From Camelus dromedarius (taxonomy: Eukaryota), in assembly GCF_036321535.1 (NCBI RefSeq), contig NC_087455.1, forward strand, positions 1,984,001-2,048,000: a stretch of DNA of 64,000 nucleotides, read 5' to 3'. Shown here in pieces: positions 1-64,000 of this stretch. The stretch's first letter is position 1. Each line of letters starts with the position of its first letter. The position numbers and the translations under genes were made by a program. The notes under the pieces are model-generated. The model had not been told where the DNA came from and searched no databases. It saw only the letters and a list, made by a program, of their open reading frames with translations.

Positions 1-346
1 AAAGCCTGTGTGGCAAGGAACTGCCAGCATCTTCTAGAAACGACAGGTGGCCTTCAGAAACTGGAGTGTCCTCCAGTCAGCAAGACGCCGGGGTCAGACT
101 ACCACAAGGATATGAGCTCCTTCAGCATCCTGAGTGAGCTTGAACGGGGTCTTCCCTGGTCCGACCTCCAGATGAGAACACAGCACAGTCAACACCTTGA
201 CTGCAGCCTGTGAGAGCCTGAGCAAAGGGACCCACTAGGCTGTGCCCGGACTCCTTCTGATCCCAGAAACTGTGACAATACATGTGTGTTCTTTTAAGCT
301 GCTAAGTATGCACTTATTTGTTACCCAGCTGCAGCTGATTAATACA
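1..346 (+). mobile_element. MaLR solo LTR, MLT1D/E-like (5' part outside window)
   Basis: Matches remembered MLT1 motifs: gtggcaaggaactg, acaccttgactgcagcctgtgaga, cagaaactgtgacaata..tgttcttttaagc..gctaag, and the terminal taataca at 340-346. Confidence 0.8.
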
Positions 347-1574
347 CAGTGCATGTTGCGATGTGCTGGACACTCCTCTGCATGGCGGGCTGCTCCACCC
401 AGAATCCCACAGTGCCCCACAGGGAGGTCCTGGCCCAGGTGGAGCAGTAGGCAACCAGAGGGGTGGGTGCACTGGGCGGTGATGCAGGCACCAGCCTGGC
501 GGGTGGTCCGCTCTGCCACAGGCACTCCGAGGTCTCCCCAGGCTGACTGGTTGTCCCTGCTCTCCCACAGGAAATCACTGGACCCAGACTGCAGTGTTCC
601 AGGCAGAGTCTGAGACAGGATGGCACCCACTGGCTCTACGCTTCACAGCAGCTCCTTTCTGCCCTGCTCCGGCAGACGTATGGAAAAAAGCTACCAGGGG
701 CTGTGCTCCTGAAACCGAGCAGGATTCTGTGGGGGGCCCAGCGCTGCCTCTTGTTTATAGAAAGCTGAGGTCTCCCAGGCTGTCCTGAGCCATAACAGCA
801 AATTCTTGGTTCCTTCACAGATACAGTAACTGCTGCCACGTGAGCAAGAAACCCCTTTTCTCACCACTTTAGTAAAACAATACTGTAATGAGCCTTGAAC
901 CAGGCACCCTCATGCCCTACGTGTTTCCGCCCTAAACTCACCTTTCAAATCTTTTGCTCACACGATACCTTGCCCAATCTGTTGGACTTTTTCTGCAGAG
1001 TAAGGAAGTAGAAATGGAGAATAAGTAATTAACAAATCACCAGATCACTTCCCTTGCTTCCCTGTCAGTCATCTCGCGAAAAAACTGTGTGAACAGGGAA
1101 CCATCTAAGGGAAATTTGCAAGGAATTGACAAGCCTGGGTCCGGTGGTACTCAGACCTGTCATCTCAATAGTCAGCTGAGGTCACTTCTCTATCTTCCCT
1201 TTAAAAAGTTTCATGGCTGAGCGGAATCTTCAGAGATGGTCTTTGGGGGCAGTGAATCCACCACCTCCCCAGGTTGCCGGAGTTCTGAGTCAAAGCAGCT
1301 TTCCTTTCTGTCAACGTTGCCTCGCTGGAGTACTGATTTTTGAGCAGCGAGCAGCTGGACCACTTTCAGTGATGCTCCCAGGGGGTCCCGTTTTCCATCA
1401 GGTGGGAAAGGCCACAGGGCCACGGGTGCCGTCACAACCAAGCTCACAGGTAAACTAGTAGGTCACTCTGTTCTTCAGTCTCATGGCCCCCGAGACAGGC
1501 TCTGGTTCCCACTTGTCACTCAGCCCAGCCCCGGCTGCAGCAACTACAGAGCTGACATTCGTGGAGGTGCTTGC

Positions 1575-1760
1575 AGTGTGCTTGTCACTGAAGCTACGTG
1601 TATCGGGAACCTGCCTAAATTTCACAGTCACCTTACCAAGCGGGGACTCGGAGTGACACGTTTTACTGACTGGGAAACCGAAGCATGGACAAGTCTAATA
1701 ACTTGCTCCAGGTCACACAGCTGGGAGGCAGGGGCGTCTGGATGGGAGCCTGGACCCTCA
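1575..1760 (-). mobile_element. MIR SINE fragment
   Basis: ttttactgactgggaaaccgaagc...aataacttgctccaggtcacacagctggg is the reverse MIR core. Confidence 0.65.
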
Positions 1761-1814
1761 GCCCCTGCCCTGTGCTGCATCTCACAGGATGGGAGCCACC
1801 CAGACCTGGGGCCA

Positions 1815-1950
1815 CACTGGCAGGGTGACTTTGAGTGAGTTCCTGACCAGTTTGAGCCTCAGTCTCCTTGTCCGAAAAAGGGATCCTGCGCTAATACCTG
1901 CCTCACTTGGTTGTTATGAAAATAAAAATGGCGCCTGGGGGTGTTCAGTA
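1815..1950 (+). mobile_element. MIR SINE fragment
   Basis: gtgactttgagtgagttcctgacc..gagcctcagtctccttgtccgaaaaaggg..taatacctgcctcac..ggttgttatgaaaataaa follows the MIR core. Confidence 0.6.
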
Positions 1951-2789
1951 AACGGGAGCCCTGCCTCCCAGCACCCTTGTGGTGGACATGTCGCAGATGG
2001 ACTGTCCCAAGGGCTCCAGGAAGCAAGCTCCTGCTCACAGGGTGGCAGACAGCAGCCTCCTCCAGGGAAAGGACTGAAGACTTCACCTTAAGTCAAGATA
2101 AAGAGCTGGGTTAGAGTTACGCGGGCCTGGTTTAATGCCCAAGGGCTCTGTGACCTTGAGAAAGTCACTTAAACGCTGATCTTCCATTGATCCATCCCAA
2201 ACATGGAAACACTACCATCTCTTTCACGTGGCCACCAGGATCACCCATGTGGTCAGCGCCTCCAGGGCCACTCAGCAAGGCCTGGCCCAGGGAGGCCACA
2301 CTCGGTGCAGCAGCAGCTTTATTAACCCTCCGTGTCCAGAGAGGGAGCATGACCCCAGCGTCCCCGTGTGACCTGACCGCTGCTTTCTTACTGTCAAAGG
2401 TGGCGTTGTCTGGGCAATTCACGCCACCAGGTTTTTCTGTGCTCTTGTTAGGTTTCAGGCCAGCACTTGACTTCGCAAGGAGAGCAAATAGTCTAGGCAT
2501 GTCCCTATTACCCCTGTCCTGGAGAGGCTTAGAGCATACCAGGGGGTGGGAACTGACACTCCGTGCGCACCTACTGCGTGTCGGTAAGTTTGCCAGCCCT
2601 CAGACCCACGATGCCTTTTTCTCATCCTCACTGCAACACAATGGTGTGTGTTAAATTAGAAGAAATTGAAGTTCAATGAATTTAAGGAAATTTCCCAAGG
2701 TCACACAGACTAGGATTGTCTCCCCGTAGACTGCGTCCTAGTAACCGTAAATCAGGGAGAAATTGGTAAGTATCAAAGCTGTTTAGATA

Positions 2790-2950
2790 AGATGAGTCAC
2801 TTGGCCTCAGCCTTTTATCTTTATTGGCTAAATGCCTAGAGTAAAATCCGCTTCTCAGAGCCTTTGAGAAAATTCGATGATTTATCAAATGTGAGTGAGC
2901 CTGGCGCGCTGCAGGGCACACAGTAGGAACTCAGTAAATGTTTGTGAATT
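2790..2950 (+). mobile_element. MIR SINE fragment (3' tail)
   Basis: Ends in gggcacacagtaggaactcagtaaatgtt, a typical MIR/L2 tail. Confidence 0.5.
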
Positions 2951-3579
2951 GTGATCTCAATGAGGGGCGATCAAAACTTTTTGGGGACTCTTAAAGAGGA
3001 TTATAATGCTTTTCACTGAGCAGGGAACAGGAGTTGATAGAAATCTCTGAAATGGGCCTTAGAAGGAAGCAGGATTGGGGCAGGCTCTGTAGGCATGAAC
3101 ACGCAATGTTTTCTAGAATAAGAGACTCTGAACTGGAGAGGATGGAGAACGATGAGTAGCATTCTGAGGTGCAGTCCACAGGCCTTGGAAACCAAAAGGG
3201 GTGCTGAGCCCAGGATGCTGAGGTGACCGTCTTCCAGCTGTGTTCACACATGTGTGCTGGAACTGTCTTCCTTCCAGGGTCCAGGTACTGATAACTCAGA
3301 CAGCTTTCCAGTGGTCACAAACGGCATAGTAAACCTCATCTTGAACCACACGATTCTGCAACCACCAGGTGCTCGGGATAGAAATAGGTCCCTCTGGGCA
3401 CCAGGACTTCATATGATCCGCCCTGACGGAGCAGAAGCTGCTGTGGGCATTTAATCTGAAAACCCTCACACCCAAGTCTGACCAGCACTGATCGGTCCAG
3501 CTGGTGCTGGTGCTTCTCACTAGTAAGATCTCAGTGTGATGGTCTTTCCAGTCCTCAGAGGACAAAAATCAAAGATTCA

Positions 3580-6500
3580 TACAAAGAACCAAACTCATCT
3601 TTCCACCTCCAGTCACGAGGGGATGATAAAGTCTGGAACTACCCTCCTGTTACTAAAAAAAAGAAACAAAAACAGAAAATTGCACACAAATAAATGAAAC
3701 AACTCTTTATAGATAATGAGCCTTGGGCAATGTGGGATATAGTTCCAGAGGGAAGGGAGACAGACAGTGGAAGATGTGCCATGGGGCAGGATTTCCTCCT
3801 GGAGACAATGTCTGGACCACAACACTGGGATGGGGGCCCCGAGCAGAGCTGGTAAACTTGGCCGAGGTGAATGGACAGAGATCAGAGTCCTGGAAGGTCA
3901 AGGCAGGTGGAATCTGCAGGACAGAGTTATGGAGAGAAACCAATTACATAGAGAAAAAACTCTAGAAATTGCACAGGGTCCCTTATAGTCTGGCTAAATA
4001 CCAACACGCACAGGTGCAGGGCAAGGAGATATGAATTAAACAAAGCCCAGGGTTCACAGGGCCCGGAGCTCCCTCCAGCCATGCTGGAGAGGCCTCGCTG
4101 AATACTTAGGGCACTCAGTGCAGAGCTCAGAACAAGAAAGGGAGCTCAGTTAACGCTACACTAAACACTATTCTAAGCCCATCCCCAAAGAGCCAACAAC
4201 AAAAAAAAGGGAATAAAAGGATCAAAATAACCCCCAGGTAATAGAACTGATGGCTGAGAAAGCCCAAAGCTCTTTAAAGGAATACAACAAAACCCAGCAT
4301 TCAGGAGCATAAAATCACCAATGCTGTGATTCATTTTCTTAAAAAAAAAAAGTAAACATTCAAAGAAATAGGAAATTTTGATCCATATCCAGATGGAAAA
4401 TCAGTTTAATGAAAACAGCTTAGCAACAGCAGAAATAATGGAATTGTCAGGCAACATATTAACAGGTGTTATAAAATGTGATTTATAAGCTCAAAGATAT
4501 AAACAGTACAATCGACACCTGAGACAACAGCATCACCAGACAGAATTAATACCTGATTAGACACCAAAGGAAAAAAATACCAGGGAACTTGAAGACACAG
4601 TGATATATTTGATTTGGAGAGAAACAGAGTCAAAGGACTACAAGTGTAAACAAAGCCTCGGAGACATGTGGGATGGCACCAAGTAGTCTGACGCCTGGGA
4701 ACTGTGGTCCTGGAACACGGGGAGGGGGAGGGCCGGCAGAGAACACATCTGAAGAGATCATGGCGAACTTTTCCCCTAAACTTTATTTTAACCTTTTCTT
4801 TACAAATCCAAGAATCCCTTTAAACCCCACTGCAGAATGAACACACCCATCACCACCATCACCGCCAAAAGCACCACCATCATCAAGACACAAGATGAAA
4901 GAAAAATCCAAAAATTGGCTAGAGAGAAAGACAGAAAGCAACAAGGAGCAGAAATAAGAACATCACTGGCTTCTCCTAGTTTACGCAAGCCGGACGCGGC
5001 TGGAATAAAACCCCTGCCAACCTAGAAGTCTATCTGCAATGAAAATGCACTTCAAAATCAAACTCAACATAAAGCCCTTGAGACAAGCAAAAGCTGAGAA
5101 ACTGCGTTGCCCACAGAGCAGCTCTGTAAAAACTGCCCCAGGAAACTCTTCAGGTAGAAGGAGTTGACACCAGATGGAAACTTCATTCTGCACAGACATG
5201 AGGAATGCTGGAAACTGTTAAGCAGACGTGTAAAAAACGTGCCTTTTCTTCCTAATTTTTAATTTTGTTTAAAAGATAATCCACTAGTTATAGTGAAAGT
5301 AAAGCAATGCAAAATAGGGTCAGGAAACGGGCAGCGGTAAAAGGCGTAACAATAGTCACTCGGGGTGGAGGGGGGAGTAAAATCTGAAAGGCTTTACTCT
5401 ATGTGGGAGCTCGTAGGACAGTATTTTAAGGCAGATTGTGGTCACTCAGCCCACGTGTTGTAAACGCCTGCCCAGTCACAGGAGGAGGCACAGAGGTGGA
5501 GCTCACCAGCCGGCGGAGGAGACAAAGCGTGATCCTGAAAGCACCTGAGACAGGAGGAGGGGAAGAGGGGCGACGAGCAGACACACAAACATAAAACTAG
5601 TGGCAGGAGAATAGATTCAAATCCGACTACTTAGATGATTACATTGAATGTGAAGGGTATAAACACGCCAGCTAAATACAAATGGTCAGACTGGGTTAAA
5701 AAAACAAGTTTTTTTTGACTCTCTGTTACTTACTAGAAACTAGCTTTAAATATAAAGACACATATCATTTAAAAGTGGAAATATCTATGCCATCTAAACT
5801 CTAATCTAAAGAAAGCTGGAGCGGCTATATTATCAGAGAAGCAGACTTCAGGACAAGAAGTTATTATTATATATATGAGAGAATAAAGGCATATCATGGT
5901 AATATAGGGCTAGATTCATCAAGAAAACATAATGATCCTAAATACGCACGCACCAAATAGCAGTGCTAGTCTTTAGGAAAATACTAGTAAATTAAATCGC
6001 AGTGCATAAATAGGATAATACACCGTGACTGACTGGGGTTTACCCTAGGAATCTAAGGTGGAGTTAATAGATGAAAAAGTTAACCCATGAGAATAAATTA
6101 ATTTTCCATATTATAAGAATAAAAGGGAAAAGATGGTATTCTTAGTAGATGCAGAAAAAGCATTTGATGAAATTTAACAGCAATTTATGATAAAAAAAAA
6201 AAAAAGCTAACATTGTCCCCTAATGCTGGTAATAGGTTCCCACCCCCACCATTTCTATTCAGGATTGTATGTAAGTCCTAGTCAGTGTAAGAAAGCAGGA
6301 AACAGGAATGAAAGCATACATTTGGGAAGAAAGAAATAAAACTGTCTTTATTTGCAAGTGGCATGATTGTGAACAGAGAAAATTCAAAAGAATTCTAGTT
6401 AGTGAATTTAGCAAAATCACAGAATACAAAGCCGCTACATGAACATCAATTGTATTTCTACATACTAGCAATAAAAAGTTGTTGATTGGTATGAAAAATT

Positions 6501-6900
6501 GATTTTTTATAAAGATACCAAGGTAATTCAATGGAATAAAGAACAGTCTTTTCAACAAATGATGTTGAAATAATTGGATAAACAAATGGGAAAAAAAACT
6601 TCACCTCCAACTTCATGAGCAAAAGTTTAATTGAAATGGATCATAAATCTAAATGTAAAACCTAAAGCTACAAAACGTCTGGACAAAATCATAGTGTGAA
6701 ATACTATTTGGGATAAACACAGATTTCTTAAGTAGGCTCTGAATAAGGATAAACTGCAAAAGAGAATATTGATAAATTGGGCTTCGTCAAAACTAGAATG
6801 TCTACTCTTGGAAAGACACTGTTAAGAAAATAAAATGCAAGATACAGAAAAGGAGAAAATATTTGCAGTATGTATATCTTGTAATCAGGACATATAAAGA
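3580..6900 (+). mobile_element. Old LINE-1 (L1MD/L1ME-like): 5'UTR, decayed ORF1, endonuclease region, internally deleted RT region
   Basis: 5'UTR motifs (ctctagaaattgcacagggtccc). ORF1 C-terminal remnant IIKTQDERKIQKLAREKDR (4837-5025). EN start gattacattgaatgtgaagggtataaac (~5637). RT motif gatgcagaaaaagcatttgat = DAEKAFD (~6148). Many stops and frameshifts. Confidence 0.85.
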
Positions 6901-7090
6901 TTTTTTATCAAAGTATAGTCTGTTTACAATGTGTCAGTTTCCAGTGTACAGCACAATGTTTCAGTCACACATGTACATGTATATATTCATTTTCATATTC
7001 TTTTTCACTGTAGGTTGCTGCAAGATATACAGTTCCCTGTGCTATACAGAAGGGATGTTGTTTATCAATTTCATATATATTTTAAGTTTG
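6901..7090 (-). mobile_element. 5'-truncated young LINE-1 3' end (cetartiodactyl, camelid-like) inserted into the older L1
   Basis: ttttttatcaaagtatagtc..tttacaatgtgtcagtttccagtgtacagc..tttcagtcacacatgtacatgtatatattc..gttccctgtgctatacaga resembles the remembered artiodactyl/camelid L1 tail. It interrupts the host L1 at catataaaga. Confidence 0.75.
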
Positions 7091-7560
7091 TAAGAAGAAG
7101 ATAAGAGACCCAATGCAAATGGGCAAAAGATTTGAACAGACATTGCAAAACAAGACATACTAATGGCCAATAAACACACGAGAAGATACTCAGCATTACT
7201 CCACACCAGGAAAGCGCATGTCAGACCACCCGGGGCGAACACAGCACGCCCGTCAGAGAGGGCGGACTTGAAAGGTCTGACAGCGTGCAGTGCGGACAGG
7301 GACGCGGAGCAGGTCAGACTCTGGCGCATTACTGATGGAAATGTACAAACCGTTTCGAAACTCTTTTGGCAATTCCTTTAAAGTTAAACACACACTTATA
7401 AAATTATCCAGAAATTTCACTCCCAGATATTTACCAAAAATAAATGAATACATGTATCCACATGAAAACTCACATCGCCATGTTCACAAAAGCTTTGTTC
7501 ATCATAGCCAAAAGCTAGAAACAACCCAGGTATCCGTCAACATGTGAACGGATAACCACG
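7091..7560 (+). mobile_element. Continuation of old L1 (ORF2 3' end / 3'UTR)
   Basis: aatgggcaaaagatttgaacagacatt...taatggccaataaacac...catagccaaaagctagaaacaaccca. Confidence 0.85.
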
Positions 7561-8605
7561 AGCAAGCAAAGACACTAGTAGCCAAGGGGGACTCATCAAA
7601 ATGTAAAACTTCTGTGCTTCAAGAGGCTGTCAAGAAAGTGAAGAAGAAAAACAAACACAGAATGCGAGAAAATGTTTTCAGCTCATGTTTCTGATAGGTC
7701 CCAGCGTGAGGAACTCTTATAATTCAGCAATAAAAAGACACGACACATTTTAAAAATCAGACACAGGCCTTGAACAGACATTTATCCAAAAAATGGAAAA
7801 GGATGCACAAATGTCCCATAAGCACATTAAAACATACTCCATGTCATTAGTCATCAGGGAAATGCAAATTACATCCACAGTGAAATATCACTTCACACCC
7901 ACTAGGATGGTTATAATCAACACAAGGGACAATGACAAATGTCGGGTGTAGAGAAATTAGAACCTCGTACACTGCTGGGGGGATGTAAAATGAAGCAGCC
8001 ACTTTGGAGAAGAGTTTGGCAGCTCCTCACAAAGTTAAACATAGAGTTACCACTTGACTCAACGATTCTAATTCTGGGTATACACTCAAAAGAACTGGAA
8101 AAATATATTCATGCAAAAACTTGTACACAGATGTTCATAGCAGCATTCTTCATAAAAGCCAAGAGATGGAAAAACCCCAATGTCCAGCCACTGGTGAATG
8201 AAGAAACAAAATGTGGTCTCTCTGCACGGTGGAACGTTATTCAGCCGTGAAGAGAAATGAAACACTGATACAGGCTATAACACGGGTGGACCTTGGCAAC
8301 ACTGCGCCAAGCAAGGTAAGCCAGGCACGGAAGACTGGCGCTGTACGATTCCATGCATGTCACGTCTCCACAGCAGGCCAGTCCGTAGAGACAAGAAGTG
8401 GACTAGTGCTTGCCGGGGGTGGGGTTAGAGAAAGTGGGAGGGGGACTGCTTTGGGGGTGTTGAGAATGTTCTAAAATTTTATAGTGGCCCTGGTTGTACA
8501 ATTCTGTAAATGTACTAAAAACCGCTGAATTGTGCATTTTAAAAGAGTGAATTTTATGGTAGGTGAATTATATTCCAATAAAGCTGTTTTTAAAATGGAA
8601 AAAAA
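7561..8605 (+). mobile_element. L1MB7/8-like 3' end nested in the old L1
   Basis: cattagtcatcagggaaatgcaaatt..cacttcacacccactaggatgg; the diagnostic tail gtgaattttatggtaggtgaattatattccaataaagctgtttttaaaa at ~8547-8595. Confidence 0.85.
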
Positions 8606-9020
8606 GATGAACAGACAACCAAATTACAGTATTTGCATACTATGGAAATAAAAATAAACATGAATAAACAACTGAAATATGTAGATACATGGCTGAATCT
8701 GAAACCTGTGCCGAGCCTACGAGCCCCGACGCAGACGCGTGTGCAGCTTCGTATCCCACGCACCCGAGCCGCCGGAGGGCTGATCTGACTTGCGGCGACA
8801 GGTCACAGCGCGGCGGGGCCTGGGGCTGAGGCTGCGGGGCTGGCTGGGATAGAGAGAGCGCCAGGGACCTTTCGGGGCTGGTGGAAAGTCTTTTATCATT
8901 ATTGTGGTGGTGGCCAAACAGGTGTATAAACCTGTCAGAATTCATCCAGATGTAAGTTCAAAGCGGGTGGATTTTGTTGTGTGTAATCTATCCATCGATG
9001 CAGGTGACTTTTAGAAAAGA
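8606..9020 (+). mobile_element. Resumption and 3' end of old L1ME-like element
   Basis: Picks up where 7560 left off (acaaccaaattacagtatttgcatactatggaa); tail attgtggtggtgg..ggtgtataaacctgtcagaattcatc. Confidence 0.75.
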
Positions 9021-9437
9021 ACAAAACTTCCTCACCCATGGATCTATACGTGCAGTTGATTGATAATTAGCCTAAGAAGCATGTGAGTGTGTATTTAAAG
9101 TACTTATTACGGTGGTGTTCTCTGTGGGTTTGGGTTGCAGCCCAGTTCCACTCTGCTAGGGAACCAGCAGGGCTTACTCAGCAGCTAACTCTGTGCCGGG
9201 CACCAGGCAGGCCGAGCAGAGCCCTGACACCACTGCATCCACGTCTTCCTCTGGGGCAGGTGCACAGACAGCACTTGCCTAAAGAGCTGTGCATCGTGTA
9301 AGACGCCGAGTGCCGTGGGCACGGCGCGGACAGGCAGCCTCAGAGAGGAGGTCTCGGGGGACCTGAAGGATGAGTGGGCTCGGATGCTGGTAGGAGAACC
9401 TGGCAGAGTAATTGTGCGGGGCATTCTGCCTGGCAGA

Positions 9438-9467
9438 TTCTTCGTTTCTTCGTTTCTTCGTTTCTTC
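9438..9467. repeat. (TTCTTCGT)n, about 3.8 copies
   Basis: ttcttcgtttcttcgtttcttcgtttcttc read directly. Confidence 0.9.
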
Positions 9468-9479
9468 ATCCGTGTCGTT

Positions 9480-9720
9480 GTGTGTTAGTCAGGAAAGCCT
9501 GGACTGTGCTGCAGAAACAAATAAACCTCCTTCCATCATGTAACTGCCATCTGGACCTTGGGGCTCCCCCATCCCGGGGGCTGAATCATCATGGCAGGTA
9601 GCCGTGACCGGGGGCGGCTCCGTCACTGCTGCCAACGTTCCGCTGGCCTGGCCTCTGTTGCACGGTGCTGACGTCACTGCATGGAGGGTGGGAAACGTTG
9701 TCCACCCACAGCCCACGCGG
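9480..9720 (-). mobile_element. MaLR LTR, MLT1J/K-like, internally deleted
   Basis: Starts tgtgttagtcaggaaagcctggactgtgctgcagaaacaaataaac; later cactgctgccaacgttccgctggcc..gcatggagggtgggaaacgttgtcc. Confidence 0.6.
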
Positions 9721-10084
9721 AGGAAGCAGGTGATGAACACACACCACTGACTGCAAATCCATGGGTCACAGCTCCCCAGGCACATCCTTCTCCTCCATCT
9801 CCCCTGTGGGGGCTCCACTGCAGAGCAGCTCCCTAAATTCATTTCAGCAGTGAGCCCTTCGCAGCACTCCCTTCTCAGAGCCACTCTCCCTGCTTCCCAC
9901 AGGCTGGCCACGGGGCTCGTTTTAGAGGAGGTAAACGATGTGTGTGCTTTCAGACAGGCAGGCTTTGCCATCTGCTGTGCTCAGACCATGCTGCCCATCG
10001 GGTGGCCGCCAGCATGGCAGGGTGGAAATCGCAGAGGCGAGGGGATTGGGGCGGGGGTGGCTTCCAGCCCTGCTCCTGCTTGTC

Positions 10085-10190
10085 ATTCACTTTAATCCCT
10101 ATGTCAAATCGTTTCACCTTTCTGAGATTCAAGTTCATGCTTCTGCAGAGCTGCCACGACTCAAACCCAGATTATCGGATCCAAGCCCTG
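10085..10190 (-). mobile_element. MIR fragment
   Basis: cattcactttaatccctat...cagagctgccacgactcaaacccag. Confidence 0.45.
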
Positions 10191-10924
10191 CCAGCTCTCC
10201 CTCCATCCTCTCCCCTCTCCTTCTCCCTGATTTGAGGGGCTACGCATCCTGCCACTTTTATAGAACCTGGATGAGAACTGAAGGGACAACGGCGGGAGAA
10301 CATCTGGACAGAGTTTTACTGTTACTGTCATTGTTGTTGTTACATTGCTCTCGCCGCCGGCTGTCCCCCTGCAGAAAGGTCCCAGCCTCCTCTGGCCCCA
10401 GCGCAGCTCTTGAATTTCTCGTTGGCTCCCTCAGCTGGGCACACGCTTCCCTCCCTTCCTCTTAATGAGGAAAATGTAAGTTAATGAGCTTGCAAATGGG
10501 CACCGGGGCCATCTCTGGGGCTGAGACACAGCGCAGTCTGCGCGGAGCGTGGTGGAGATGGGCCTTTAATGGGCAAGATGAAGAGGAAACAGTGCAGCCC
10601 TGAGCGTGCCGCTCTCACCAGCGCCGTAAAGCCATAAACTGGGATTGTCTTCAAGATTGAACTTTTCCCCTCTCTCCAGTGGCTATTAAATATCTCCAAG
10701 GAAATTACTCTGAAGGAAAGGTGTTCAGCTCATCTTTCAGTTAGAGTGAGCTGACCCTTGGGAGTCTGTCGCTCTGTGAGGGCCTGTAGGAAGCGGTGGG
10801 AAAGCTGGGCTCCCGCACCCTCCTGGCAGGGTCCCCCTCATCACTTCTGGGGAGACCCCTGGCATTTCTAGGTCACTCTTCTTGTAGAATGAGGATAACA
10901 GGGAAAAGAAGTGATATTTGTTGT

Positions 10925-11090
10925 GTTCCCTGTGTATGCTGAGCCCTCTAATCTACCTTATTTAATTATCAAAAATAATTCACAAGGTAGACATTATACC
11001 CATTTCGCAGACGTGAAAGCTGAGATCAGGGACTCTGTGCCACTGGGATTGCAAAAAGCCAGGATGAGACTCCAAGGTCAGAATCACTGT
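10925..11090 (-). mobile_element. MIR fragment
   Basis: aggtagacattatacccatttcgcagacgtgaaagctgagatcag. Confidence 0.6.
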
Positions 11091-11419
11091 CATAGACCCT
11101 GTTGTCTCCTAAAGAAAGAGGATGGGGCTCTGACATGGGCCCAGGACAGGGTGTCTGTCTCCGTGGCTTCTGGCTCCACAGCAGAAGAGCCGGTGAGGGG
11201 TAAGCAGAGTCCAATTCAAGGCAACAAATGTTAATGACACTTTGCAAAGTACTGAGGGAGACAAGGAGACGGAGTGAGAGACGAGAACTTGGCCTTCAGG
11301 GAGCTCTTGGTTTCGCTGGGGAGGCAGGGGACGTGCCTTCCTTGGTCAACGATGGCAGCATGTCAGATGTGGGCGGGGCCACAGAACGTGTTACAGGGGC
11401 TTCGATTAAACATGGCAGT

Positions 11420-13505
11420 TTGAGCCCGTAAGCCTGCCTCGGCCATCTCAGAGAAGCCTGTTAAAATAACAGGAAAGGCAGTGAACAGGCACAAAGAGAA
11501 TGTCAGGGACAGAACAGCAAAATGCCACACCGCTGCCAGAGGTGGAAGAGAGACGGATGGAGGTGGTGGAATTGACCCAGTGGGTCAGGTGAACTCAGGA
11601 GTCCGCTGCAGGAAAAAGGGAAACAAAGCGATTCGCTCCATAGGAGCCAAGACGGCCTCAAGAGTCAGAGACTCTCGGTGTCCCTAGGGGAGCAGCGAGA
11701 GCGCAGGTGGGACTGAGAAGAAGGAAGCTTGTTTTAACGTCTTTATAAACAGGAGGCAGCCTGCTCCGTTCCCTCCCTCCCTCCCTCCCGAGCATCCGCC
11801 GGCAGCACCTCCCGTGTCCGGCAGACCTGACGTCCACTCTCGGGAGCTGTCGCACCAGACGGGCTCCAGCATGGACAGCAGGGAAAATGAGGGCAAGGTG
11901 TTTCACTGACACGGCTTTCTCCAGTCCGTGTGTCATCCGCCCCCTTCCCCACTCAACTCTGAGACTTCTGGGAGCCAGGCTCCCGCTCCCCCAGCAGGTG
12001 AGAGACATCCTCTCTAGGCGAACGCGTTGGCCGAAGAGGAAAGACCCACACACACTGATAGCTGTGCCTCCCTGTCACCAGACGTTGGGCCCCTCCAGCC
12101 CCCGCACAGGGTGTCGAATTGAGTTTTCACGATCGACTTACAAAAATGAGCAAACTTCCACGGCCACTCAACCCCGAGGAGAGCTTCTAATGTGAGAGAG
12201 AGAAGCCAAAACCAACGGAAAGGAATGAGCCAAAGCAAACTCAATGAGCCAGAGACAGTAATAAATCGGGGGAGTGACAACAGAAGCAACACTAAATCCA
12301 GGTCTCCAGCAAAATAATGGAAGACATTACCTTCATCCCAGCATTAGGATGCTGTGAAAAAGGAAAAAATCATAACACTGAAAAAATCTCTTATTAATTA
12401 AAAGTTAGAGAACGAAAAATGGTTTAATTCAACATACTATTTTGAAGATAAGGGAATTTTCTAGAAGATAAAGCAAAATAAGCAAGAGATAAAAGAATAA
12501 GAAAGTTAATGGTCAGCTCGTGAGGCCCAAAGCCCAAATAATGACACTTCCAGAAAAAGACAACAGAAAATGTAGAGAAGAGAGAGTTAGCCAAGAAAAA
12601 ATCCAAGGAAATTGGCTTCCAGGTGAACGGGCCCGCATCAGCGTGGTACTTCAGACTATCTGGGAAAAGACAAGGCTCTGAAGATCCTTGGGGGAGAGCA
12701 AAGGCGTGAAACAAACGACCAGGCCTAAGGGTGGCACCAGTCCTCTCTAAAGCCTCACCAGAAGCTAGAGGACAAGGACTCTCTGAATATTCTAGAGAAA
12801 AGTGAATTTCAAATGAAAACGGTAGCCCCAGCCAAACTACAAGCCACTGTGGTGATGGGGTAAAGGCTTTCTCCAAGGTCTCAAATTCTTTCTCTTTTTT
12901 TTTGGACCCATTCTCAGGGAGCTTCTGAGGACCACGTTCCCTATGAATGAGAACTTAAATGACAAAAGAGGAAGTCACAGAATCCAGGGACCCAGGACCC
13001 CATGTAGAAGGCGGATGCAGGACCCCCAGGGAGATGAGGCAGAGGAGGCCCGGGGCAGCAGACCAGAGAGCAGTCCTTCCACGGGGAAGCAGCGGTGGGA
13101 GGGCCAGGGAGGGGTGGCTCCAGACAGCAAACGAGCTGAGGGATTACCCAACGCGTTTCAAATGGATCAAAAGGAACTCACTTCTGCCAGAATGCCTAAC
13201 TAAATTAGTATATGCACACAGGTAAATTAAATAATTTGCAGTTATCAACTCCAGGAACTGCACAGTCATAACAATCTAAACCTTGAATGTCGGTTGGTTC
13301 CCCTGCAAGGGTGGAGAGCAGGAAGTTAGTGTGCCGGTGTAGGAGCCGAGAGAGGTGCATCCTTACCTTCTGCTGTTGGAAGTCAATAGGCTGCATCGAA
13401 AGCTGAAAAATCAAGACAGAGCAGTATAAGCGTGCGATTCAGAAACGTGGAATTAGGTGCCAGAAGAAACAGACACAAGTGAGGAGAGTGGTTTCTTTGG
13501 GAAAA
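11420..13505 (+). mobile_element. HAL1 (ORF1-only L1 derivative) relic
   Basis: HAL1-like motifs: aaaatgagcaaac..gagcttctaatgtgagagagag; cccagccaaactac..aaggtctcaaa..ttctcagggagcttctgagg..aaaagaggaagtcacagaatccagg; aaaaatcaagacagagcagtataagcgtgcgattcagaaacgtgga..ccagaagaaacag. The 5' boundary is uncertain. Confidence 0.7.
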
Positions 13506-13934
13506 TGGAGATGGTTAAGATTTTGAGAGGCCAATAAACCATTATCTTCTTCCTCGGTCAAGTTCTGAATCAATTGAAGAATATGACAGAGGAGCCAGCA
13601 GATGGAGGATAAATCACCTTTATGACTAATAAAGGTTAAGTTGGAGCAGGCCGTTTGATATGAAAGCGAAAATGGTTCTGGTAACTTCCTTTTCACTGAC
13701 CTACCTCACCGGTCTAGACTCTGGAACAGGGTCAGAGGGTGAGTCTGTCTGCAAAGCAAGACCCTTCCCAGGTCACCTTCTCCCATCGGTCTAAGAGGAG
13801 ACGTGTTGCCACCAGTCAGGTACTTCATTTCATCTTATTTGAGTGGAATAAGGGCCGGGAGTCTTTGGGGACAGAATCTTTCTCCTGCAAACCAGAGAGG
13901 TAAGGAGCAGGTGTTCCCTCCACCCAGAGCTGTG

Positions 13935-14030
13935 AGCAGGCAGGATTAGAGCCAGCAGTTTACAAGTTTATAAGCTTTGTAAAACTGTACGTGTGTATTA
14001 TTTTGATAAGAATAAAATTAAATACTAAAG
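13935..14030 (+). mobile_element. HAL1 3' tail, separated from the main body by a ~430 bp insert
   Basis: ttataagctttgtaaaactgtacgtgtgtattattttgataagaataaaattaaa matches the remembered HAL1 tail. Confidence 0.55.
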
Positions 14031-14229
14031 ATTGGTTTGGAAAGCAGCATTTAAAACGGAGTAAATTTCCAGTTGTTTCAAGGGATAAGCAGGGGCTCTT
14101 CAGATAGAGAAGCAGGGGAAAGATACTCCCTTTTCTTTAAAGAGCCTGTGTCAGAGTGCAGAGAGCGAGAGTGCGGGTCTGCCAGCTGTGGCTCCCTGGA
14201 AGGACGGTGTGACGATACCGTGCGGCTCC

Positions 14230-14480
14230 TGGGAGGCGGGGAGAGACTCAGGATGGGGCTGGAGGGGGCTGGAACCAGATCAGGGAGGACCGTGTTTGCA
14301 GGACAAGTTTGAAGCTTGGATTCTACCCGCTCCATAATGTGTGATAGGGCGTGGGGGAGTGAAGCGTGATCAGATCTGGATTCTAAAAAGTGCATTCTTC
14401 CAGCATTGCAGAAGATCAGAGGTGCACAGGTAGAAGACAGGAAGACAGGTGAGGAGGGTGTGGTCATCCCCCAGGTGAGA
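14230..14480 (-). mobile_element. L2 fragment
   Basis: ggagtgaagcgtgatcagatctggattctaaaaag..caggaagacaggtgaggagggtgtgg is the reverse of the L2 3' region. Confidence 0.65.
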
Positions 14481-14994
14481 GGGCAGTTTGTTCACAGCAG
14501 TGGCAGCAAGCTTGTCAATGGTCGCAGCTGTTCACAGCATCCGGTAACTTCAGAAGGTAGTTGACCGTCCTGAGCAGCATATGCTAAAGGTAACTTGGTG
14601 CCAAGGAGTGGCTTCTCTGCCCAGTGCCGTCAGTAGCAGGAGATGGCTGTACACCTGGTCAGTACAGCCTTAGCGAGTCCAGATGTAAGAAGACCGAGGT
14701 GTGCTAGGCAGGGCAGGCCACTGTGGGTGTGGCAGGCAACCAGCTGGCTGCTCCTATTGGAGGCTTTGGTCCTTGGGTCAGACTTTTGGGGAACACATGG
14801 GAAATTTGTTGCTGGGAAAATTTCTCTGGAGAGAGTGTGCAGACTGGTCTGGGAGTATCCAGAAAGGCTCTGAAGACGAGGTAGCACTTCCACTCAGTTT
14901 TGGTTTGAGGAGCAGCGCTGGGTGAAGAAGTAGTGAAGTGTGTTACGACAGGAGTTGGAAAGTTAGTGTGAAAAAGGACAGGTAATGAGGTCCT

Positions 14995-15320
14995 CAGGAC
15001 ACAGAACAGCAGAGATAGTGAGGAAGTAAGCGAGAGAGGAGAAGGCGGGGCAAACTGCGAAGGTCCTTAAATGTCAGAGTATAGAGCTGTGGGTTCTTCC
15101 CTAGGCAACAAAGAGGCATTGAAGGGTTTGAAGCAGTGGAGGGATATGGCCAGGTCTGCATTTTATAAATTGTTGGCAGGAAGCAGTGCGGAATATGCAT
15201 TAGAGGTGAGAGACCTGGGACAGATGGAAGCCACCAGGGAGACGCTGAGCAGAGCAGGTGAGTGATCGTCCGGGCCTGAATCTGGGCAGTAGCCACGCTG
15301 GGAGAGATGCAGCCTGGCAG
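14995..15320 (-). mobile_element. L2 fragment
   Basis: gaggcattgaagggtttgaagcagtggagggatatggccaggtctgcattttataaat. Confidence 0.7.
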
Positions 15321-16089
15321 GGCTGATGGAGAGGTGAGTGCCAGGCAGAACTGGCCTGGTGATGATAAAGTTCGCTGTGGGAGCGGGGGGTTATTGGGGT
15401 GTCTAGGAGTGGGGAGATGGAGTGTGAAGAAGCAGAAGAAGTAGCTTGCTCAAGGGCAGACCTAGAGCTGTTGCAAGACCTCATTTAGAGCCTCTGCCAG
15501 CTAACTGCTGAGTCAAGGGAGCTTTTCCACTTCCCCATTGCCAGGCAAGGAACCAAGCTGTTCCACTGTCCCCTAGCAGCACTGGAACGATTAGTGCTGG
15601 TCGGGTGCTGGAAGCCTTATTTCCTTAGTGCTTGACATCTTCAAAGGACAGAAACTCCAGCCCAGACAACAGCCCAGGCTTACAAATTAGTCAATTTAGT
15701 TCCATTCCAGATGAAGAAGGTGGCTTTTCTCAGCCTCACATCCTCTCCAAAGTTGGAGAAGCAAAAAGAAATATTCTCTTGGCCTGGAGGAAACCACTAG
15801 CCAGAAGAACATGAACTGTTTTCAAGGTTCTGTGTGTCTTGCCACGAATTTGCACATAGGCAAAACCGTGAGCCCCTCACATTGGGTTCTTTCTGGGACT
15901 TGAAAAAGGCACCAATGACCTGGCATTCACTTGAAAGAAATCAGTTCCTCTAGAAAGAAATACAAAAGACTGAGGGGAGCACGCAAGTACGTGCTACTAA
16001 ATTAACACATGAGCAGGGACTGGGCTATGAGCTCACTGGCTTGGAAGAGGAAGACAAAAGAAAGCACTTCTTGTTACCCACTATTCTTC

Positions 16090-16250
16090 AGGCAGAGGAA
16101 GTTTGTACGTACTACCTTGTCTCCATCCGAGGAGGTGGGTGTCACTGTCCTCATTTCACCAAAGAGGAAACTGAGATACAGAAAGTTTGCTCGACTTCAA
16201 AACTCCTCATCTGCAAAGTTGGGCTTCACCCCCAGGCATGCTTTTGGGAC
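16090..16250 (-). mobile_element. MIR fragment
   Basis: tgtcctcatttcaccaaagaggaaactgagatacagaaagt. Confidence 0.65.
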
Positions 16251-17574
16251 AGAAATCCTGGGAGAGGAGAGGAAGAACCTTAGAAACCTCAGGAATGTCC
16301 TAAAAATGCAGAACATAGTGAAACGAAGTTCTAGTGAGAGGAGGTTGCAACAGGAACGATTTCCAGGACCACGGGTATGTACCACATTGTAATCAGGTTC
16401 AGGGGCAGTTTGAGGGAAGCCTGCAGTTCTGCAGAGGGGTGGGGAACACAGAAGCAGAAAACCTTAGCAGTTGAAAGGAATTGTGGTGGCCATCCAGTCC
16501 TTGCTCAGTGAAAACCTAAAGCCCCATCATAACATAGTCAAAGCCAGTGCCAGTGTCCCCTCCCTCCTCCTCGTGCACTGGCTCTTGTGGATTCTGGGCA
16601 GCAGCTGCAGCCATTGAAACAGTGTTCATTTCCTTCCTTTGTGAGAGCCACAGTAGAAGGAAAGAAAGACGGAGAGTGGGAGTGGGTCTGATAAATGATC
16701 CACCGGGAAAAGCAAGTTCACAAGTGGGTGGAAATTAGGATACAAGATCCCTGAAGCCCTCTTACTCATTCATGGTTAATGTTGAAGTGCCGAGCCCTCG
16801 ACTTTAGACTCTTGGCTCTGACGACTGCGTTTATGAGTTGTCAATCTACTGGGGGGAGAGTAAGTTCATAGCGATAGATGGTTGTAATGCTTCCTCTGGT
16901 TAATGTGCTCAGAAACGGAGTATTCCTGCCATTTGTTCTCATAGCAAATTCTCCGTGAATGCGTGGGAGGAACACAGTGAGGAGGTCAGGACCGTGGACA
17001 GAGTCCCCATCAACCAGGAAGGCAGCTCTGGGTAAGAATCCCTGATTGACACCTTGGACAGAGCCCCTAAGAGCAGGCTGTGAACTGGGGATCTCAGGCT
17101 ACGGCGGAACGGTGACGGTAGGAGACTGGGGTGAATACGAGGAGAGTGCATGTTTGGTTGTCTGCTGTGTAACTGAGGGAGGTTGGAGTGAACGATTGCC
17201 AACCTCCATTTCTACCCAAAATACTATGCCCTGCTCAAATATCCTCTTATTTCATTTTCATAAATAAAAACGACGACCTCTTACGTCTACTGAGTCAATT
17301 ACAATTGAAAGTGCCCCTCCCGTCTTTTTTCCCATCAGATCCCAACCCTGGCACTGTGAAGCGGGCAGTCAGTGCTGATTTCAGAGGCGAGCACCTGAGA
17401 CCCACACTCCGATCCAGAGCCACCCAGGGAATCCGAGGCAGAAGCAGGCTCAGGATTCCAGTCTTGCTCGTGGTGCTCCCTCCCATCAGACGATGAGAGG
17501 GCTGACTGGGGCTGGTAGGAAATCTGGTTTAAGACTCGCTGCCTTCTAAGCTTTGACAGTGGTCGTTTGCATCA

Positions 17575-18200
17575 AGAACGGAAAGCTGCTGCCAGAGGTA
17601 TCTTTCTAAAACACAGATTTCATCATGTCACTCGTCTTGTTTAAAGCCCTCTAAGGGCTCCCCATGGCCCACAGGATAAAGTCAAATAATCTCAGTAAGA
17701 TGTTCAAAGCCCTTCAAAGTTTGACCTGCCTGCCTCTCCAGCTACAGTGCCTGACGTCCCATCTCAAGCAGCTTAGACTTCATTCCCAGGAAATTCGTTA
17801 TTGTTCCGCGGAAATCTCCTCTGGGGCTCTGGGGCTCTGGGGCTCTGGGGCTCTGCCTGCACTGTCCTTTCTGCCTAGAATGCTCTCCCATCCCTCCCCT
17901 GCCTTGGGTTGATAATGAGTGAACTTGTAACCAAAACTCGCCACCAAAGTTGCAGCCTTTTTGAATTTCATGGCAGTTCGACGGGCAGAGTTTAACTTTC
18001 TGCTCTGTGCTTCCACACAGCTTTGTTCTTACCCAATTATCACATTCATCACACTATACTCTAATTATCTGGGCACATTTCTTCCTTCCAAACTGAACTG
18101 TGAGCGCCTCCGAGGCAAGGACTCCTGCTGACTCATCCCTGTTTACCTCGCCAGTACTGAGATGCAGACGCTCACAGGGAACGTTTGTGAAATGAGAGCC
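17575..18200 (+). mobile_element. L2 3' region, containing (CTGGGGCT)x4 at 17821-17855
   Basis: gccagaggtatctttctaaaacacagatttcatcatgtcactc..gctccccatggcccacaggataaagtc..ttctgcctagaatgctctccc..gaactgtgagcgcctccgaggcaagg. Confidence 0.8.
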
Positions 18201-18564
18201 CAGGACCGCGAAGACTGGTTTGCAGAGACAGAATCACAACAGCGGACGCTGATCTCCAGTGGTGCGCCTCTGGAACGCTTGGAGGGATCTGGAACCTGTG
18301 GGGCCAATTCGAGAAGCTGCAAATGCCAGTAGGAACCATTAGCTACTAGAAGCACCTCACCCATTCCCGTGTTCTGGCCCGTGGGCTTGGGGCTATTCTT
18401 CGTGGAACAGAGGCTGTTGCCTCCACTGGTGGATTCAGTTACCCAGTCCTCTTGTGTGCTCCCCTGAGTAGGCCTGGGGCTCCCTGAGTGACCCATCCTG
18501 CCGCCTTGTCTTGCCTTGAACGCAGTCAATGTTTGCTGTAAGTTCAGATCCTGGGTTATAGCTA

Positions 18565-18780
18565 AGATTCATCCAATGATTCAGCACACCTTTACTGAAC
18601 ACTTGCTAAGAGCTGAGCCCTGTGCCAGATGCAGAACACCTCAAGGCAAGGACCATGGAGACGCATGATCCTCATGACAGAGGAAGGACACAGCAGGCAT
18701 GCAGGGAGGCCAGGGTCCAGTTTAAGGGGTCAGAGAAAGCCTGGAGGGGAAGAACACTTGTGCTGTGTCTTGGGGGATGA
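18565..18780 (-). mobile_element. L2 3' tail
   Basis: attcatccaatgattcagcacacctttactgaacacttgct..gccctgtgccag. Confidence 0.65.
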
Positions 18781-19269
18781 GGCAGCCAACACATGGCCCT
18801 TATCTACTGGGTGCTCCCTGCTCTTCAAGGACCGTTATGCTCCCTCTTGATTCTCCTCCTTCATTTGTGGCTCAGAGTCACCTTCACTTACTTTACTTAC
18901 TTTGAGGAGATTCTTAGGAGAAAACTTGGTTGGGGGACGGGGCATAAAAAGGGAGGAAGAGCTGAGTTTCCACCAACTCATTAAACCAGCCCCTACTGCT
19001 TCTGGGGACCAATATGAATTCCCGCATGGCTTTGGGGATGTCACACCTTAACGCCTCCATCGTGACTAGACTCTGCCGCTAATGGGTGTGTAATTTGGAT
19101 GATAATGCAAAATCTGTTTAGCAATTAGGGCTCCGAGTGTGCTACCAGCTGAAAGGGTGGGCTGGCGTGGGGGCCGTGCTGCCCTGCAGGTCTGCGGTAC
19201 CGCTGCCCCGAAGACTAATAACCATTAGTATCTGCAGGGTTGGGTAAACTGTCGCATTGCGCATGCGTG

Positions 19270-19420
19270 CGGTTGAACTCTTCCAAACGTCCTTCATGTG
19301 CCGTTTTTCCAGATCTGACCCTCCACAGGCCTGCTAGGTAGGGAGGCCATGCATTATTATTTCCACTTCATGGATGATGCAATGGAGGCCCAGAAAGATA
19401 AGGTGACTTGGTCAGATTGG
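19270..19420 (-). mobile_element. MIR fragment
   Basis: ctaggtaggga..attattatttccacttcatggatga..ggaggcccagaaagataaggtgacttg. Confidence 0.6.
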
Positions 19421-19854
19421 AGGTGGGGGGGAGAGGTCTGCACAAGATTTATTTTCTCCTGGCTGAGAGTTCAGGTGGCTGTTCTCTGTGTCCAAATGGT
19501 ACTATGGGGGGAGACCTGACCTCCTCGTGACAGGACACCTGTGCACCTCCATGGGCTTGCTTATTTAGTGACTCTTTTGGTTGTTAATCTATTTGTTAAG
19601 AGCAGGAGCCTCACCTGGTGTTTAGGTCTGCATGCCCGGCACGCAGCCTGGAGCCTCCATGAGTGTCTGCAGATGGTGGTTTCCAAGCAGTGGGAGACCC
19701 AGTTTCTGGCCCCAGAGCCCCCGACTAGCATGCAGCCATGAGTACAGCCTCCTTCTATGAGGAGTGCCTCATGGATAAGGAGTGCCTCAACTCCTGCACC
19801 CACGACTTCGGATGTGGGATGAGAAGCCCCAGGAAGCACCTGCCATGCTAGAAA

Positions 19855-20030
19855 GCTCAGGTTCCTGCTTCCCACTCCCTGCTGGGTTGCGCTGGGCAGG
19901 TCACCTAACATCTCTCGGCCTCGGTTTCCCCATCGGCATCACAGAGAGTGAAACGGCCCCCACTGGGCCATCATGATAATCACACAAAACAACACATACA
20001 AATCGCTTCACACAGAGCGTCAGGAGCTCC
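19855..20030 (+). mobile_element. MIR fragment
   Basis: ctgggcaggtcacctaacatctctcggcctcggtttccccatc. Confidence 0.65.
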
Positions 20031-20334
20031 TTGCCTGACAAATTTTAGCTACTTTTCAATGACAACATCGTGCCAGGAAAGGACACCACCCCTTTCTAGA
20101 GAAGGCTCACGATTTCAAGATTTCTCCTTTCAACTCTTGTTCGCCTGCTACGCACAGGCTTTTGCGCGCGTGGAGATGAATGAGTCTCAGCCAGGCTCAC
20201 ATCTGCGGGAGATGAGCTGCGTCCACAAGCTCATCCCTCTCCCACCTGACTTCCCTAACAAGCAACTGAACCGCTGAGATTGGGAGGGAAAAAAAGAGAG
20301 GGATGGAGGAGAAGCAGGGAGGGAGCGGCCAGGC

Positions 20335-20620
20335 CATATCACTGGCGCAAAGGAGGATGATTCAAGTCAAATGTGGTACTGATTCAAATCCCAAAATGAC
20401 TGATGCATTTTCCATGGTGTTTTATTAATCAGCCTCAGATGGAGCACAATTTGCAAATTTCATGTGGCAGCTATTAAACATTTTCTCCTCCGTAAGTAAA
20501 TGAAAGGGATTTACTAATTCCAGCAGGCACTTCGTGAGTTGGTAATGGGAGCGAGCGCCTCCACACCAGCGGACCTACTGAAACTGCCCAGAATGCAACC
20601 CCAGCTCAGGCGCCGGCTAC
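20335..20620. promoter_or_regulatory. Candidate conserved non-coding element / enhancer
   Basis: AT-rich, non-repeat island in GC-rich DNA with clustered homeobox, POU and FOX-like motifs. Conservation itself cannot be seen from this window. Confidence 0.4.
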
Positions 20621-21649
20621 GCTGACTCACTCCCTCACATGTGCTCGAGGCCCCGGCAGATTTGATCAATACTGATACAGTGGCAAAGGGCAGTGATTGT
20701 CAAGACGCGCCCAGTTTGAGTGTTGACGCTCCTGGAGGGAGGGGCGAGGGCTGTCATCAAATGGTTAGTTTGTGAGGCCCCCCCGGGGTCAGGATTTTTG
20801 TCTCCATCTGACAAAGGAGGAATTGGAGGCTTAAAGAGGTAGAGTGCAGCTCTTGGGGCAGAAGAGGACGAGACCTGCCGACTGTACAGAGGGCAGGGGG
20901 TCAGTGACCCTCCGGCAGCCCTGCCAGCAGACCCCTGGAGGCAGAGACCCTGGGGCAGTGCAGAGCGTCAAGCTGGCATCCAGGCAGTCCTGCTGGGCGC
21001 CCAGCGTCAGAGCCAGCCTCTCCCTTATCTGCACAGCTCTTCACGGCCGTGACTGTTTGGATGGTTTCCCCTGAATCTCGGACCCCAGACGCCTTGGTAG
21101 TGGACCCGTGGCTGGGCACACTGCGAGTGACACTGCCCGCTAGAGGAATGCTCAGAGCACATGCCATCTTTGGGGGTGTCTGCTGACAGCCACAGAAACT
21201 CTGTCGGCTGAGAATTTGGTCTGCATGGCAGGGCTGATTCAGGCACAGAGGAGTTTAAGAATCCCCAGGAAGCTCGAGAATCACCAGGAGATTCCAGAAA
21301 TAGACAGGCGTAAAGGGAGCTACGTAGCCAAAACCGTGGTCAAAATCATCCCGCCCGCCTGCCCCCCCGCCCCCTGCCTGTGCAGGAGGACTCCGCGGCC
21401 GCCGCCATTCACGCCGGACGCCCACGCAGCGCTCGGCTCACCCTGGGGCCCACGCGGTGTGGCCACGCTGGGGAAGAGGCTCTCGTGCTCCTGTCCCAGG
21501 GGCACCTGAGGCTGCCTGCCCGTGTCCCACCATCTAAGTGAGCAGGGAAAGGTGACGTTGGGTTCCACTGGTCGTGCCATCAGAGAGCAGTGCGTGACTC
21601 TCGGGCCCCGCCGGGATGCAGCCCACAGGGCTCCGTAGGAGGAGAAGGG

Positions 21650-21775
21650 CCACTCACACTTTGCACCCACGTTGCCTTTAAGGCGGCCCTAGAGCTGGTA
21701 AAACGAATCACCCACACAAAAACGGTCCGAGTCTCAGAGCCGAAGTTCAAATCCAAGGCTTGCACCATTTCCTGG
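21650..21775 (-). mobile_element. MIR fragment
   Basis: cagagccgaagttcaaatccaagg, the MIR B-box region in reverse. Confidence 0.45.
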
Positions 21776-21825
21776 CCAAAATTCTTAGAGGAATATCACG
21801 TGTCTTACTGTTTACAGAACACGCC

Positions 21826-22187
21826 TGCATAGACTGAACTTTGTGCCCTGCTCAAACTCGCACGCTGAAGCTCTAACCCCCAGTGGATGGGGTTGGGAGG
21901 TGGGGTCTTTGGGAGGCGATTGGGTTGTGAGAGTGGGGTGCTTGTGAATGGATTAGTGCCCTTGTGAGAGAGACCCCAGAGAACTCCCTCATCCCTGTCA
22001 CCATGTGAGGACACAGCGGGAGGACGGCTGTTCACAAGCCAGGGAGGGGGCCCTCACCAGATCCCGAATCTGCCTACACCTTGATCTTGGACTTCCAGCC
22101 TCCAGAACTGTGAGAAATGAGTCTCTGTCCTTTATAAGCTCCCCATTCTGTGGTGTTCTGAAGTAGCAGCCTGAACAGACTGGGACA
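21826..22187 (+). mobile_element. Full-length MaLR solo LTR, MLT1A0-like
   Basis: tgcatagactgaac...ggaggtggggtctttgggagg..gagaccccagagaactccc..ccttgatcttggacttccagcctccagaactgtgagaaat..cagactgggaca; TG...CA termini. Confidence 0.9.
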
Positions 22188-22320
22188 ACATTTAACCTTC
22201 ATGTGACCTCACCGTCACCCTGGGAGGAAGATGCCCGCATGGCTCCGTCTCACAGATGAGGGTGTTGAGGTTCCGGGAGACTGAGGCGCCCTGGCAAACA
22301 CTGCCCAGCATTCTCAGAGC
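22188..22320 (-). mobile_element. MIR fragment, apparently interrupted by the MLT1A LTR
   Basis: catttaaccttcat..ctcacagatgagggtgttgagg. Confidence 0.55.
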
Positions 22321-23519
22321 TGTGACCAGGTCTTTGTTCTGTTTTCTCTTCCCTTGTCCCAGAGATGCCAGCTCCCTGGAGCAACCGGGCTGGGCAGGGT
22401 GGGAATCACTGCAGAGCCTGGGCTTCTGTTCCTCCGAGATGTGCGTCCTTGTCTCGTCGGACTTGGTAGGCTGCAACATTCTGCACCGATAGAGCGCTCG
22501 CTCTCTGCCAAATGCCAGCCCGACTCCTGCGTTACTTACCGGTTAATATCACAGATGTACGCAAACCCCTCCTCCTGCTGCAGCCTTGGAGACGCCGGGA
22601 GCAGCCGCCAGCCCCACCTGGACTTCTCCATCGGGGTCAGCCTCTCCACGTCTGGCTCCCCCATGCGCACTTACTCATAACTTCTTTGGCCAAAACCGAG
22701 TGTCACTGGCAGGGGAACAAAGCCTCGGTTCATCACCAGCTTGTCTAGTTAAGATGAAGAACGGACAAAGGGGCTTTGTTATTTGCCTATGAAGTCCAAG
22801 CACGACCTCCATCCTTCAAAGCCTTCTCTCTCCCGAGTCTACCCTCAGTTTTATTCCATCTTCCCAATTAACTCCTCTCCGCGTCTGGGAAGGAGCGTCT
22901 GTTTTATCATGTGCTCGGCCCATCCCTGCGTCTGCACCTTGTCCCCAGCGTTCAGTCTGCCATCTCTTCCCTTACCAGCCGCAGCCATCCTTACACACAG
23001 CCCACGCCTCGCTGTGCCTGCTCCTGACTCAGCCACCGCTCCCGCTGCAGGAAGCCGAGGAGGGAGTCCGGGGGCTGCGCTGCTGTCAGTGAGGGGAGCC
23101 CAGGGCGCTCCGCGGGTGGTGTTGAGGGCTCGGCTCCAGAGGAGCAGAGCGCTGAGTGGCTGCGGACGGAGAGAGTGGGTACCTAGAACCCCGGTCGGGG
23201 ACAAAGCCCGCACCACTGATGGAAATAGGGGGGCTGTTTCGCATGAATACATTAAGTATCGACCAAACTGGGAAGTGTATGGGACATCTACTAAGGCCAC
23301 TCTGTGGCAGCCGGAAGTGCCCTTGAGAGAAGTCCTGGTCAAAGGTCGGTGATAAATAAGCACACTTGTGTGGAACTCTTAAGACCAGACGGGGTGAGGT
23401 CTCCAAAACAGAACGTACAGAGGGGAAAGGAGGCGCACGAAATGGCCACATCCTCCCCGACTCGTAGACGGCCTGGGAGTAAGCAGGGCAGAGCGGGAGA
23501 CAGAAGAGCGAAGCTTCCC

Positions 23520-23690
23520 CTGAAGGCCGGCTCTAAGCTCACCGGAGGCCACTTTGCTCATTTTCAAAATGGAAATAATGATACCGCCCTGCTCTGGTGG
23601 AGCTGTTCCGGACACACACGCCGATGAAGGGCAGGGGGCCCGCCTGCGGCGCGCTGGGGAGGTCGGCGGCATTGCTCACAAAGCGCGTCT
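23520..23690 (+). mobile_element. MIR fragment with GC-rewritten 3' half
   Basis: ctttgctcattttcaaaatggaaataatgataccg core, followed by a GC-rich tail. Confidence 0.55.
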
Positions 23691-24577
23691 CCACGTGCCT
23701 CCCTCACAGCATTTACGGGCTGAGTCAATTACAGGAACACATTTTGCCCCTGACTTCAGGAGGGACCGCGGCTGCCTCGTCCCTGCCCTCCCAGCGCCGG
23801 ATCCCTGTCACTTTTCTGAAGCTGCCGCGGCCAGCGGGCCTCCCCTCCCAGAACTCACCCCCTCTGAGCTGCACTATCCATCACCCCTAACTGGACGCAC
23901 TCCCGCCCGCCCCCCCCGGGGACCGTCTTCTCTGTCCTGTCTCCCCCCACAGCCTCCTTCCTGCTGCCTGCCTTCTTTCACTCTGATGAGATTCCAAGGC
24001 TCCGGCTCCAGGGCATCTCATCCACTCCAGCACCGTCAGCTACCGCCTGAGTCTGGGGAGAGCCAGGCCCGCGAGTCCAGTCCTGCCCTCCTCCTGCGCT
24101 CCCATCTCTTCCCTCCAACGTGGAGCGCCTCACAGGTGCTGCTCAGAATAACTAGCAGCGTTCATTGTGTTTTCTTCCCAAGTGACTCTACTCCCCGGCT
24201 CAGGGGCTGGCCCAGCTGCAGGCCGGGCGGCGGCTGGGCTGTCTCATCCCGAGCTCGGGGCCTCTTTCAATCGCATTCACACGGTTGGCAGAATCAACTT
24301 CCTTTCGCTGCAGGCCTGGGGTTCCCTGCGGCCTCTCCAACGACAGGTCAGGCAGGCCTTCCGCTTTCCTCCGGGCCTGCAGGAGAGGCTCCCTCTTGGG
24401 CCACATTGGGTTCACATAATAGTTTAATGACTGGAGTGACCCCCACATTTGCTACACAGCACAACCCAATCAGGGGCACGGTTACCCCATCATTTTAAAT
24501 CCCTCCCTGAAGGGGTAGATTGTGCAGGGTGAGCACGCAGGAGGGGGAGGGGGATTCTGCCAAGCACACTCCTCCCA

Positions 24578-24681
24578 CTCCCGCCAAGCTGTCCTGGGAA
24601 GGACCTCCCCTCCCGCCAAGCTGTCCTGGGAAGGACCTCCCCTCCCGCCAAGCTGTCCTGGGAAGGACCTCCCCTCCTGCC
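24578..24681. repeat. Minisatellite, 32-bp unit CTCCCGCCAAGCTGTCCTGGGAAGGACCTCCC, 3 perfect copies plus a partial copy
   Basis: Units at 24578-24609, 24610-24641 and 24642-24673, read directly. Confidence 0.95.
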
Positions 24682-25264
24682 GGGCTCTCCTGGGTGACAC
24701 ACAGAGGGCCTTCCCTGGGCTTTCTGCTGTTTGCACCTCAGGGTCCACATGGTGGCTCAGGCACAGGGTGGCCTGATGAGGATAAATGACCCAAAGCATT
24801 CTCTTTCCTCAGGACACACGCTGGACAGCTGCAGCCCTGGATCACGTGGCAGTCATCGGCCAACAGCCCCCGAAGGCAGGAGGTGGGACACGGACAGGGG
24901 TGTGGTCTGTCGATGCCTCCTCCCGGCCCTCGGCCACGGCGGCCCCACCAGGGAGGTTCCAAAGGTGACTGAATCCAAGAAGGATGATGTCAAAAGGAGG
25001 CTCCTCAGGGAAGAAAGTTCCACAGTCTTGTCTCCACGTCCCCTCTGGCCCAGTGGCTGTTCAGATTATCTGGGGTCACCAACAGCTTGGGGAATCGGAT
25101 GAGGTCGATGGACCTGCTGCAGAAACGGTGCAGACACACATATAGACACACACCGTTTTGCTTATGCTCCTCATGATTGTCAGGGCTCACAGTCCCCTCA
25201 CCGAGATCAGAGCCCACGGGACCACCTGAAAGACTGTTATCCCAGCCTGTGCCACTAACTACAA

Positions 25265-26030
25265 AGAATAAACAACTGAGAAGATAAAACTAGGAGCCTA
25301 CCTCATTGCAAACACAAAAATAAATTCCAGCTGGATCAGACACCTAAATGTGAAACTCAAAACTGTGAACATTTTTAAAAAGCATGAGAGAGTGTTTTTA
25401 TTGCGTTTTAGTGGGGCCAATACCATCAACACACACATCGGAAGAAGCTAAACAACCCAGCAGGAAGATGGACAAAGCACAGGGGCAGGCGACTCAGGCG
25501 AGGGAACCCGACGGCCGACAGAGGCTGGAGGACATGCTCATCCACACCGGCCATCGGGGGAAGCAACCACGGACGCCGTGACGCGTACTCTCACGTGCAC
25601 GGTCCGCAGTGGCCGCTGCGTCTGGCAGCACCAAACGTCGGCAAGAACGTGAGAAACAGGAGCCCTCGTGCACTGCCAGCGCGGGCAAGTTGCTGAGCCG
25701 CTCCGGGGAGCGGTTTAGCAATTCCTACAGAAGCTGAAATTGCTCTGCTCCTCAAGGACCCGCAGTTCCACTCCTGGGCGGCACCCTGAGAGGTCCCCAC
25801 ACGTGTTCACAAAGCTTGTTTGCGGACTGCAATCTATAACAGCAAACTGTCGACCAAAACTGGGTCTCTGACTGGGGAAATGGGGCACACTGGCGAAAAC
25901 TAAACAAGAGTTAAAATGTGTGAATCTGCAGGTATTGGTGTGGAGGGATCGCCAAGACCTACTCCTGAGTGAAAAGGCAAAGAACAGACATCAAAAGAAG
26001 TGATGCAACATTGTGAGCTGACTGGGGTCC
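25265..26030 (+). mobile_element. L1ME-like ORF2 3' end / 3'UTR relic
   Basis: aaacacaaaaataaattccagctggatcagacacctaaatgtgaaa; gacccgcagttccactcctggg; ctgagtgaaaaggc. Confidence 0.8.
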
Positions 26031-26779
26031 CCTCCCCCAGCTTTAAAAACAATAAGATTGCTGAAGGAGCTGGGCTGCACGGCACTTGGCCACTGCTGCG
26101 TCCCCCAGCTCGGTGGGAACACAGCAGCCCACGGGGTCTGCCCTGGGAAGGGACGTGACCCCAGAGAGAGGAGGAGGTCCTGCTGGGGGGCCCAACAAGC
26201 ACACACAGGTTTCTCACTGCCGGTCAGGGCCCCGTAGGAACCCTAGTACCCAGTCCCTGTGCCCAGCCCCTCCCCCCCGGGGCAGCCCAGGGAGCCCGTT
26301 TCCTAGTAGAGAGGTGCCCTGCCTGCTCTGGCTTCTCCTGGGCCGCCGTTTCACACCCCACTTCTTTCCTCGCTTGTCAAGGAGCAGGGGGAGAGAGGGG
26401 GCCAGAGGGGCAGACCAGGGCCCCTTTGCCAACCCCAGTCCTGCCACTCCAAGTCGCAGAGTCCACACCCCTTTCCTCTGCTATTTCCCCGTAGGTTTTG
26501 AAGAACTTTCTGTGATCAAATTGTGAAGAGTGTCCTGAGGGAAATAAGGAGGGCGCTGTCGGGTGGACAGGATGGGTTTCTCGGAGGACCTGATGTTTGG
26601 GCTGAGAACTAAAAAGAGAAAGATCCAGTAATTTGGGGAAATAATTCTCTTTTCAGGCAGAGAGAACGAAAATAGCAAAGGCCCCTCAATCAGGAAAGTC
26701 TGGTGAGCTCACGGATCACAAAAGAGGCCAGTGTGGAGGGTGCAGTCGGGGGGGAGGAGTTAAAGTCAAAGAGGATACA

Positions 26780-27125
26780 GACTGAGCTCCAGTTCTCATC
26801 ACTGCCTGAGCCCCAGTCCTGATCACTGACTCAGCCCTGGTCTTGATCACCTGACTGAGCCCTGGTTCTGATCACTGACTCAGCCCTGGTCCAGATCACC
26901 AGCTGAGCCCAGATCATATCCTGAGCCCTGACCGTGGTGTCACAGGGAGCCCTGACCCAGGGCTCTGTCGCACATGGACCCCTGACTCTGGTCACAGACT
27001 GGGCCTGGATCATCATAACAAACCAAACTCTGATTCCTGGTCATAGAGTGAGCCCACATCTCTGGTCACAAGTTTATTCCTGGTACCGCTTATGGGCTGA
27101 GCCCCGAGTCCTGGTCACATTCTGA
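26780..27125. repeat. Degenerate ~24-bp tandem repeat (GATCACTGACTCAGCCCTGGTCYT-like)
   Basis: Repeated gatcac(c)tgact(c/g)agccctggt units that decay into ctgagccc/ctggtcaca variants. Confidence 0.8.
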
Positions 27126-27394
27126 AGCCTCCTTATTCATGGCTACCAAATGCTGCTTGGTGAGGGGGGTGCGGGTCTGAAAGCTGCCTGTGGCTGGCCC
27201 TGCAGTGGGCGGTCCCCACCCTCCACGCTCTCGCGGTGGCAGCCTTGCCCGTCCTGCACAGCTGCCCCCAGTAGGTACATGCACCACAGAGGACGTGTCA
27301 GGGCAGGTGGCATGAGGCGGCAGCCTCTGCAAAGCCGCCATTTGGTCCATGATGTGATACTAATTGCTCTCAGTGGTGCTTGGTACTTTGTGAA

Positions 27395-27788
27395 AAATTT
27401 TTAAATGTTGATTTTATTGAAAAACAGAAATAGCACAACATATGCTCTGCCCATTTTCAGTGCTGGCTGGCGCTGTGGCCGGGCCCCCTCTGCAGCCCCC
27501 CTTGAGGACCTGCAGGAGTGCTGACAAGAGAGCCGAGTTCAGAGGGGTCTCCTCCTTCCTGACGAGGTCCTGAGGGTTGCCCACGGTGGGAAGGAGGAAG
27601 GGAAGGGCTTCCATAGGCAGCCTGGGTGGAGAGGACTTCCAGGCACGTCCACATCCTGACGGCTCAGGGCAGAAGTGATCTGGTCCCTGGGAGCCTCTGC
27701 CTCCAGCCTCACATTGTCTACCTGGAGCACAGATGCCGAGCGATCAGGTAATGGGGTGCCAGCGACCACCTCACCATGCTGTTGATGA
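27395..27788 (-). pseudogene. Possible decayed retrocopy or 3'-terminal exon of an unidentified minus-strand transcript
   Basis: On the minus strand: pyrimidine tract plus CAG acceptor (AG at 27790-27789), AATAAA at 27418-27413, then a short A run. The parent gene was not recognised. Confidence 0.3.
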
Positions 27789-28129
27789 CTGGGACAGGAC
27801 AGGGAAGAGGGCGTGGCCACACATGGCTGCGATGCGTGTCAAATAATGACACCTGTCATTAGTAACAGGGCAAATGCCTGCTATGGACGGACCAGGGCAA
27901 GACTGTCCAGGAACCGCCCAGAAAACCAGCAGGACAGGGGTGTTCGAGCTGTCCTTTCTCCTCCTGGCTTAGGCCCGTGGATCCCAGACCTACAGGGATC
28001 CTTTCCACGTCACCAGGTCTGGGGTCCATGCAATGGTCCGAGAACCGTCTCCATGCCCCTGCCCACCTCGCCTCCCCCAGGGCCCCTGCCCCCCCCCTCC
28101 CCCAGGGCCCCTGCCCACCTCCTCCTCCA

Positions 28130-28465
28130 ATCATCAGGCCTTTGAGTGCCATGTGCTCTCACTCCCCTGCCCTGGGGCTTTGCACTTGCTGTTCCTGTGC
28201 CAGGAATGCTGTTCCTTTCCTTGCCATGTTCTCAGACTCCTACACATTCCCCAAGAACTCATTAAAACACGGCCTCCTCTGAGAAGCCCAGCCTTGCCCT
28301 GTCCTCCAGACTCCCCTGGAGGGTGTTCTCCACCAGAGGTCATGGCTGGCGCTCACTCACTCCACCACTTGAGGACATGGAGACAGTAAAGTCCGCCCTC
28401 ACCTCTGCCACGCGCAGCGCCCAATGCACAGTCAGGACCAGAAAGCCTCTGGTAAATAAACGAGC
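28130..28465 (+). mobile_element. L2 3' region
   Basis: ggggctttgcacttgctgttcctgtgccaggaatgctgttcc..cacggcctcctctgagaagccc. Confidence 0.7.
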
Positions 28466-31264
28466 AGTCGGCCAGCCGAGTGAATGCACTGGCATGAGTG
28501 ATGCAAAGGGGCCACACCTCTGTCTGCGGAGGGGCTGGGCGGTGGGAGCCGCCGTCCCGCAGTGGCTGGTGCGGGCGTCTCCCAGGCCTCTCCTGGCTCA
28601 GGACTGACCTCGTGTGGAGCCCGGCTTTGTGCATCTCAGGCGCGTGGCCTGGAGGAGGCCAGGCCTGGCTGGGCGTCAGTGTTCTCGCCCGTGAGGTGGG
28701 GGCACTGCTGTCCAGCTGCCAGCAGCGCGACACTAATATCGAGCACAAGACACACGCCAACCATGACCATCAGAGCTGGCCTTCCGCCTCGCTCCTCCCA
28801 CAGGCATTGCCTTATTTCAGCCCCTGGCACACGGGTGCTCAGTGAATTCCAGAAACTAAAGAAGCCTCCTGATGGCCTTCGTTACGGGCTGTGGACACGG
28901 GGGCACCTGCGCCTCCCTTCCTGCCGTCACAGCCGGTGGCGGCGTCAGGGGAGGTGCGCCAGCCAGAAGCCCTCGGCTGGAGGCCCTGCCGTCCCGCCAC
29001 CGCTCTGGCGGGTGCCGCCTCTGACGGGCCCTGACACTGAGTCAGGGAGCCTGGGCTCCGCAGCTGTAAATCTGCCAGGCTGGTGCGCGAGGCCCGCCCT
29101 CCCCGCGCCCCCCTCCGTCAGAGCGCGCCTGCCTGGGCAGGCGCACAGGTGCAGCCACAAGGCTGCAGCCCCTGAGGCCACGCGGCAGAATGGCTCCCCA
29201 TCACCAAAGGAGTCCTTGGCATCTCAGCCTTTTCAGGGCAGTCCACCCCCACCGCTGACCCAGTGACCGCGTGTGGGCGCTTCCTCGCGCACCGTGGGCC
29301 TGCTGGGAGTCCGTCGAGCTGGAGAGGGAGGGACAGTCTGCAGCCTCAGCACACGTGGCCCAGGGAACCTCTGCTTGGAGCCGCCCTGAGTCCCAGCCCA
29401 GGGAGAGACTGAAAGGCCCCATTTAATGGGCAACACCTGCTCTTCCATCTCAGCCAGGCGAGGGCCTCAGAGGGGAAGTCAGAGAGCCTGGATGCCGCGA
29501 CCGCGACACGAGCGAGCCCTGCTCAGCCGCAGCGCTCAGCGTGCTCTGCTCGGGGGCTGTGCCGCCTGCTAAGGGTGGGGGGGTCGGAGGGAGGGGGTCT
29601 CGGGGTCTCATCTGTTCAAGAAGGGGTAGCACCCCTGCGGGACAAGGTCAGTGATACAGGGAGGACATCTGGATGTGAGTCCCCCAACTCGGATGTGCTG
29701 AGAAGAGGTCAGGGCCCCAGCCCCTGCCTGTGCTCTCGGACATGCCGAGCCCAAGCTCGACTGTGGCCCCCAGTTCCCCCTTGTCCTGCCCTGGACGCAA
29801 GATGGACCTGAGGACCAAAGCCTCGTTCCTCCTCAACTCCTGTCAGCAAACCCGAGCCAGCTCCCCTACCCCAGACCCTCCTTTTAGGGTCAGGTGTGTG
29901 GACCGTCCCTTCCCTGCCACGGCCCCTGGGATGAGAGTACAGCGCTCAGAGGACTGGCCACGACCTTCCGGGGACAGATGCCCAAGCAAGGGCAGAGCAT
30001 GTCCTCAGGTGTGAGGTTAGAGGGTGTTGCCTGCAGTATCGAGCCAGAACCCCATGCGATGTTTACGCTAATGACAGTCCCCTCGCAGGCAGCACGGGAC
30101 CAACAGTGAAGGTCAGTGTCGTGTACTCCAGACCTGCCTCTGGTCAAAGCCGTCCACCGTGGAGAGGACAGTCCTGAAGGCTGAGTGACCTAGGTCACAG
30201 TGTGATGGCTGGTGGCCTCCTGCCCTGGCAGGCAGCCAACTTCTTCCATGGGGTGAACGGTCTGGCCAGATGGGCTCTGAGTTCCTCCCCACACAGGATC
30301 TAAGAACTAGGTGGTTTCCTGCCCAGGGGCATCTGAAAGCCACTGCGGTCCCAGACAAGATGCTTCCACGGTGGTCTTTCTTGCTTAGCCTCACGACCGA
30401 GGGGCTGCAGAGAAGAAGGGCGCACAGATCCTGGGCTGGAAGGGGGGCTGCAAATGGGGTAGCAGTGATGGAGCACTGGGCATCCTGCCTTCCAGGCTTG
30501 AGGGACACTGGGCCATCCAGCCTGCCCAACTGTCCAACCCGGAAAAATGATCCCACTGAGTCTGGGGTGCTGGGGAAGAGGGGACACTGTATCTGAGGGA
30601 TGTGGTGACCACAGTGGGCTGGGTCCAAGTCAGCAGGCACTGGGCAAGGGGCCTGGCCAACAGGACTGGGGACTCAGAGCCTGCAGCAGGTGGACGTCCT
30701 CACATCCTAGGTGCCACCAGGAGACAGGAACCACCTGAGGGTTACAAGGCCAGGGTCAAGTTCACCGAAGGGAGGCTCCACCTCAGGGGAGCAGGGCCAG
30801 TGCCCAGTCACCAGCAGTGATGTTCAGACCACTTGGCAGGAAGGGGCCACCATGCGCCATCCAACATGTCCTGTGGCCAAGAATGATGCCGGATGCTTAT
30901 AACCCAAGACCAAGCGTATACTCAGTCCTTGGCCTTGGTGGGCTGACAGGACACGCCTGACGTCCTTAATCCCCTCCTGTCTCAGGCCCAGGTCAAGGGG
31001 CTCTGCCTGGAAGGAGGAGGGACAAAAGAGGCTGGGAGGCCTGACCAAGCGGATGAGCTCAGGGCTTCCAGTGACTGCTTCTCTCTCCCCCTGAGGTCCT
31101 TGGCAAAAGGGCTCCTCGCCCCCCTTCCCAGCTCTCTACAGCACAGAGCTGGGTGGTGCATGGTCCTCCCAGCAGAGCGGAACCACCCCTCCCGTCCACC
31201 TGCACCCGCTCCTGGCACACACTGACATGTTCTGAGTACCGTGAGCCCAGCACTCACTGGGGTC

Positions 31265-31870
31265 TTTCCCCACAGCTTTATTGAGATATGACTGGCAGGC
31301 AGCACCATGAGTGTCAGATGTACAGCGGAATGGTTTGACTTACACACGTTGGAATAGGTTTGGTAACATCCAGCATCTCACAGGCACAAAGGAAAAGGGG
31401 AAAGAAAAAATATTCTCTTCTTCGTGAGATGAGAACTCTCAGGATCTACTCTCTCAACAACTTTCCTTTTTACCCCTCAGAGGTGCTAACCATAGTCTCA
31501 TGTTGCCCAACCCCGGCACTTCTTTGTCTTCTAACTGGAAGTTAGGACCTTTGACAGCCTTCACTCCCCTCCGGCTCCCCTTACTTCTGGTGACCACAAA
31601 TCTGACCTCTTCTTCTGTGAGTTTGCTTTGTGTTTAATTTAGATTCCACATGTAAGTGAGATCATGCAGTACTTGCCTTTCTGTCTGACTTAGCTCACTT
31701 AGCACAACACCCTCTAGGTCCATCCAGGTTGTCACAGATGGCAAGATTGCCTCCTTTTATGGCTGAGTAATATTCCATTGTGTACATGTAGCTCAGCTTC
31801 CTTATCCGTTCATTCATCAGTGGACACTTAGGTTATTTCCACGTCTTGATGATTGTAGATAACGTTAGCG
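31265..31870 (-). mobile_element. L1 3'UTR, L1MA9/laurasiatherian-type
   Basis: cagctttattgagatat..gatgagaactctcaggatctactctctcaacaacttt..tagattccacatgtaagtgagatcatgcagta..ggctgagtaatattccattgtg. Confidence 0.9.
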
Positions 31871-31932
31871 CTGGAGTCTTCATCTCATTCTCCTGGCACT
31901 GTCCTTGCCCGACAGTTGATGCTAAATGAGCA

Positions 31933-32175
31933 CATGATTGAATGAATGAAAGAAGGAGAGTATGAATAAATGCGTAAGTTCATGAATGGACGAATGAGTG
32001 AATGAGTTTGAATGAAGGAATGACTGAGTACTGAATGAATGACTGAGCCCATGAATAGATGAATGAGTGCATGAAGAATGAGTGCAGGAACAAACGAATG
32101 AGCCATGAATGAATGAAGGAGCAAGTGAAGGAATGAGCTCATCAGTGAATGACTGACTGAGCACAGGAATGAATC
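31933..32175. repeat. Degenerate (GAAT)n simple repeat
   Basis: Repeated tgaatgaatg/gaatgag motifs over about 240 bp. Confidence 0.85.
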
Positions 32176-32569
32176 CACGAAGAGCACAGGGGTCCAGGGG
32201 CTGAGCACCCCCCAGCTCTGACACTCCACATTCAAGTCCAAGCCTGGAGAATCATTTCACCCACACTTGGGGTACGCTGGCTGAGGTGTCTTCCTGCCGG
32301 CCCCCCCACTGCCACACCCATGCCCTGTACTCGGATGACACAGAGGGCTGTCGCCGCGAGGCCCTGCCCAGGGGGCCAGCTGGGTGGGGAGGGCTGCTGT
32401 GGGGTGAGGCTGTCTGCCCCTCAGCCGGCGCCTGCCCGAGGGGCCGCTGTGTCAGTCTGAGGGCCGTGGCGGGGGGGGGGGGGGTCTCAGGGGAGGCGTC
32501 CTGGGGGCTCAGGGGCCCTTCTGAGGGGGTGCGTGGTGCACGTGTGCGGAGAGGCGGGCAAAGTCGGGC

Positions 32570-32890
32570 TTTCTCACCCGCCCTTTTTTCCGGGGTTGGG
32601 ACTACTTACGGCCCTTGCACCTCGCTTTATTAACGCCTCTCTCTCCTCCTCCAGATTCCAATCACCTTCCAGAAAGCAGCTGCTGTTAGCTTCTCCCCCC
32701 GAGGCCCCCAATCCCCGGCGCTCAGCAAAATTCCCCTCTGATTGAAGCAGCTGCGCGGGAGCTGAGCGCCGGCCTTCGAGCTCATCAAAGCCCCTCAAAG
32801 GGAAGATTAGCGGCCGCGTCCCATCAGCCACGGCATTGTCAGCGTTCACGGCGAGCCGCGCTCGGCCACTCAGAGCCCCGCCGAGGACAC
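32570..32890. promoter_or_regulatory. CpG-rich candidate enhancer/promoter
   Basis: Non-repeat and CpG-dense; CCAATCA at 32658, CCAAT at 32708, TCF/LEF ATCAAAG at 32784. Confidence 0.35.
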
Positions 32891-33744
32891 AGAATTAGAG
32901 AATATGGGACTCTCAGAAGCACAGGCTTTCAGAAGCATAGAATCATCAAATCTTCCCCCAAATCAGCTTAGGATGTTAGAATTTTGAGAATGCATCCTTT
33001 CCGAAGCTTAGACTCTTAGAAGTCACCTCAAATTTAATTCTGATTAAGTTTGGGGTAAAATAAGTAAATCTAATCTCTGACACCGTCTCAGGAGCCTGGC
33101 ATCTGAGCTTGTTAAAAGCCCAGATTCGCAACATCTGTGAAGCCGCAGGAATCATGTGATCTGGGGGTCAGAGGAAGAGAAGCTCCCACAGCCTCCCCCC
33201 TGCTCAAGCAGCATGGCCCTCAGTGAGCTGGGGGTCTCCGCGCATCTGGGCGCAGGCCCGGGAGGGGCCCCGCCCTCCCTGCCTCTCACTGTGGGAGCAG
33301 GGTTCATGGTGGGCAGGCTTGAGGCCCCAAATCTGCCCCCTCATTGGCCCCAGTTCCTGATGGTCCCAGTGTGGGGAGGGCCTTCTCCATCACTGTGACT
33401 GATGACCCCATACTCCACCAGGGTTCCTCGAGTGCTCACCTCCCCCCAGCCTCCTGGGCTCCCAGCCAAGGACTCAGGAGACCCCCACCTGCAGCACTGG
33501 AACGAGTTTCTGCCTGGAACCTTTTGTTCCAAGGACCCAGGACCACAGACGAATGGGGCAGAGGTTGGCAAATGCCCAGTGGGGAGTCTGGCTGCCCCAG
33601 AGTGGCACACGCCCTAGCCTACCACCTTCGGGCTCCGTGGATAACAAGGCCGTGCGCTGTGTGGTGTCGCGGCCCGGCTCTCCACACAAACATCACAACC
33701 CCACATGGACCTCAGGTTCGGGGAGGGGTAGCCCCCTGGAGTCC

Positions 33745-33845
33745 CAGCAGGGGGCCTCTCACAAGCTGAGTGAGTCTCAGTTTCCTCATCCACAAAATGG
33801 GCCATCGGACCACTTCTTGGGGTCATCGTGAGGCAGGGATAGCAT
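33745..33845 (+). mobile_element. MIR fragment
   Basis: gagtctcagtttcctcatccacaaaatggg. Confidence 0.65.
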
Positions 33846-36629
33846 CCAGAAGGGCATGCAGCTCCCAGGAGGTGCACAGAGTCAGAGGCGCCCAAATGTC
33901 CAAACACCACACCACCCAGCATGGGATGGAGGGGGCAGCGGGGCCGGCGGGAGGACTGCACCCATCTGGAGCCCTCCTGCCCCTGGTCCCCTGGCTAGAG
34001 GAGGAGAGAACGGCGGTCCCTGGGCAGTACCAGGAAACAGGGAGCCTCTGCTCCTTGGGCTGGCCAAGTGCCGGGCAGTCTGGGGCTGGCCAGCCCGCCA
34101 GAGAGCGGGGCAAGCTCAGAGGGAGGGCGAGAGGAGCTGAAGGGCGGGATGCCCTGGGGCTTCCCTCTGAGCCAGGGGAAATGGGTGTCCGTCCCCTGAG
34201 ACCAGAAGGGTGCGGAAAAGCACACTTTCCTTCTCAACTGGTCCTGAAGGAGGCCAGGCGCCCCAAGGAGGCTGGAGCTTGAGCAGGGGCCAGATTCACA
34301 AGCAGGAAGACAAGGTTACAAAAGGCCGGCCCCTTTGAGCCCACAGCCACGGACGCTCGGCATTTCCTGGCCCGCGGGCCTGGACGTGTGCTCCCCGAGG
34401 CCCCAGCGCGGCACCTGGCAGCCTGCACGCGCGGCCGCCGCGGGACCGCCGACGCCGCCAGCTGTGCAGGGGGGCTGCCCGCCGCCCCGCCTTCGGCGCT
34501 AACGACGAACAGCTGTTCCTGCAGCAGGAGACGTTCGCACTCGGCGCTAGGAGGCCCTGCGTGCCTGCTTTCCTGCCAGGGCCCTGGGCCATCATAAACC
34601 CACTTCCAGTGAGCTAAGCTGTGAGCCGGGCTCCTGGGGGCTGCCTTGCAATGAGCGCTCAGTGCTGCTGAAGCCCCTCTGGGTTCCGGGGGCTGAGTCC
34701 GCGTCAGGGAGGCTGTGACTGTGCATCAGGCCACTGCTGGGCCGGGGAACCCAGCAGACCCGGGGCGGGAGGTCAGGAGGACAGAAGAGGACTGGAGGGC
34801 AGGAGAGGATGGCCGAGGGGAGAGGCTGGAGAGTCTGGGTAGAGGGCTTCACGCAGAAACCGTGTTGCCAGCTTTCCCAGGCTGCAGCCAGGGTCCGTGC
34901 TCCTGCTCAGTGGAGGGGATGCTGGAATGCAGCTGAGCGCAGAGGGGGCTCCTTCCAGGGGGTGGGTGGACACACGCATTCCCAGTGGGAGCCCGGGCTG
35001 ATGGGCAGCAAGAAGGGCTGTTGGAAGGGGGTCTTCCGCCCTGTCAGCCCTGAGTGTCCAGGGGTCTCCTGGTGTCCTGATGAGTGGATGGAACAGAATG
35101 ACCATACACTGTGGGGTGACCGTGACTCTGATCTCCAGGAGTGGGGCTTGTGGGGCACACGGATGACCCCAAGCTGGGGTGTAAGACATTGATCTTCACT
35201 GACCTACGGGACTGAGACAGGTAAACGAGCACCAGTCCCTGAACACCAAGGCAGCAGACTGTGTGGGCGGAGCTGAGGGGCGTCAGGACCTGGTCCTGGC
35301 AGGGGCCCGGGGGACCCGCAGCCTGGGCTCTGGGACAGGGCTGGCTCCGTCCCTCCTTGGCCAGCCTTGTGGCTGCCCCGGGGTCCCTGCTGCCTTGCTT
35401 ATTGGTGACCTTGGGTGGGTGTCTCACCCCCTATACCTCAGGCTCCCACCCACCGAGAGTGCTGAGGAGGGGGTGGCCTGGATGCGGGGCCCCGCCCCTC
35501 GGCACTTCTGAAGTCTGCCTCCCACCCTCGCCTGTCTGCCCATCTGACTCACGAGTCGCCTTGGGAGAGTCAGTCCTGAGGCTCAATGGCCCATGAGGAG
35601 GACCCGGTCCCCCGGCTCTGCCCCCTCCCATCCAGCAAAGGCGACTCAGGGCGGCTGTGAATTCCCAGCGGCTGTGACAGCCAGCCTGGAGCAGCAGGTC
35701 CAGGAGGTGGAGACCAGGTCCTCCCTCCGGCCTGGGGGCAGCTGCAAACCGAGGAGGTGGGGGCCGTGCGAGTTTCCCTCTCACCCTGTCCTCTTTCTCA
35801 CTCACTTTGGGGAGGGCTGTTTGCTGCCAGCAAAGCCCAGGTGTTCACAGACCCGACAGGGCGGCTGTGCAGGGCGCCCTCTGGGCCCTGCGGGGTCCTT
35901 GGCACATGCGACCCGGAAGCTGGGGCGGCGTTACTGCTATTCTTTCTGGCACAGACTCTGCCTTCAGGCTGCCTTCCTTGCTCTGCTGACCCCTGACCCC
36001 CAGGCCAAAGCCATCTCCCTACAACCCACCCTCAGCAGCCCACGCGGGAGTCGGGGTTGAGAGCCACGCTCCTGGCTGTGCTCGGTGACCTCACCCCTTC
36101 CAGCTCTGCTCACAGGGCTTCCTCCGCCGGGTGGGCTCTGGCTCAGCCTGCAGAGCCCACCTCCAGGATCACCTCCTCCAGGAAGGCCCCCACCTACTTG
36201 TCAGGACCGATTTCTCCTTCCACGCCCACCCTGTGGTGTCTGGGCAGCCGCAGCTACCTCTCTGCCACCCGCTGCAGACCGCTGCTCCCTTCGTGAGGCC
36301 CACTTTAGATGGTGACCTCCACGATGGCAGAAGCATGTAGCCCCTGGGGGGCCTGTACTGTCACCCCGTTTCATGGCTGAGGAGGTGGAGGCTGAGACAG
36401 AAGTGGCCTCCCGAGGCCTGAGGTGGGGGCGGGAGGCAGACACAGGATCCTGCCCCCAAGTCCCCCCCTTAACACCCCCTGCCTGTTACTTGTTGCTCAA
36501 AGCTGCCCCCTTCCCAGACCCTAGCTGGGTTCTGCCTCGGTTTCCCCACCTGGAGCCCTGTTTCTGACCTCAGCACTCGTGGTCAGATCACAGACCCTGC
36601 CCAGACCTTGTCCATACCCTTCCCCAGGC

Positions 36630-36790
36630 AGGGTCGGCATAGCTAGTAAATTTAAATTCCAGATAAACATTGTTTTTTAGTTAAATCTATTCTGTGCACT
36701 ATTTGAAACATACTTTGGCTGGAACAGTCTTATTCATTATTTAGCTGCAATTCAATTTTTGCTGGGTGTCTGATTTTATCTGGTAACTCA
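36630..36790. mobile_element. MER53 (palindromic hAT-type MITE), diverged
   Basis: gtaaatttaaattccagataaacattgttttttagt...aattcaatttttgctgggtgtctgattttatctggtaac. Confidence 0.75.
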
Positions 36791-37149
36791 CCCTCCAGCG
36801 TCGGCCAGCAGCCCTCTTCGTCCTCACCACTGGTGGGGTTACCCTGGATGGATTGGTGAGTCAGACTCTAAACATGGCAGCGGGAGCCCAGTGCCCTCCA
36901 TCCCACCGACAGTCCTCCCAGGATGTGGAAAAGCAGCCACATGCTCAGGCCGAGTGGACGCTGCCTGGTGACCTCCCAGCTCCTCTCCCCAGTGCTCTGT
37001 CCCTCCAGGACATGTGGCTGGGCCTGAGTGCCTTGGGCTGAGCGGGCCTGGGCGTGGCAGGACAGACAATGCTCTGGCCACCCCCACCAAGACACCTGCA
37101 TCCCCAGCAAGGCTGTTGGCCCCAGGGCAACATCCTCCTTTCCCTGTGT

Positions 37150-37300
37150 TCTTGACTCAATTCAGCACCAAGGATGCTGTGAAGGAGCGTCTGTGACCTC
37201 ACTTCACAAGTGAGGAAACTGAAGGCTGAACTAAACAGGTTGTGTCACTGGTGCGTGGCTGCACCATCCATAAGCAGCAGAGTCAGGATGCGGACTCACC
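37150..37300 (-). mobile_element. MIR fragment
   Basis: cacttcacaagtgaggaaactgaaggctg..agcagcagagtcaggat. Confidence 0.6.
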
Positions 37301-37639
37301 CCAGACACCTCCAAAATCCACTCTCCCCACCGACTGCTATCCACCCCCAACTCCTTCTCAACGTGAGTGGACACTGTGGGTCTTCTCCCCTGCCTTGCCA
37401 GCCTGGACAAGAGTCTTGGCTCTCTGCTGTGCCCACCCACCCTGGTCCCTCATCTTCTAGACACCCTGGCCCACCCCTTCTGGACAAACCCCCTCAGCCT
37501 GGCTGCTGCGTGGGTGGGCCTCAAGCAGGAAGGCCTGCCAAGCGTCTCCCCAGGTCCGAGACCCCTCCCCAGGGCTCCAGGAGTCCATGCCACATGGGCC
37601 CGTATTGGCTTCACGAAAGCTTTTTGATGATGACAGTGG

Positions 37640-38350
37640 TGGCAATGGTGTTTAGAATTTCTGCTTTAACCTATAAGAAGTATCACCCTTCATGACTCAA
37701 CTTTAGAAGCATCTCCATTAGAGTGAAAAACAAGCAGAGAGCGCCTATGATCGCCTATCTTTCGCTCAGTTTAATGTTGAACTGTAAATAATTCTTGATG
37801 GGTGACTAGACATATTGAGGACAATAAAAATCCAGAATTAAAGATCTAAATGTGATAAACATAGCTTTTGAACAATTAGATTAAAGTAGAGAAAAATATT
37901 CCATGACCTCAGGGTAAAGAAGAATTTCTAAAATAAGACAAAACAGAGACATAAAGAGGAAAATGATCAATTTGGAGATACCAAAATTTAAACTTCTGGA
38001 TGAAAAAGGACCATAAACATAGTTAACGGCAAGAGACTTGCTGAGAAAAAGCACACGGCCAAAGACGGATCAATGTCCGGAATCCACAGAGAACATCAAC
38101 ATGTCGGTAAGAGGTCAAGCCCCCAAAGGAGATCTAGGCGAAGTGCACGACCGGCGACTCACAGGAGGGAACATCTGCGCCATGGCGGTGCTCTAAGACA
38201 GATTCACTGGTACGTGATGCTTAATTCCATCTTCACTGAAATAGCTTCTCACAACTATCTGTTCATAACACAACCACCCATGGCACCAGAGGAACTGAGG
38301 GGCGAGGCCAAGACCATCCGCATCCACGCACGTGCCCTGCAGAAATGGCG
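37640..38350 (+). mobile_element. L1ME-like ORF2 fragments
   Basis: aattaaagatctaaatgtga..aaatattccatgacctcagggtaaagaagaatttctaaaataagaca..aaaatttaaacttctg. Confidence 0.75.
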
Positions 38351-38354
38351 GCCG

Positions 38355-38560
38355 GGAGGCCACGCGGCGCCGTGGCAGAGGGCTCAACCCCGGACGGGCT
38401 TCTTGGGACATCGCCTGGCTGGGTAGCACTAGGCAAATGGGGCAACTTCTCCACACCTCAGTTTTCTTACCTATGAAATGGGCGCCTCCCCTCTGGACAT
38501 CACCGTGCAGATTCCATGACAGATGTGAGTAAAATTACTAGACCAGCACGTAGTAGACAA
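38355..38560 (+). mobile_element. MIR fragment adjacent to / within the L1ME relic
   Basis: cacacctcagttttcttacctatgaaatggg core; the 5' part is GC-rich. Confidence 0.55.
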
Positions 38561-38574
38561 ATGACACCATTTTC

Positions 38575-38930
38575 GTCATGACACCGTTTGCAACAGAAAA
38601 CACCAGGAAAAAAGCCAAGCGCCCATCAGTTCGGGGATGGGTATGCCTTTAACATTTTCACGTGATGGAGGACACTGCAGCACTTCAAAACATACAAAAT
38701 GGACCCATATTGTCAACATGGATGGACCTTAAAAGTAAAATGTTGAGTAAAAAGAGAAACTCAGAACATTACTTACACTATCATCCCATTTATGTAAATG
38801 TGTGAACACACAAAACGATAGGACACGTGGTTTACGGTACTCAGATGCAGGAATGGTAGAAGACATGGACTAATTACTCCCCAATTTATGACAACTGGTT
38901 GCCTCCAGGAAGGGTTTTTTTTTTTCACTT
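38575..38930 (+). mobile_element. L1ME3/4-like 3'UTR
   Basis: caacatggatggaccttaaaagtaaaatgttgagtaaaaag..atcccatttatgtaaa. Confidence 0.7.
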
Positions 38931-39139
38931 GGGGTGGCAGGGACATAAGGGTTTGTGATAAAAGCTTTTCTCGTTGTCTGGGGCTTGTTTCTGTCAATAT
39001 TCTTCCTTTAGGCAGAACCCCTAGGAGGTGTCCCCTCACGCGCAGCCCAGTCTCCCCGAAAAATTGTCACTCATCAGACCTCAGCTCAAAGATCAGCCCC
39101 TCAAAGAAGCCTACTGCATGAGTCAGCATCAGGGAGGTG

Positions 39140-39240
39140 GGATCACTGTCCAATAAAAGAGACCCCAAAGAGCTCCCTCACCCCTTCCGCCACATGGGGA
39201 CACAGCCAGAGGATCATCTGTGAGGCAGGAAGGGGGCCCG
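39140..39240 (+). mobile_element. MLT1A-like LTR fragment
   Basis: aaaagagaccccaaagagctccctcaccccttccgccacatggggacacagc; homologous to ~21970-22020 in this window. Confidence 0.75.
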
Positions 39241-39744
39241 GGCATCCTTTGCTCCTCCAGCCCGTGCCCTGGACTCTGGTTATTGCAGAGAGCAGCCCTC
39301 CAGCACCACTCCTTGTGTGTCTGGCTGAACCGCCACTGTCAAATCCAGCTGTGCTCCAAACTGCTGGGGGCCCTGGAGACCCCATCTCCCCCTCGGCCGC
39401 CTCCTCCGGCTGACAGAAGTGAGCAAGCTCCCACGTGGCGGCTGACTGAGGGGCCCCACCTTGAGCCTGGGCTCATGGCCCGATTAAGCTAAACGTAGCA
39501 GAACATGGAGAGGCCCTGAGATAAACACAGAGACGGGGAGGGTCATCACCGCAGCGGGGAGGGAGGCTGAAAACCAATTAACAGATAAGGATGCCCATCC
39601 TTCTGCCCTCTGAGTATCCATTTGCTGTGGGGGCAGTCAGAGCCACTGCCCGCCCAGGGAACGAAAACCCCCTGGGGAGGAGCGGGAGAGAAAGAGCTGG
39701 GAGCTAACAGAGCCAAGGGATGCCGAGTATCAGGCATACACGTG

Positions 39745-40240
39745 TGTCACCAGCACACTCACCTCTACCAGCCCTGTCACCACCGTTACTACTGTCATCA
39801 TCATGCCTACCACCACGACTACCACCACCAATAATACAACNNNNNNNNNNNNNNNNNNNNNNNNNNNNNNNNNNNNNNNNNNNNNNNNNNNNNNNNNNNN
39901 NNNNNNNNNNNNNNNNNNNNNNNNNNNNNNNNNNNNNNNNNNNNNNNNNNNNNNNNNNNNNNNNNNNNNNNNNNNNNNNNNNNNNNNNNNNNNNNNNNNN
40001 NNNNNNNNNNNNNNNNNNNNNNNNNNNNNNNNNNNNNNNNNNNNNNNNNNNNNNNNNNNNNNNNNNNNNNNNNNGGGAGCACTGTCATCATGTCACTAAC
40101 TTCACCATGATCATAACCATCACCAGAAATCTCAGCACCAGCCCCCGCATCCCCAGGACCTAACACAATTCCTGGCTTACATCAGGTTCTCAAAAAGGTT
40201 GTACAAATGAGCTACCATCACCTCCATCACCACCTTCCGA
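39745..40240. repeat. (CAC/CAT)n low-complexity region spanning an assembly gap
   Basis: caccacc/catcatc motifs on both sides of the N run. Confidence 0.75.
39841..40074. other. Assembly gap (234 N)
   Basis: Run of n characters. Confidence 1.
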
Positions 40241-42244
40241 ATCACTCATTTCACTCTGAGGGGAGGTCCCCCACCTGTCCTGCCAGGATTACACCCATAT
40301 CCAGGCATTGGCTTGAGGAGAGTTGGCCCTTATCCCCACATGTCCTGAGTGAGCTCTGAGACATGGAGATTTGGGGAATGTCCTTTGTGCTGATGAGAGA
40401 TGCTGTAGGCCTCCTGAGCTGGCCCCACCCTTGGCCCCAGCCAGAGACCCTTTATTGCTGGGCTGCACTCCTACGTACCTGTGTACGTGTGCACCTGCGG
40501 TCAAGCTCAGCAGCGGGGCCTGGTCCCCCGCCCCCCTGGTGATCTGCCCTCCATCCTCCCGCCAAGAGCCTCACTTCTTCCTGCACAGCCCACCACTGAA
40601 GGGCCTGCCATGGTTTCTAAGCCTACCGACTAGACCCAGTCCCAGTTCCCTCTGCCTCTGAGACCTCTGTGCTTTGCCGGTGATGAGTGCCTTAGACTGG
40701 GCTCCCCAGAAATAGTCCCTGCAACAGGTCCGTGTGCAGGTTTTGGCATGCGCAGACAAGGGGGCGTCCAGGGGGAGTAAGGACAGAAGGCCAGTCCACA
40801 AAGAGTGTCGCCGGCCTCGGCTGCTCAGCCACAGTGACCCAGGCCCTGGGGCAGCTGAGAACCTGCCCCAGCTCTCCCCACCCTCAGCTTCCCTCCTGCG
40901 CACCGCATCCTGACCGCATGGACCTTTCGGTTCCTGCAAAGAGCCAGGATCCTGCAGCCCCAGGGTCCCCGCCGGGCTCCTCTGTCTACCTAGAGAGCTC
41001 TCCCTCACCTCCACTCCCTCAAGGGCACTCCTTCAGGCAGCCCTCCCTGACTTCACACAAGACGAGGTCTCTCTGTCCTGCGCCCCCTGAATGTTTCACA
41101 CCTACCACTCAAGGAGCCCTGTCACACGAGCTGAACGACTGAATGAGTGTCGCATCTTTTCCTAGACAGTTGTGTCCACCCCACCCGGAAAACAAGGAAG
41201 CTGGCTTTTCACTTCTTTCATTTTGGACAAACCAAAGTGAGGAGTCAACCTGTGCAGGTGGAAAAGAAACAGACATCAAACTGGCTTGGGAAGCCCAGAG
41301 GGGCCACGGGGACCAGGCAGCCTTAAAGTCAGGGAGCTGAGGCCCTGGCCCCAGAGAAGTCCATCTTGTCCCCCAAGCCCAGTCCGGCCATCCCTGCCAT
41401 GACCGGGAGGGGTGCTGGGAAGAGGCACTTCTGGCTCGTTCTAACCCTGCGGTCCTTAGAGAGCAGGAGACAGCACAGACCCAGGATGGGGACAGCCTTC
41501 CCTCCTGCATCTCAGCCGTGTCGGCGCTGCTGTGTGCCTCCAGTCCTAGGACTCTCTTTCCGGTTCGGTGGAGGAGAAGGATGCTGACAGGCACTGTCCC
41601 CACCATCCCCACTCCCTCCACCCATTGTAAAGGGCCCTCGCCTGCTCCTCTCAACATAACAGTGTCTTCTGAAATGACTTCGTTATTATCATCTTTAAGT
41701 GACATCCTCCAACTGTGCGGTCACCCCTTGGAGCCTAATGGGAACTGACAGCTTCTCTAGAAAGAATGCCCCAGTCATCCATCTGCAATTTGCCATGAAA
41801 TATGTTTCATTAAGATGCCAGCTGGGCAAGCAGGGAGTCACCACCTCCTGGCCACAAGCAGATCCAGAGCCAGGGTGGGAAGGGGCACCACCATGCTCCC
41901 TGCCGCGCCACTCACCGTGGGAGGGACTGTGGACAAACCGCTGAAACCTGCTCTGGTTTGGTTTCCTCGCCTGTAAAGAGAATCGTAATTGGCGCTTAAG
42001 GCGGGCACAGGGCGTGGTGAGGGTTGGGTCCTCCGGAGAGGGTCTACTGGACGCTGCGGACATCTGTCCTGCACCAGCCCCAACAAGGACGCAGGCGTGG
42101 ATGCCAGCACGCAGGCGCTGACACAGCACTTGGCACTGACACGCTGACACCCACGCGCAGACTGCAGACCCTGACGCAGAGCTCCCGCAGCAGCACCGGC
42201 ATGACCCTGGTGACAGCAGACCCCACCAATCGTCCCGTAGCAGA

Positions 42245-42440
42245 GTTTGTTTTGTGACAAGTGCTACGCTAAGTGCGCTGAAGACATTATCGCCTTTGCC
42301 TTTGTGACAAGCCTCAGTGGTGGGGCCTGCGATTGTTCCACTTGACACGTAAGGAGCCCAAGGCACAGAGAGGTTAAATAACATGGCCAAGGTCACACAG
42401 CTGAGAACTATAGGAGCCCAATCACGCCCAGGCCGTCTCC
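42245..42440 (-). mobile_element. MIR, near full length
   Basis: aaggcacagagaggttaaataacatggccaaggtcacacagctg. Confidence 0.8.
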
Positions 42441-44309
42441 GTCTGCTTCCCAGGATGTGCAAAGCGTGGCCTCTGCCCTTGAACTGCAGAACAACAAGAC
42501 AGGATAGGGGTGTTACCACAGGAAGTCATGGCAGACTGCCGGGCAGAGGTGACCCCTCGCTGATCCTGGAAGAGGATTGGCAGCCATGGAGGGCAGGGAG
42601 GTTTCACACACTTAGAACAGCATGAGCTTTGCCCGGGGGCAGGTTCCACCCCCTTCCCGTCTCTGTCTCTTCATCATCTTCGTCACCACCGCAGCAACAC
42701 CTCCCCAGGTTGCAAGACGAGCAGCCAGTGAGAGGGTGTGGGCTTCACATCGCTCGATGAAAATTCATGCTCCCTCTGGTGAAAGCACCTGAAAATCCAC
42801 CAGTAAGTGAAATTTGACCCGTCAAGCAGCATTATAAAATATTAGATAAAATTGTCTTTCTATAAAACCCAGAATAGGTTTCATTTTTCCCAAGTCTCCA
42901 ACAGAAATAGACATTCTGTGAGTGGAGCTGGCCTCTTTAGACGTCACCTAGGGAACTGGGGGGCTCCTGAACCCCAAAAGCCTGGCCACCTGCTGAGGGC
43001 AAGAGGAGTGCCTGGCAGGGGAGGAGCGGGCCGCACGTTTCCGGCTTCACTGCCCCTCCGTGGACTGGTCCATCGCGATGCTCAGCCTCCGCTCCGTGTG
43101 GCCTCCACATGCTGCTGAAAAGCACCCTGGGAAGAGGGAACCCAGAGGCCATCGAAATCCAGCCTTGGTTGTTGGTGCGACTTCAGAGAGCGATGTCTTC
43201 TTCCCGGGCCTCTTCTCCTTCAGCCACTCATCCGTCAGAGGCACTCTTTGTGCGGCTGTGTGTTCTCTCCAGGCCCGGGGCTGCCCGGAGGCCAGGCTGA
43301 CATGACTCCCGCCTGGCGGAGTGTGTCTGCCCGCAGGGTCCGTTAGTCAGCTTTTCCTGCAACAAAGAACCTTGAGACCCACCCCCTGGCTCTTGGAGGC
43401 GGGCCTGTGCTCTGAGCTCAGGTCCTGAGGGCCTCCCCAGGGCCCTCGACCATGAAGCGTCCCCCGAGCCGGCGCATCCTCGCAGAGCAGGGACACCAAA
43501 GGGGCGGAGCAGACACCCGGTGCCCTGGAGACCCTGCTGGGTGGTGGCCCAGCATCACTTCCAGCCATGTCCGGCCAGCATGCTCGGCACTGGTGGGGGC
43601 ACCGCACCCCGGCACCGCAAGTCCTCTGCACAGATGTGGGAGCTCAGTGCCCTCAGGGCGCAGAGGCGATGTTCCCATCTGCTCCAGGGGAATCCAACAA
43701 GGGCATAAAAACCGCAGATCAGAGAGAGACAGAGATGGGGAAGCTGGGCGGGGGGTGGCAGGGGACCAATCTGAAAAGAGAGGGCCTGTGTCCCCCCACC
43801 ACCGCCCTGGCACCCGCAGGCCCCCCTGATCTGTGTGTCCTGCAGTGCCAGCATGGACTCCGGCCCCTGTGGGTGCGCAGTCAACCCGAGCGAGGGAGAG
43901 GGAGCGGCGCGCACCCACGGCGGAGCACGACGAGGCGCCGGGCTGGGCTACCGTCCTCGGAGGGCTCCTCCCTGTTCTGTTTGGCAGATTGGGAAAGAGA
44001 CACCAAGAGATGCCACAGGCTGGTCCCAGAGAGGAGGGAAGCAGCACCGGGCCTGAGCTGCAGCCAGGCCAAGGGCAGCTGGGGCTGGGATCCTGGGGGA
44101 CGTGCCCGAGGGAGGCCTGAGGCTCAGCAGGGAGAGGCCTGGTCTCCTGCAGCACAACATCAGGGTCTTAACCCACCAAATCTTCAGAATTCAAACACCT
44201 CCCTTCCCGTGAATGCAGGTTCCTCGGCGATGCCTCCCGGGCCAACTTTCTGCTGAACCTTCTCAGCCGAGCAGGAGGGCGGCCAGAGAGGGAGGCGCCT
44301 CCCAGGGCC

Positions 44310-44490
44310 TTGGAAGGGATCTAAACAAACACGCAGTCACTTGACTTTCTTCAAAATGAAATTGAGTTTTAGATGTCAGCATTTGGCCGGGAGGAAAATA
44401 AATGCCATTGAAGGCCAAGTTACCGTGCCCACGTCACGATCATTTACTGGAGCTTAAACGCGGCAGTTTACAGAGTGAAATAAGAGCGTC
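44310..44490. promoter_or_regulatory. Candidate conserved non-coding element / enhancer
   Basis: AT-richer non-repeat island with FOX TAAACAAACA (44322), TGTCA/TCAGCA (44374) and CRE half-site ACGTCA (44431). Confidence 0.35.
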
Positions 44491-45282
44491 CCTGGGAGGA
44501 GGCAAGCCAGCAGCTCGCGGAGGCACCTGAGAAAATGGATGCTCACCCTTGCCAGGGAGGGGGGCGGAGGCAGGAGAATCATTGTTTCTCTTGGCAGAAA
44601 AATGCACCTCCACCGCAACGAAATACCACCAGCCCCTGCTCAGCACCTTGAGGCCTCTTCACAGCAAATCTCCTTGACTGACAGTCTGACTCTCCCTCTG
44701 CCAGGCTTGCCTCCACCATTGAGCCTCCCAGCCTGTGGCCAGGGACCCGTGGCCCGGACGGGAGTCGGGGCCAGCAGACGCTGGGAAGAGAACGGGGAGG
44801 CCAGGGGCCCCCGCCCGGCCAGGGGGAGCTCTTCCTGCAGACAGAGAAACGATGTGTTCCCACAATCGGGGGAGAATTTGCGATGGAATTAGTGCTAAGT
44901 TTGTAGAAAACTAAGCAAATGGAACAATAATACCGTTAGAAGCTCCGGGGAAACAAAACACTGATGCAGGGAAGGAAAGAAGCAACGTCTCCTGGGCTCG
45001 GCTTTGGGGCGTTTGCAGCATCGATCTGGCTGGAGCAGTGGGATCGTTGTGCCGGCGGGCGGGGGCGGGGCGAGTGCGCAGGGGGGCCACACAGGAATGG
45101 CTCCATCCTCACCCTCCCAGGTGGAAGCCGACTGCTAAACCCCAACCTGGAAAACCAAGAAGAGCGTGTACTTAGAGGGACGGAGGTGAAATAGCCCGCT
45201 TTTCAGGGGGAGCAGGTGAAGACGATTGCCTTCAACGTGGGGAGGGCCGGCCTCGCAGAGCCTGCAAGTCACAGACCTCTGA

Positions 45283-45719
45283 TGGCGCCTCCCTGGGTGG
45301 CCGTCAAATGACCACCATCTGGGGGCTTAACACAAATCTGTTCTCTTAAAGCACTAGAATCCTGAAGTCCAAAGTTAAGGTGCCGCCGACGGGGCATGCT
45401 CCTTCCAAGGCCTCCGGGGGAGGGTCCTCCTCACCTCCTCCAGCTTCTGGTGGCCCCAGGCGTTTCTGAGCTGTGGCTCCGTCACTCCTGCCCTGCCCAG
45501 TCTCCACACGGCCTCTCCTCTTCCCTCTGGGCCTCTCCTCTGTGTGTCCCCTAGAAGGACGCTTGTCACTGGATTCCGGGCCTGTCCAGACTATTCTCAT
45601 CTCCAGATCCTTAGCTCACTTACATCGGCAAAGGCCTTTTCTCCAAATAAGGTCACACTCACTGATTCTGGGAATTAGACTATGGACATATTTGGAGGGA
45701 CACCATTCAACCCACTAGA
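45283..45719 (-). mobile_element. Full-length MaLR solo LTR, MLT1C-like
   Basis: ctccagcttctggtggcc..tctcatctccagatccttagctcacttacatcggcaaaggcc..ccaaataaggtcacactcac..caccattcaacccact. Confidence 0.9.
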
Positions 45720-45754
45720 ATAACCTTGATAAGAAGTAAAGATATGTTACTCAG

Positions 45755-45895
45755 GTTCCCTGCACAGCATCCCTGCCAGGTGGCCCTTCCTCCTGCTTGA
45801 ATGCCTCTGGAGACGGGAGGCTTACTGCCTTGCATAATCAGACAGCTTGGTTGGAAGCCTGTCTTCACGGTGAGCTAACTCTGCCACCCGCCGGG
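45755..45895 (-). mobile_element. L3/CR1 3' fragment
   Basis: cagcatccctgccaggtgg..ctgcttgaatgcctctggagacgggaggcttactgcc is the reverse of the L3 tail. Confidence 0.6.
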
Positions 45896-46359
45896 AGACC
45901 TTAGCCAATCGGCTCGGAATCCAGCTGCCCCTCCATCTCCACTGCAGTCTCGTCCACATCCCCCACTGGACACGTCCAGCCCTGAGCTCTTGAGTCCCTG
46001 CCCTCCAGCCTCCGCCTCCCACTACTGGCAGTGCTCTCTGCCCTGCTGCTTAGAAGCCTTGGGGCCAGCCTTGCCCCCATCTACCCGACCCCCAAACCCT
46101 CCCCAAGGTCTGTACGCACTCTTTCTCCACTCCACACACCCTGTTCCTCATCCGGCACCTCCAGTTCCTCATCAAGCCCAACTCCGACCCCACTCCTCCC
46201 AACCTTAACCCGAACCACAGTCCGGAGCATGAGGCCCAGCGGAGCCACTGGAGGTGTCGGGATGCTGTGTGCCCGGCCTGCCCAAGGCGGCAGCCGCAAG
46301 CCGCGTGGCTAGTTACCACCGGAAAGGCAGCCAGCATGACGGGAGAGCTGGATTTTTAA

Positions 46360-46440
46360 ACCGTATTTCATTTTAATTCATTTAAATTTGAGCTTAAGGA
46401 ACCACATGCAGCTTGAGGCTACCCAGGGGACCATGCAGGT
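46360..46440. mobile_element. MER3/MER33-like hAT MITE terminal fragment
   Basis: ttttaattcatttaaattt..accacatgcagcttgaggctacc..accatgcag. Confidence 0.55.
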
Positions 46441-46559
46441 CTGGGAGGGCTCGGTGACCTCGCCCCTGGGATCGTCCACAGCCCCTGCCCCGTGTCCAGC
46501 ACATTCCCTGCCCCTCCTCCCCACCGTGGGGGGAACTGCCCCCACCCCCCGGGAACAAG

Positions 46560-46832
46560 GCCGGGCTCTTCCCCTCTGTTTATTCAGCCCTTGGCTAAGT
46601 GTCACCCTCTTGGAGACGCCGCCCCTTTCCAGGCAGGCTCTGTTCCACACACTCATAACCCACGTGAAATTCCAAGCTGAGATAAGATGTCAGTCTGTCC
46701 ACCGGCTGTTTCCTCATGTGGAATATACGTGTTATAAGGCTGCGGGCTTGGCAGCTCCTGCTCAAAGCTGCATCCTCGACGCTCAACAAGTATCCAACGT
46801 GGAGTTGTTGGATGAACCAGTGAATGAATGAG
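46560..46832 (+). mobile_element. L2 3' end
   Basis: Ends gttgttggatgaaccagtgaatgaatgag. Confidence 0.6.
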
Positions 46833-47294
46833 TGTTTAAAAGGCCACGGGGCAGGGAAAATCTGCACATGCAGAGAGGAAGTCAGAATAGTGCTACACGG
46901 TTTCTGAAAGGGGGAAGGTGGGGGGAGGTCCAGGTGGAGGGCAACCTCCTGCGAGACACGGCGAGGGCAGCCCTGACCCCTCCCCCAGCACCAAGGGGAG
47001 GGGCGGGATGCAGATGGAGGGCGGATGACGGCCGGCTTGTGCACCTGCTGAAGAAAAGCAGCAGAGATGAGCGCCTCTGGCATCCGTTTGTCCCTGGTAG
47101 AGCGGTTGCCCACCGGGAGCCTGGGGCAAGGCTGGGTGGAGGGGCCTGGAGTCTGGGGAGCAGGGAGAAGGTGGGAACGAATCCTCTGAAGATGGAAGAA
47201 CAAAGGATTAGAGAAACAGAGGTGTGCAGGTGGGGGTTGGTCTGCTGGGGTCGGTGATGGCCCTCAGCTCACCCCACACCTCCCCGAGTGCATC

Positions 47295-47965
47295 AACCAG
47301 CCACACCCAGAAAAATCCAAAGAAAATAGATGATGGAAATCGACTATGTACCACTTCTAGAGAGAAAAGACGCCTCTAAGGTTAGAAATAATGGAAGACA
47401 TAGCTAAGGAAAAATGGGTTACTTTGGATTCATGAAAGTGAAAAATTATATTATGACAAAAATAAACTCAAACCAAAATGAAAACCAATACTCCATTCCA
47501 AGCAATGAAGAAATATGTATCCAAAACTTCAGATGAATTTAGGTGCAGACCAGTATTTCCCTTTTATTATCTGCCCTAGACAACAGTCTCAAATTGAGAG
47601 GAAAAAAAATAAGCTTTTGACACAAAGGGTTTTAAGTGTGGCAGTTTACACATGAAAATACGGGAAATAATATGAATGCTTGACCACAGAGGGAAAGCTG
47701 TATATTACGATTCATTCTCACAATAAAAAATTAATCAATGAAAATCCTAAGACTCTGCAGCGGCACACGCAGGGGGAGCCCAGGGCAGGGACCTTGTAAG
47801 CACGGCCACGCGGCAACGAAGCCCGCCGCGCAGAACGGGAGGTGCCGAAAGGACACGCACTATGACCTCAGCAGAATTTGCATCCAGCGGGAGGCTTCCT
47901 CCCTGCCTTTCTGATTTTCAAACTCTTCTTAATGACTGTATGTGCCGTGTGTACTAAAAAGAATC
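47295..47965 (+). mobile_element. L1ME4-like fragments
   Basis: catagctaaggaaaaatgggttactttggattcatgaaagtgaaaaatt; tail ttctgattttcaaactcttcttaatgactgtatg..taaaaagaa. Confidence 0.6.
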
Positions 47966-48299
47966 TCCTGCGTTGGTAAGGGAGGGAGAACACGGGTCGA
48001 ATTGTCTCTGCTCGCTCGCTTTGACTGCACGACTTGAGGTTTACAGCAGAGGGGGACAGACTAGAAGGGGACAGAGGGGGCAGCTTGGTGCTGCCGAGAG
48101 CTCCGCGTCGCGTGCCCTTCTGTGTCATCGGGGCCTGAAAAATCCTAAATCCACATCGTGCCCAGAGACCCGTAGGGCCCCGCCCTCCCTGCCAAAAAAA
48201 GAAGGGAAAACCTGGAGACAAAGGAGATACGAATCCTCAAAAGGAAATAAGTGAAATCTGGTTTTGAAGTTACGTTTTCTCCATTCTTCCTGTTTGTTG

Positions 48300-48405
48300 T
48301 TTCACCCACTTGAAGGGGCGTCTGTGCGTCCCCAGCTGTGGCCCCCAGTGCCCAGAGCAGGGCCTGGCACGGGGCAGGCGCTCGACAAACGTTAACAGAA
48401 GGAAC
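48300..48405 (+). mobile_element. L2 tail
   Basis: ccccagtgcccagagcagggcctggcacggggcaggcgctcgacaaacgtt. Confidence 0.65.
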
Positions 48406-48790
48406 ACGAACAGCTCAGTTAGGTCGGGTTCCCCAGCTGCAGACTCTGAGACCCCCGCAATTGGTCAGGAAGTGTTTCCAGGAAAACCTGCAGTGGGTGC
48501 CAACCCGGAATCAAGGGAGGGGGCAAACTAGGGAGCGAAACAAGCCAATTCTCGGGGAGCAGACTCTGCACGACCCCATGGGAGGAGCCCCAGAGTCAGG
48601 GTCCCCACCAGTCCGAGTGAGCCAGTGTTTGCAGCCAGGGCAGGTCCAGGAGCCTGGGGGCAAGGAGGAGGTGCTGGCCGTCCCAGGGAGAGCACGTGGG
48701 GGCTGGTGTCTGAGAACGTGGTCATGGTGCCGCAGGACCATGTCTACTGGCCACGGAGAGAGGGAACCTCACGTTTCCACCTCTCTCCGG

Positions 48791-48966
48791 GGGGTGTCAG
48801 ATTTAGCAAATAAACCACAAGCCGCCCAGTGAAGTTCGCATTTCAGCTACACTGTGAATTAGTATAAGTATGTTCCATGTGACACTGGGGACATACTTTT
48901 ATAATTGTCTGTTGTGTACCTAAAACTCAAAATTAACGGGGTATTTGTGTCTTATCTGCAGACCCT
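48791..48966. mobile_element. MER53 (palindromic hAT-type MITE)
   Basis: gggtgtcagatttagcaaataaa..cgcccagt..tagtataagtatgttccat..ggggacatactt..ttatctgcagaccct. Confidence 0.9.
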
Positions 48967-51185
48967 GCCCCACCCTGCAGGCCAGGGCTCTGCTGTCTGG
49001 GCAAGAAGCTCGCAGCCTTGGGGTGCGAGGACTGGGGGGAGGCTAATCGCCATGGTGCAGGGGGGCTCTCAGCAAAGGAAGCGTTCGAGTGGGGACATGG
49101 AGGGGAGGGTCTCAGGGGCCCCTGGGAAGGTCACCCCTGCTCCTGTTTTGGGCCTGAGGTCCCCCAGGTCTTCTCAGAGGTGAGGACCTGGCTGCACCCA
49201 GAACGACCTGGGAGTGAGGCAGGGGGCAGGTGCCACGGGTGTCCTCCGAGGTCACTCAGAGGGGATTTTCTCCGCCTGCTGCTGGGCAGGGCAAGAGTCT
49301 GGGCACAGGACTAGGTGAGGGTGGGTGGGGACACGGTCAGTCGTTCCATCTTGGGGCGCCGAGGATCAACACCCACCTCACAGGCGAGTCCCCACCACTC
49401 CCTGCCTCGGAAAGTGTGGCCCCCTCCCGTTGCCAGCAAGCGGTTCCCAGGAGGCAGGCACTGAGTAGAAGGCCGGCCAGGGAGGCACAGGCTTGTTCCT
49501 CCAGCAGGCGACCAGGCTGCAGGCCTGGAGCAGAGGCCCCTCCCGGGCGGCGGGGAGAACCAGGCTCCTCGCCGGTGCTGATAAGCCGCAAGGCCAGCTC
49601 TGCAGAGCTCACGTCTTCACTGCAAAGGGCCGTGGGCCCCAACGGCACACTTCATCTCCCCATGCAAATTGATTTTCCTTTTCCCTTCTGATTTTTTTCC
49701 TTTCAACAATTAGCTGTTGAGAGGCTGGTTTTAAATCAGGAAAATGAGACTTCAGGACTCAAGAGACGACAGAGAGGCCGGTGCCACCTCCAGAGCTGAG
49801 CCCCGTGCTCGCTCCGCAGGGCGCCCCTGCCAGGGCTGGGTGCACAGCAGGGCCCGGGAAATGGCAGGGTCCCCCTCTCTCCCTGAGCGGGGCTGGGGTC
49901 CCAGGCCAGGGGAAGGAGAGTGAGGTCTAGAGGAGGGGGTGAGGATCAAACAGAAGTTTCTCTAGGAAATGGGGAAACAGAGACAACAGGCCTGTCCCGC
50001 AAGGATGAGGGGAAAGGGGCCAGTGAGAAGTACACTCAGAGGACAGACAGAAAGACAGACAGACCCAACAGAGGCCGGACGTCAAACAGAGGAGGAGAGA
50101 GGAAGCAAGTGGGGCTGCGGGAGCCGCCTACGTGCTGGGAAGGGCAAATCCTGCCGGCCTCTCGCAGCCCAGCCAGGAGCCAGGCCTCCTGCTTTGCCCT
50201 CGATCCGCAGGGACGGGACAGCCCCGACGTGCGGCCCCCATCCCACCTCCAGCCCGCGCAGGGACCCCCCACCCCCGTGCCGCGCCCACTCGCCTGTGTG
50301 TGGCCACTGCCCTTTGTGAGCAGCTTAAAGACCAGCCTCTTCTGAAGGCCCCGCTCCCGGGAACCCCCACCCTGCCTCTCGTGCGGCGCAGGGTCTGAGC
50401 ATCACCCCGGGGAGCTGGTCTCTCGCCCACTGAGGTGGACCTGCGAGGGCTCAGGGCCTGCAGGCTAGGAAGCTGACAGCCTGATAAATGGAGAGAGAAA
50501 TCCAGATGCAGGAGGCTGGGGGAGAGGCTGAGGTGGGAGATGCCATAGGTGAGAATCCAACGTGGGCAGGACACGCCCCAGAGCTCTGGGAGCACGCCCA
50601 CCCCCAGGGGACGGGGGAGAAAAGGCGATGTCGCCCGTGATGAGGACACATGTGCAAATGACCGGACCCTCCACTGGTCCTCTCTGTGGGCACTGTCCCT
50701 CCAAGTGTGGGGGAGGCTCATGCCCAGGACCCCCTCCTCGACTTCCACCAGGTGGAGTGAGTTGACAGGGAGGAGAGGGACCACAGAGGCCCCAGGGACA
50801 GCGGGAGATGGTGGAGGTGGGGACAGCTCCCTCATGGCCCCTGTGACAGTGACAGTGGCTGCACTGTCCAGGACTCAGTGCTCCCCCTAACTGTTTAACC
50901 TTCACCTCCACCCCGACCCCTGGTGGGCACTGCCATGGCCCGCCCTGCGGCCAGGGACAAGAGAGGCAGCAGGATGCTGGGCCACTGGCCCAAAGCACAA
51001 AGCAGTCGGAGCCGGGGTGAGGGCGCATGGGGAGTCCAGCCTACCCACATGTAAGCCAACACATTCATGCCTGTCTTCAGGAGACTGGCATGGCCATCGG
51101 CAGGGACCTGTCCACCTTGCTTGGCATTGAGCCCAGTGCCCAGAACAGGCCCGGAAGCCTGCCTCACCTTGGGTAAGCTTGTGTT

Positions 51186-51220
51186 GAATGGGTGGATGGG
51201 TGGATGGGTGGGTGGATGGA
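51186..51220. repeat. (GGAT/GGGT)n simple repeat
   Basis: gaatgggtggatgggtggatgggtgggtggatggatg. Confidence 0.85.
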
Positions 51221-51559
51221 TGAGAGAGTGAACAGATTCCCCAGCCCAGCCCTTCTGCCGGTACCCAGCTCTTAGACTTCCAGAACCACAAACTCAGACC
51301 TGTTCCTCCCTCCCAACCCTGCCCAGACCCACAGTGTCGCAGCCCTTGGTGGGGGTGCGGGAGCCGCGGGACCCTCTGCTCTAGCCTCCCCAGCCTCCCG
51401 GAAGTGGCCGGGCTCACTGCACCGGAGGGACCATCGGCTGCCCCTGGCCTTCGCATCTGGGTCTGGAAGGCCGACCCCCTTCCCTTATCTGCAACTGTGC
51501 AAACCTGCACTTGGGTGTAGGTGTGCCTCGGGGGGCGTGCTGGCGGGCCTGGGATCAAT

Positions 51560-51926
51560 TCCCTGCTTTCACTCGTCAGGAAGGTGATGCCCTTGAGTTG
51601 ATGTCACAATTTTCTCTTTCCCCTAATTAAACCAAAAGCGGGCCCGCGAGGGCGTGGGGCAGGGAGCAAATGGGGAGTTAAAGGCATTGCCTGCAGAGGG
51701 CCGGCCGCGCCAGGCTTTTCATTTGGTGTCTAAAAGCTTCCCTGTGCGTCTGCTGCCCAGAGATAGGGGCAGCGAATTAAATGGCGATTTCGCCCCCGCC
51801 TGCCGCCCCCCCCCCCTCCCGCATGCGCCGCAGGGAGGGAGGGAGGGAGGGGGCAGGGAGGGAAGCAGCTCTAGGAAGCAAGTGAGGGTGCTCCTCACAG
51901 ACCTGAGAGGCCGTGAGGCCGGGCCT

Positions 51927-51985
<59 letters not shown>

Positions 51986-52100
51986 CACTTGGCCAGCGAG
52001 CGCCCAGTCTTCCTTTCCGCGGCTGGGTTTCCCCTCCCGCAGGCGCAGCTGGAGGACGGGGTGAGGCTGGGGGCCGGGGAAGGGCCCCCTGGCCTTGGGG
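51560..52100. promoter_or_regulatory. CpG-rich promoter/enhancer-like element with G4 tract and GA microsatellite
   Basis: TAATTAA at 51624, GC boxes, NRF1-like CGCATGCGC at 51820, (GGGA)n at 51833-51862, (GA)28 downstream; not repeat-derived. Confidence 0.45.
51928..51983. repeat. (GA)28 perfect microsatellite
   Basis: Counted directly: 56 bp. Confidence 0.98.
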
Positions 52101-55100
52101 ACAGCCGGGCCCTTCCCGCCCGGCAGCCCAGGGCTGGGTGCCGTTGATGGAGCGGGTCTGCGTGGAGAGCCCCTTGGAGAGGGCTCTTCGGAGCGCTGCG
52201 AGCCTGGTCTTCTGGGGTCTGCTACAGCCCCGTGAGGTTACTTCACAGCCAGAGAAGCTGAGATCAGACCATGGCGCTTGCCCTCGCAGGGCCCGATCCC
52301 AAGGCCAGACCTGGACACGGCAGGCTCCGCTCCCCCGGACCCCACAGCTCCCTCACGGGAAGCCGGGGAGGGCCTGAGGGGAGGCGCGGCACGGGGAGAG
52401 CCCAGAGCACCCAGTGCCTTCACGCGCGGAACCACTGCGAGTCTTCGAATCCCTGTCCCTTGGGAGCTCCAGGAAAGAAAGCCAGCAGGTGAAGCGCAGA
52501 CCAGAGCTTTTCTCTCTGCAAAGCCGAAGCCCTTTTGGGGGTCATGGGAACAACCTTGGGCGCTGAGCAGGTCTGGTGAGGCAAGTCTCCCACCGACGCG
52601 GTCTTCGGCGTTTCCCAGAGGGCGGCCCCATCCATCCTGTGCTCTCCGGGCAGCTTGTTTTTCACCTGTGTTGCCTCCTCTTGTTAGTACTGACTGGGGC
52701 TTCACTTGCAGCTGCAGACTCGGGCCTGGGCTGAGCACGAAGGTGTAACTCCACAGGCAGACGGGCGTTCCAGGCTGGTTGTGGGAACCTGCTGAAACCC
52801 CCCTACGTCTGTTTCTCCCGGGCTCTGTAGCAGTTAAGGATCTGCCAGGCCTCTGGGGGGAACAGGACAAGTGGGTCCCCTCTGCCCACCCTGCCTGACC
52901 ACTGCTGCGTGGGGGACCCGCTTCTGTTCAGGACACTTGCCCTCCCACCCCCGGCTCCTAAAGGGGACACTCTGTGGACTGTCTGGCCAGCAGTCCTGAC
53001 CCCATGGGGCGTCCCCCTGCCCCCCACCCCAGGTTGTCACGCAACAGAGACCATGCCCCGCAGAGGCATCCGGGGTGCAGTGGTAACCAGGAACGCACGT
53101 GGCTGCAAGGCCGAGGCCGCCCAGCTCCAGCCTCTCCTCCTCCCAGCCCCCCCCCCACCCCCCGCGCAGTCTCACCCGTCCTTGGCTCACACCATCCCTC
53201 ACAAGACATAACTCTGGTCAGGGCCCCTCCCTGCCCTCTCCCAGCTGTCACCACACCTCCCCGACCCGACCCTGCTGAGTCCTGTGAACCTGCACGTTGT
53301 CCGTGTCTCCAGTATCAGTTCCAGAACAAGGTGTGCTGCGGGCTGGGCTGGTTGGTCGAGGCAGCCCTGCTCCAGGACACAGGGCTATTTGAGGGATGGA
53401 CGGATGAGTGAGTGAGTGAATCTTCCCAGTCAGGACAGGGAGCAGGAGGGGAGGGGGGGAGGGGAGGGGGAGGGGGAAGGGAGATGAGGGAGGGGCGGGG
53501 AGCGTGCCCTGTTTCGAGGCAGGCCTGGGTCAGCCCACTTGGGGAGGAGCTCTGTGTGCTGGGCTGGGCTGGGCTGGTCTCCTCTGACCCTTGGGAGGGG
53601 TGGGGAGGCCCTTCGGGGCACAGGCCTGCTGGGTCGGCTGCCGAGGCTAGAGCAGAAGAGGCCCGAGCCTTTGCTTCACACCAGACCCCCTGGTGGGCTT
53701 GTCCCACAGCCTCATTTGACCCTGTGGGCGGCCTGCCCAGCTTCATCACCCTAGCTTGGCAAGGCAGACAAGAGGCTTGTTTGTCCCAGGCCACCCCAGT
53801 AAGTGGCAACACTGAGACTCCAGCCCAGGCTCAAAGACTTTCCTCTTCTCCAGGAGATGGGATGGGTAGGGGCTGGGGCCCAGCCCCCCGGCCCAGCCTA
53901 CCACCCATCCCCCTCGGAGAAGCCAGCGCGCTCGGAAGGCGGGGGAGTCCCCTGGGCCCGGCCTCCCTGCTGCAGCCGGAGTGCTGGTGGTGGCCAGGCT
54001 GGGTAACCACGGTAACACTGACCTGTGCCCCAGGATTCCCCAGGGGGCAAGGTGCCGGCAGAACTGCCAAGTCTCCACGTACCATCCAAATGCCAAATGC
54101 TTATTAATCTCGCTGCTCGAGGCTCTCTGAAGCCGCTACCCTCCTCCCCATCGCCTTTGTCCGGGATGTAATTGTCTGGGCCCACCTCTCCACTTCTGTA
54201 ACTAATCGCTTTGGGGAAGGCACCTCAGCAGCTTCACTCCCTCCCCTCTGGGCCTCATCTCAGCATAAGGAGGTCGGGGGGCACCGACTCTGCCCTGGAC
54301 AGGGGCCAGACCTCGGGCTGAAGGCCCCCTCACCCCAGCTGCGAGCCTCAGTTTCCCTGTTTCTCGGAGGCAGATAAAGCCCCTGCCCTGCCTTCTGATG
54401 AATCCATCTGCTCTGTTTAATTCAACTCCAAAGCTCTCAACAAGGATGAGACACACTCAGGCGTATCTATCACACTAGTCAGCTTGTAGTGAGGCCTGTC
54501 ATGGAGATGAATGCATCGGCGGCGTAGGAAGCACAAGGAGCGGGGCAGGGGGGATAGATAAATAACTTTGTTTCTCTGGATCTTTGAAACTTTTGAAAAC
54601 CAGCTTTCATTTTTCTGAGTTGCTGGCTACGCATTTTACATTATGATGTCTGTACTCACACCAGAGTCTGAACGTGAAAATAAGAATCTGAGCTTAGGAG
54701 GGGCCCCGAGTGCCCGCTCTGCTCTTCCTGGGACACCTTTTAAATAACCACCCTGAGTTAAGCTCATGAGAAGGTAGTGACCTCCATCCGCCCCAGCTGT
54801 CTTATACATGACGATGCTCACTGCCTGCTCTCTCTCCTGCTGCTCCCGACCTGGGATGGAGGACCACCCCCTTCACACCCTCCTGGGATCTGTAGTAAAG
54901 CCTGGGACGCTATGTCGCTCGGGTGGGTGTATTGAAACTGTGCCTTCAGTTAAAAGGGCCCCGTGGGTTTCACTTCCCCAAAGCACGAGCGGGCATGGGG
55001 AGGGAGCTCCCTGCCAACCCCATGGTGGGGGGCCTGTGCCTTTCACTCATCAGGTCATAATCTGCATGTTCTCAATTCAAAACACCAGCTGTGCTCCTCA

Positions 55101-55644
55101 GCACAGGGGGAGGGAGGGGGCACTCCTACAGGTGCAAGCGGGACCGAGGCGTCCCAGCACAGGTGGCAGGGCCCCTCCCTGAGCAGGGCGCAGAGGGGCC
55201 GGCACTCGGAGGACCTGCAGGAAGGGAATGCAACAACGATTAACAATATAACGACAGCCAGCGCATGTGCAGTGCTTCTCTCTGCGCCGAGCGCTGCTCT
55301 GACACTCAGGTCCTTCTGGTACCCACAGCGTCAGATGCCCTAGCCAGGGGTGCTGCGGGCAGACCACGCCCAGGACACAGAAGGCAGCTACAGTTTTACA
55401 GACCTCAGAGTTAGCGGTTAAGATGGCATGTGGAATGCCCAAAGGTGGGACAAACGATGTCTTTCTCACTTTTTAAATTCACAGAACCACACATCCCTTT
55501 GAATGCGTGTTTTCACATAATTGCTCATTGAAGAGGGGTGTTTTTGCCCCAGATCACATGGACCTTGCCTGAGAGCAGAAAGCTCTTGACGGTTTCCAAA
55601 TTTACCTCCTTGGACCCTCCCCAAGAACCAGAGGGCTTAGCGAG

Positions 55645-55720
55645 GAAGCTGAATAACCCCCTTATACAGATGAGAAAACTGAGGCCGGGGAACAGCCCAC
55701 TCTCCCGGGGTGGGGTGGGC
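55645..55720 (-). mobile_element. MIR core fragment
   Basis: ccccttatacagatgagaaaactgaggcc. Confidence 0.7.
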
Positions 55721-56199
55721 AGGAGGGCGGCAGGCCAGAGCACAGGGCACGCAGCCAGGACTGGGCTCCAGCCTTGCTGGAGGGCAACACTGGGCCCTGG
55801 GTCGGCTCAGTGCAGCCAGCTCAACAGCTGAGAGCCGAGATGACCTGTCCTCCCAGGGCTGGGACCAAGGTGGGGGGCAAGTGAGGTAGGAAACTCAGTA
55901 ATCAAGATAAATGCTATTTCCATGCAGCTAAAAGACATTAATGCAAAAAACCAAAGGTGAACAAAATACCAAAAGTTTAAATAAATTCTGATCCTATGGA
56001 GTCAGGATTAGGGCAAGGCGAGTGTGAAACATTCAACATCGCAGATAAATGGTCTTTAACACAATATTTTTTAAATAAAAATGCACACAAAGTTATCCAC
56101 GAGGAACTGAGCATCAACATTTGACATGAAGAAGGGCCCAGCCTGCACCAGCGTGACTCACCGGCTGACTCCCCCCAGCCCCCACCCGTCAGATACTGT

Positions 56200-56400
56200 C
56201 TGGATTTCAATTTTTAGTTTGCTGCACATGAATAACTTCGCATTTATTTTGATTTTTTTTAAGGAAGCATTAAAAGATCACAGATCTCGGTTGCAAGTGT
56301 TGTGGTCCTCACCATAGCCCCAGCACTGCACCCGTTCCCCTCGACCCCCCTCCCCCTCCCCACGGCACTGCCAGGAGACCAGAGACCCCCGATGGGGACT
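56200..56400 (-). mobile_element. Possible old L1 3' tail fragment
   Basis: T-rich start followed by accatagcccc..cccctccccctcccc; weak similarity only. Confidence 0.3.
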
Positions 56401-57109
56401 CAAACTCCCTCTTCCCCAGGTGCTTCCAGGGCCATCAGTGCCCCACTTCCAGGAGCCCCTGCCCCACCAGCTGCCACTCTAGGCCAGGGGTCAACACCTC
56501 CCGGTGCAGCTTGGAGCCAAGCAGACCCGGAGGGCTGGAGGCAGCCATTGTGGAGGGACCGTGGTGGCTTTGGGCAGACAGAGAAGCTCTCAACACTCCT
56601 GTTGGCATCTTACCAGCAGAGCCCCCTTCTCTCACACAGGCTGTCGCATGCAGATCCTGTCCTTTGCAGCTCAATGGGAGGATGAGACGGCCTCCAGCCT
56701 GGTTGTCTTCTCAGGGCTTGGAGCGGAGCGCGGTCTGTCCTGCAGGCGGGACAGGACGCGGGGCTGGCTCGGGAGCCAGACGGAGGCCCGCCTGCACCGG
56801 GAGGGATGCAGGGTTGGGGCGGGTGCTGAAAGTAGGGAGAGAAAAGGGGCAGAAGGAGGGATGTGCTCTCAGTTCCCCCTCCGTGACCTTGACAGGGCAC
56901 TGCCCGCCTCTGATCCTCAGGCTCCCGACCTGGGAAATGGGTAAAAGAGTAACGAGGGAAAGCGCCCCGCCGCCGCGGGCACTGAGGATGTGCACTCGGG
57001 GGCCGGCGGTCCTGGGCTTGGGTCGTGGGGCCCTGGGTAAGGAGCGGGGCAGCCTCTACCTCCACCACCTGCAAAGCGGGAAGGCGCGCACTTTCCCAGG
57101 ATGCAGCAC

Positions 57110-57250
57110 AGGCTGAGCAGCCGCACGCGCTGAGCGCTGAGCAGCGCGCCTGCACGTGTGCGCGCCCGGGGACGGCGCTGGTCAGGGGACGCTTGCGGGG
57201 AGTGGGGTTATCATTGCCATCTCTCGGCTTCACCATGGATGTGGGATGAG
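57110..57250 (-). mobile_element. GC-rewritten MIR
   Basis: gctgagcgct..cttgcggggagtggggttatcattgccat aligns loosely with reverse MIR (attgagcgct..cctatgaggtaggtactattattatccccat). Confidence 0.4.
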
Positions 57251-59869
57251 GTCGTGGGCATCCCTGTGTGGGGCTGATCAGAGAAGGCATATGAACGCTT
57301 TTTCTCAATTCATCACTTCCAGGTCTGCCCTGAGCCAGCCCCTCCCTCAGTGGCCAGGGAGGCAGAGGAGGCCTTGAAGAGAGGCCACTGCTTCTGCACT
57401 CCCCCCTCCCCCTGGAGCCCAGTCTAGAAAGCAATCAGTCTTACACCTATCATAAGTTAATAATAAATGAATTTCCTTGATCGTTTTGCTGACGCTGAGA
57501 TCTAACACGTGCTGTCTGTGACAATAATATATTGCAACAACAGATAATACCCTGAGTGACAGCTCAGCAGAAAAGGTGCACCAGGGGAGTCACATGCCCC
57601 ATGGGCACCTCGGCTGACCAGGAGGGCCCATCTCAGCACTGCTGGCCGGGACAGGAGCACTGGTTCCAGGAGGATGCATGGAACTCGGGGTGTGGTGGGA
57701 GAGGGGCTAGGCAATCGGACCCCAGGGCTCTGGTCCAGCCCCGCATTTGAATGACCATGATCCTGGGCACACCCTGCCCTGGAGAGCTGGAGCTGCCCTT
57801 TCTGTAAAACACGGGGTTTAAGACAATCGAAAATGAGCCAAGGCTGAAGCGGTCGTTTACAGCAGGAAGTCCCTGGGTGGCCGATGAAGACGTGAAAGCT
57901 TGACCACGTGCATCAGTCCCTGAGGAGCACAGCTTAGATCAACCATGTTCACCCATCAGAATGGCGGCATCAGGAGGAATTGTGGCCGTGGGCCTGGGGG
58001 GTGGAGGGGACAGGACTCTTGTGCTGGTGCTGGGCCTCCATGGAGGCTGGGCTCACCATCCAGCTCCTGGGACACAAATCTCACAGGAGTCCATGCAGGG
58101 TGGAGGGCCTGGAGGAGGAGGCACTTCAAATGGCCCAGAGTTTGTATCAACAACCACCCTCAAAGCACCAGCAGCAAGCAGTGACAGGGACCACGGGAGG
58201 CCAGCCGAGGCGGCGGGACTGGGCAGACCCAGACCGACAGGTTCTTGTGTCTGGGGACCGCTGGGGCTTGGCCTGGGCTGGGTGACTGGGACCCGTGGGC
58301 CAAGTGTCCCTCATTCTCCACCGGTGTCAGCTGCTGCCAGGGCCTGTGCTCCTCATTCTGGTGGGCAGGGTGAGAGTGAGCCCCTCCGCACAGGCTCAGG
58401 TCCAGCCTCTGTAACAACCCGCGGCTCACAGCCAGCCGCAGCCAGAGTCAGGGAGCGAGGGGCTCTGGGTCCGGTGGTGAAACAGCCAGGGCATTTCCCA
58501 GTCTACCCAAGAGGAGGCGCCCCCGAGGCCCCTTGCTGGACAGTGCGGGCGGAGGAAACTGCAGCAGCGCTGAGCTGCGAGCAACGTGTCCACCCACAAC
58601 ACGGGCAGCTTCCTTTTTCTGGAAAAACCAAGAAAAAGGTAGATTTATAAGGGAAGCCACCCGACCCGTAGGCCGTATTTGACGAGGGCCCTGCACCCTC
58701 AAGGTCCAAGGAGGCCTTAGAGGAGGTGCCACTGAGAAGAGGACGAGGGGGCCACAGGGGCACAGCTGAGAGACAGACAGGTAAGTCCAGCCCCACACAA
58801 AGTGGAAGGATGGTGTCTGTGGCCCCCAAAGTCCCTCAGGCCCCCTAGCCCGGACAGTCCAGGAACCCAGGCTGGATGACTCCTCTCACAGCAGTGTGAG
58901 CCACGGGTGGACCCAGCTTCTGGCTGCACCCCCACCATGCGGGTCTCCAAGACCAGCACCATGAAAGGTCGGGGTGCAGCAGAGCCTGGGGCCATCCCAG
59001 ATCTCCTGGCCCTGCCTGCATAGGCACAGGTGGGTGCGGGCATTTGAAGAGGGGGAAGGCCCTGGCCCTTCCAGGAGAGAAGCTGGAAGCACCAAGGACA
59101 GCGACCCCTCACCCCGCCAGTGTTCAAGGACCCAGCCCGCTCTCCACCCCAACGGGGAAGCAGCTTGCCTGGGCCCAGGTGGGATTCAAAGCCAAGACTC
59201 TGCCTCTGGGCCCAGCCCCTGCCTCACACGGAGAGGGAGGAAGGGAGGGGAAGAGTGCTCCACGGGGCAAGGCGTCCCACCCATGGTGCCATGCCGCCCA
59301 GGGTAGCCCCGAAACCAGGTAAATTAGGAGAGCACACTGGCTGAAGGAGCAGCTCCCAGGACCCCAGGGGATCAGGGTCAGTTTTGTGTTTATAAGGGAG
59401 CTGGGGAGGCCGGTCTTTGCGCTGCCAACTTCAACAGCTGAGGGGGATTGTCCCGCAGCCAAGCCCCAGGCACACTCAACCGTGTCCCGGGCTGGGCATC
59501 CCCCACTCTCCTCCGCCACAGCCCTTATGTGGCTTCCGTGGCCTTCAGGACAAGATCCAAGGCCTGGGTGACACCTCAGGGCCCGCTGTGTGTGCCACCT
59601 GGGCCTACATGTTGCCAGGCGGGAGGGCTTAAATCTCACCCAGGGGTCCAGCCTCTGCCACCAGCTCCCCCTGCCCCCGGAGCCCTCTGTCTCCAGGAAG
59701 TGTCCCCCACCCCCCTGCTCCTACCTAGCTCCTATGCCAGGCCCCAGGCAAGTGTCACCTCTTCCAGGAGGCCCCCCAGGCTGTCTAGACGTCTGGCCTC
59801 CTGGGGACACCTGGTGCTGACCTGTCACAGCAGAGGTGGTCCTCACCGGGCCTCCATCACCCTCCCCAT

Positions 59870-60660
59870 TTCCATTTCACTCCGTCCTCTTCCAGAGACA
59901 ACCACTGGCCAGAAGGGGAGGTTTATCGTTCGCTAGCATTGTCTATTTTTACTGCATTTTTATGTTCCCATAAACCATATATAGCGTTCCTTTGTAGGGC
60001 TTTAAACTTTACATAAACAGTGTGTGACACCGTGCACCACACCGCAGCTGGACGTCCTCACTCAGCGTGCTTTTTTGAGAGTTATCTGCATGGATGACAG
60101 CGGCTCTAGTTCACATTGTTGGCTGTCCTACAGCAGGGCCTTTACTGACTACGTACAGTCTGTGGACCAGCCCCCTGTGGACGGACAGGCAGGCTGGCTG
60201 CAGCATCACTGCAGGGTGCTGCAGGGCTCTGCAGGGAGCGCTCCTGTACACCTCTCTGTGCCTGTCATGAGGAATATTCTAGAAGCAGCATTGCTGGGTG
60301 CAGACCAAGAGCACCGTCACTGACATACTTGTTCCCCAGCGTGGCAGTGCCAGGAACCTCCCCCGGGCCGCAGGTCAGAGACCGCTTGTCCCACATCCTC
60401 AAGCTACTTGCTGCCACTGACTCCTAGTTTTTGTCGACCTGCTGGGTGGAAATGATGCCTTTGAATTAGTTGCCATTTCCCCTGAGTAACAGCAAGACTG
60501 AACTTACTTTTATATATTTATTTGCCATTTTGTTTCCTCTTCGGTGAACTGGCTAGTCAAACTCTTTACCGTTTTCCTACAAGGTTTTTCTGTCTTTTTC
60601 TTATCGACATGCAGTTGTTCTTTGTGTTCTAGACGCTAATATTCTGTCGATTATGCACAT
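59870..60660 (-). mobile_element. L1ME-like 3'UTR / ORF2 end
   Basis: cagagacaaccact..ctttaaactttacataaa..ttgagagttatctgcatg..tgccatttcccctgagtaac..tttatatatttatttgccattt. Confidence 0.8.
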
Positions 60661-63420
60661 TGAAACCACCACCTCCCGTCAGTGAGCAGGGTAGGGAGGT
60701 CTCAGCATTCCTTCATGTCTGGCTTCTCCCCCACGGGATGATTACTTTGAGATTTGTCCATGCTGTTGCTTGTGTCAATAGTTCATTCCTGCTAACTGCT
60801 CAGTCATATTCCAGTGAGTGGGTGGAATGCACCACACCTCGTGCACCATCCCTGTGTTGATGGACAGCTGGGCTGCTGTCAGCTTTGGGCTTCCACAAGC
60901 AAAGCTTCTGTGAACACTCACATGCGTGTCTTTCTGAGTCACACAGTGTCTTTTCTCTTAGGGAGACTGGCTGGGTTACATGGTAGGTGTGATGCTTAAC
61001 TTTTAGGAGACACCAAACTGTGGGTCCAAAGCGGCTGTACCCATCTGCATCCTCACCAGCAGCACGAGGGTTCCAGTCCCTCCACGCCCTCGCCAACCCC
61101 TGACGCGGCGCTCCTTTCTCACTGTAGCCGTCCTAGCGGCCGTGCGCGCAGAGCTGACTGAGGGTGCGAGTTACGCCCTCCTAGCGACCGGCGGTCCGGG
61201 GCGTCCTCCCATGCGCATGTGGGCCATCCGTTTATCTTCGTTCAGGTGGCTGTTCGAATCTCTTGCCCATCTTTATTGTGTTGTTTGTGTTCTTAGTGTT
61301 GAGTTCTGAGAGTTCTTCATGTATTCTGGTGGACGGTCCTTTGTCAGGTATAGAAATCATTTCTTCCCGTCTGTGGCTTTTGTTTTCATTCCCTTAACAA
61401 TGTTTTTGAAAGAACAGATGTTTAAAATTTTGATGCACTTCAATTTGGCTTTTTTAATTATGTTGTTCATGTTATGGCTGAGACATCTTCGCCCAATGTA
61501 AGGTTACACAGGTTTTCTTCCCCCTGTGTTTTCCTTTAAACATTGTGTGGCTCCGCTTCATGGTTAGGCCTACAACTCATTTTTGGCTCATTTTTATAAA
61601 CGATACGAAGCATAGACTGGGTTTCCTTTTTCTCTTTGGCATAGGGATGTCTGATTGTTCCAGCGCCATGTGTTACGAAGACCGTGCTTTTCCCGCGAGG
61701 CTGCTTTTGTAACTTTGTGTGAAAACCGCTAGCCCGTGAGTGCACGGGTCTGCTTGCGCTGTCCGTCCTGTCCCGCTGGCCCACGTGCCTAACTGTGTGA
61801 GTGCCACGCTGCCTCAGCGCCCACGGTACCTACGCAAAACATGAAATACTAGTGATCCAGCGTTCTTCTTTTTTGTAAGTAGTTTTGGTTGCTTTTAAAT
61901 CTCTACATTCCCATTTGAATTTTAGAATTGTTTAATCAATTTCTTTAAAAAAAACTGCTTAGATTTTGATTGGGGTTGCATTAAATCTACAGATCGATTC
62001 TGAGAGGAATAAAACCTTAACAATATTGAGTTTTCTGACATATGAACAGGATGTATCTCTATTTAGATCTCTTATTTCATTCAGCAATATTTTACACTTT
62101 CTCAATATAGAGTTGACCCTTGAACAACACAGGTTTGAGCTATGAGGGTCCACTGATATGCAGATTTTTCCCAATAAACACATACTACAGTACTACACAG
62201 TCCACTGTTGGTTGAATCCATGGATGCGGAACCATGGATACAGAGGGCCAACTGTAAAGTTAAGCATGGATTTTTCAACTGGAGGTGGGTCGGCACCCTT
62301 AACCCCCATGTTGCTCAGGGATCAACTGTGTGGTGTTTTGTGTCTTTTATCAGATTCGTTCCTAAGTATTTCATAATTTTGATGCCATTAGAAATGGTAT
62401 CTTGAAATTCAGTTTCCAATTATTTCTTGGCTCATGACATCCCTTCATTCCTGTTTTAGTATCTGTGGGATCTCTAGTAGAGTTACCTTTTAAAACCCAG
62501 GTGTAGTCTGTGCCTTCTCTCATTTTTTTCTAATTAGTCTGATCCGAAGTTTCTAAATTTTATCCATCTTCTCTAAGAACAAGCTTTTGATTTTCTCTTT
62601 TATTTTTATCTTTTATGTTTCGTTGATTTTTTTCAATCTGATGCTTATCGTTTCACTTCTGCTTGCTTTGGGCTCAATTTGTCCTTCTCCTTCTCGTCTC
62701 CTGAGGTGGGAGCTGCAGGCGTCAGCCCAGGTCTTTCCTGTGTCTAGCTCAGGCGCTTACTGTACGCGCTGCCTCCTAAGTACTGCTTCCTCGGCAAACT
62801 GGAAGTTCCGGGGTGGTGTATTTTCATGTTAATTTGGTTCAAAATACTTTCTAATTTCTCTTTTAGTTTTCCCTTTGACCCATGCATACTTTATAAGTGT
62901 CATTTAAGTTTTTAATATTTAGAGATATTTCATCTATCTTTCTGTTATTGATTTTCAGTGTAACTCCTCTGTGGGCAGAGAATATATTTTATATGACTTG
63001 AATCCTTTTAATGTATTGCGAATTGTTTCATGGCCTAGAATATGATCTAGCTTGGTAAGTGTTTCATATGCCCTTGAAAATAAAGTGGATTCTGTTGGTG
63101 GTGGAGGGTTCCATAAATGTTGATTAAATCAAGCTGGTTGCCAGTGCTGTTCAGATCTTCGATATACTTAGCATTTTGCTGTCTACTTGTTCCATCACTC
63201 ACTGAGAGAGGCATATTAAAACTCCCGGCTGTAATTGTAAATTTCCCTATCTCTCTTTAAAGCTTTTATGAATTTTGAAGCTCTACTATCAGGTGCATAA
63301 ACATTTAGGATCACATTCTCTTGATGACCTGGCCCTTTCATCATTATGAAATGACTTTATTTGTTCCTGGTAATATTGCTTTCCCTGAAATCTAGTTCAC
63401 CTCACATTAGTAAAGCCACT
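60661..63420 (-). mobile_element. L1MB-like 3'UTR and ORF2 relic (interrupted by a MITE at 62110-62328)
   Basis: ttgagatttgtccatgctgttgcttgtgtcaatagttcattcc; ttgattggggttgcattaaatctacagatc; gcatattaaaactcccggctgtaattgtaaattt (endonuclease region, reverse). Confidence 0.85.
62110..62328 (+). mobile_element. Tigger2a-type MITE (Tc1/mariner; laurasiatherian Tigger2a_Art/Car-like)
   Basis: TIRs (c/g)agttgacccttgaacaac ... gttgctcagggatcaactg, with flanking TA/TG target; internal ggatgcggaaccatggatacagagggcc. Confidence 0.9.
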
Positions 63421-63424
63421 TCAG

Positions 63425-63785
63425 TTTTTTAAATTAATAGGGCAGTTTTACAGAACAATTGAGCAGGGAGCACAGAGAGCTCCCAGGTACTCCCTCAATT
63501 TCTTATAGCACATTTTCCCCTATTACTAACACTTTGCATCAGTGTGGTACATTTGTTACACTTCACACATGCAATTGATACATTGAATATCAAATATTGA
63601 TACATTGTTATTAACTAAAGACAGTCATTTACATTAGGAGTCTCTCTGGGCTTTGTACATTCTATAGGTTTTGACAAATGTAGAATGCCCTGTATCTACC
63701 ATTACAATCCACCGTTAGAGTGTCACTCAGTTGTTTCACTGCTCCAGAAACCCTCTGTGCTCTGCCTCTTCACCCCTCCTTCTCC
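63425..63785 (-). mobile_element. L1MC1/2-like 3' end nested in the L1MB relic
   Basis: gcagttttacagaacaattgagcag..ttttcccctattactaacactttgcatcagtgtggtacatttgttaca..cattctataggttttgacaaatgta. Confidence 0.85.
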
Positions 63786-63789
63786 CATT

Positions 63790-64000
63790 TGATGTGGTTA
63801 TTCATATGGTTAAGATTAAACCTAGTATTTTTCTATTTGTTTTTTGATTGTCCTTTTTGTTCACCATTCCTTTTTCCTCTGCCTTGTTTTCTTTTAACTG
63901 AATTCTTATGATTCTACTTCACACCCTTTGTTGGCTTACCAGCTATAAGCCTTTGTTTTGTTATTTCAGTGGTTGCTCTAGGATTTCCCATTTATACCTT
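63790..64000 (-). mobile_element. Continuation of the L1 relic (inter-ORF region)
   Basis: cagtggttgctctaggatt is the reverse of aatcctagagcaaccactg. Confidence 0.8.

Follow-up and report, generated by a model that had tools for sequence, protein, structure and literature searches.

Short GC-rich tracts in old L1 copies of a dromedary camel region are probable footprints of GC-biased gene conversion

Old L1 copies in a GC-rich window

The window analysed here, a stretch of 64,000 nt of the Camelus dromedarius genome (contig NC_087455.1), has a GC content of 0.545 and a CpG observed/expected ratio (o/e) of 0.42. No Pfam domains were found in the 20 longest ORFs of the window and the search for orthologous ORFs returned nothing; the DNA is apparently non-coding, and GC-rich minisatellites are also present. 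The window contains 69 patches in which GC is ≥0.62 and CpGs number 6 or more per 100 bp; they make up 23% of its length. Together with the minisatellites and the absence of Pfam domains, these patches fit a high-recombination GC-rich domain. The ten tracts described below are just those that are conspicuous against AT-rich L1 sequence. The assembly contains a gap (N) at 39841-40074, within a degenerate CAC/CAT-type low-complexity run that is seen on both sides. Continuity across the gap cannot be established and it was left as is; it lies outside every tract and was neither touched nor spanned by any alignment used.

For the ORF2 C-terminal segment, copy B (7581-8620, plus strand), the best-preserved L1 3′ end, served as the unconverted reference. 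The translation of 7754-7948 matches residues 1083-1130 of human L1 ORF2p (E=2e-9), and the other L1 copies were linked to copy B by nhmmer with E values of 1e-7 to 1e-28. The 3′ part of copy B (8270-8440) is itself GC-enriched (0.54-0.62), and its comparison with copy I over this part gave a ratio of A/T to G/C (W→S) over G/C to A/T (S→W) differences of 40:23.

With re-estimated edges, the ten tracts are 122-394 bp long, with a GC content of 57-72% and a CpG o/e of 0.40-0.94, whereas the L1 sequence around them has ~36% GC and the AT-rich L1 flanks a CpG o/e of 0.12-0.38. Two control flanks that had been counted by hand at about 36% GC gave computed values of 0.361 and 0.360. The original prediction placed all ten tracts at 64-70% GC, which held for five; within the boundaries it had drawn, GC ranges from 0.57 to 0.69 and CpG o/e from 0.40 to 1.03. 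Its description of the tracts as sharply bounded suits most edges: GC steps between adjacent 60-bp windows amount to 0.22-0.48 at the tract edges, compared with window-wide 99th and 99.9th percentiles of 0.32 and 0.40, and many edges lie within the top 1% of steps. The CpG o/e reaches 0.79-0.94 in seven of the ten tracts and 0.40-0.53 in the other three (5440-5586, 60018-60392 and 62659-62818). The term CpG-island-like, also used in the prediction, applies loosely. By the definition of Gardiner-Garden and Frommer (≥200 bp, GC≥0.5, CpG o/e≥0.6), islands are found at three tracts: 8681-8900 (220 bp, GC 0.64, o/e 0.87), 25451-25720 (270 bp, GC 0.65, o/e 0.92) and 61011-61260 (250 bp, GC 0.64, o/e 0.92). 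None of the ten tracts is as long as 500 bp, and none is an island by the definition of Takai-Jones (≥500 bp, GC≥0.55, CpG o/e≥0.65).

An assembly or sequencing artefact could be suspected because some technologies make errors in GC-rich stretches and because the assembly has an N gap at another place in the window. Against this, 0.97-1.00 of the sampled 31-mers of 59800-63300, a region that includes four tracts, were present in each of 20 runs from 12 studies, and those of tract 61051-61230 were found in 20 runs. In one run without a flag as possible source, 1.00 of the sampled 31-mers of the region were present. The presence of at least 97% of these 31-mers indicates that the tracts are not an assembly artefact, an origin that is highly improbable.

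Collinearity of the tracts with unconverted L1 copies

Collinear alignment to unconverted L1 copies in the window was obtained for six of the ten tracts, with residual similarity above that of dinucleotide shuffles (z from 3.1 to 11); one further tract aligned weakly and three were left with no demonstrable homologue. The cleanest case is 61051-61230 (minus strand; GC 0.69, CpG o/e 0.94), in the ORF2 C-terminal (CCHC) segment of copy C (tract C). It is collinear with 7782-7974 of copy B (186 versus 193 nt; z 8.5-11), with a W→S:S→W ratio of 62:13, compared with 76:56 in the flank. The biggest clean tract, 25456-25800 (plus strand; GC 0.64, 28 CpG, o/e 0.79), occupies the ORF2 C-terminal region of copy D (tract D) and is collinear with 7769-8128 of copy B (321 versus 360 nt; z 6.7-8.8), with ratios of 104:29 in the tract and 45:41 in the flank. 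In copy E/A, the CCHC segment holds tract 7206-7327 (tract A; plus strand; GC 0.66, CpG o/e 0.85), collinear with 7848-7978 of copy B (136 versus 131 nt; z 5.0-5.8) and with ratios of 38:12 and 58:69, respectively. The 3′ end region of copy F, past ORF2, contains 8705-8869 (plus strand; GC 0.72, CpG o/e 0.86), which is collinear with 8293-8463 of copy B (186 versus 171 nt; z 3.1-3.8) and gave 29:12 against copy B and 16:4 against copy I.

The remaining two of the six were alignable in part. Tract 5440-5586 of copy E/A (plus strand; GC 0.62, CpG o/e 0.51) was placed by reading at the inter-ORF or ORF2 start region; 5490-5590 aligns to 63956-63846 of unconverted copy C sequence (GC 0.37) with a ratio of 31:6 (shuffle z 3.4-5.3). 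Tract 61638-61826 (minus strand; GC 0.60, CpG o/e 0.89) lies ~500 nt upstream in ORF2 of copy C. Its portion 61660-61724 aligns to 6503-6568 of copy E (GC 0.26) with a ratio of 20:4 (z 7.9-8.6), and the rest has no homologue in the window because copy E is deleted there.

The weak case, 60018-60392 (minus strand; GC 0.59, CpG o/e 0.40), lies just 3′ of the CCHC segment of copy H. Only 60320-60400 aligns locally to copy B (20:8), and the whole tract reaches a z of 1.5-2.1. Its low CpG o/e together with a TpG/CpA excess of 1.56/1.75 gives it the appearance of a decayed, fossil tract. Candidate tract 38026-38419 (plus strand), in the L1-like copy G beside a MIR-like piece, consists of two GC-rich sub-tracts (38060-38200 and 38270-38420) with an AT-rich stretch between them. 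The flank of copy G (37823-38051) aligns to 6629-6853 of copy E with a score of 88 against a null of 53; the tract itself has no homologue in the window (z ~0 against copy B). The stretch 47755-47903 (plus strand; GC 0.66, CpG o/e 0.79) lies at the right-hand end of a fragment that is L1-like and AT-rich (47300-47750), where GC steps from 0.25 to 0.73 at the left edge. No homologue in the window scored above the null, and the stretch may be rewritten L1 or simply the edge of the L1 fragment against GC-rich DNA. Finally, the GC-enriched candidate 62659-62818 (minus strand; GC 0.57, CpG o/e 0.53) was assigned by reading to the EN-RT linker of copy C; searches of the PDB with the tract and with its two flanks returned no match to L1, and it has no homologue in the window, copy E being without this part.

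The original prediction stated that homologous copies exist in the window. This was borne out for the tracts it placed at 7200-7335, 25480-25800, 61060-61245 and 8700-8885 (unconverted or differently converted copies), over part of their length for 5445-5590 and 61660-61840, and weakly for 60020-60400 (z about 2). For 38060-38420, 47755-47865 and 62700-62820 no such copy was found in the window. These observations bear on the possibility that the tracts entered as separate insertions of GC-rich DNA, or that they are older DNA beside younger AT-rich L1 sequence, in which case their edges would be element boundaries. The absence of demonstrable L1 homology in 38026-38419, 47755-47903 and 62659-62818 is compatible with such an origin, and the tract at 47755 sits exactly where the AT-rich L1-like fragment meets GC-rich DNA. 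However, for six tracts the alignment runs from flank through tract to flank, the lengths agree and the residual similarity is significant; these six are therefore not insertions, and insertion as the general explanation is decidedly unlikely.

Three to four copies are GC-rich over one ORF2 C-terminal segment, as would be expected if the tracts came from a GC-rich L1 subfamily or by ectopic conversion from GC-rich L1 copies. Contrary to this, the W→S sites show no correlation between tracts A, C and D (Fisher p 0.24-1.0), and these tracts are no closer to each other (42-53% identity) than each is to copy B (48-54%). Self-comparison of the window revealed no near-identical donors. A subfamily or donor origin, ruled out within the window by the independence of the W→S sites and the lack of such donors, can hardly be credited.

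Substitution bias in tracts and flanks

Substitutions were scored as unpolarised pairwise differences to paralogues in the window, tracts A, C and D each being compared with the single reference copy B. Pooled over seven tracts, the W→S:S→W ratio is 304:84, compared with 320:295 in the flanks (Fisher p=2e-17), so that the predicted W→S excess confined to the tracts was recovered against the copies in the window. In tracts A, C and D, W→S changes per W site rise 1.7-fold, from 0.328 in the flanks to 0.551 (p=3e-11), and S→W changes per S site fall 2.1-fold, from 0.454 to 0.216 (p=1e-9). S→W transitions are halved, and S→W transversions alone are reduced 2.6-fold (0.064 versus 0.167, p=1e-4). 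In contrast, the classes neutral to GC-biased gene conversion (gBGC) do not differ between tracts and flanks, either for A↔T (0.076 versus 0.086, p=0.62) or for G↔C changes (0.116 versus 0.104, p=0.69). It follows from these equal rates that tract and flank have the same age, which again argues against insertions. GC* reaches 0.72 in the tracts, compared with 0.42 in the flanks.

A comparison of GC-rich with AT-rich sequence gives a W→S asymmetry from composition alone. For this reason, the argument rests on the collinearity, on the retention of ancestral G/C sites in the tracts (63-71%), on the W→S transition:transversion ratio (149:55, p=3e-11 against 1:1) and on the unchanged neutral classes. 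Taken together, the substitution pattern is that of a fixation bias, namely gBGC; it is not explained by mutation, by editing through ADAR, by a mosaic of ages or by a GC-rich L1 subfamily. The alignable tracts show the collinear point substitution with W→S excess that had been predicted; in addition, S→W changes are depleted, transversions included, and the neutral classes are unchanged.

Hyper-editing of L1 RNA by ADAR before retrotransposition also yields sharply bounded clusters, in this case of A→G changes, and a local RNA hairpin would place several tracts on one L1 segment, as seen here. Nevertheless, T→C changes (0.38 per T site) match A→G changes (0.42 per A site, p=0.51), A→C and T→G changes are also present, at symmetric rates, S→W changes are depleted, and the overlap of tracts on one ORF2 segment agrees with chance (P=0.55). 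An edited retrocopy, in which only A→G changes on the sense strand are expected, was ruled out for tracts A, C and D by this strand symmetry, and editing can be given almost no probability as an explanation. Selection on tracts exapted as regulatory elements or promoters, with GC and CpG favoured for function, would be in line with the CpG-island-like composition. It does not account for a W→S bias that is uniform and strand-symmetric over nearly all W site classes and is matched by an S→W deficit, nor for the presence of 69 such patches in an apparently non-coding stretch of 64 kb; a low-power search found no sequence motif shared among the tracts. Selection is accordingly regarded as very improbable.

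Local germline hypomethylation without recombination, for example in a small protein-bound low-methylated region, would stop CpG decay and raise GC through an altered mutation spectrum. The contrast in CpG o/e between seven of the tracts and their flanks points in this direction, and the halving of S→W transitions is what a loss of methylation would predict. However, S→W transversions, which are independent of CpG methylation, are also depleted, and the rise of W→S changes per site is left unexplained. Hypomethylation as the sole cause is unlikely; it could readily accompany gBGC, as it does in the model proposed for the dog.

Proposed origin of the tracts

The tracts are probably footprints of gBGC acting at very narrow sites (~120-390 bp) in old L1 copies, in a region subject over a long time to strong GC enrichment linked to recombination. 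The source of the bias would be meiotic heteroduplex repair at recurrent double-strand-break sites, or hotspots, which may have been in use for a large part of the time since L1 insertion; we infer this tie between tracts and hotspots from the substitution pattern. The W→S and S→W ratios yield concordant estimates of B=4Ne*b (1.14 and 1.34). Relative to the flanks, the time-averaged B would be at least ~1.2, a value diluted by the changes of the reference copy itself. The bias appears moderate and not extreme, and the strong intensity originally claimed was overstated. The rewriting is real and proceeds as gBGC would predict, yet the process is of a known kind.

The new CpGs would be a by-product, because W→S fixation makes CpGs and counters their loss. 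The seven tracts with high CpG o/e may be recently active or unmethylated, and the three with low o/e and TpG/CpA excess may be fossils in decay. Primate CpG islands are reportedly maintained or created by biased gene conversion, as Cohen, Kenigsberg and Tanay are said to have proposed in 2011. Shared with that proposal is CpG-island-like sequence as a by-product of gBGC and not of hypomethylation or selection; the camel tracts differ in being shorter than standard CpG islands.

Comparison with known systems

In primates, gBGC tracts predicted by phastBias are clusters of W→S substitutions that are themselves clustered along the genome and enriched in GC-rich, telomere-proximal DNA. The median length predicted for humans at high B is 276 bp. 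The tracts occupy 0.33% of the genome, at a median spacing of 24 kb (Capra et al., 2013, PMC3744432). The camel tracts are likewise short clusters of W→S changes in the same size range, attributed to gBGC. Unlike the primate tracts, which are defined from polarised substitutions on one short branch (PMC3744432), the camel signal is unpolarised and cumulative since L1 insertion, and it is far denser, as 64 kb contain ten clear tracts and 69 patches.

Dog GC peaks are defined as 500-bp windows with ≥1.5× the GC of a 10-kb background and are ~1 kb long (Axelsson et al., 2012, as in PMC4053742). They are located at stable PRDM9-independent hotspots and are regarded as a cause as well as a result of recurrent recombination accompanied by gBGC (PMC4053742). 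The feedback loop through unmethylated CpGs suggested in the original prediction derives from this model. The camel tracts resemble dog peaks as local spikes of GC and CpG, but they span 120-390 bp, and in a scan of the window for peaks of the dog type no position qualified (maximum ratio 1.33). Counting against the proposed origin, tracts of ~150 bp whose edges are almost step-like fall below the width of dog GC peaks and of the GC* peaks reported at hotspots. Further points against it are that three of the ten tracts lack a demonstrable homologue and a fourth aligns weakly, and that the low-power motif search found nothing shared among the tracts.

GC* peaks reveal recombination at hypomethylated sites that resemble promoters in 39 of 52 mammals, most of which retain Prdm9 (Joseph et al., 2023, bioRxiv 10.1101/2023.11.17.567540). 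Such sites offer a mechanism by which narrow places of gBGC could be long-lived in a species that is not a canid. The sites in that study are orthologous to mouse Prdm9-/- hotspots and for the most part correspond to CpG islands or promoters, whereas the camel tracts lie in dead L1 copies, and camels do not figure in the text and supplement searched. No study of camels dealing with PRDM9 or fine-scale gBGC turned up in the literature searched. The suggestion that the process is not described in this lineage could therefore hold, as absence of evidence.

Further, extreme GC-rich regions of the sand rat and gerbils, which involve many genes and affect coding sequence, have been attributed to gBGC (PMC7574485). 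These share with the camel window a runaway local GC enrichment in a mammal that is attributed to gBGC; the camel patches differ in being sub-kilobase, in lying in non-coding repeat relics and in their apparently moderate time-averaged bias.

Composition, boundaries and read support of the GC-rich tracts

The window as a whole has a computed GC content of 54.5% and a CpG observed/expected ratio (o/e) of 0.42, and its AT-rich blocks, two large ones (4-9 kb and 60-64 kb) and several small ones (near 12, 25, 31, 38 and 47 kb), consist of old L1 copies. The ten GC- and CpG-rich tracts of the original prediction, taken with their proposed limits, showed a GC content of 0.57-0.69 and a CpG o/e of 0.40-1.03, so that the predicted GC content of 64-70% held for half of them and not for the rest. 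The value of about 36% GC obtained by hand for two of the flanks was reproduced almost exactly (0.361 and 0.360). Tract edges were then re-estimated by locating where GC changes most from one 60-bp window to the next, giving lengths of 122-394 bp and GC steps of 0.22-0.48. Because the 99th and 99.9th percentiles of such steps across the window are 0.32 and 0.40, it is fair to describe the tracts as sharply bounded. With the re-estimated edges, the CpG o/e was 0.79-0.94 in seven tracts and 0.40-0.53 in the other three, against 0.12-0.38 in the L1 flanks, and the lowest value of the ten belonged to tract 60018-60392, which has a marked excess of TpG/CpA. This spread suggests that recently active or unmethylated tracts may be mixed with decaying fossils. 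When patches were defined by a GC content of at least 0.62 together with at least 6 CpG per 100 bp, 69 of them were found, covering 23% of the window and lying mostly in its 9-60 kb centre; the ten tracts are just the part that is readily seen.

The GC-rich bases are real and not an assembly artefact: the 31-mers sampled from 59800-63300, a region that holds four of the tracts, were present at 0.97-1.00 in 20 public runs from 12 studies, among them runs that carry no flag as a possible assembly source. The run of N at 39841-40074 falls within a degenerate low-complexity stretch of CAC/CAT type, seen on both sides of it, and all tracts, alignments and counts used here lie clear of this gap.

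Collinearity of the tracts with dead L1 copies

Plain self-BLAST of the window revealed almost no paralogy, and the copies of the L1 3′ kilobase were tied together by relaxed-scoring BLAST and nhmmer, positions 61960-61997 being masked from the nhmmer comparison onwards. The copies recovered were E/A (6777-6870 plus 7078-7558), B (7581-8620), F (8606-9030), D (about 25350-26190) and, on the minus strand, C (61438-60703), H (60684 to about 60020) and I (31985-31413). Copy B has the best-preserved 3′ end and was used as the unconverted reference. Its translated segment 7754-7948 matches residues 1083-1130 of human L1 ORF2p (E=2e-9), and copy B is therefore near the ancestral coding sequence. It was the only one of the pieces searched that matched human ORF2p, since protein searches with the rewritten pieces and the short flanks of copy C against human L1 ORF2p structures returned no L1 match.

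In a four-way MAFFT alignment, tracts 7200-7335, 61060-61245 and 25480-25800 share columns with ordinary AT-rich sequence of copy B, their lengths are close to those of the corresponding stretches of B (136 versus 131 nt, 186 versus 193 nt and 321 versus 360 nt, respectively), and aligned L1 flanks are present on either side of each. Tract 8700-8885 can be aligned to copy B at 8293-8463, 5490-5590 to unconverted copy C at 63956-63846 and 61660-61724 to unconverted copy E at 6503-6568. For these six tracts (7200-7335, 61060-61245, 25480-25800, 8700-8885, part of 5445-5590 and part of 61660-61840), the tract was more similar to its homologous stretch than were 300 dinucleotide shuffles (z 3.1-11). 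The signal was weak for 60020-60400 (z 1.5-2.1), and a search within the window found no homologue for 38060-38420, 47755-47865 or 62700-62820, so that the presence of homologous unconverted copies in the window, as originally proposed, holds for the six aligned tracts and is weak for the seventh. Tract 47755-47865 may simply be the border between an L1 fragment and GC-rich DNA. A placement of the tracts of a further L1-like copy, G, at B-model positions 100-235 and 300-430 was not supported, with z about 0 and conflicting G-E and G-C alignments. The observation is real, with numbers somewhat overstated, and can be demonstrated in six to seven of the ten tracts.

Substitution spectrum and its causes

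The substitution spectrum was obtained by comparing tracts 7200-7335 (A), 61060-61245 (C) and 25480-25800 (D) with copy B, and their flanks with copy B in the same way. Changes from A/T to G/C (W→S) reached 0.551 per W site in the tracts and 0.328 in the flanks (p=3e-11), while changes in the opposite direction (S→W) fell from 0.454 per S site in the flanks to 0.216 in the tracts (p=1e-9); S→W transversions taken separately fell from 0.167 to 0.064 (p=1e-4). The two remaining classes were alike in tracts and flanks, at 0.076 and 0.086 for A↔T (p=0.62) and 0.116 and 0.104 for G↔C (p=0.69). The differences between tract and flank are therefore restricted to the classes sensitive to GC-biased gene conversion (gBGC), W→S and S→W, and run in opposite directions. 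Tract and flank are of equal age and have received an equal underlying mutation input. Insertion, or a mosaic of different ages, is excluded for the six aligned tracts, which are collinear with L1 and show the same neutral-class divergence as their flanks. When seven tracts were pooled, the W→S:S→W count was 304:84, compared with 320:295 in the flanks (p=2e-17), confirming that the W→S excess is confined to the tracts. A chance alignment of GC-rich with AT-rich sequence can be rejected, because it predicts neither the excess of transitions over transversions among W→S changes (149:55, p=3e-11 against 1:1) nor the retention of 63-71% of ancestral G/C sites in the tracts.

The data also remove two further explanations. 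Hyper-editing of L1 by ADAR before retrotransposition predicts A→G changes only, but T→C, at 0.38 per T site, was about as frequent as A→G, at 0.42 per A site (p=0.51), and there are A→C and T→G changes too. If a GC-rich L1 subfamily were the source, or if GC-rich copies had converted one another, derived bases should be shared, but W→S changes in A, C and D fall on statistically independent sites (Fisher p 0.24-1.0) and the mutual identity of these copies (42-53%) is no higher than the identity of each to copy B (48-54%). Local hypomethylation may accompany the process, but on its own it does not explain the spectrum, leaving the rise in W→S and the fall in S→W transversions unaccounted for; transversions of the S→W class do not depend on CpG methylation, and their fall is for this reason not due to hypomethylation. 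Selection for function may have acted on any single tract, but it predicts no such uniform spectrum and gives no reason for 69 patches in a window whose 20 longest open reading frames lack any Pfam family.

All four substitution classes follow the prediction of a fixation bias, and gBGC acting as such a bias is well supported. The two ratios give concordant values for the population-scaled bias relative to the flanks (B=1.14 and B=1.34), which are lower bounds since the differences are unpolarised, partly saturated and include changes of copy B itself. The implied equilibrium GC is 0.72 in the tracts and 0.42 in the flanks. The hotspot origin, the persistence, the feedback and the PRDM9 component of the original prediction are putative. 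Orthologous open reading frames across 7206-7327, which were sought for dating the change, gave no matches.

Overlap of the tracts on one L1 segment

The tracts in copies E/A, C and D and part of that in copy H overlap on the CCHC region of ORF2, at B-model positions of about 364-394. In the window this segment corresponds to 7848-7974 of copy B, with homologues at 7200-7335, 61060-61245, 25480-25800 and about 60385-60400. Sequence-directed targeting of the CCHC segment was considered and dropped as a claim after a permutation in which every tract was re-placed at random inside its own copy: an equal depth of overlap arose in 55% of random placements (P=0.55), and in 67% when copy H was left out. 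The tracts are long relative to the predominating L1 tails of roughly 1 kb. No CTCF-like motif was matched in any of the tracts, and no 6-8-mer shared across the ten exceeded dinucleotide shuffles. Copies B and F have another GC-enriched stretch in common, at about 700-860 of the B model. In copy B, a GC-enriched stretch absent from the original prediction (8270-8440, 0.54-0.62 GC) is homologous to tract 8700-8885 of the adjoining copy F and has a W→S:S→W count of 40:23 against copy I.

Relation to known recombination landscapes

The occurrence of gBGC, its tie to GC-rich domains and its making of CpG-island-like sequence are established in primates, dogs, birds and rodents, and the present finding therefore extends known biology and does not change it. 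The window is an unusually clean case that needs no database, with converted and unconverted copies of one dead L1 segment lying side by side. If the pattern were genome-wide in camelids, old L1 copies could provide a built-in map of past recombination sites, of service in a lineage that has no fine-scale recombination map, and the CpG o/e of each tract could tell live sites from fossil ones.

Clusters of W→S change attributed to gBGC are well documented in primates. The predicted human tracts, with a mean length of about 1 kb and a median of 276 bp under an assumed strong bias, make up 0.33% of the genome and are concentrated near telomeres (PMC3744432). In dogs, which are without PRDM9, GC peaks mark the stable hotspots; such a peak is a 500-bp window whose GC content is at least 1.5 times that of its 10-kb background (PMC4053742). 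These peaks are wider than the present tracts, and the highest such ratio in the window was 1.33, so that no dog-type GC peak occurs in it. For 39 of 52 placental mammals, equilibrium GC has been taken to show activity of hypomethylated hotspots that do not require Prdm9 (Joseph et al., bioRxiv 10.1101/2023.11.17.567540), and this lends plausibility to long-lived narrow sites in mammals other than canids. That work mentions camels neither in its text nor in its supplement, and a literature search for PRDM9 or fine-scale gBGC in camels returned no paper. It seems unlikely that the camel has canid-like, long-lived and very narrow initiation sites of nucleosome size, independent of genes and working despite PRDM9, which turn dead L1s into small CpG islands at about one per kilobase in GC-rich domains. 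If true, the study of stable hotspots and of the de novo birth of CpG islands would gain a second, independent mammalian model in the camelids. The finding would acquire greater interest only if genome-wide and population data gave a stable, canid-like hotspot landscape in camelids.

Other features of the window

Between 9000 and 60000 the window has 50-67% GC and 60-odd GC/CpG-rich patches, and this part resembles non-coding DNA in which the same GC enrichment has gone far. No Pfam family was found in the 20 longest open reading frames of the window, and Rfam and tRNA scans of 1-61900 returned nothing, ARAGORN finding no tRNA-like SINE heads. Across the 64 kb there is no run of 15 or more A or T, and typed SINE-head patterns had no match anywhere; few young retroposons seem to have inserted in the region.

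A MIR-like core ('...cctcagttttcttacctatgaaatggg...') at 38420-38560 lies next to the second of the GC-rich sub-tracts in copy G, and some of that sub-tract could be a naturally GC-richer MIR head and not rewritten L1. Nested in copy C, about 240 bp at 62100-62340 read as a putative MITE of Tigger/MER type with diverged terminal inverted repeats, an identification made by reading only, the repeat finder (seed 7) detecting no inverted repeat there. Degenerate CAC/CAT runs (His/Thr-like, 'caccatcat') occupy 39760-39840 and 40075-40250 around the gap, and a similar run lies at 4840-4900. GC-rich minisatellites, which are typical of recombination-active GC-rich DNA, are present at 24571-24694, 26780-26910 and 28055-28129, with periods of 32, 24/49 and 25 nt and 3-5 copies. 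Finally, copy E/A is broken between B-model positions of about 101 and 135 by a 208-bp AT-rich insert (6871-7077), which we take to resemble the 3′ tail of a cetartiodactyl-type L1; it lies 130 bp away from the rewritten tract, is free of GC enrichment and contains a 27-bp tandem duplication (6926-6977).
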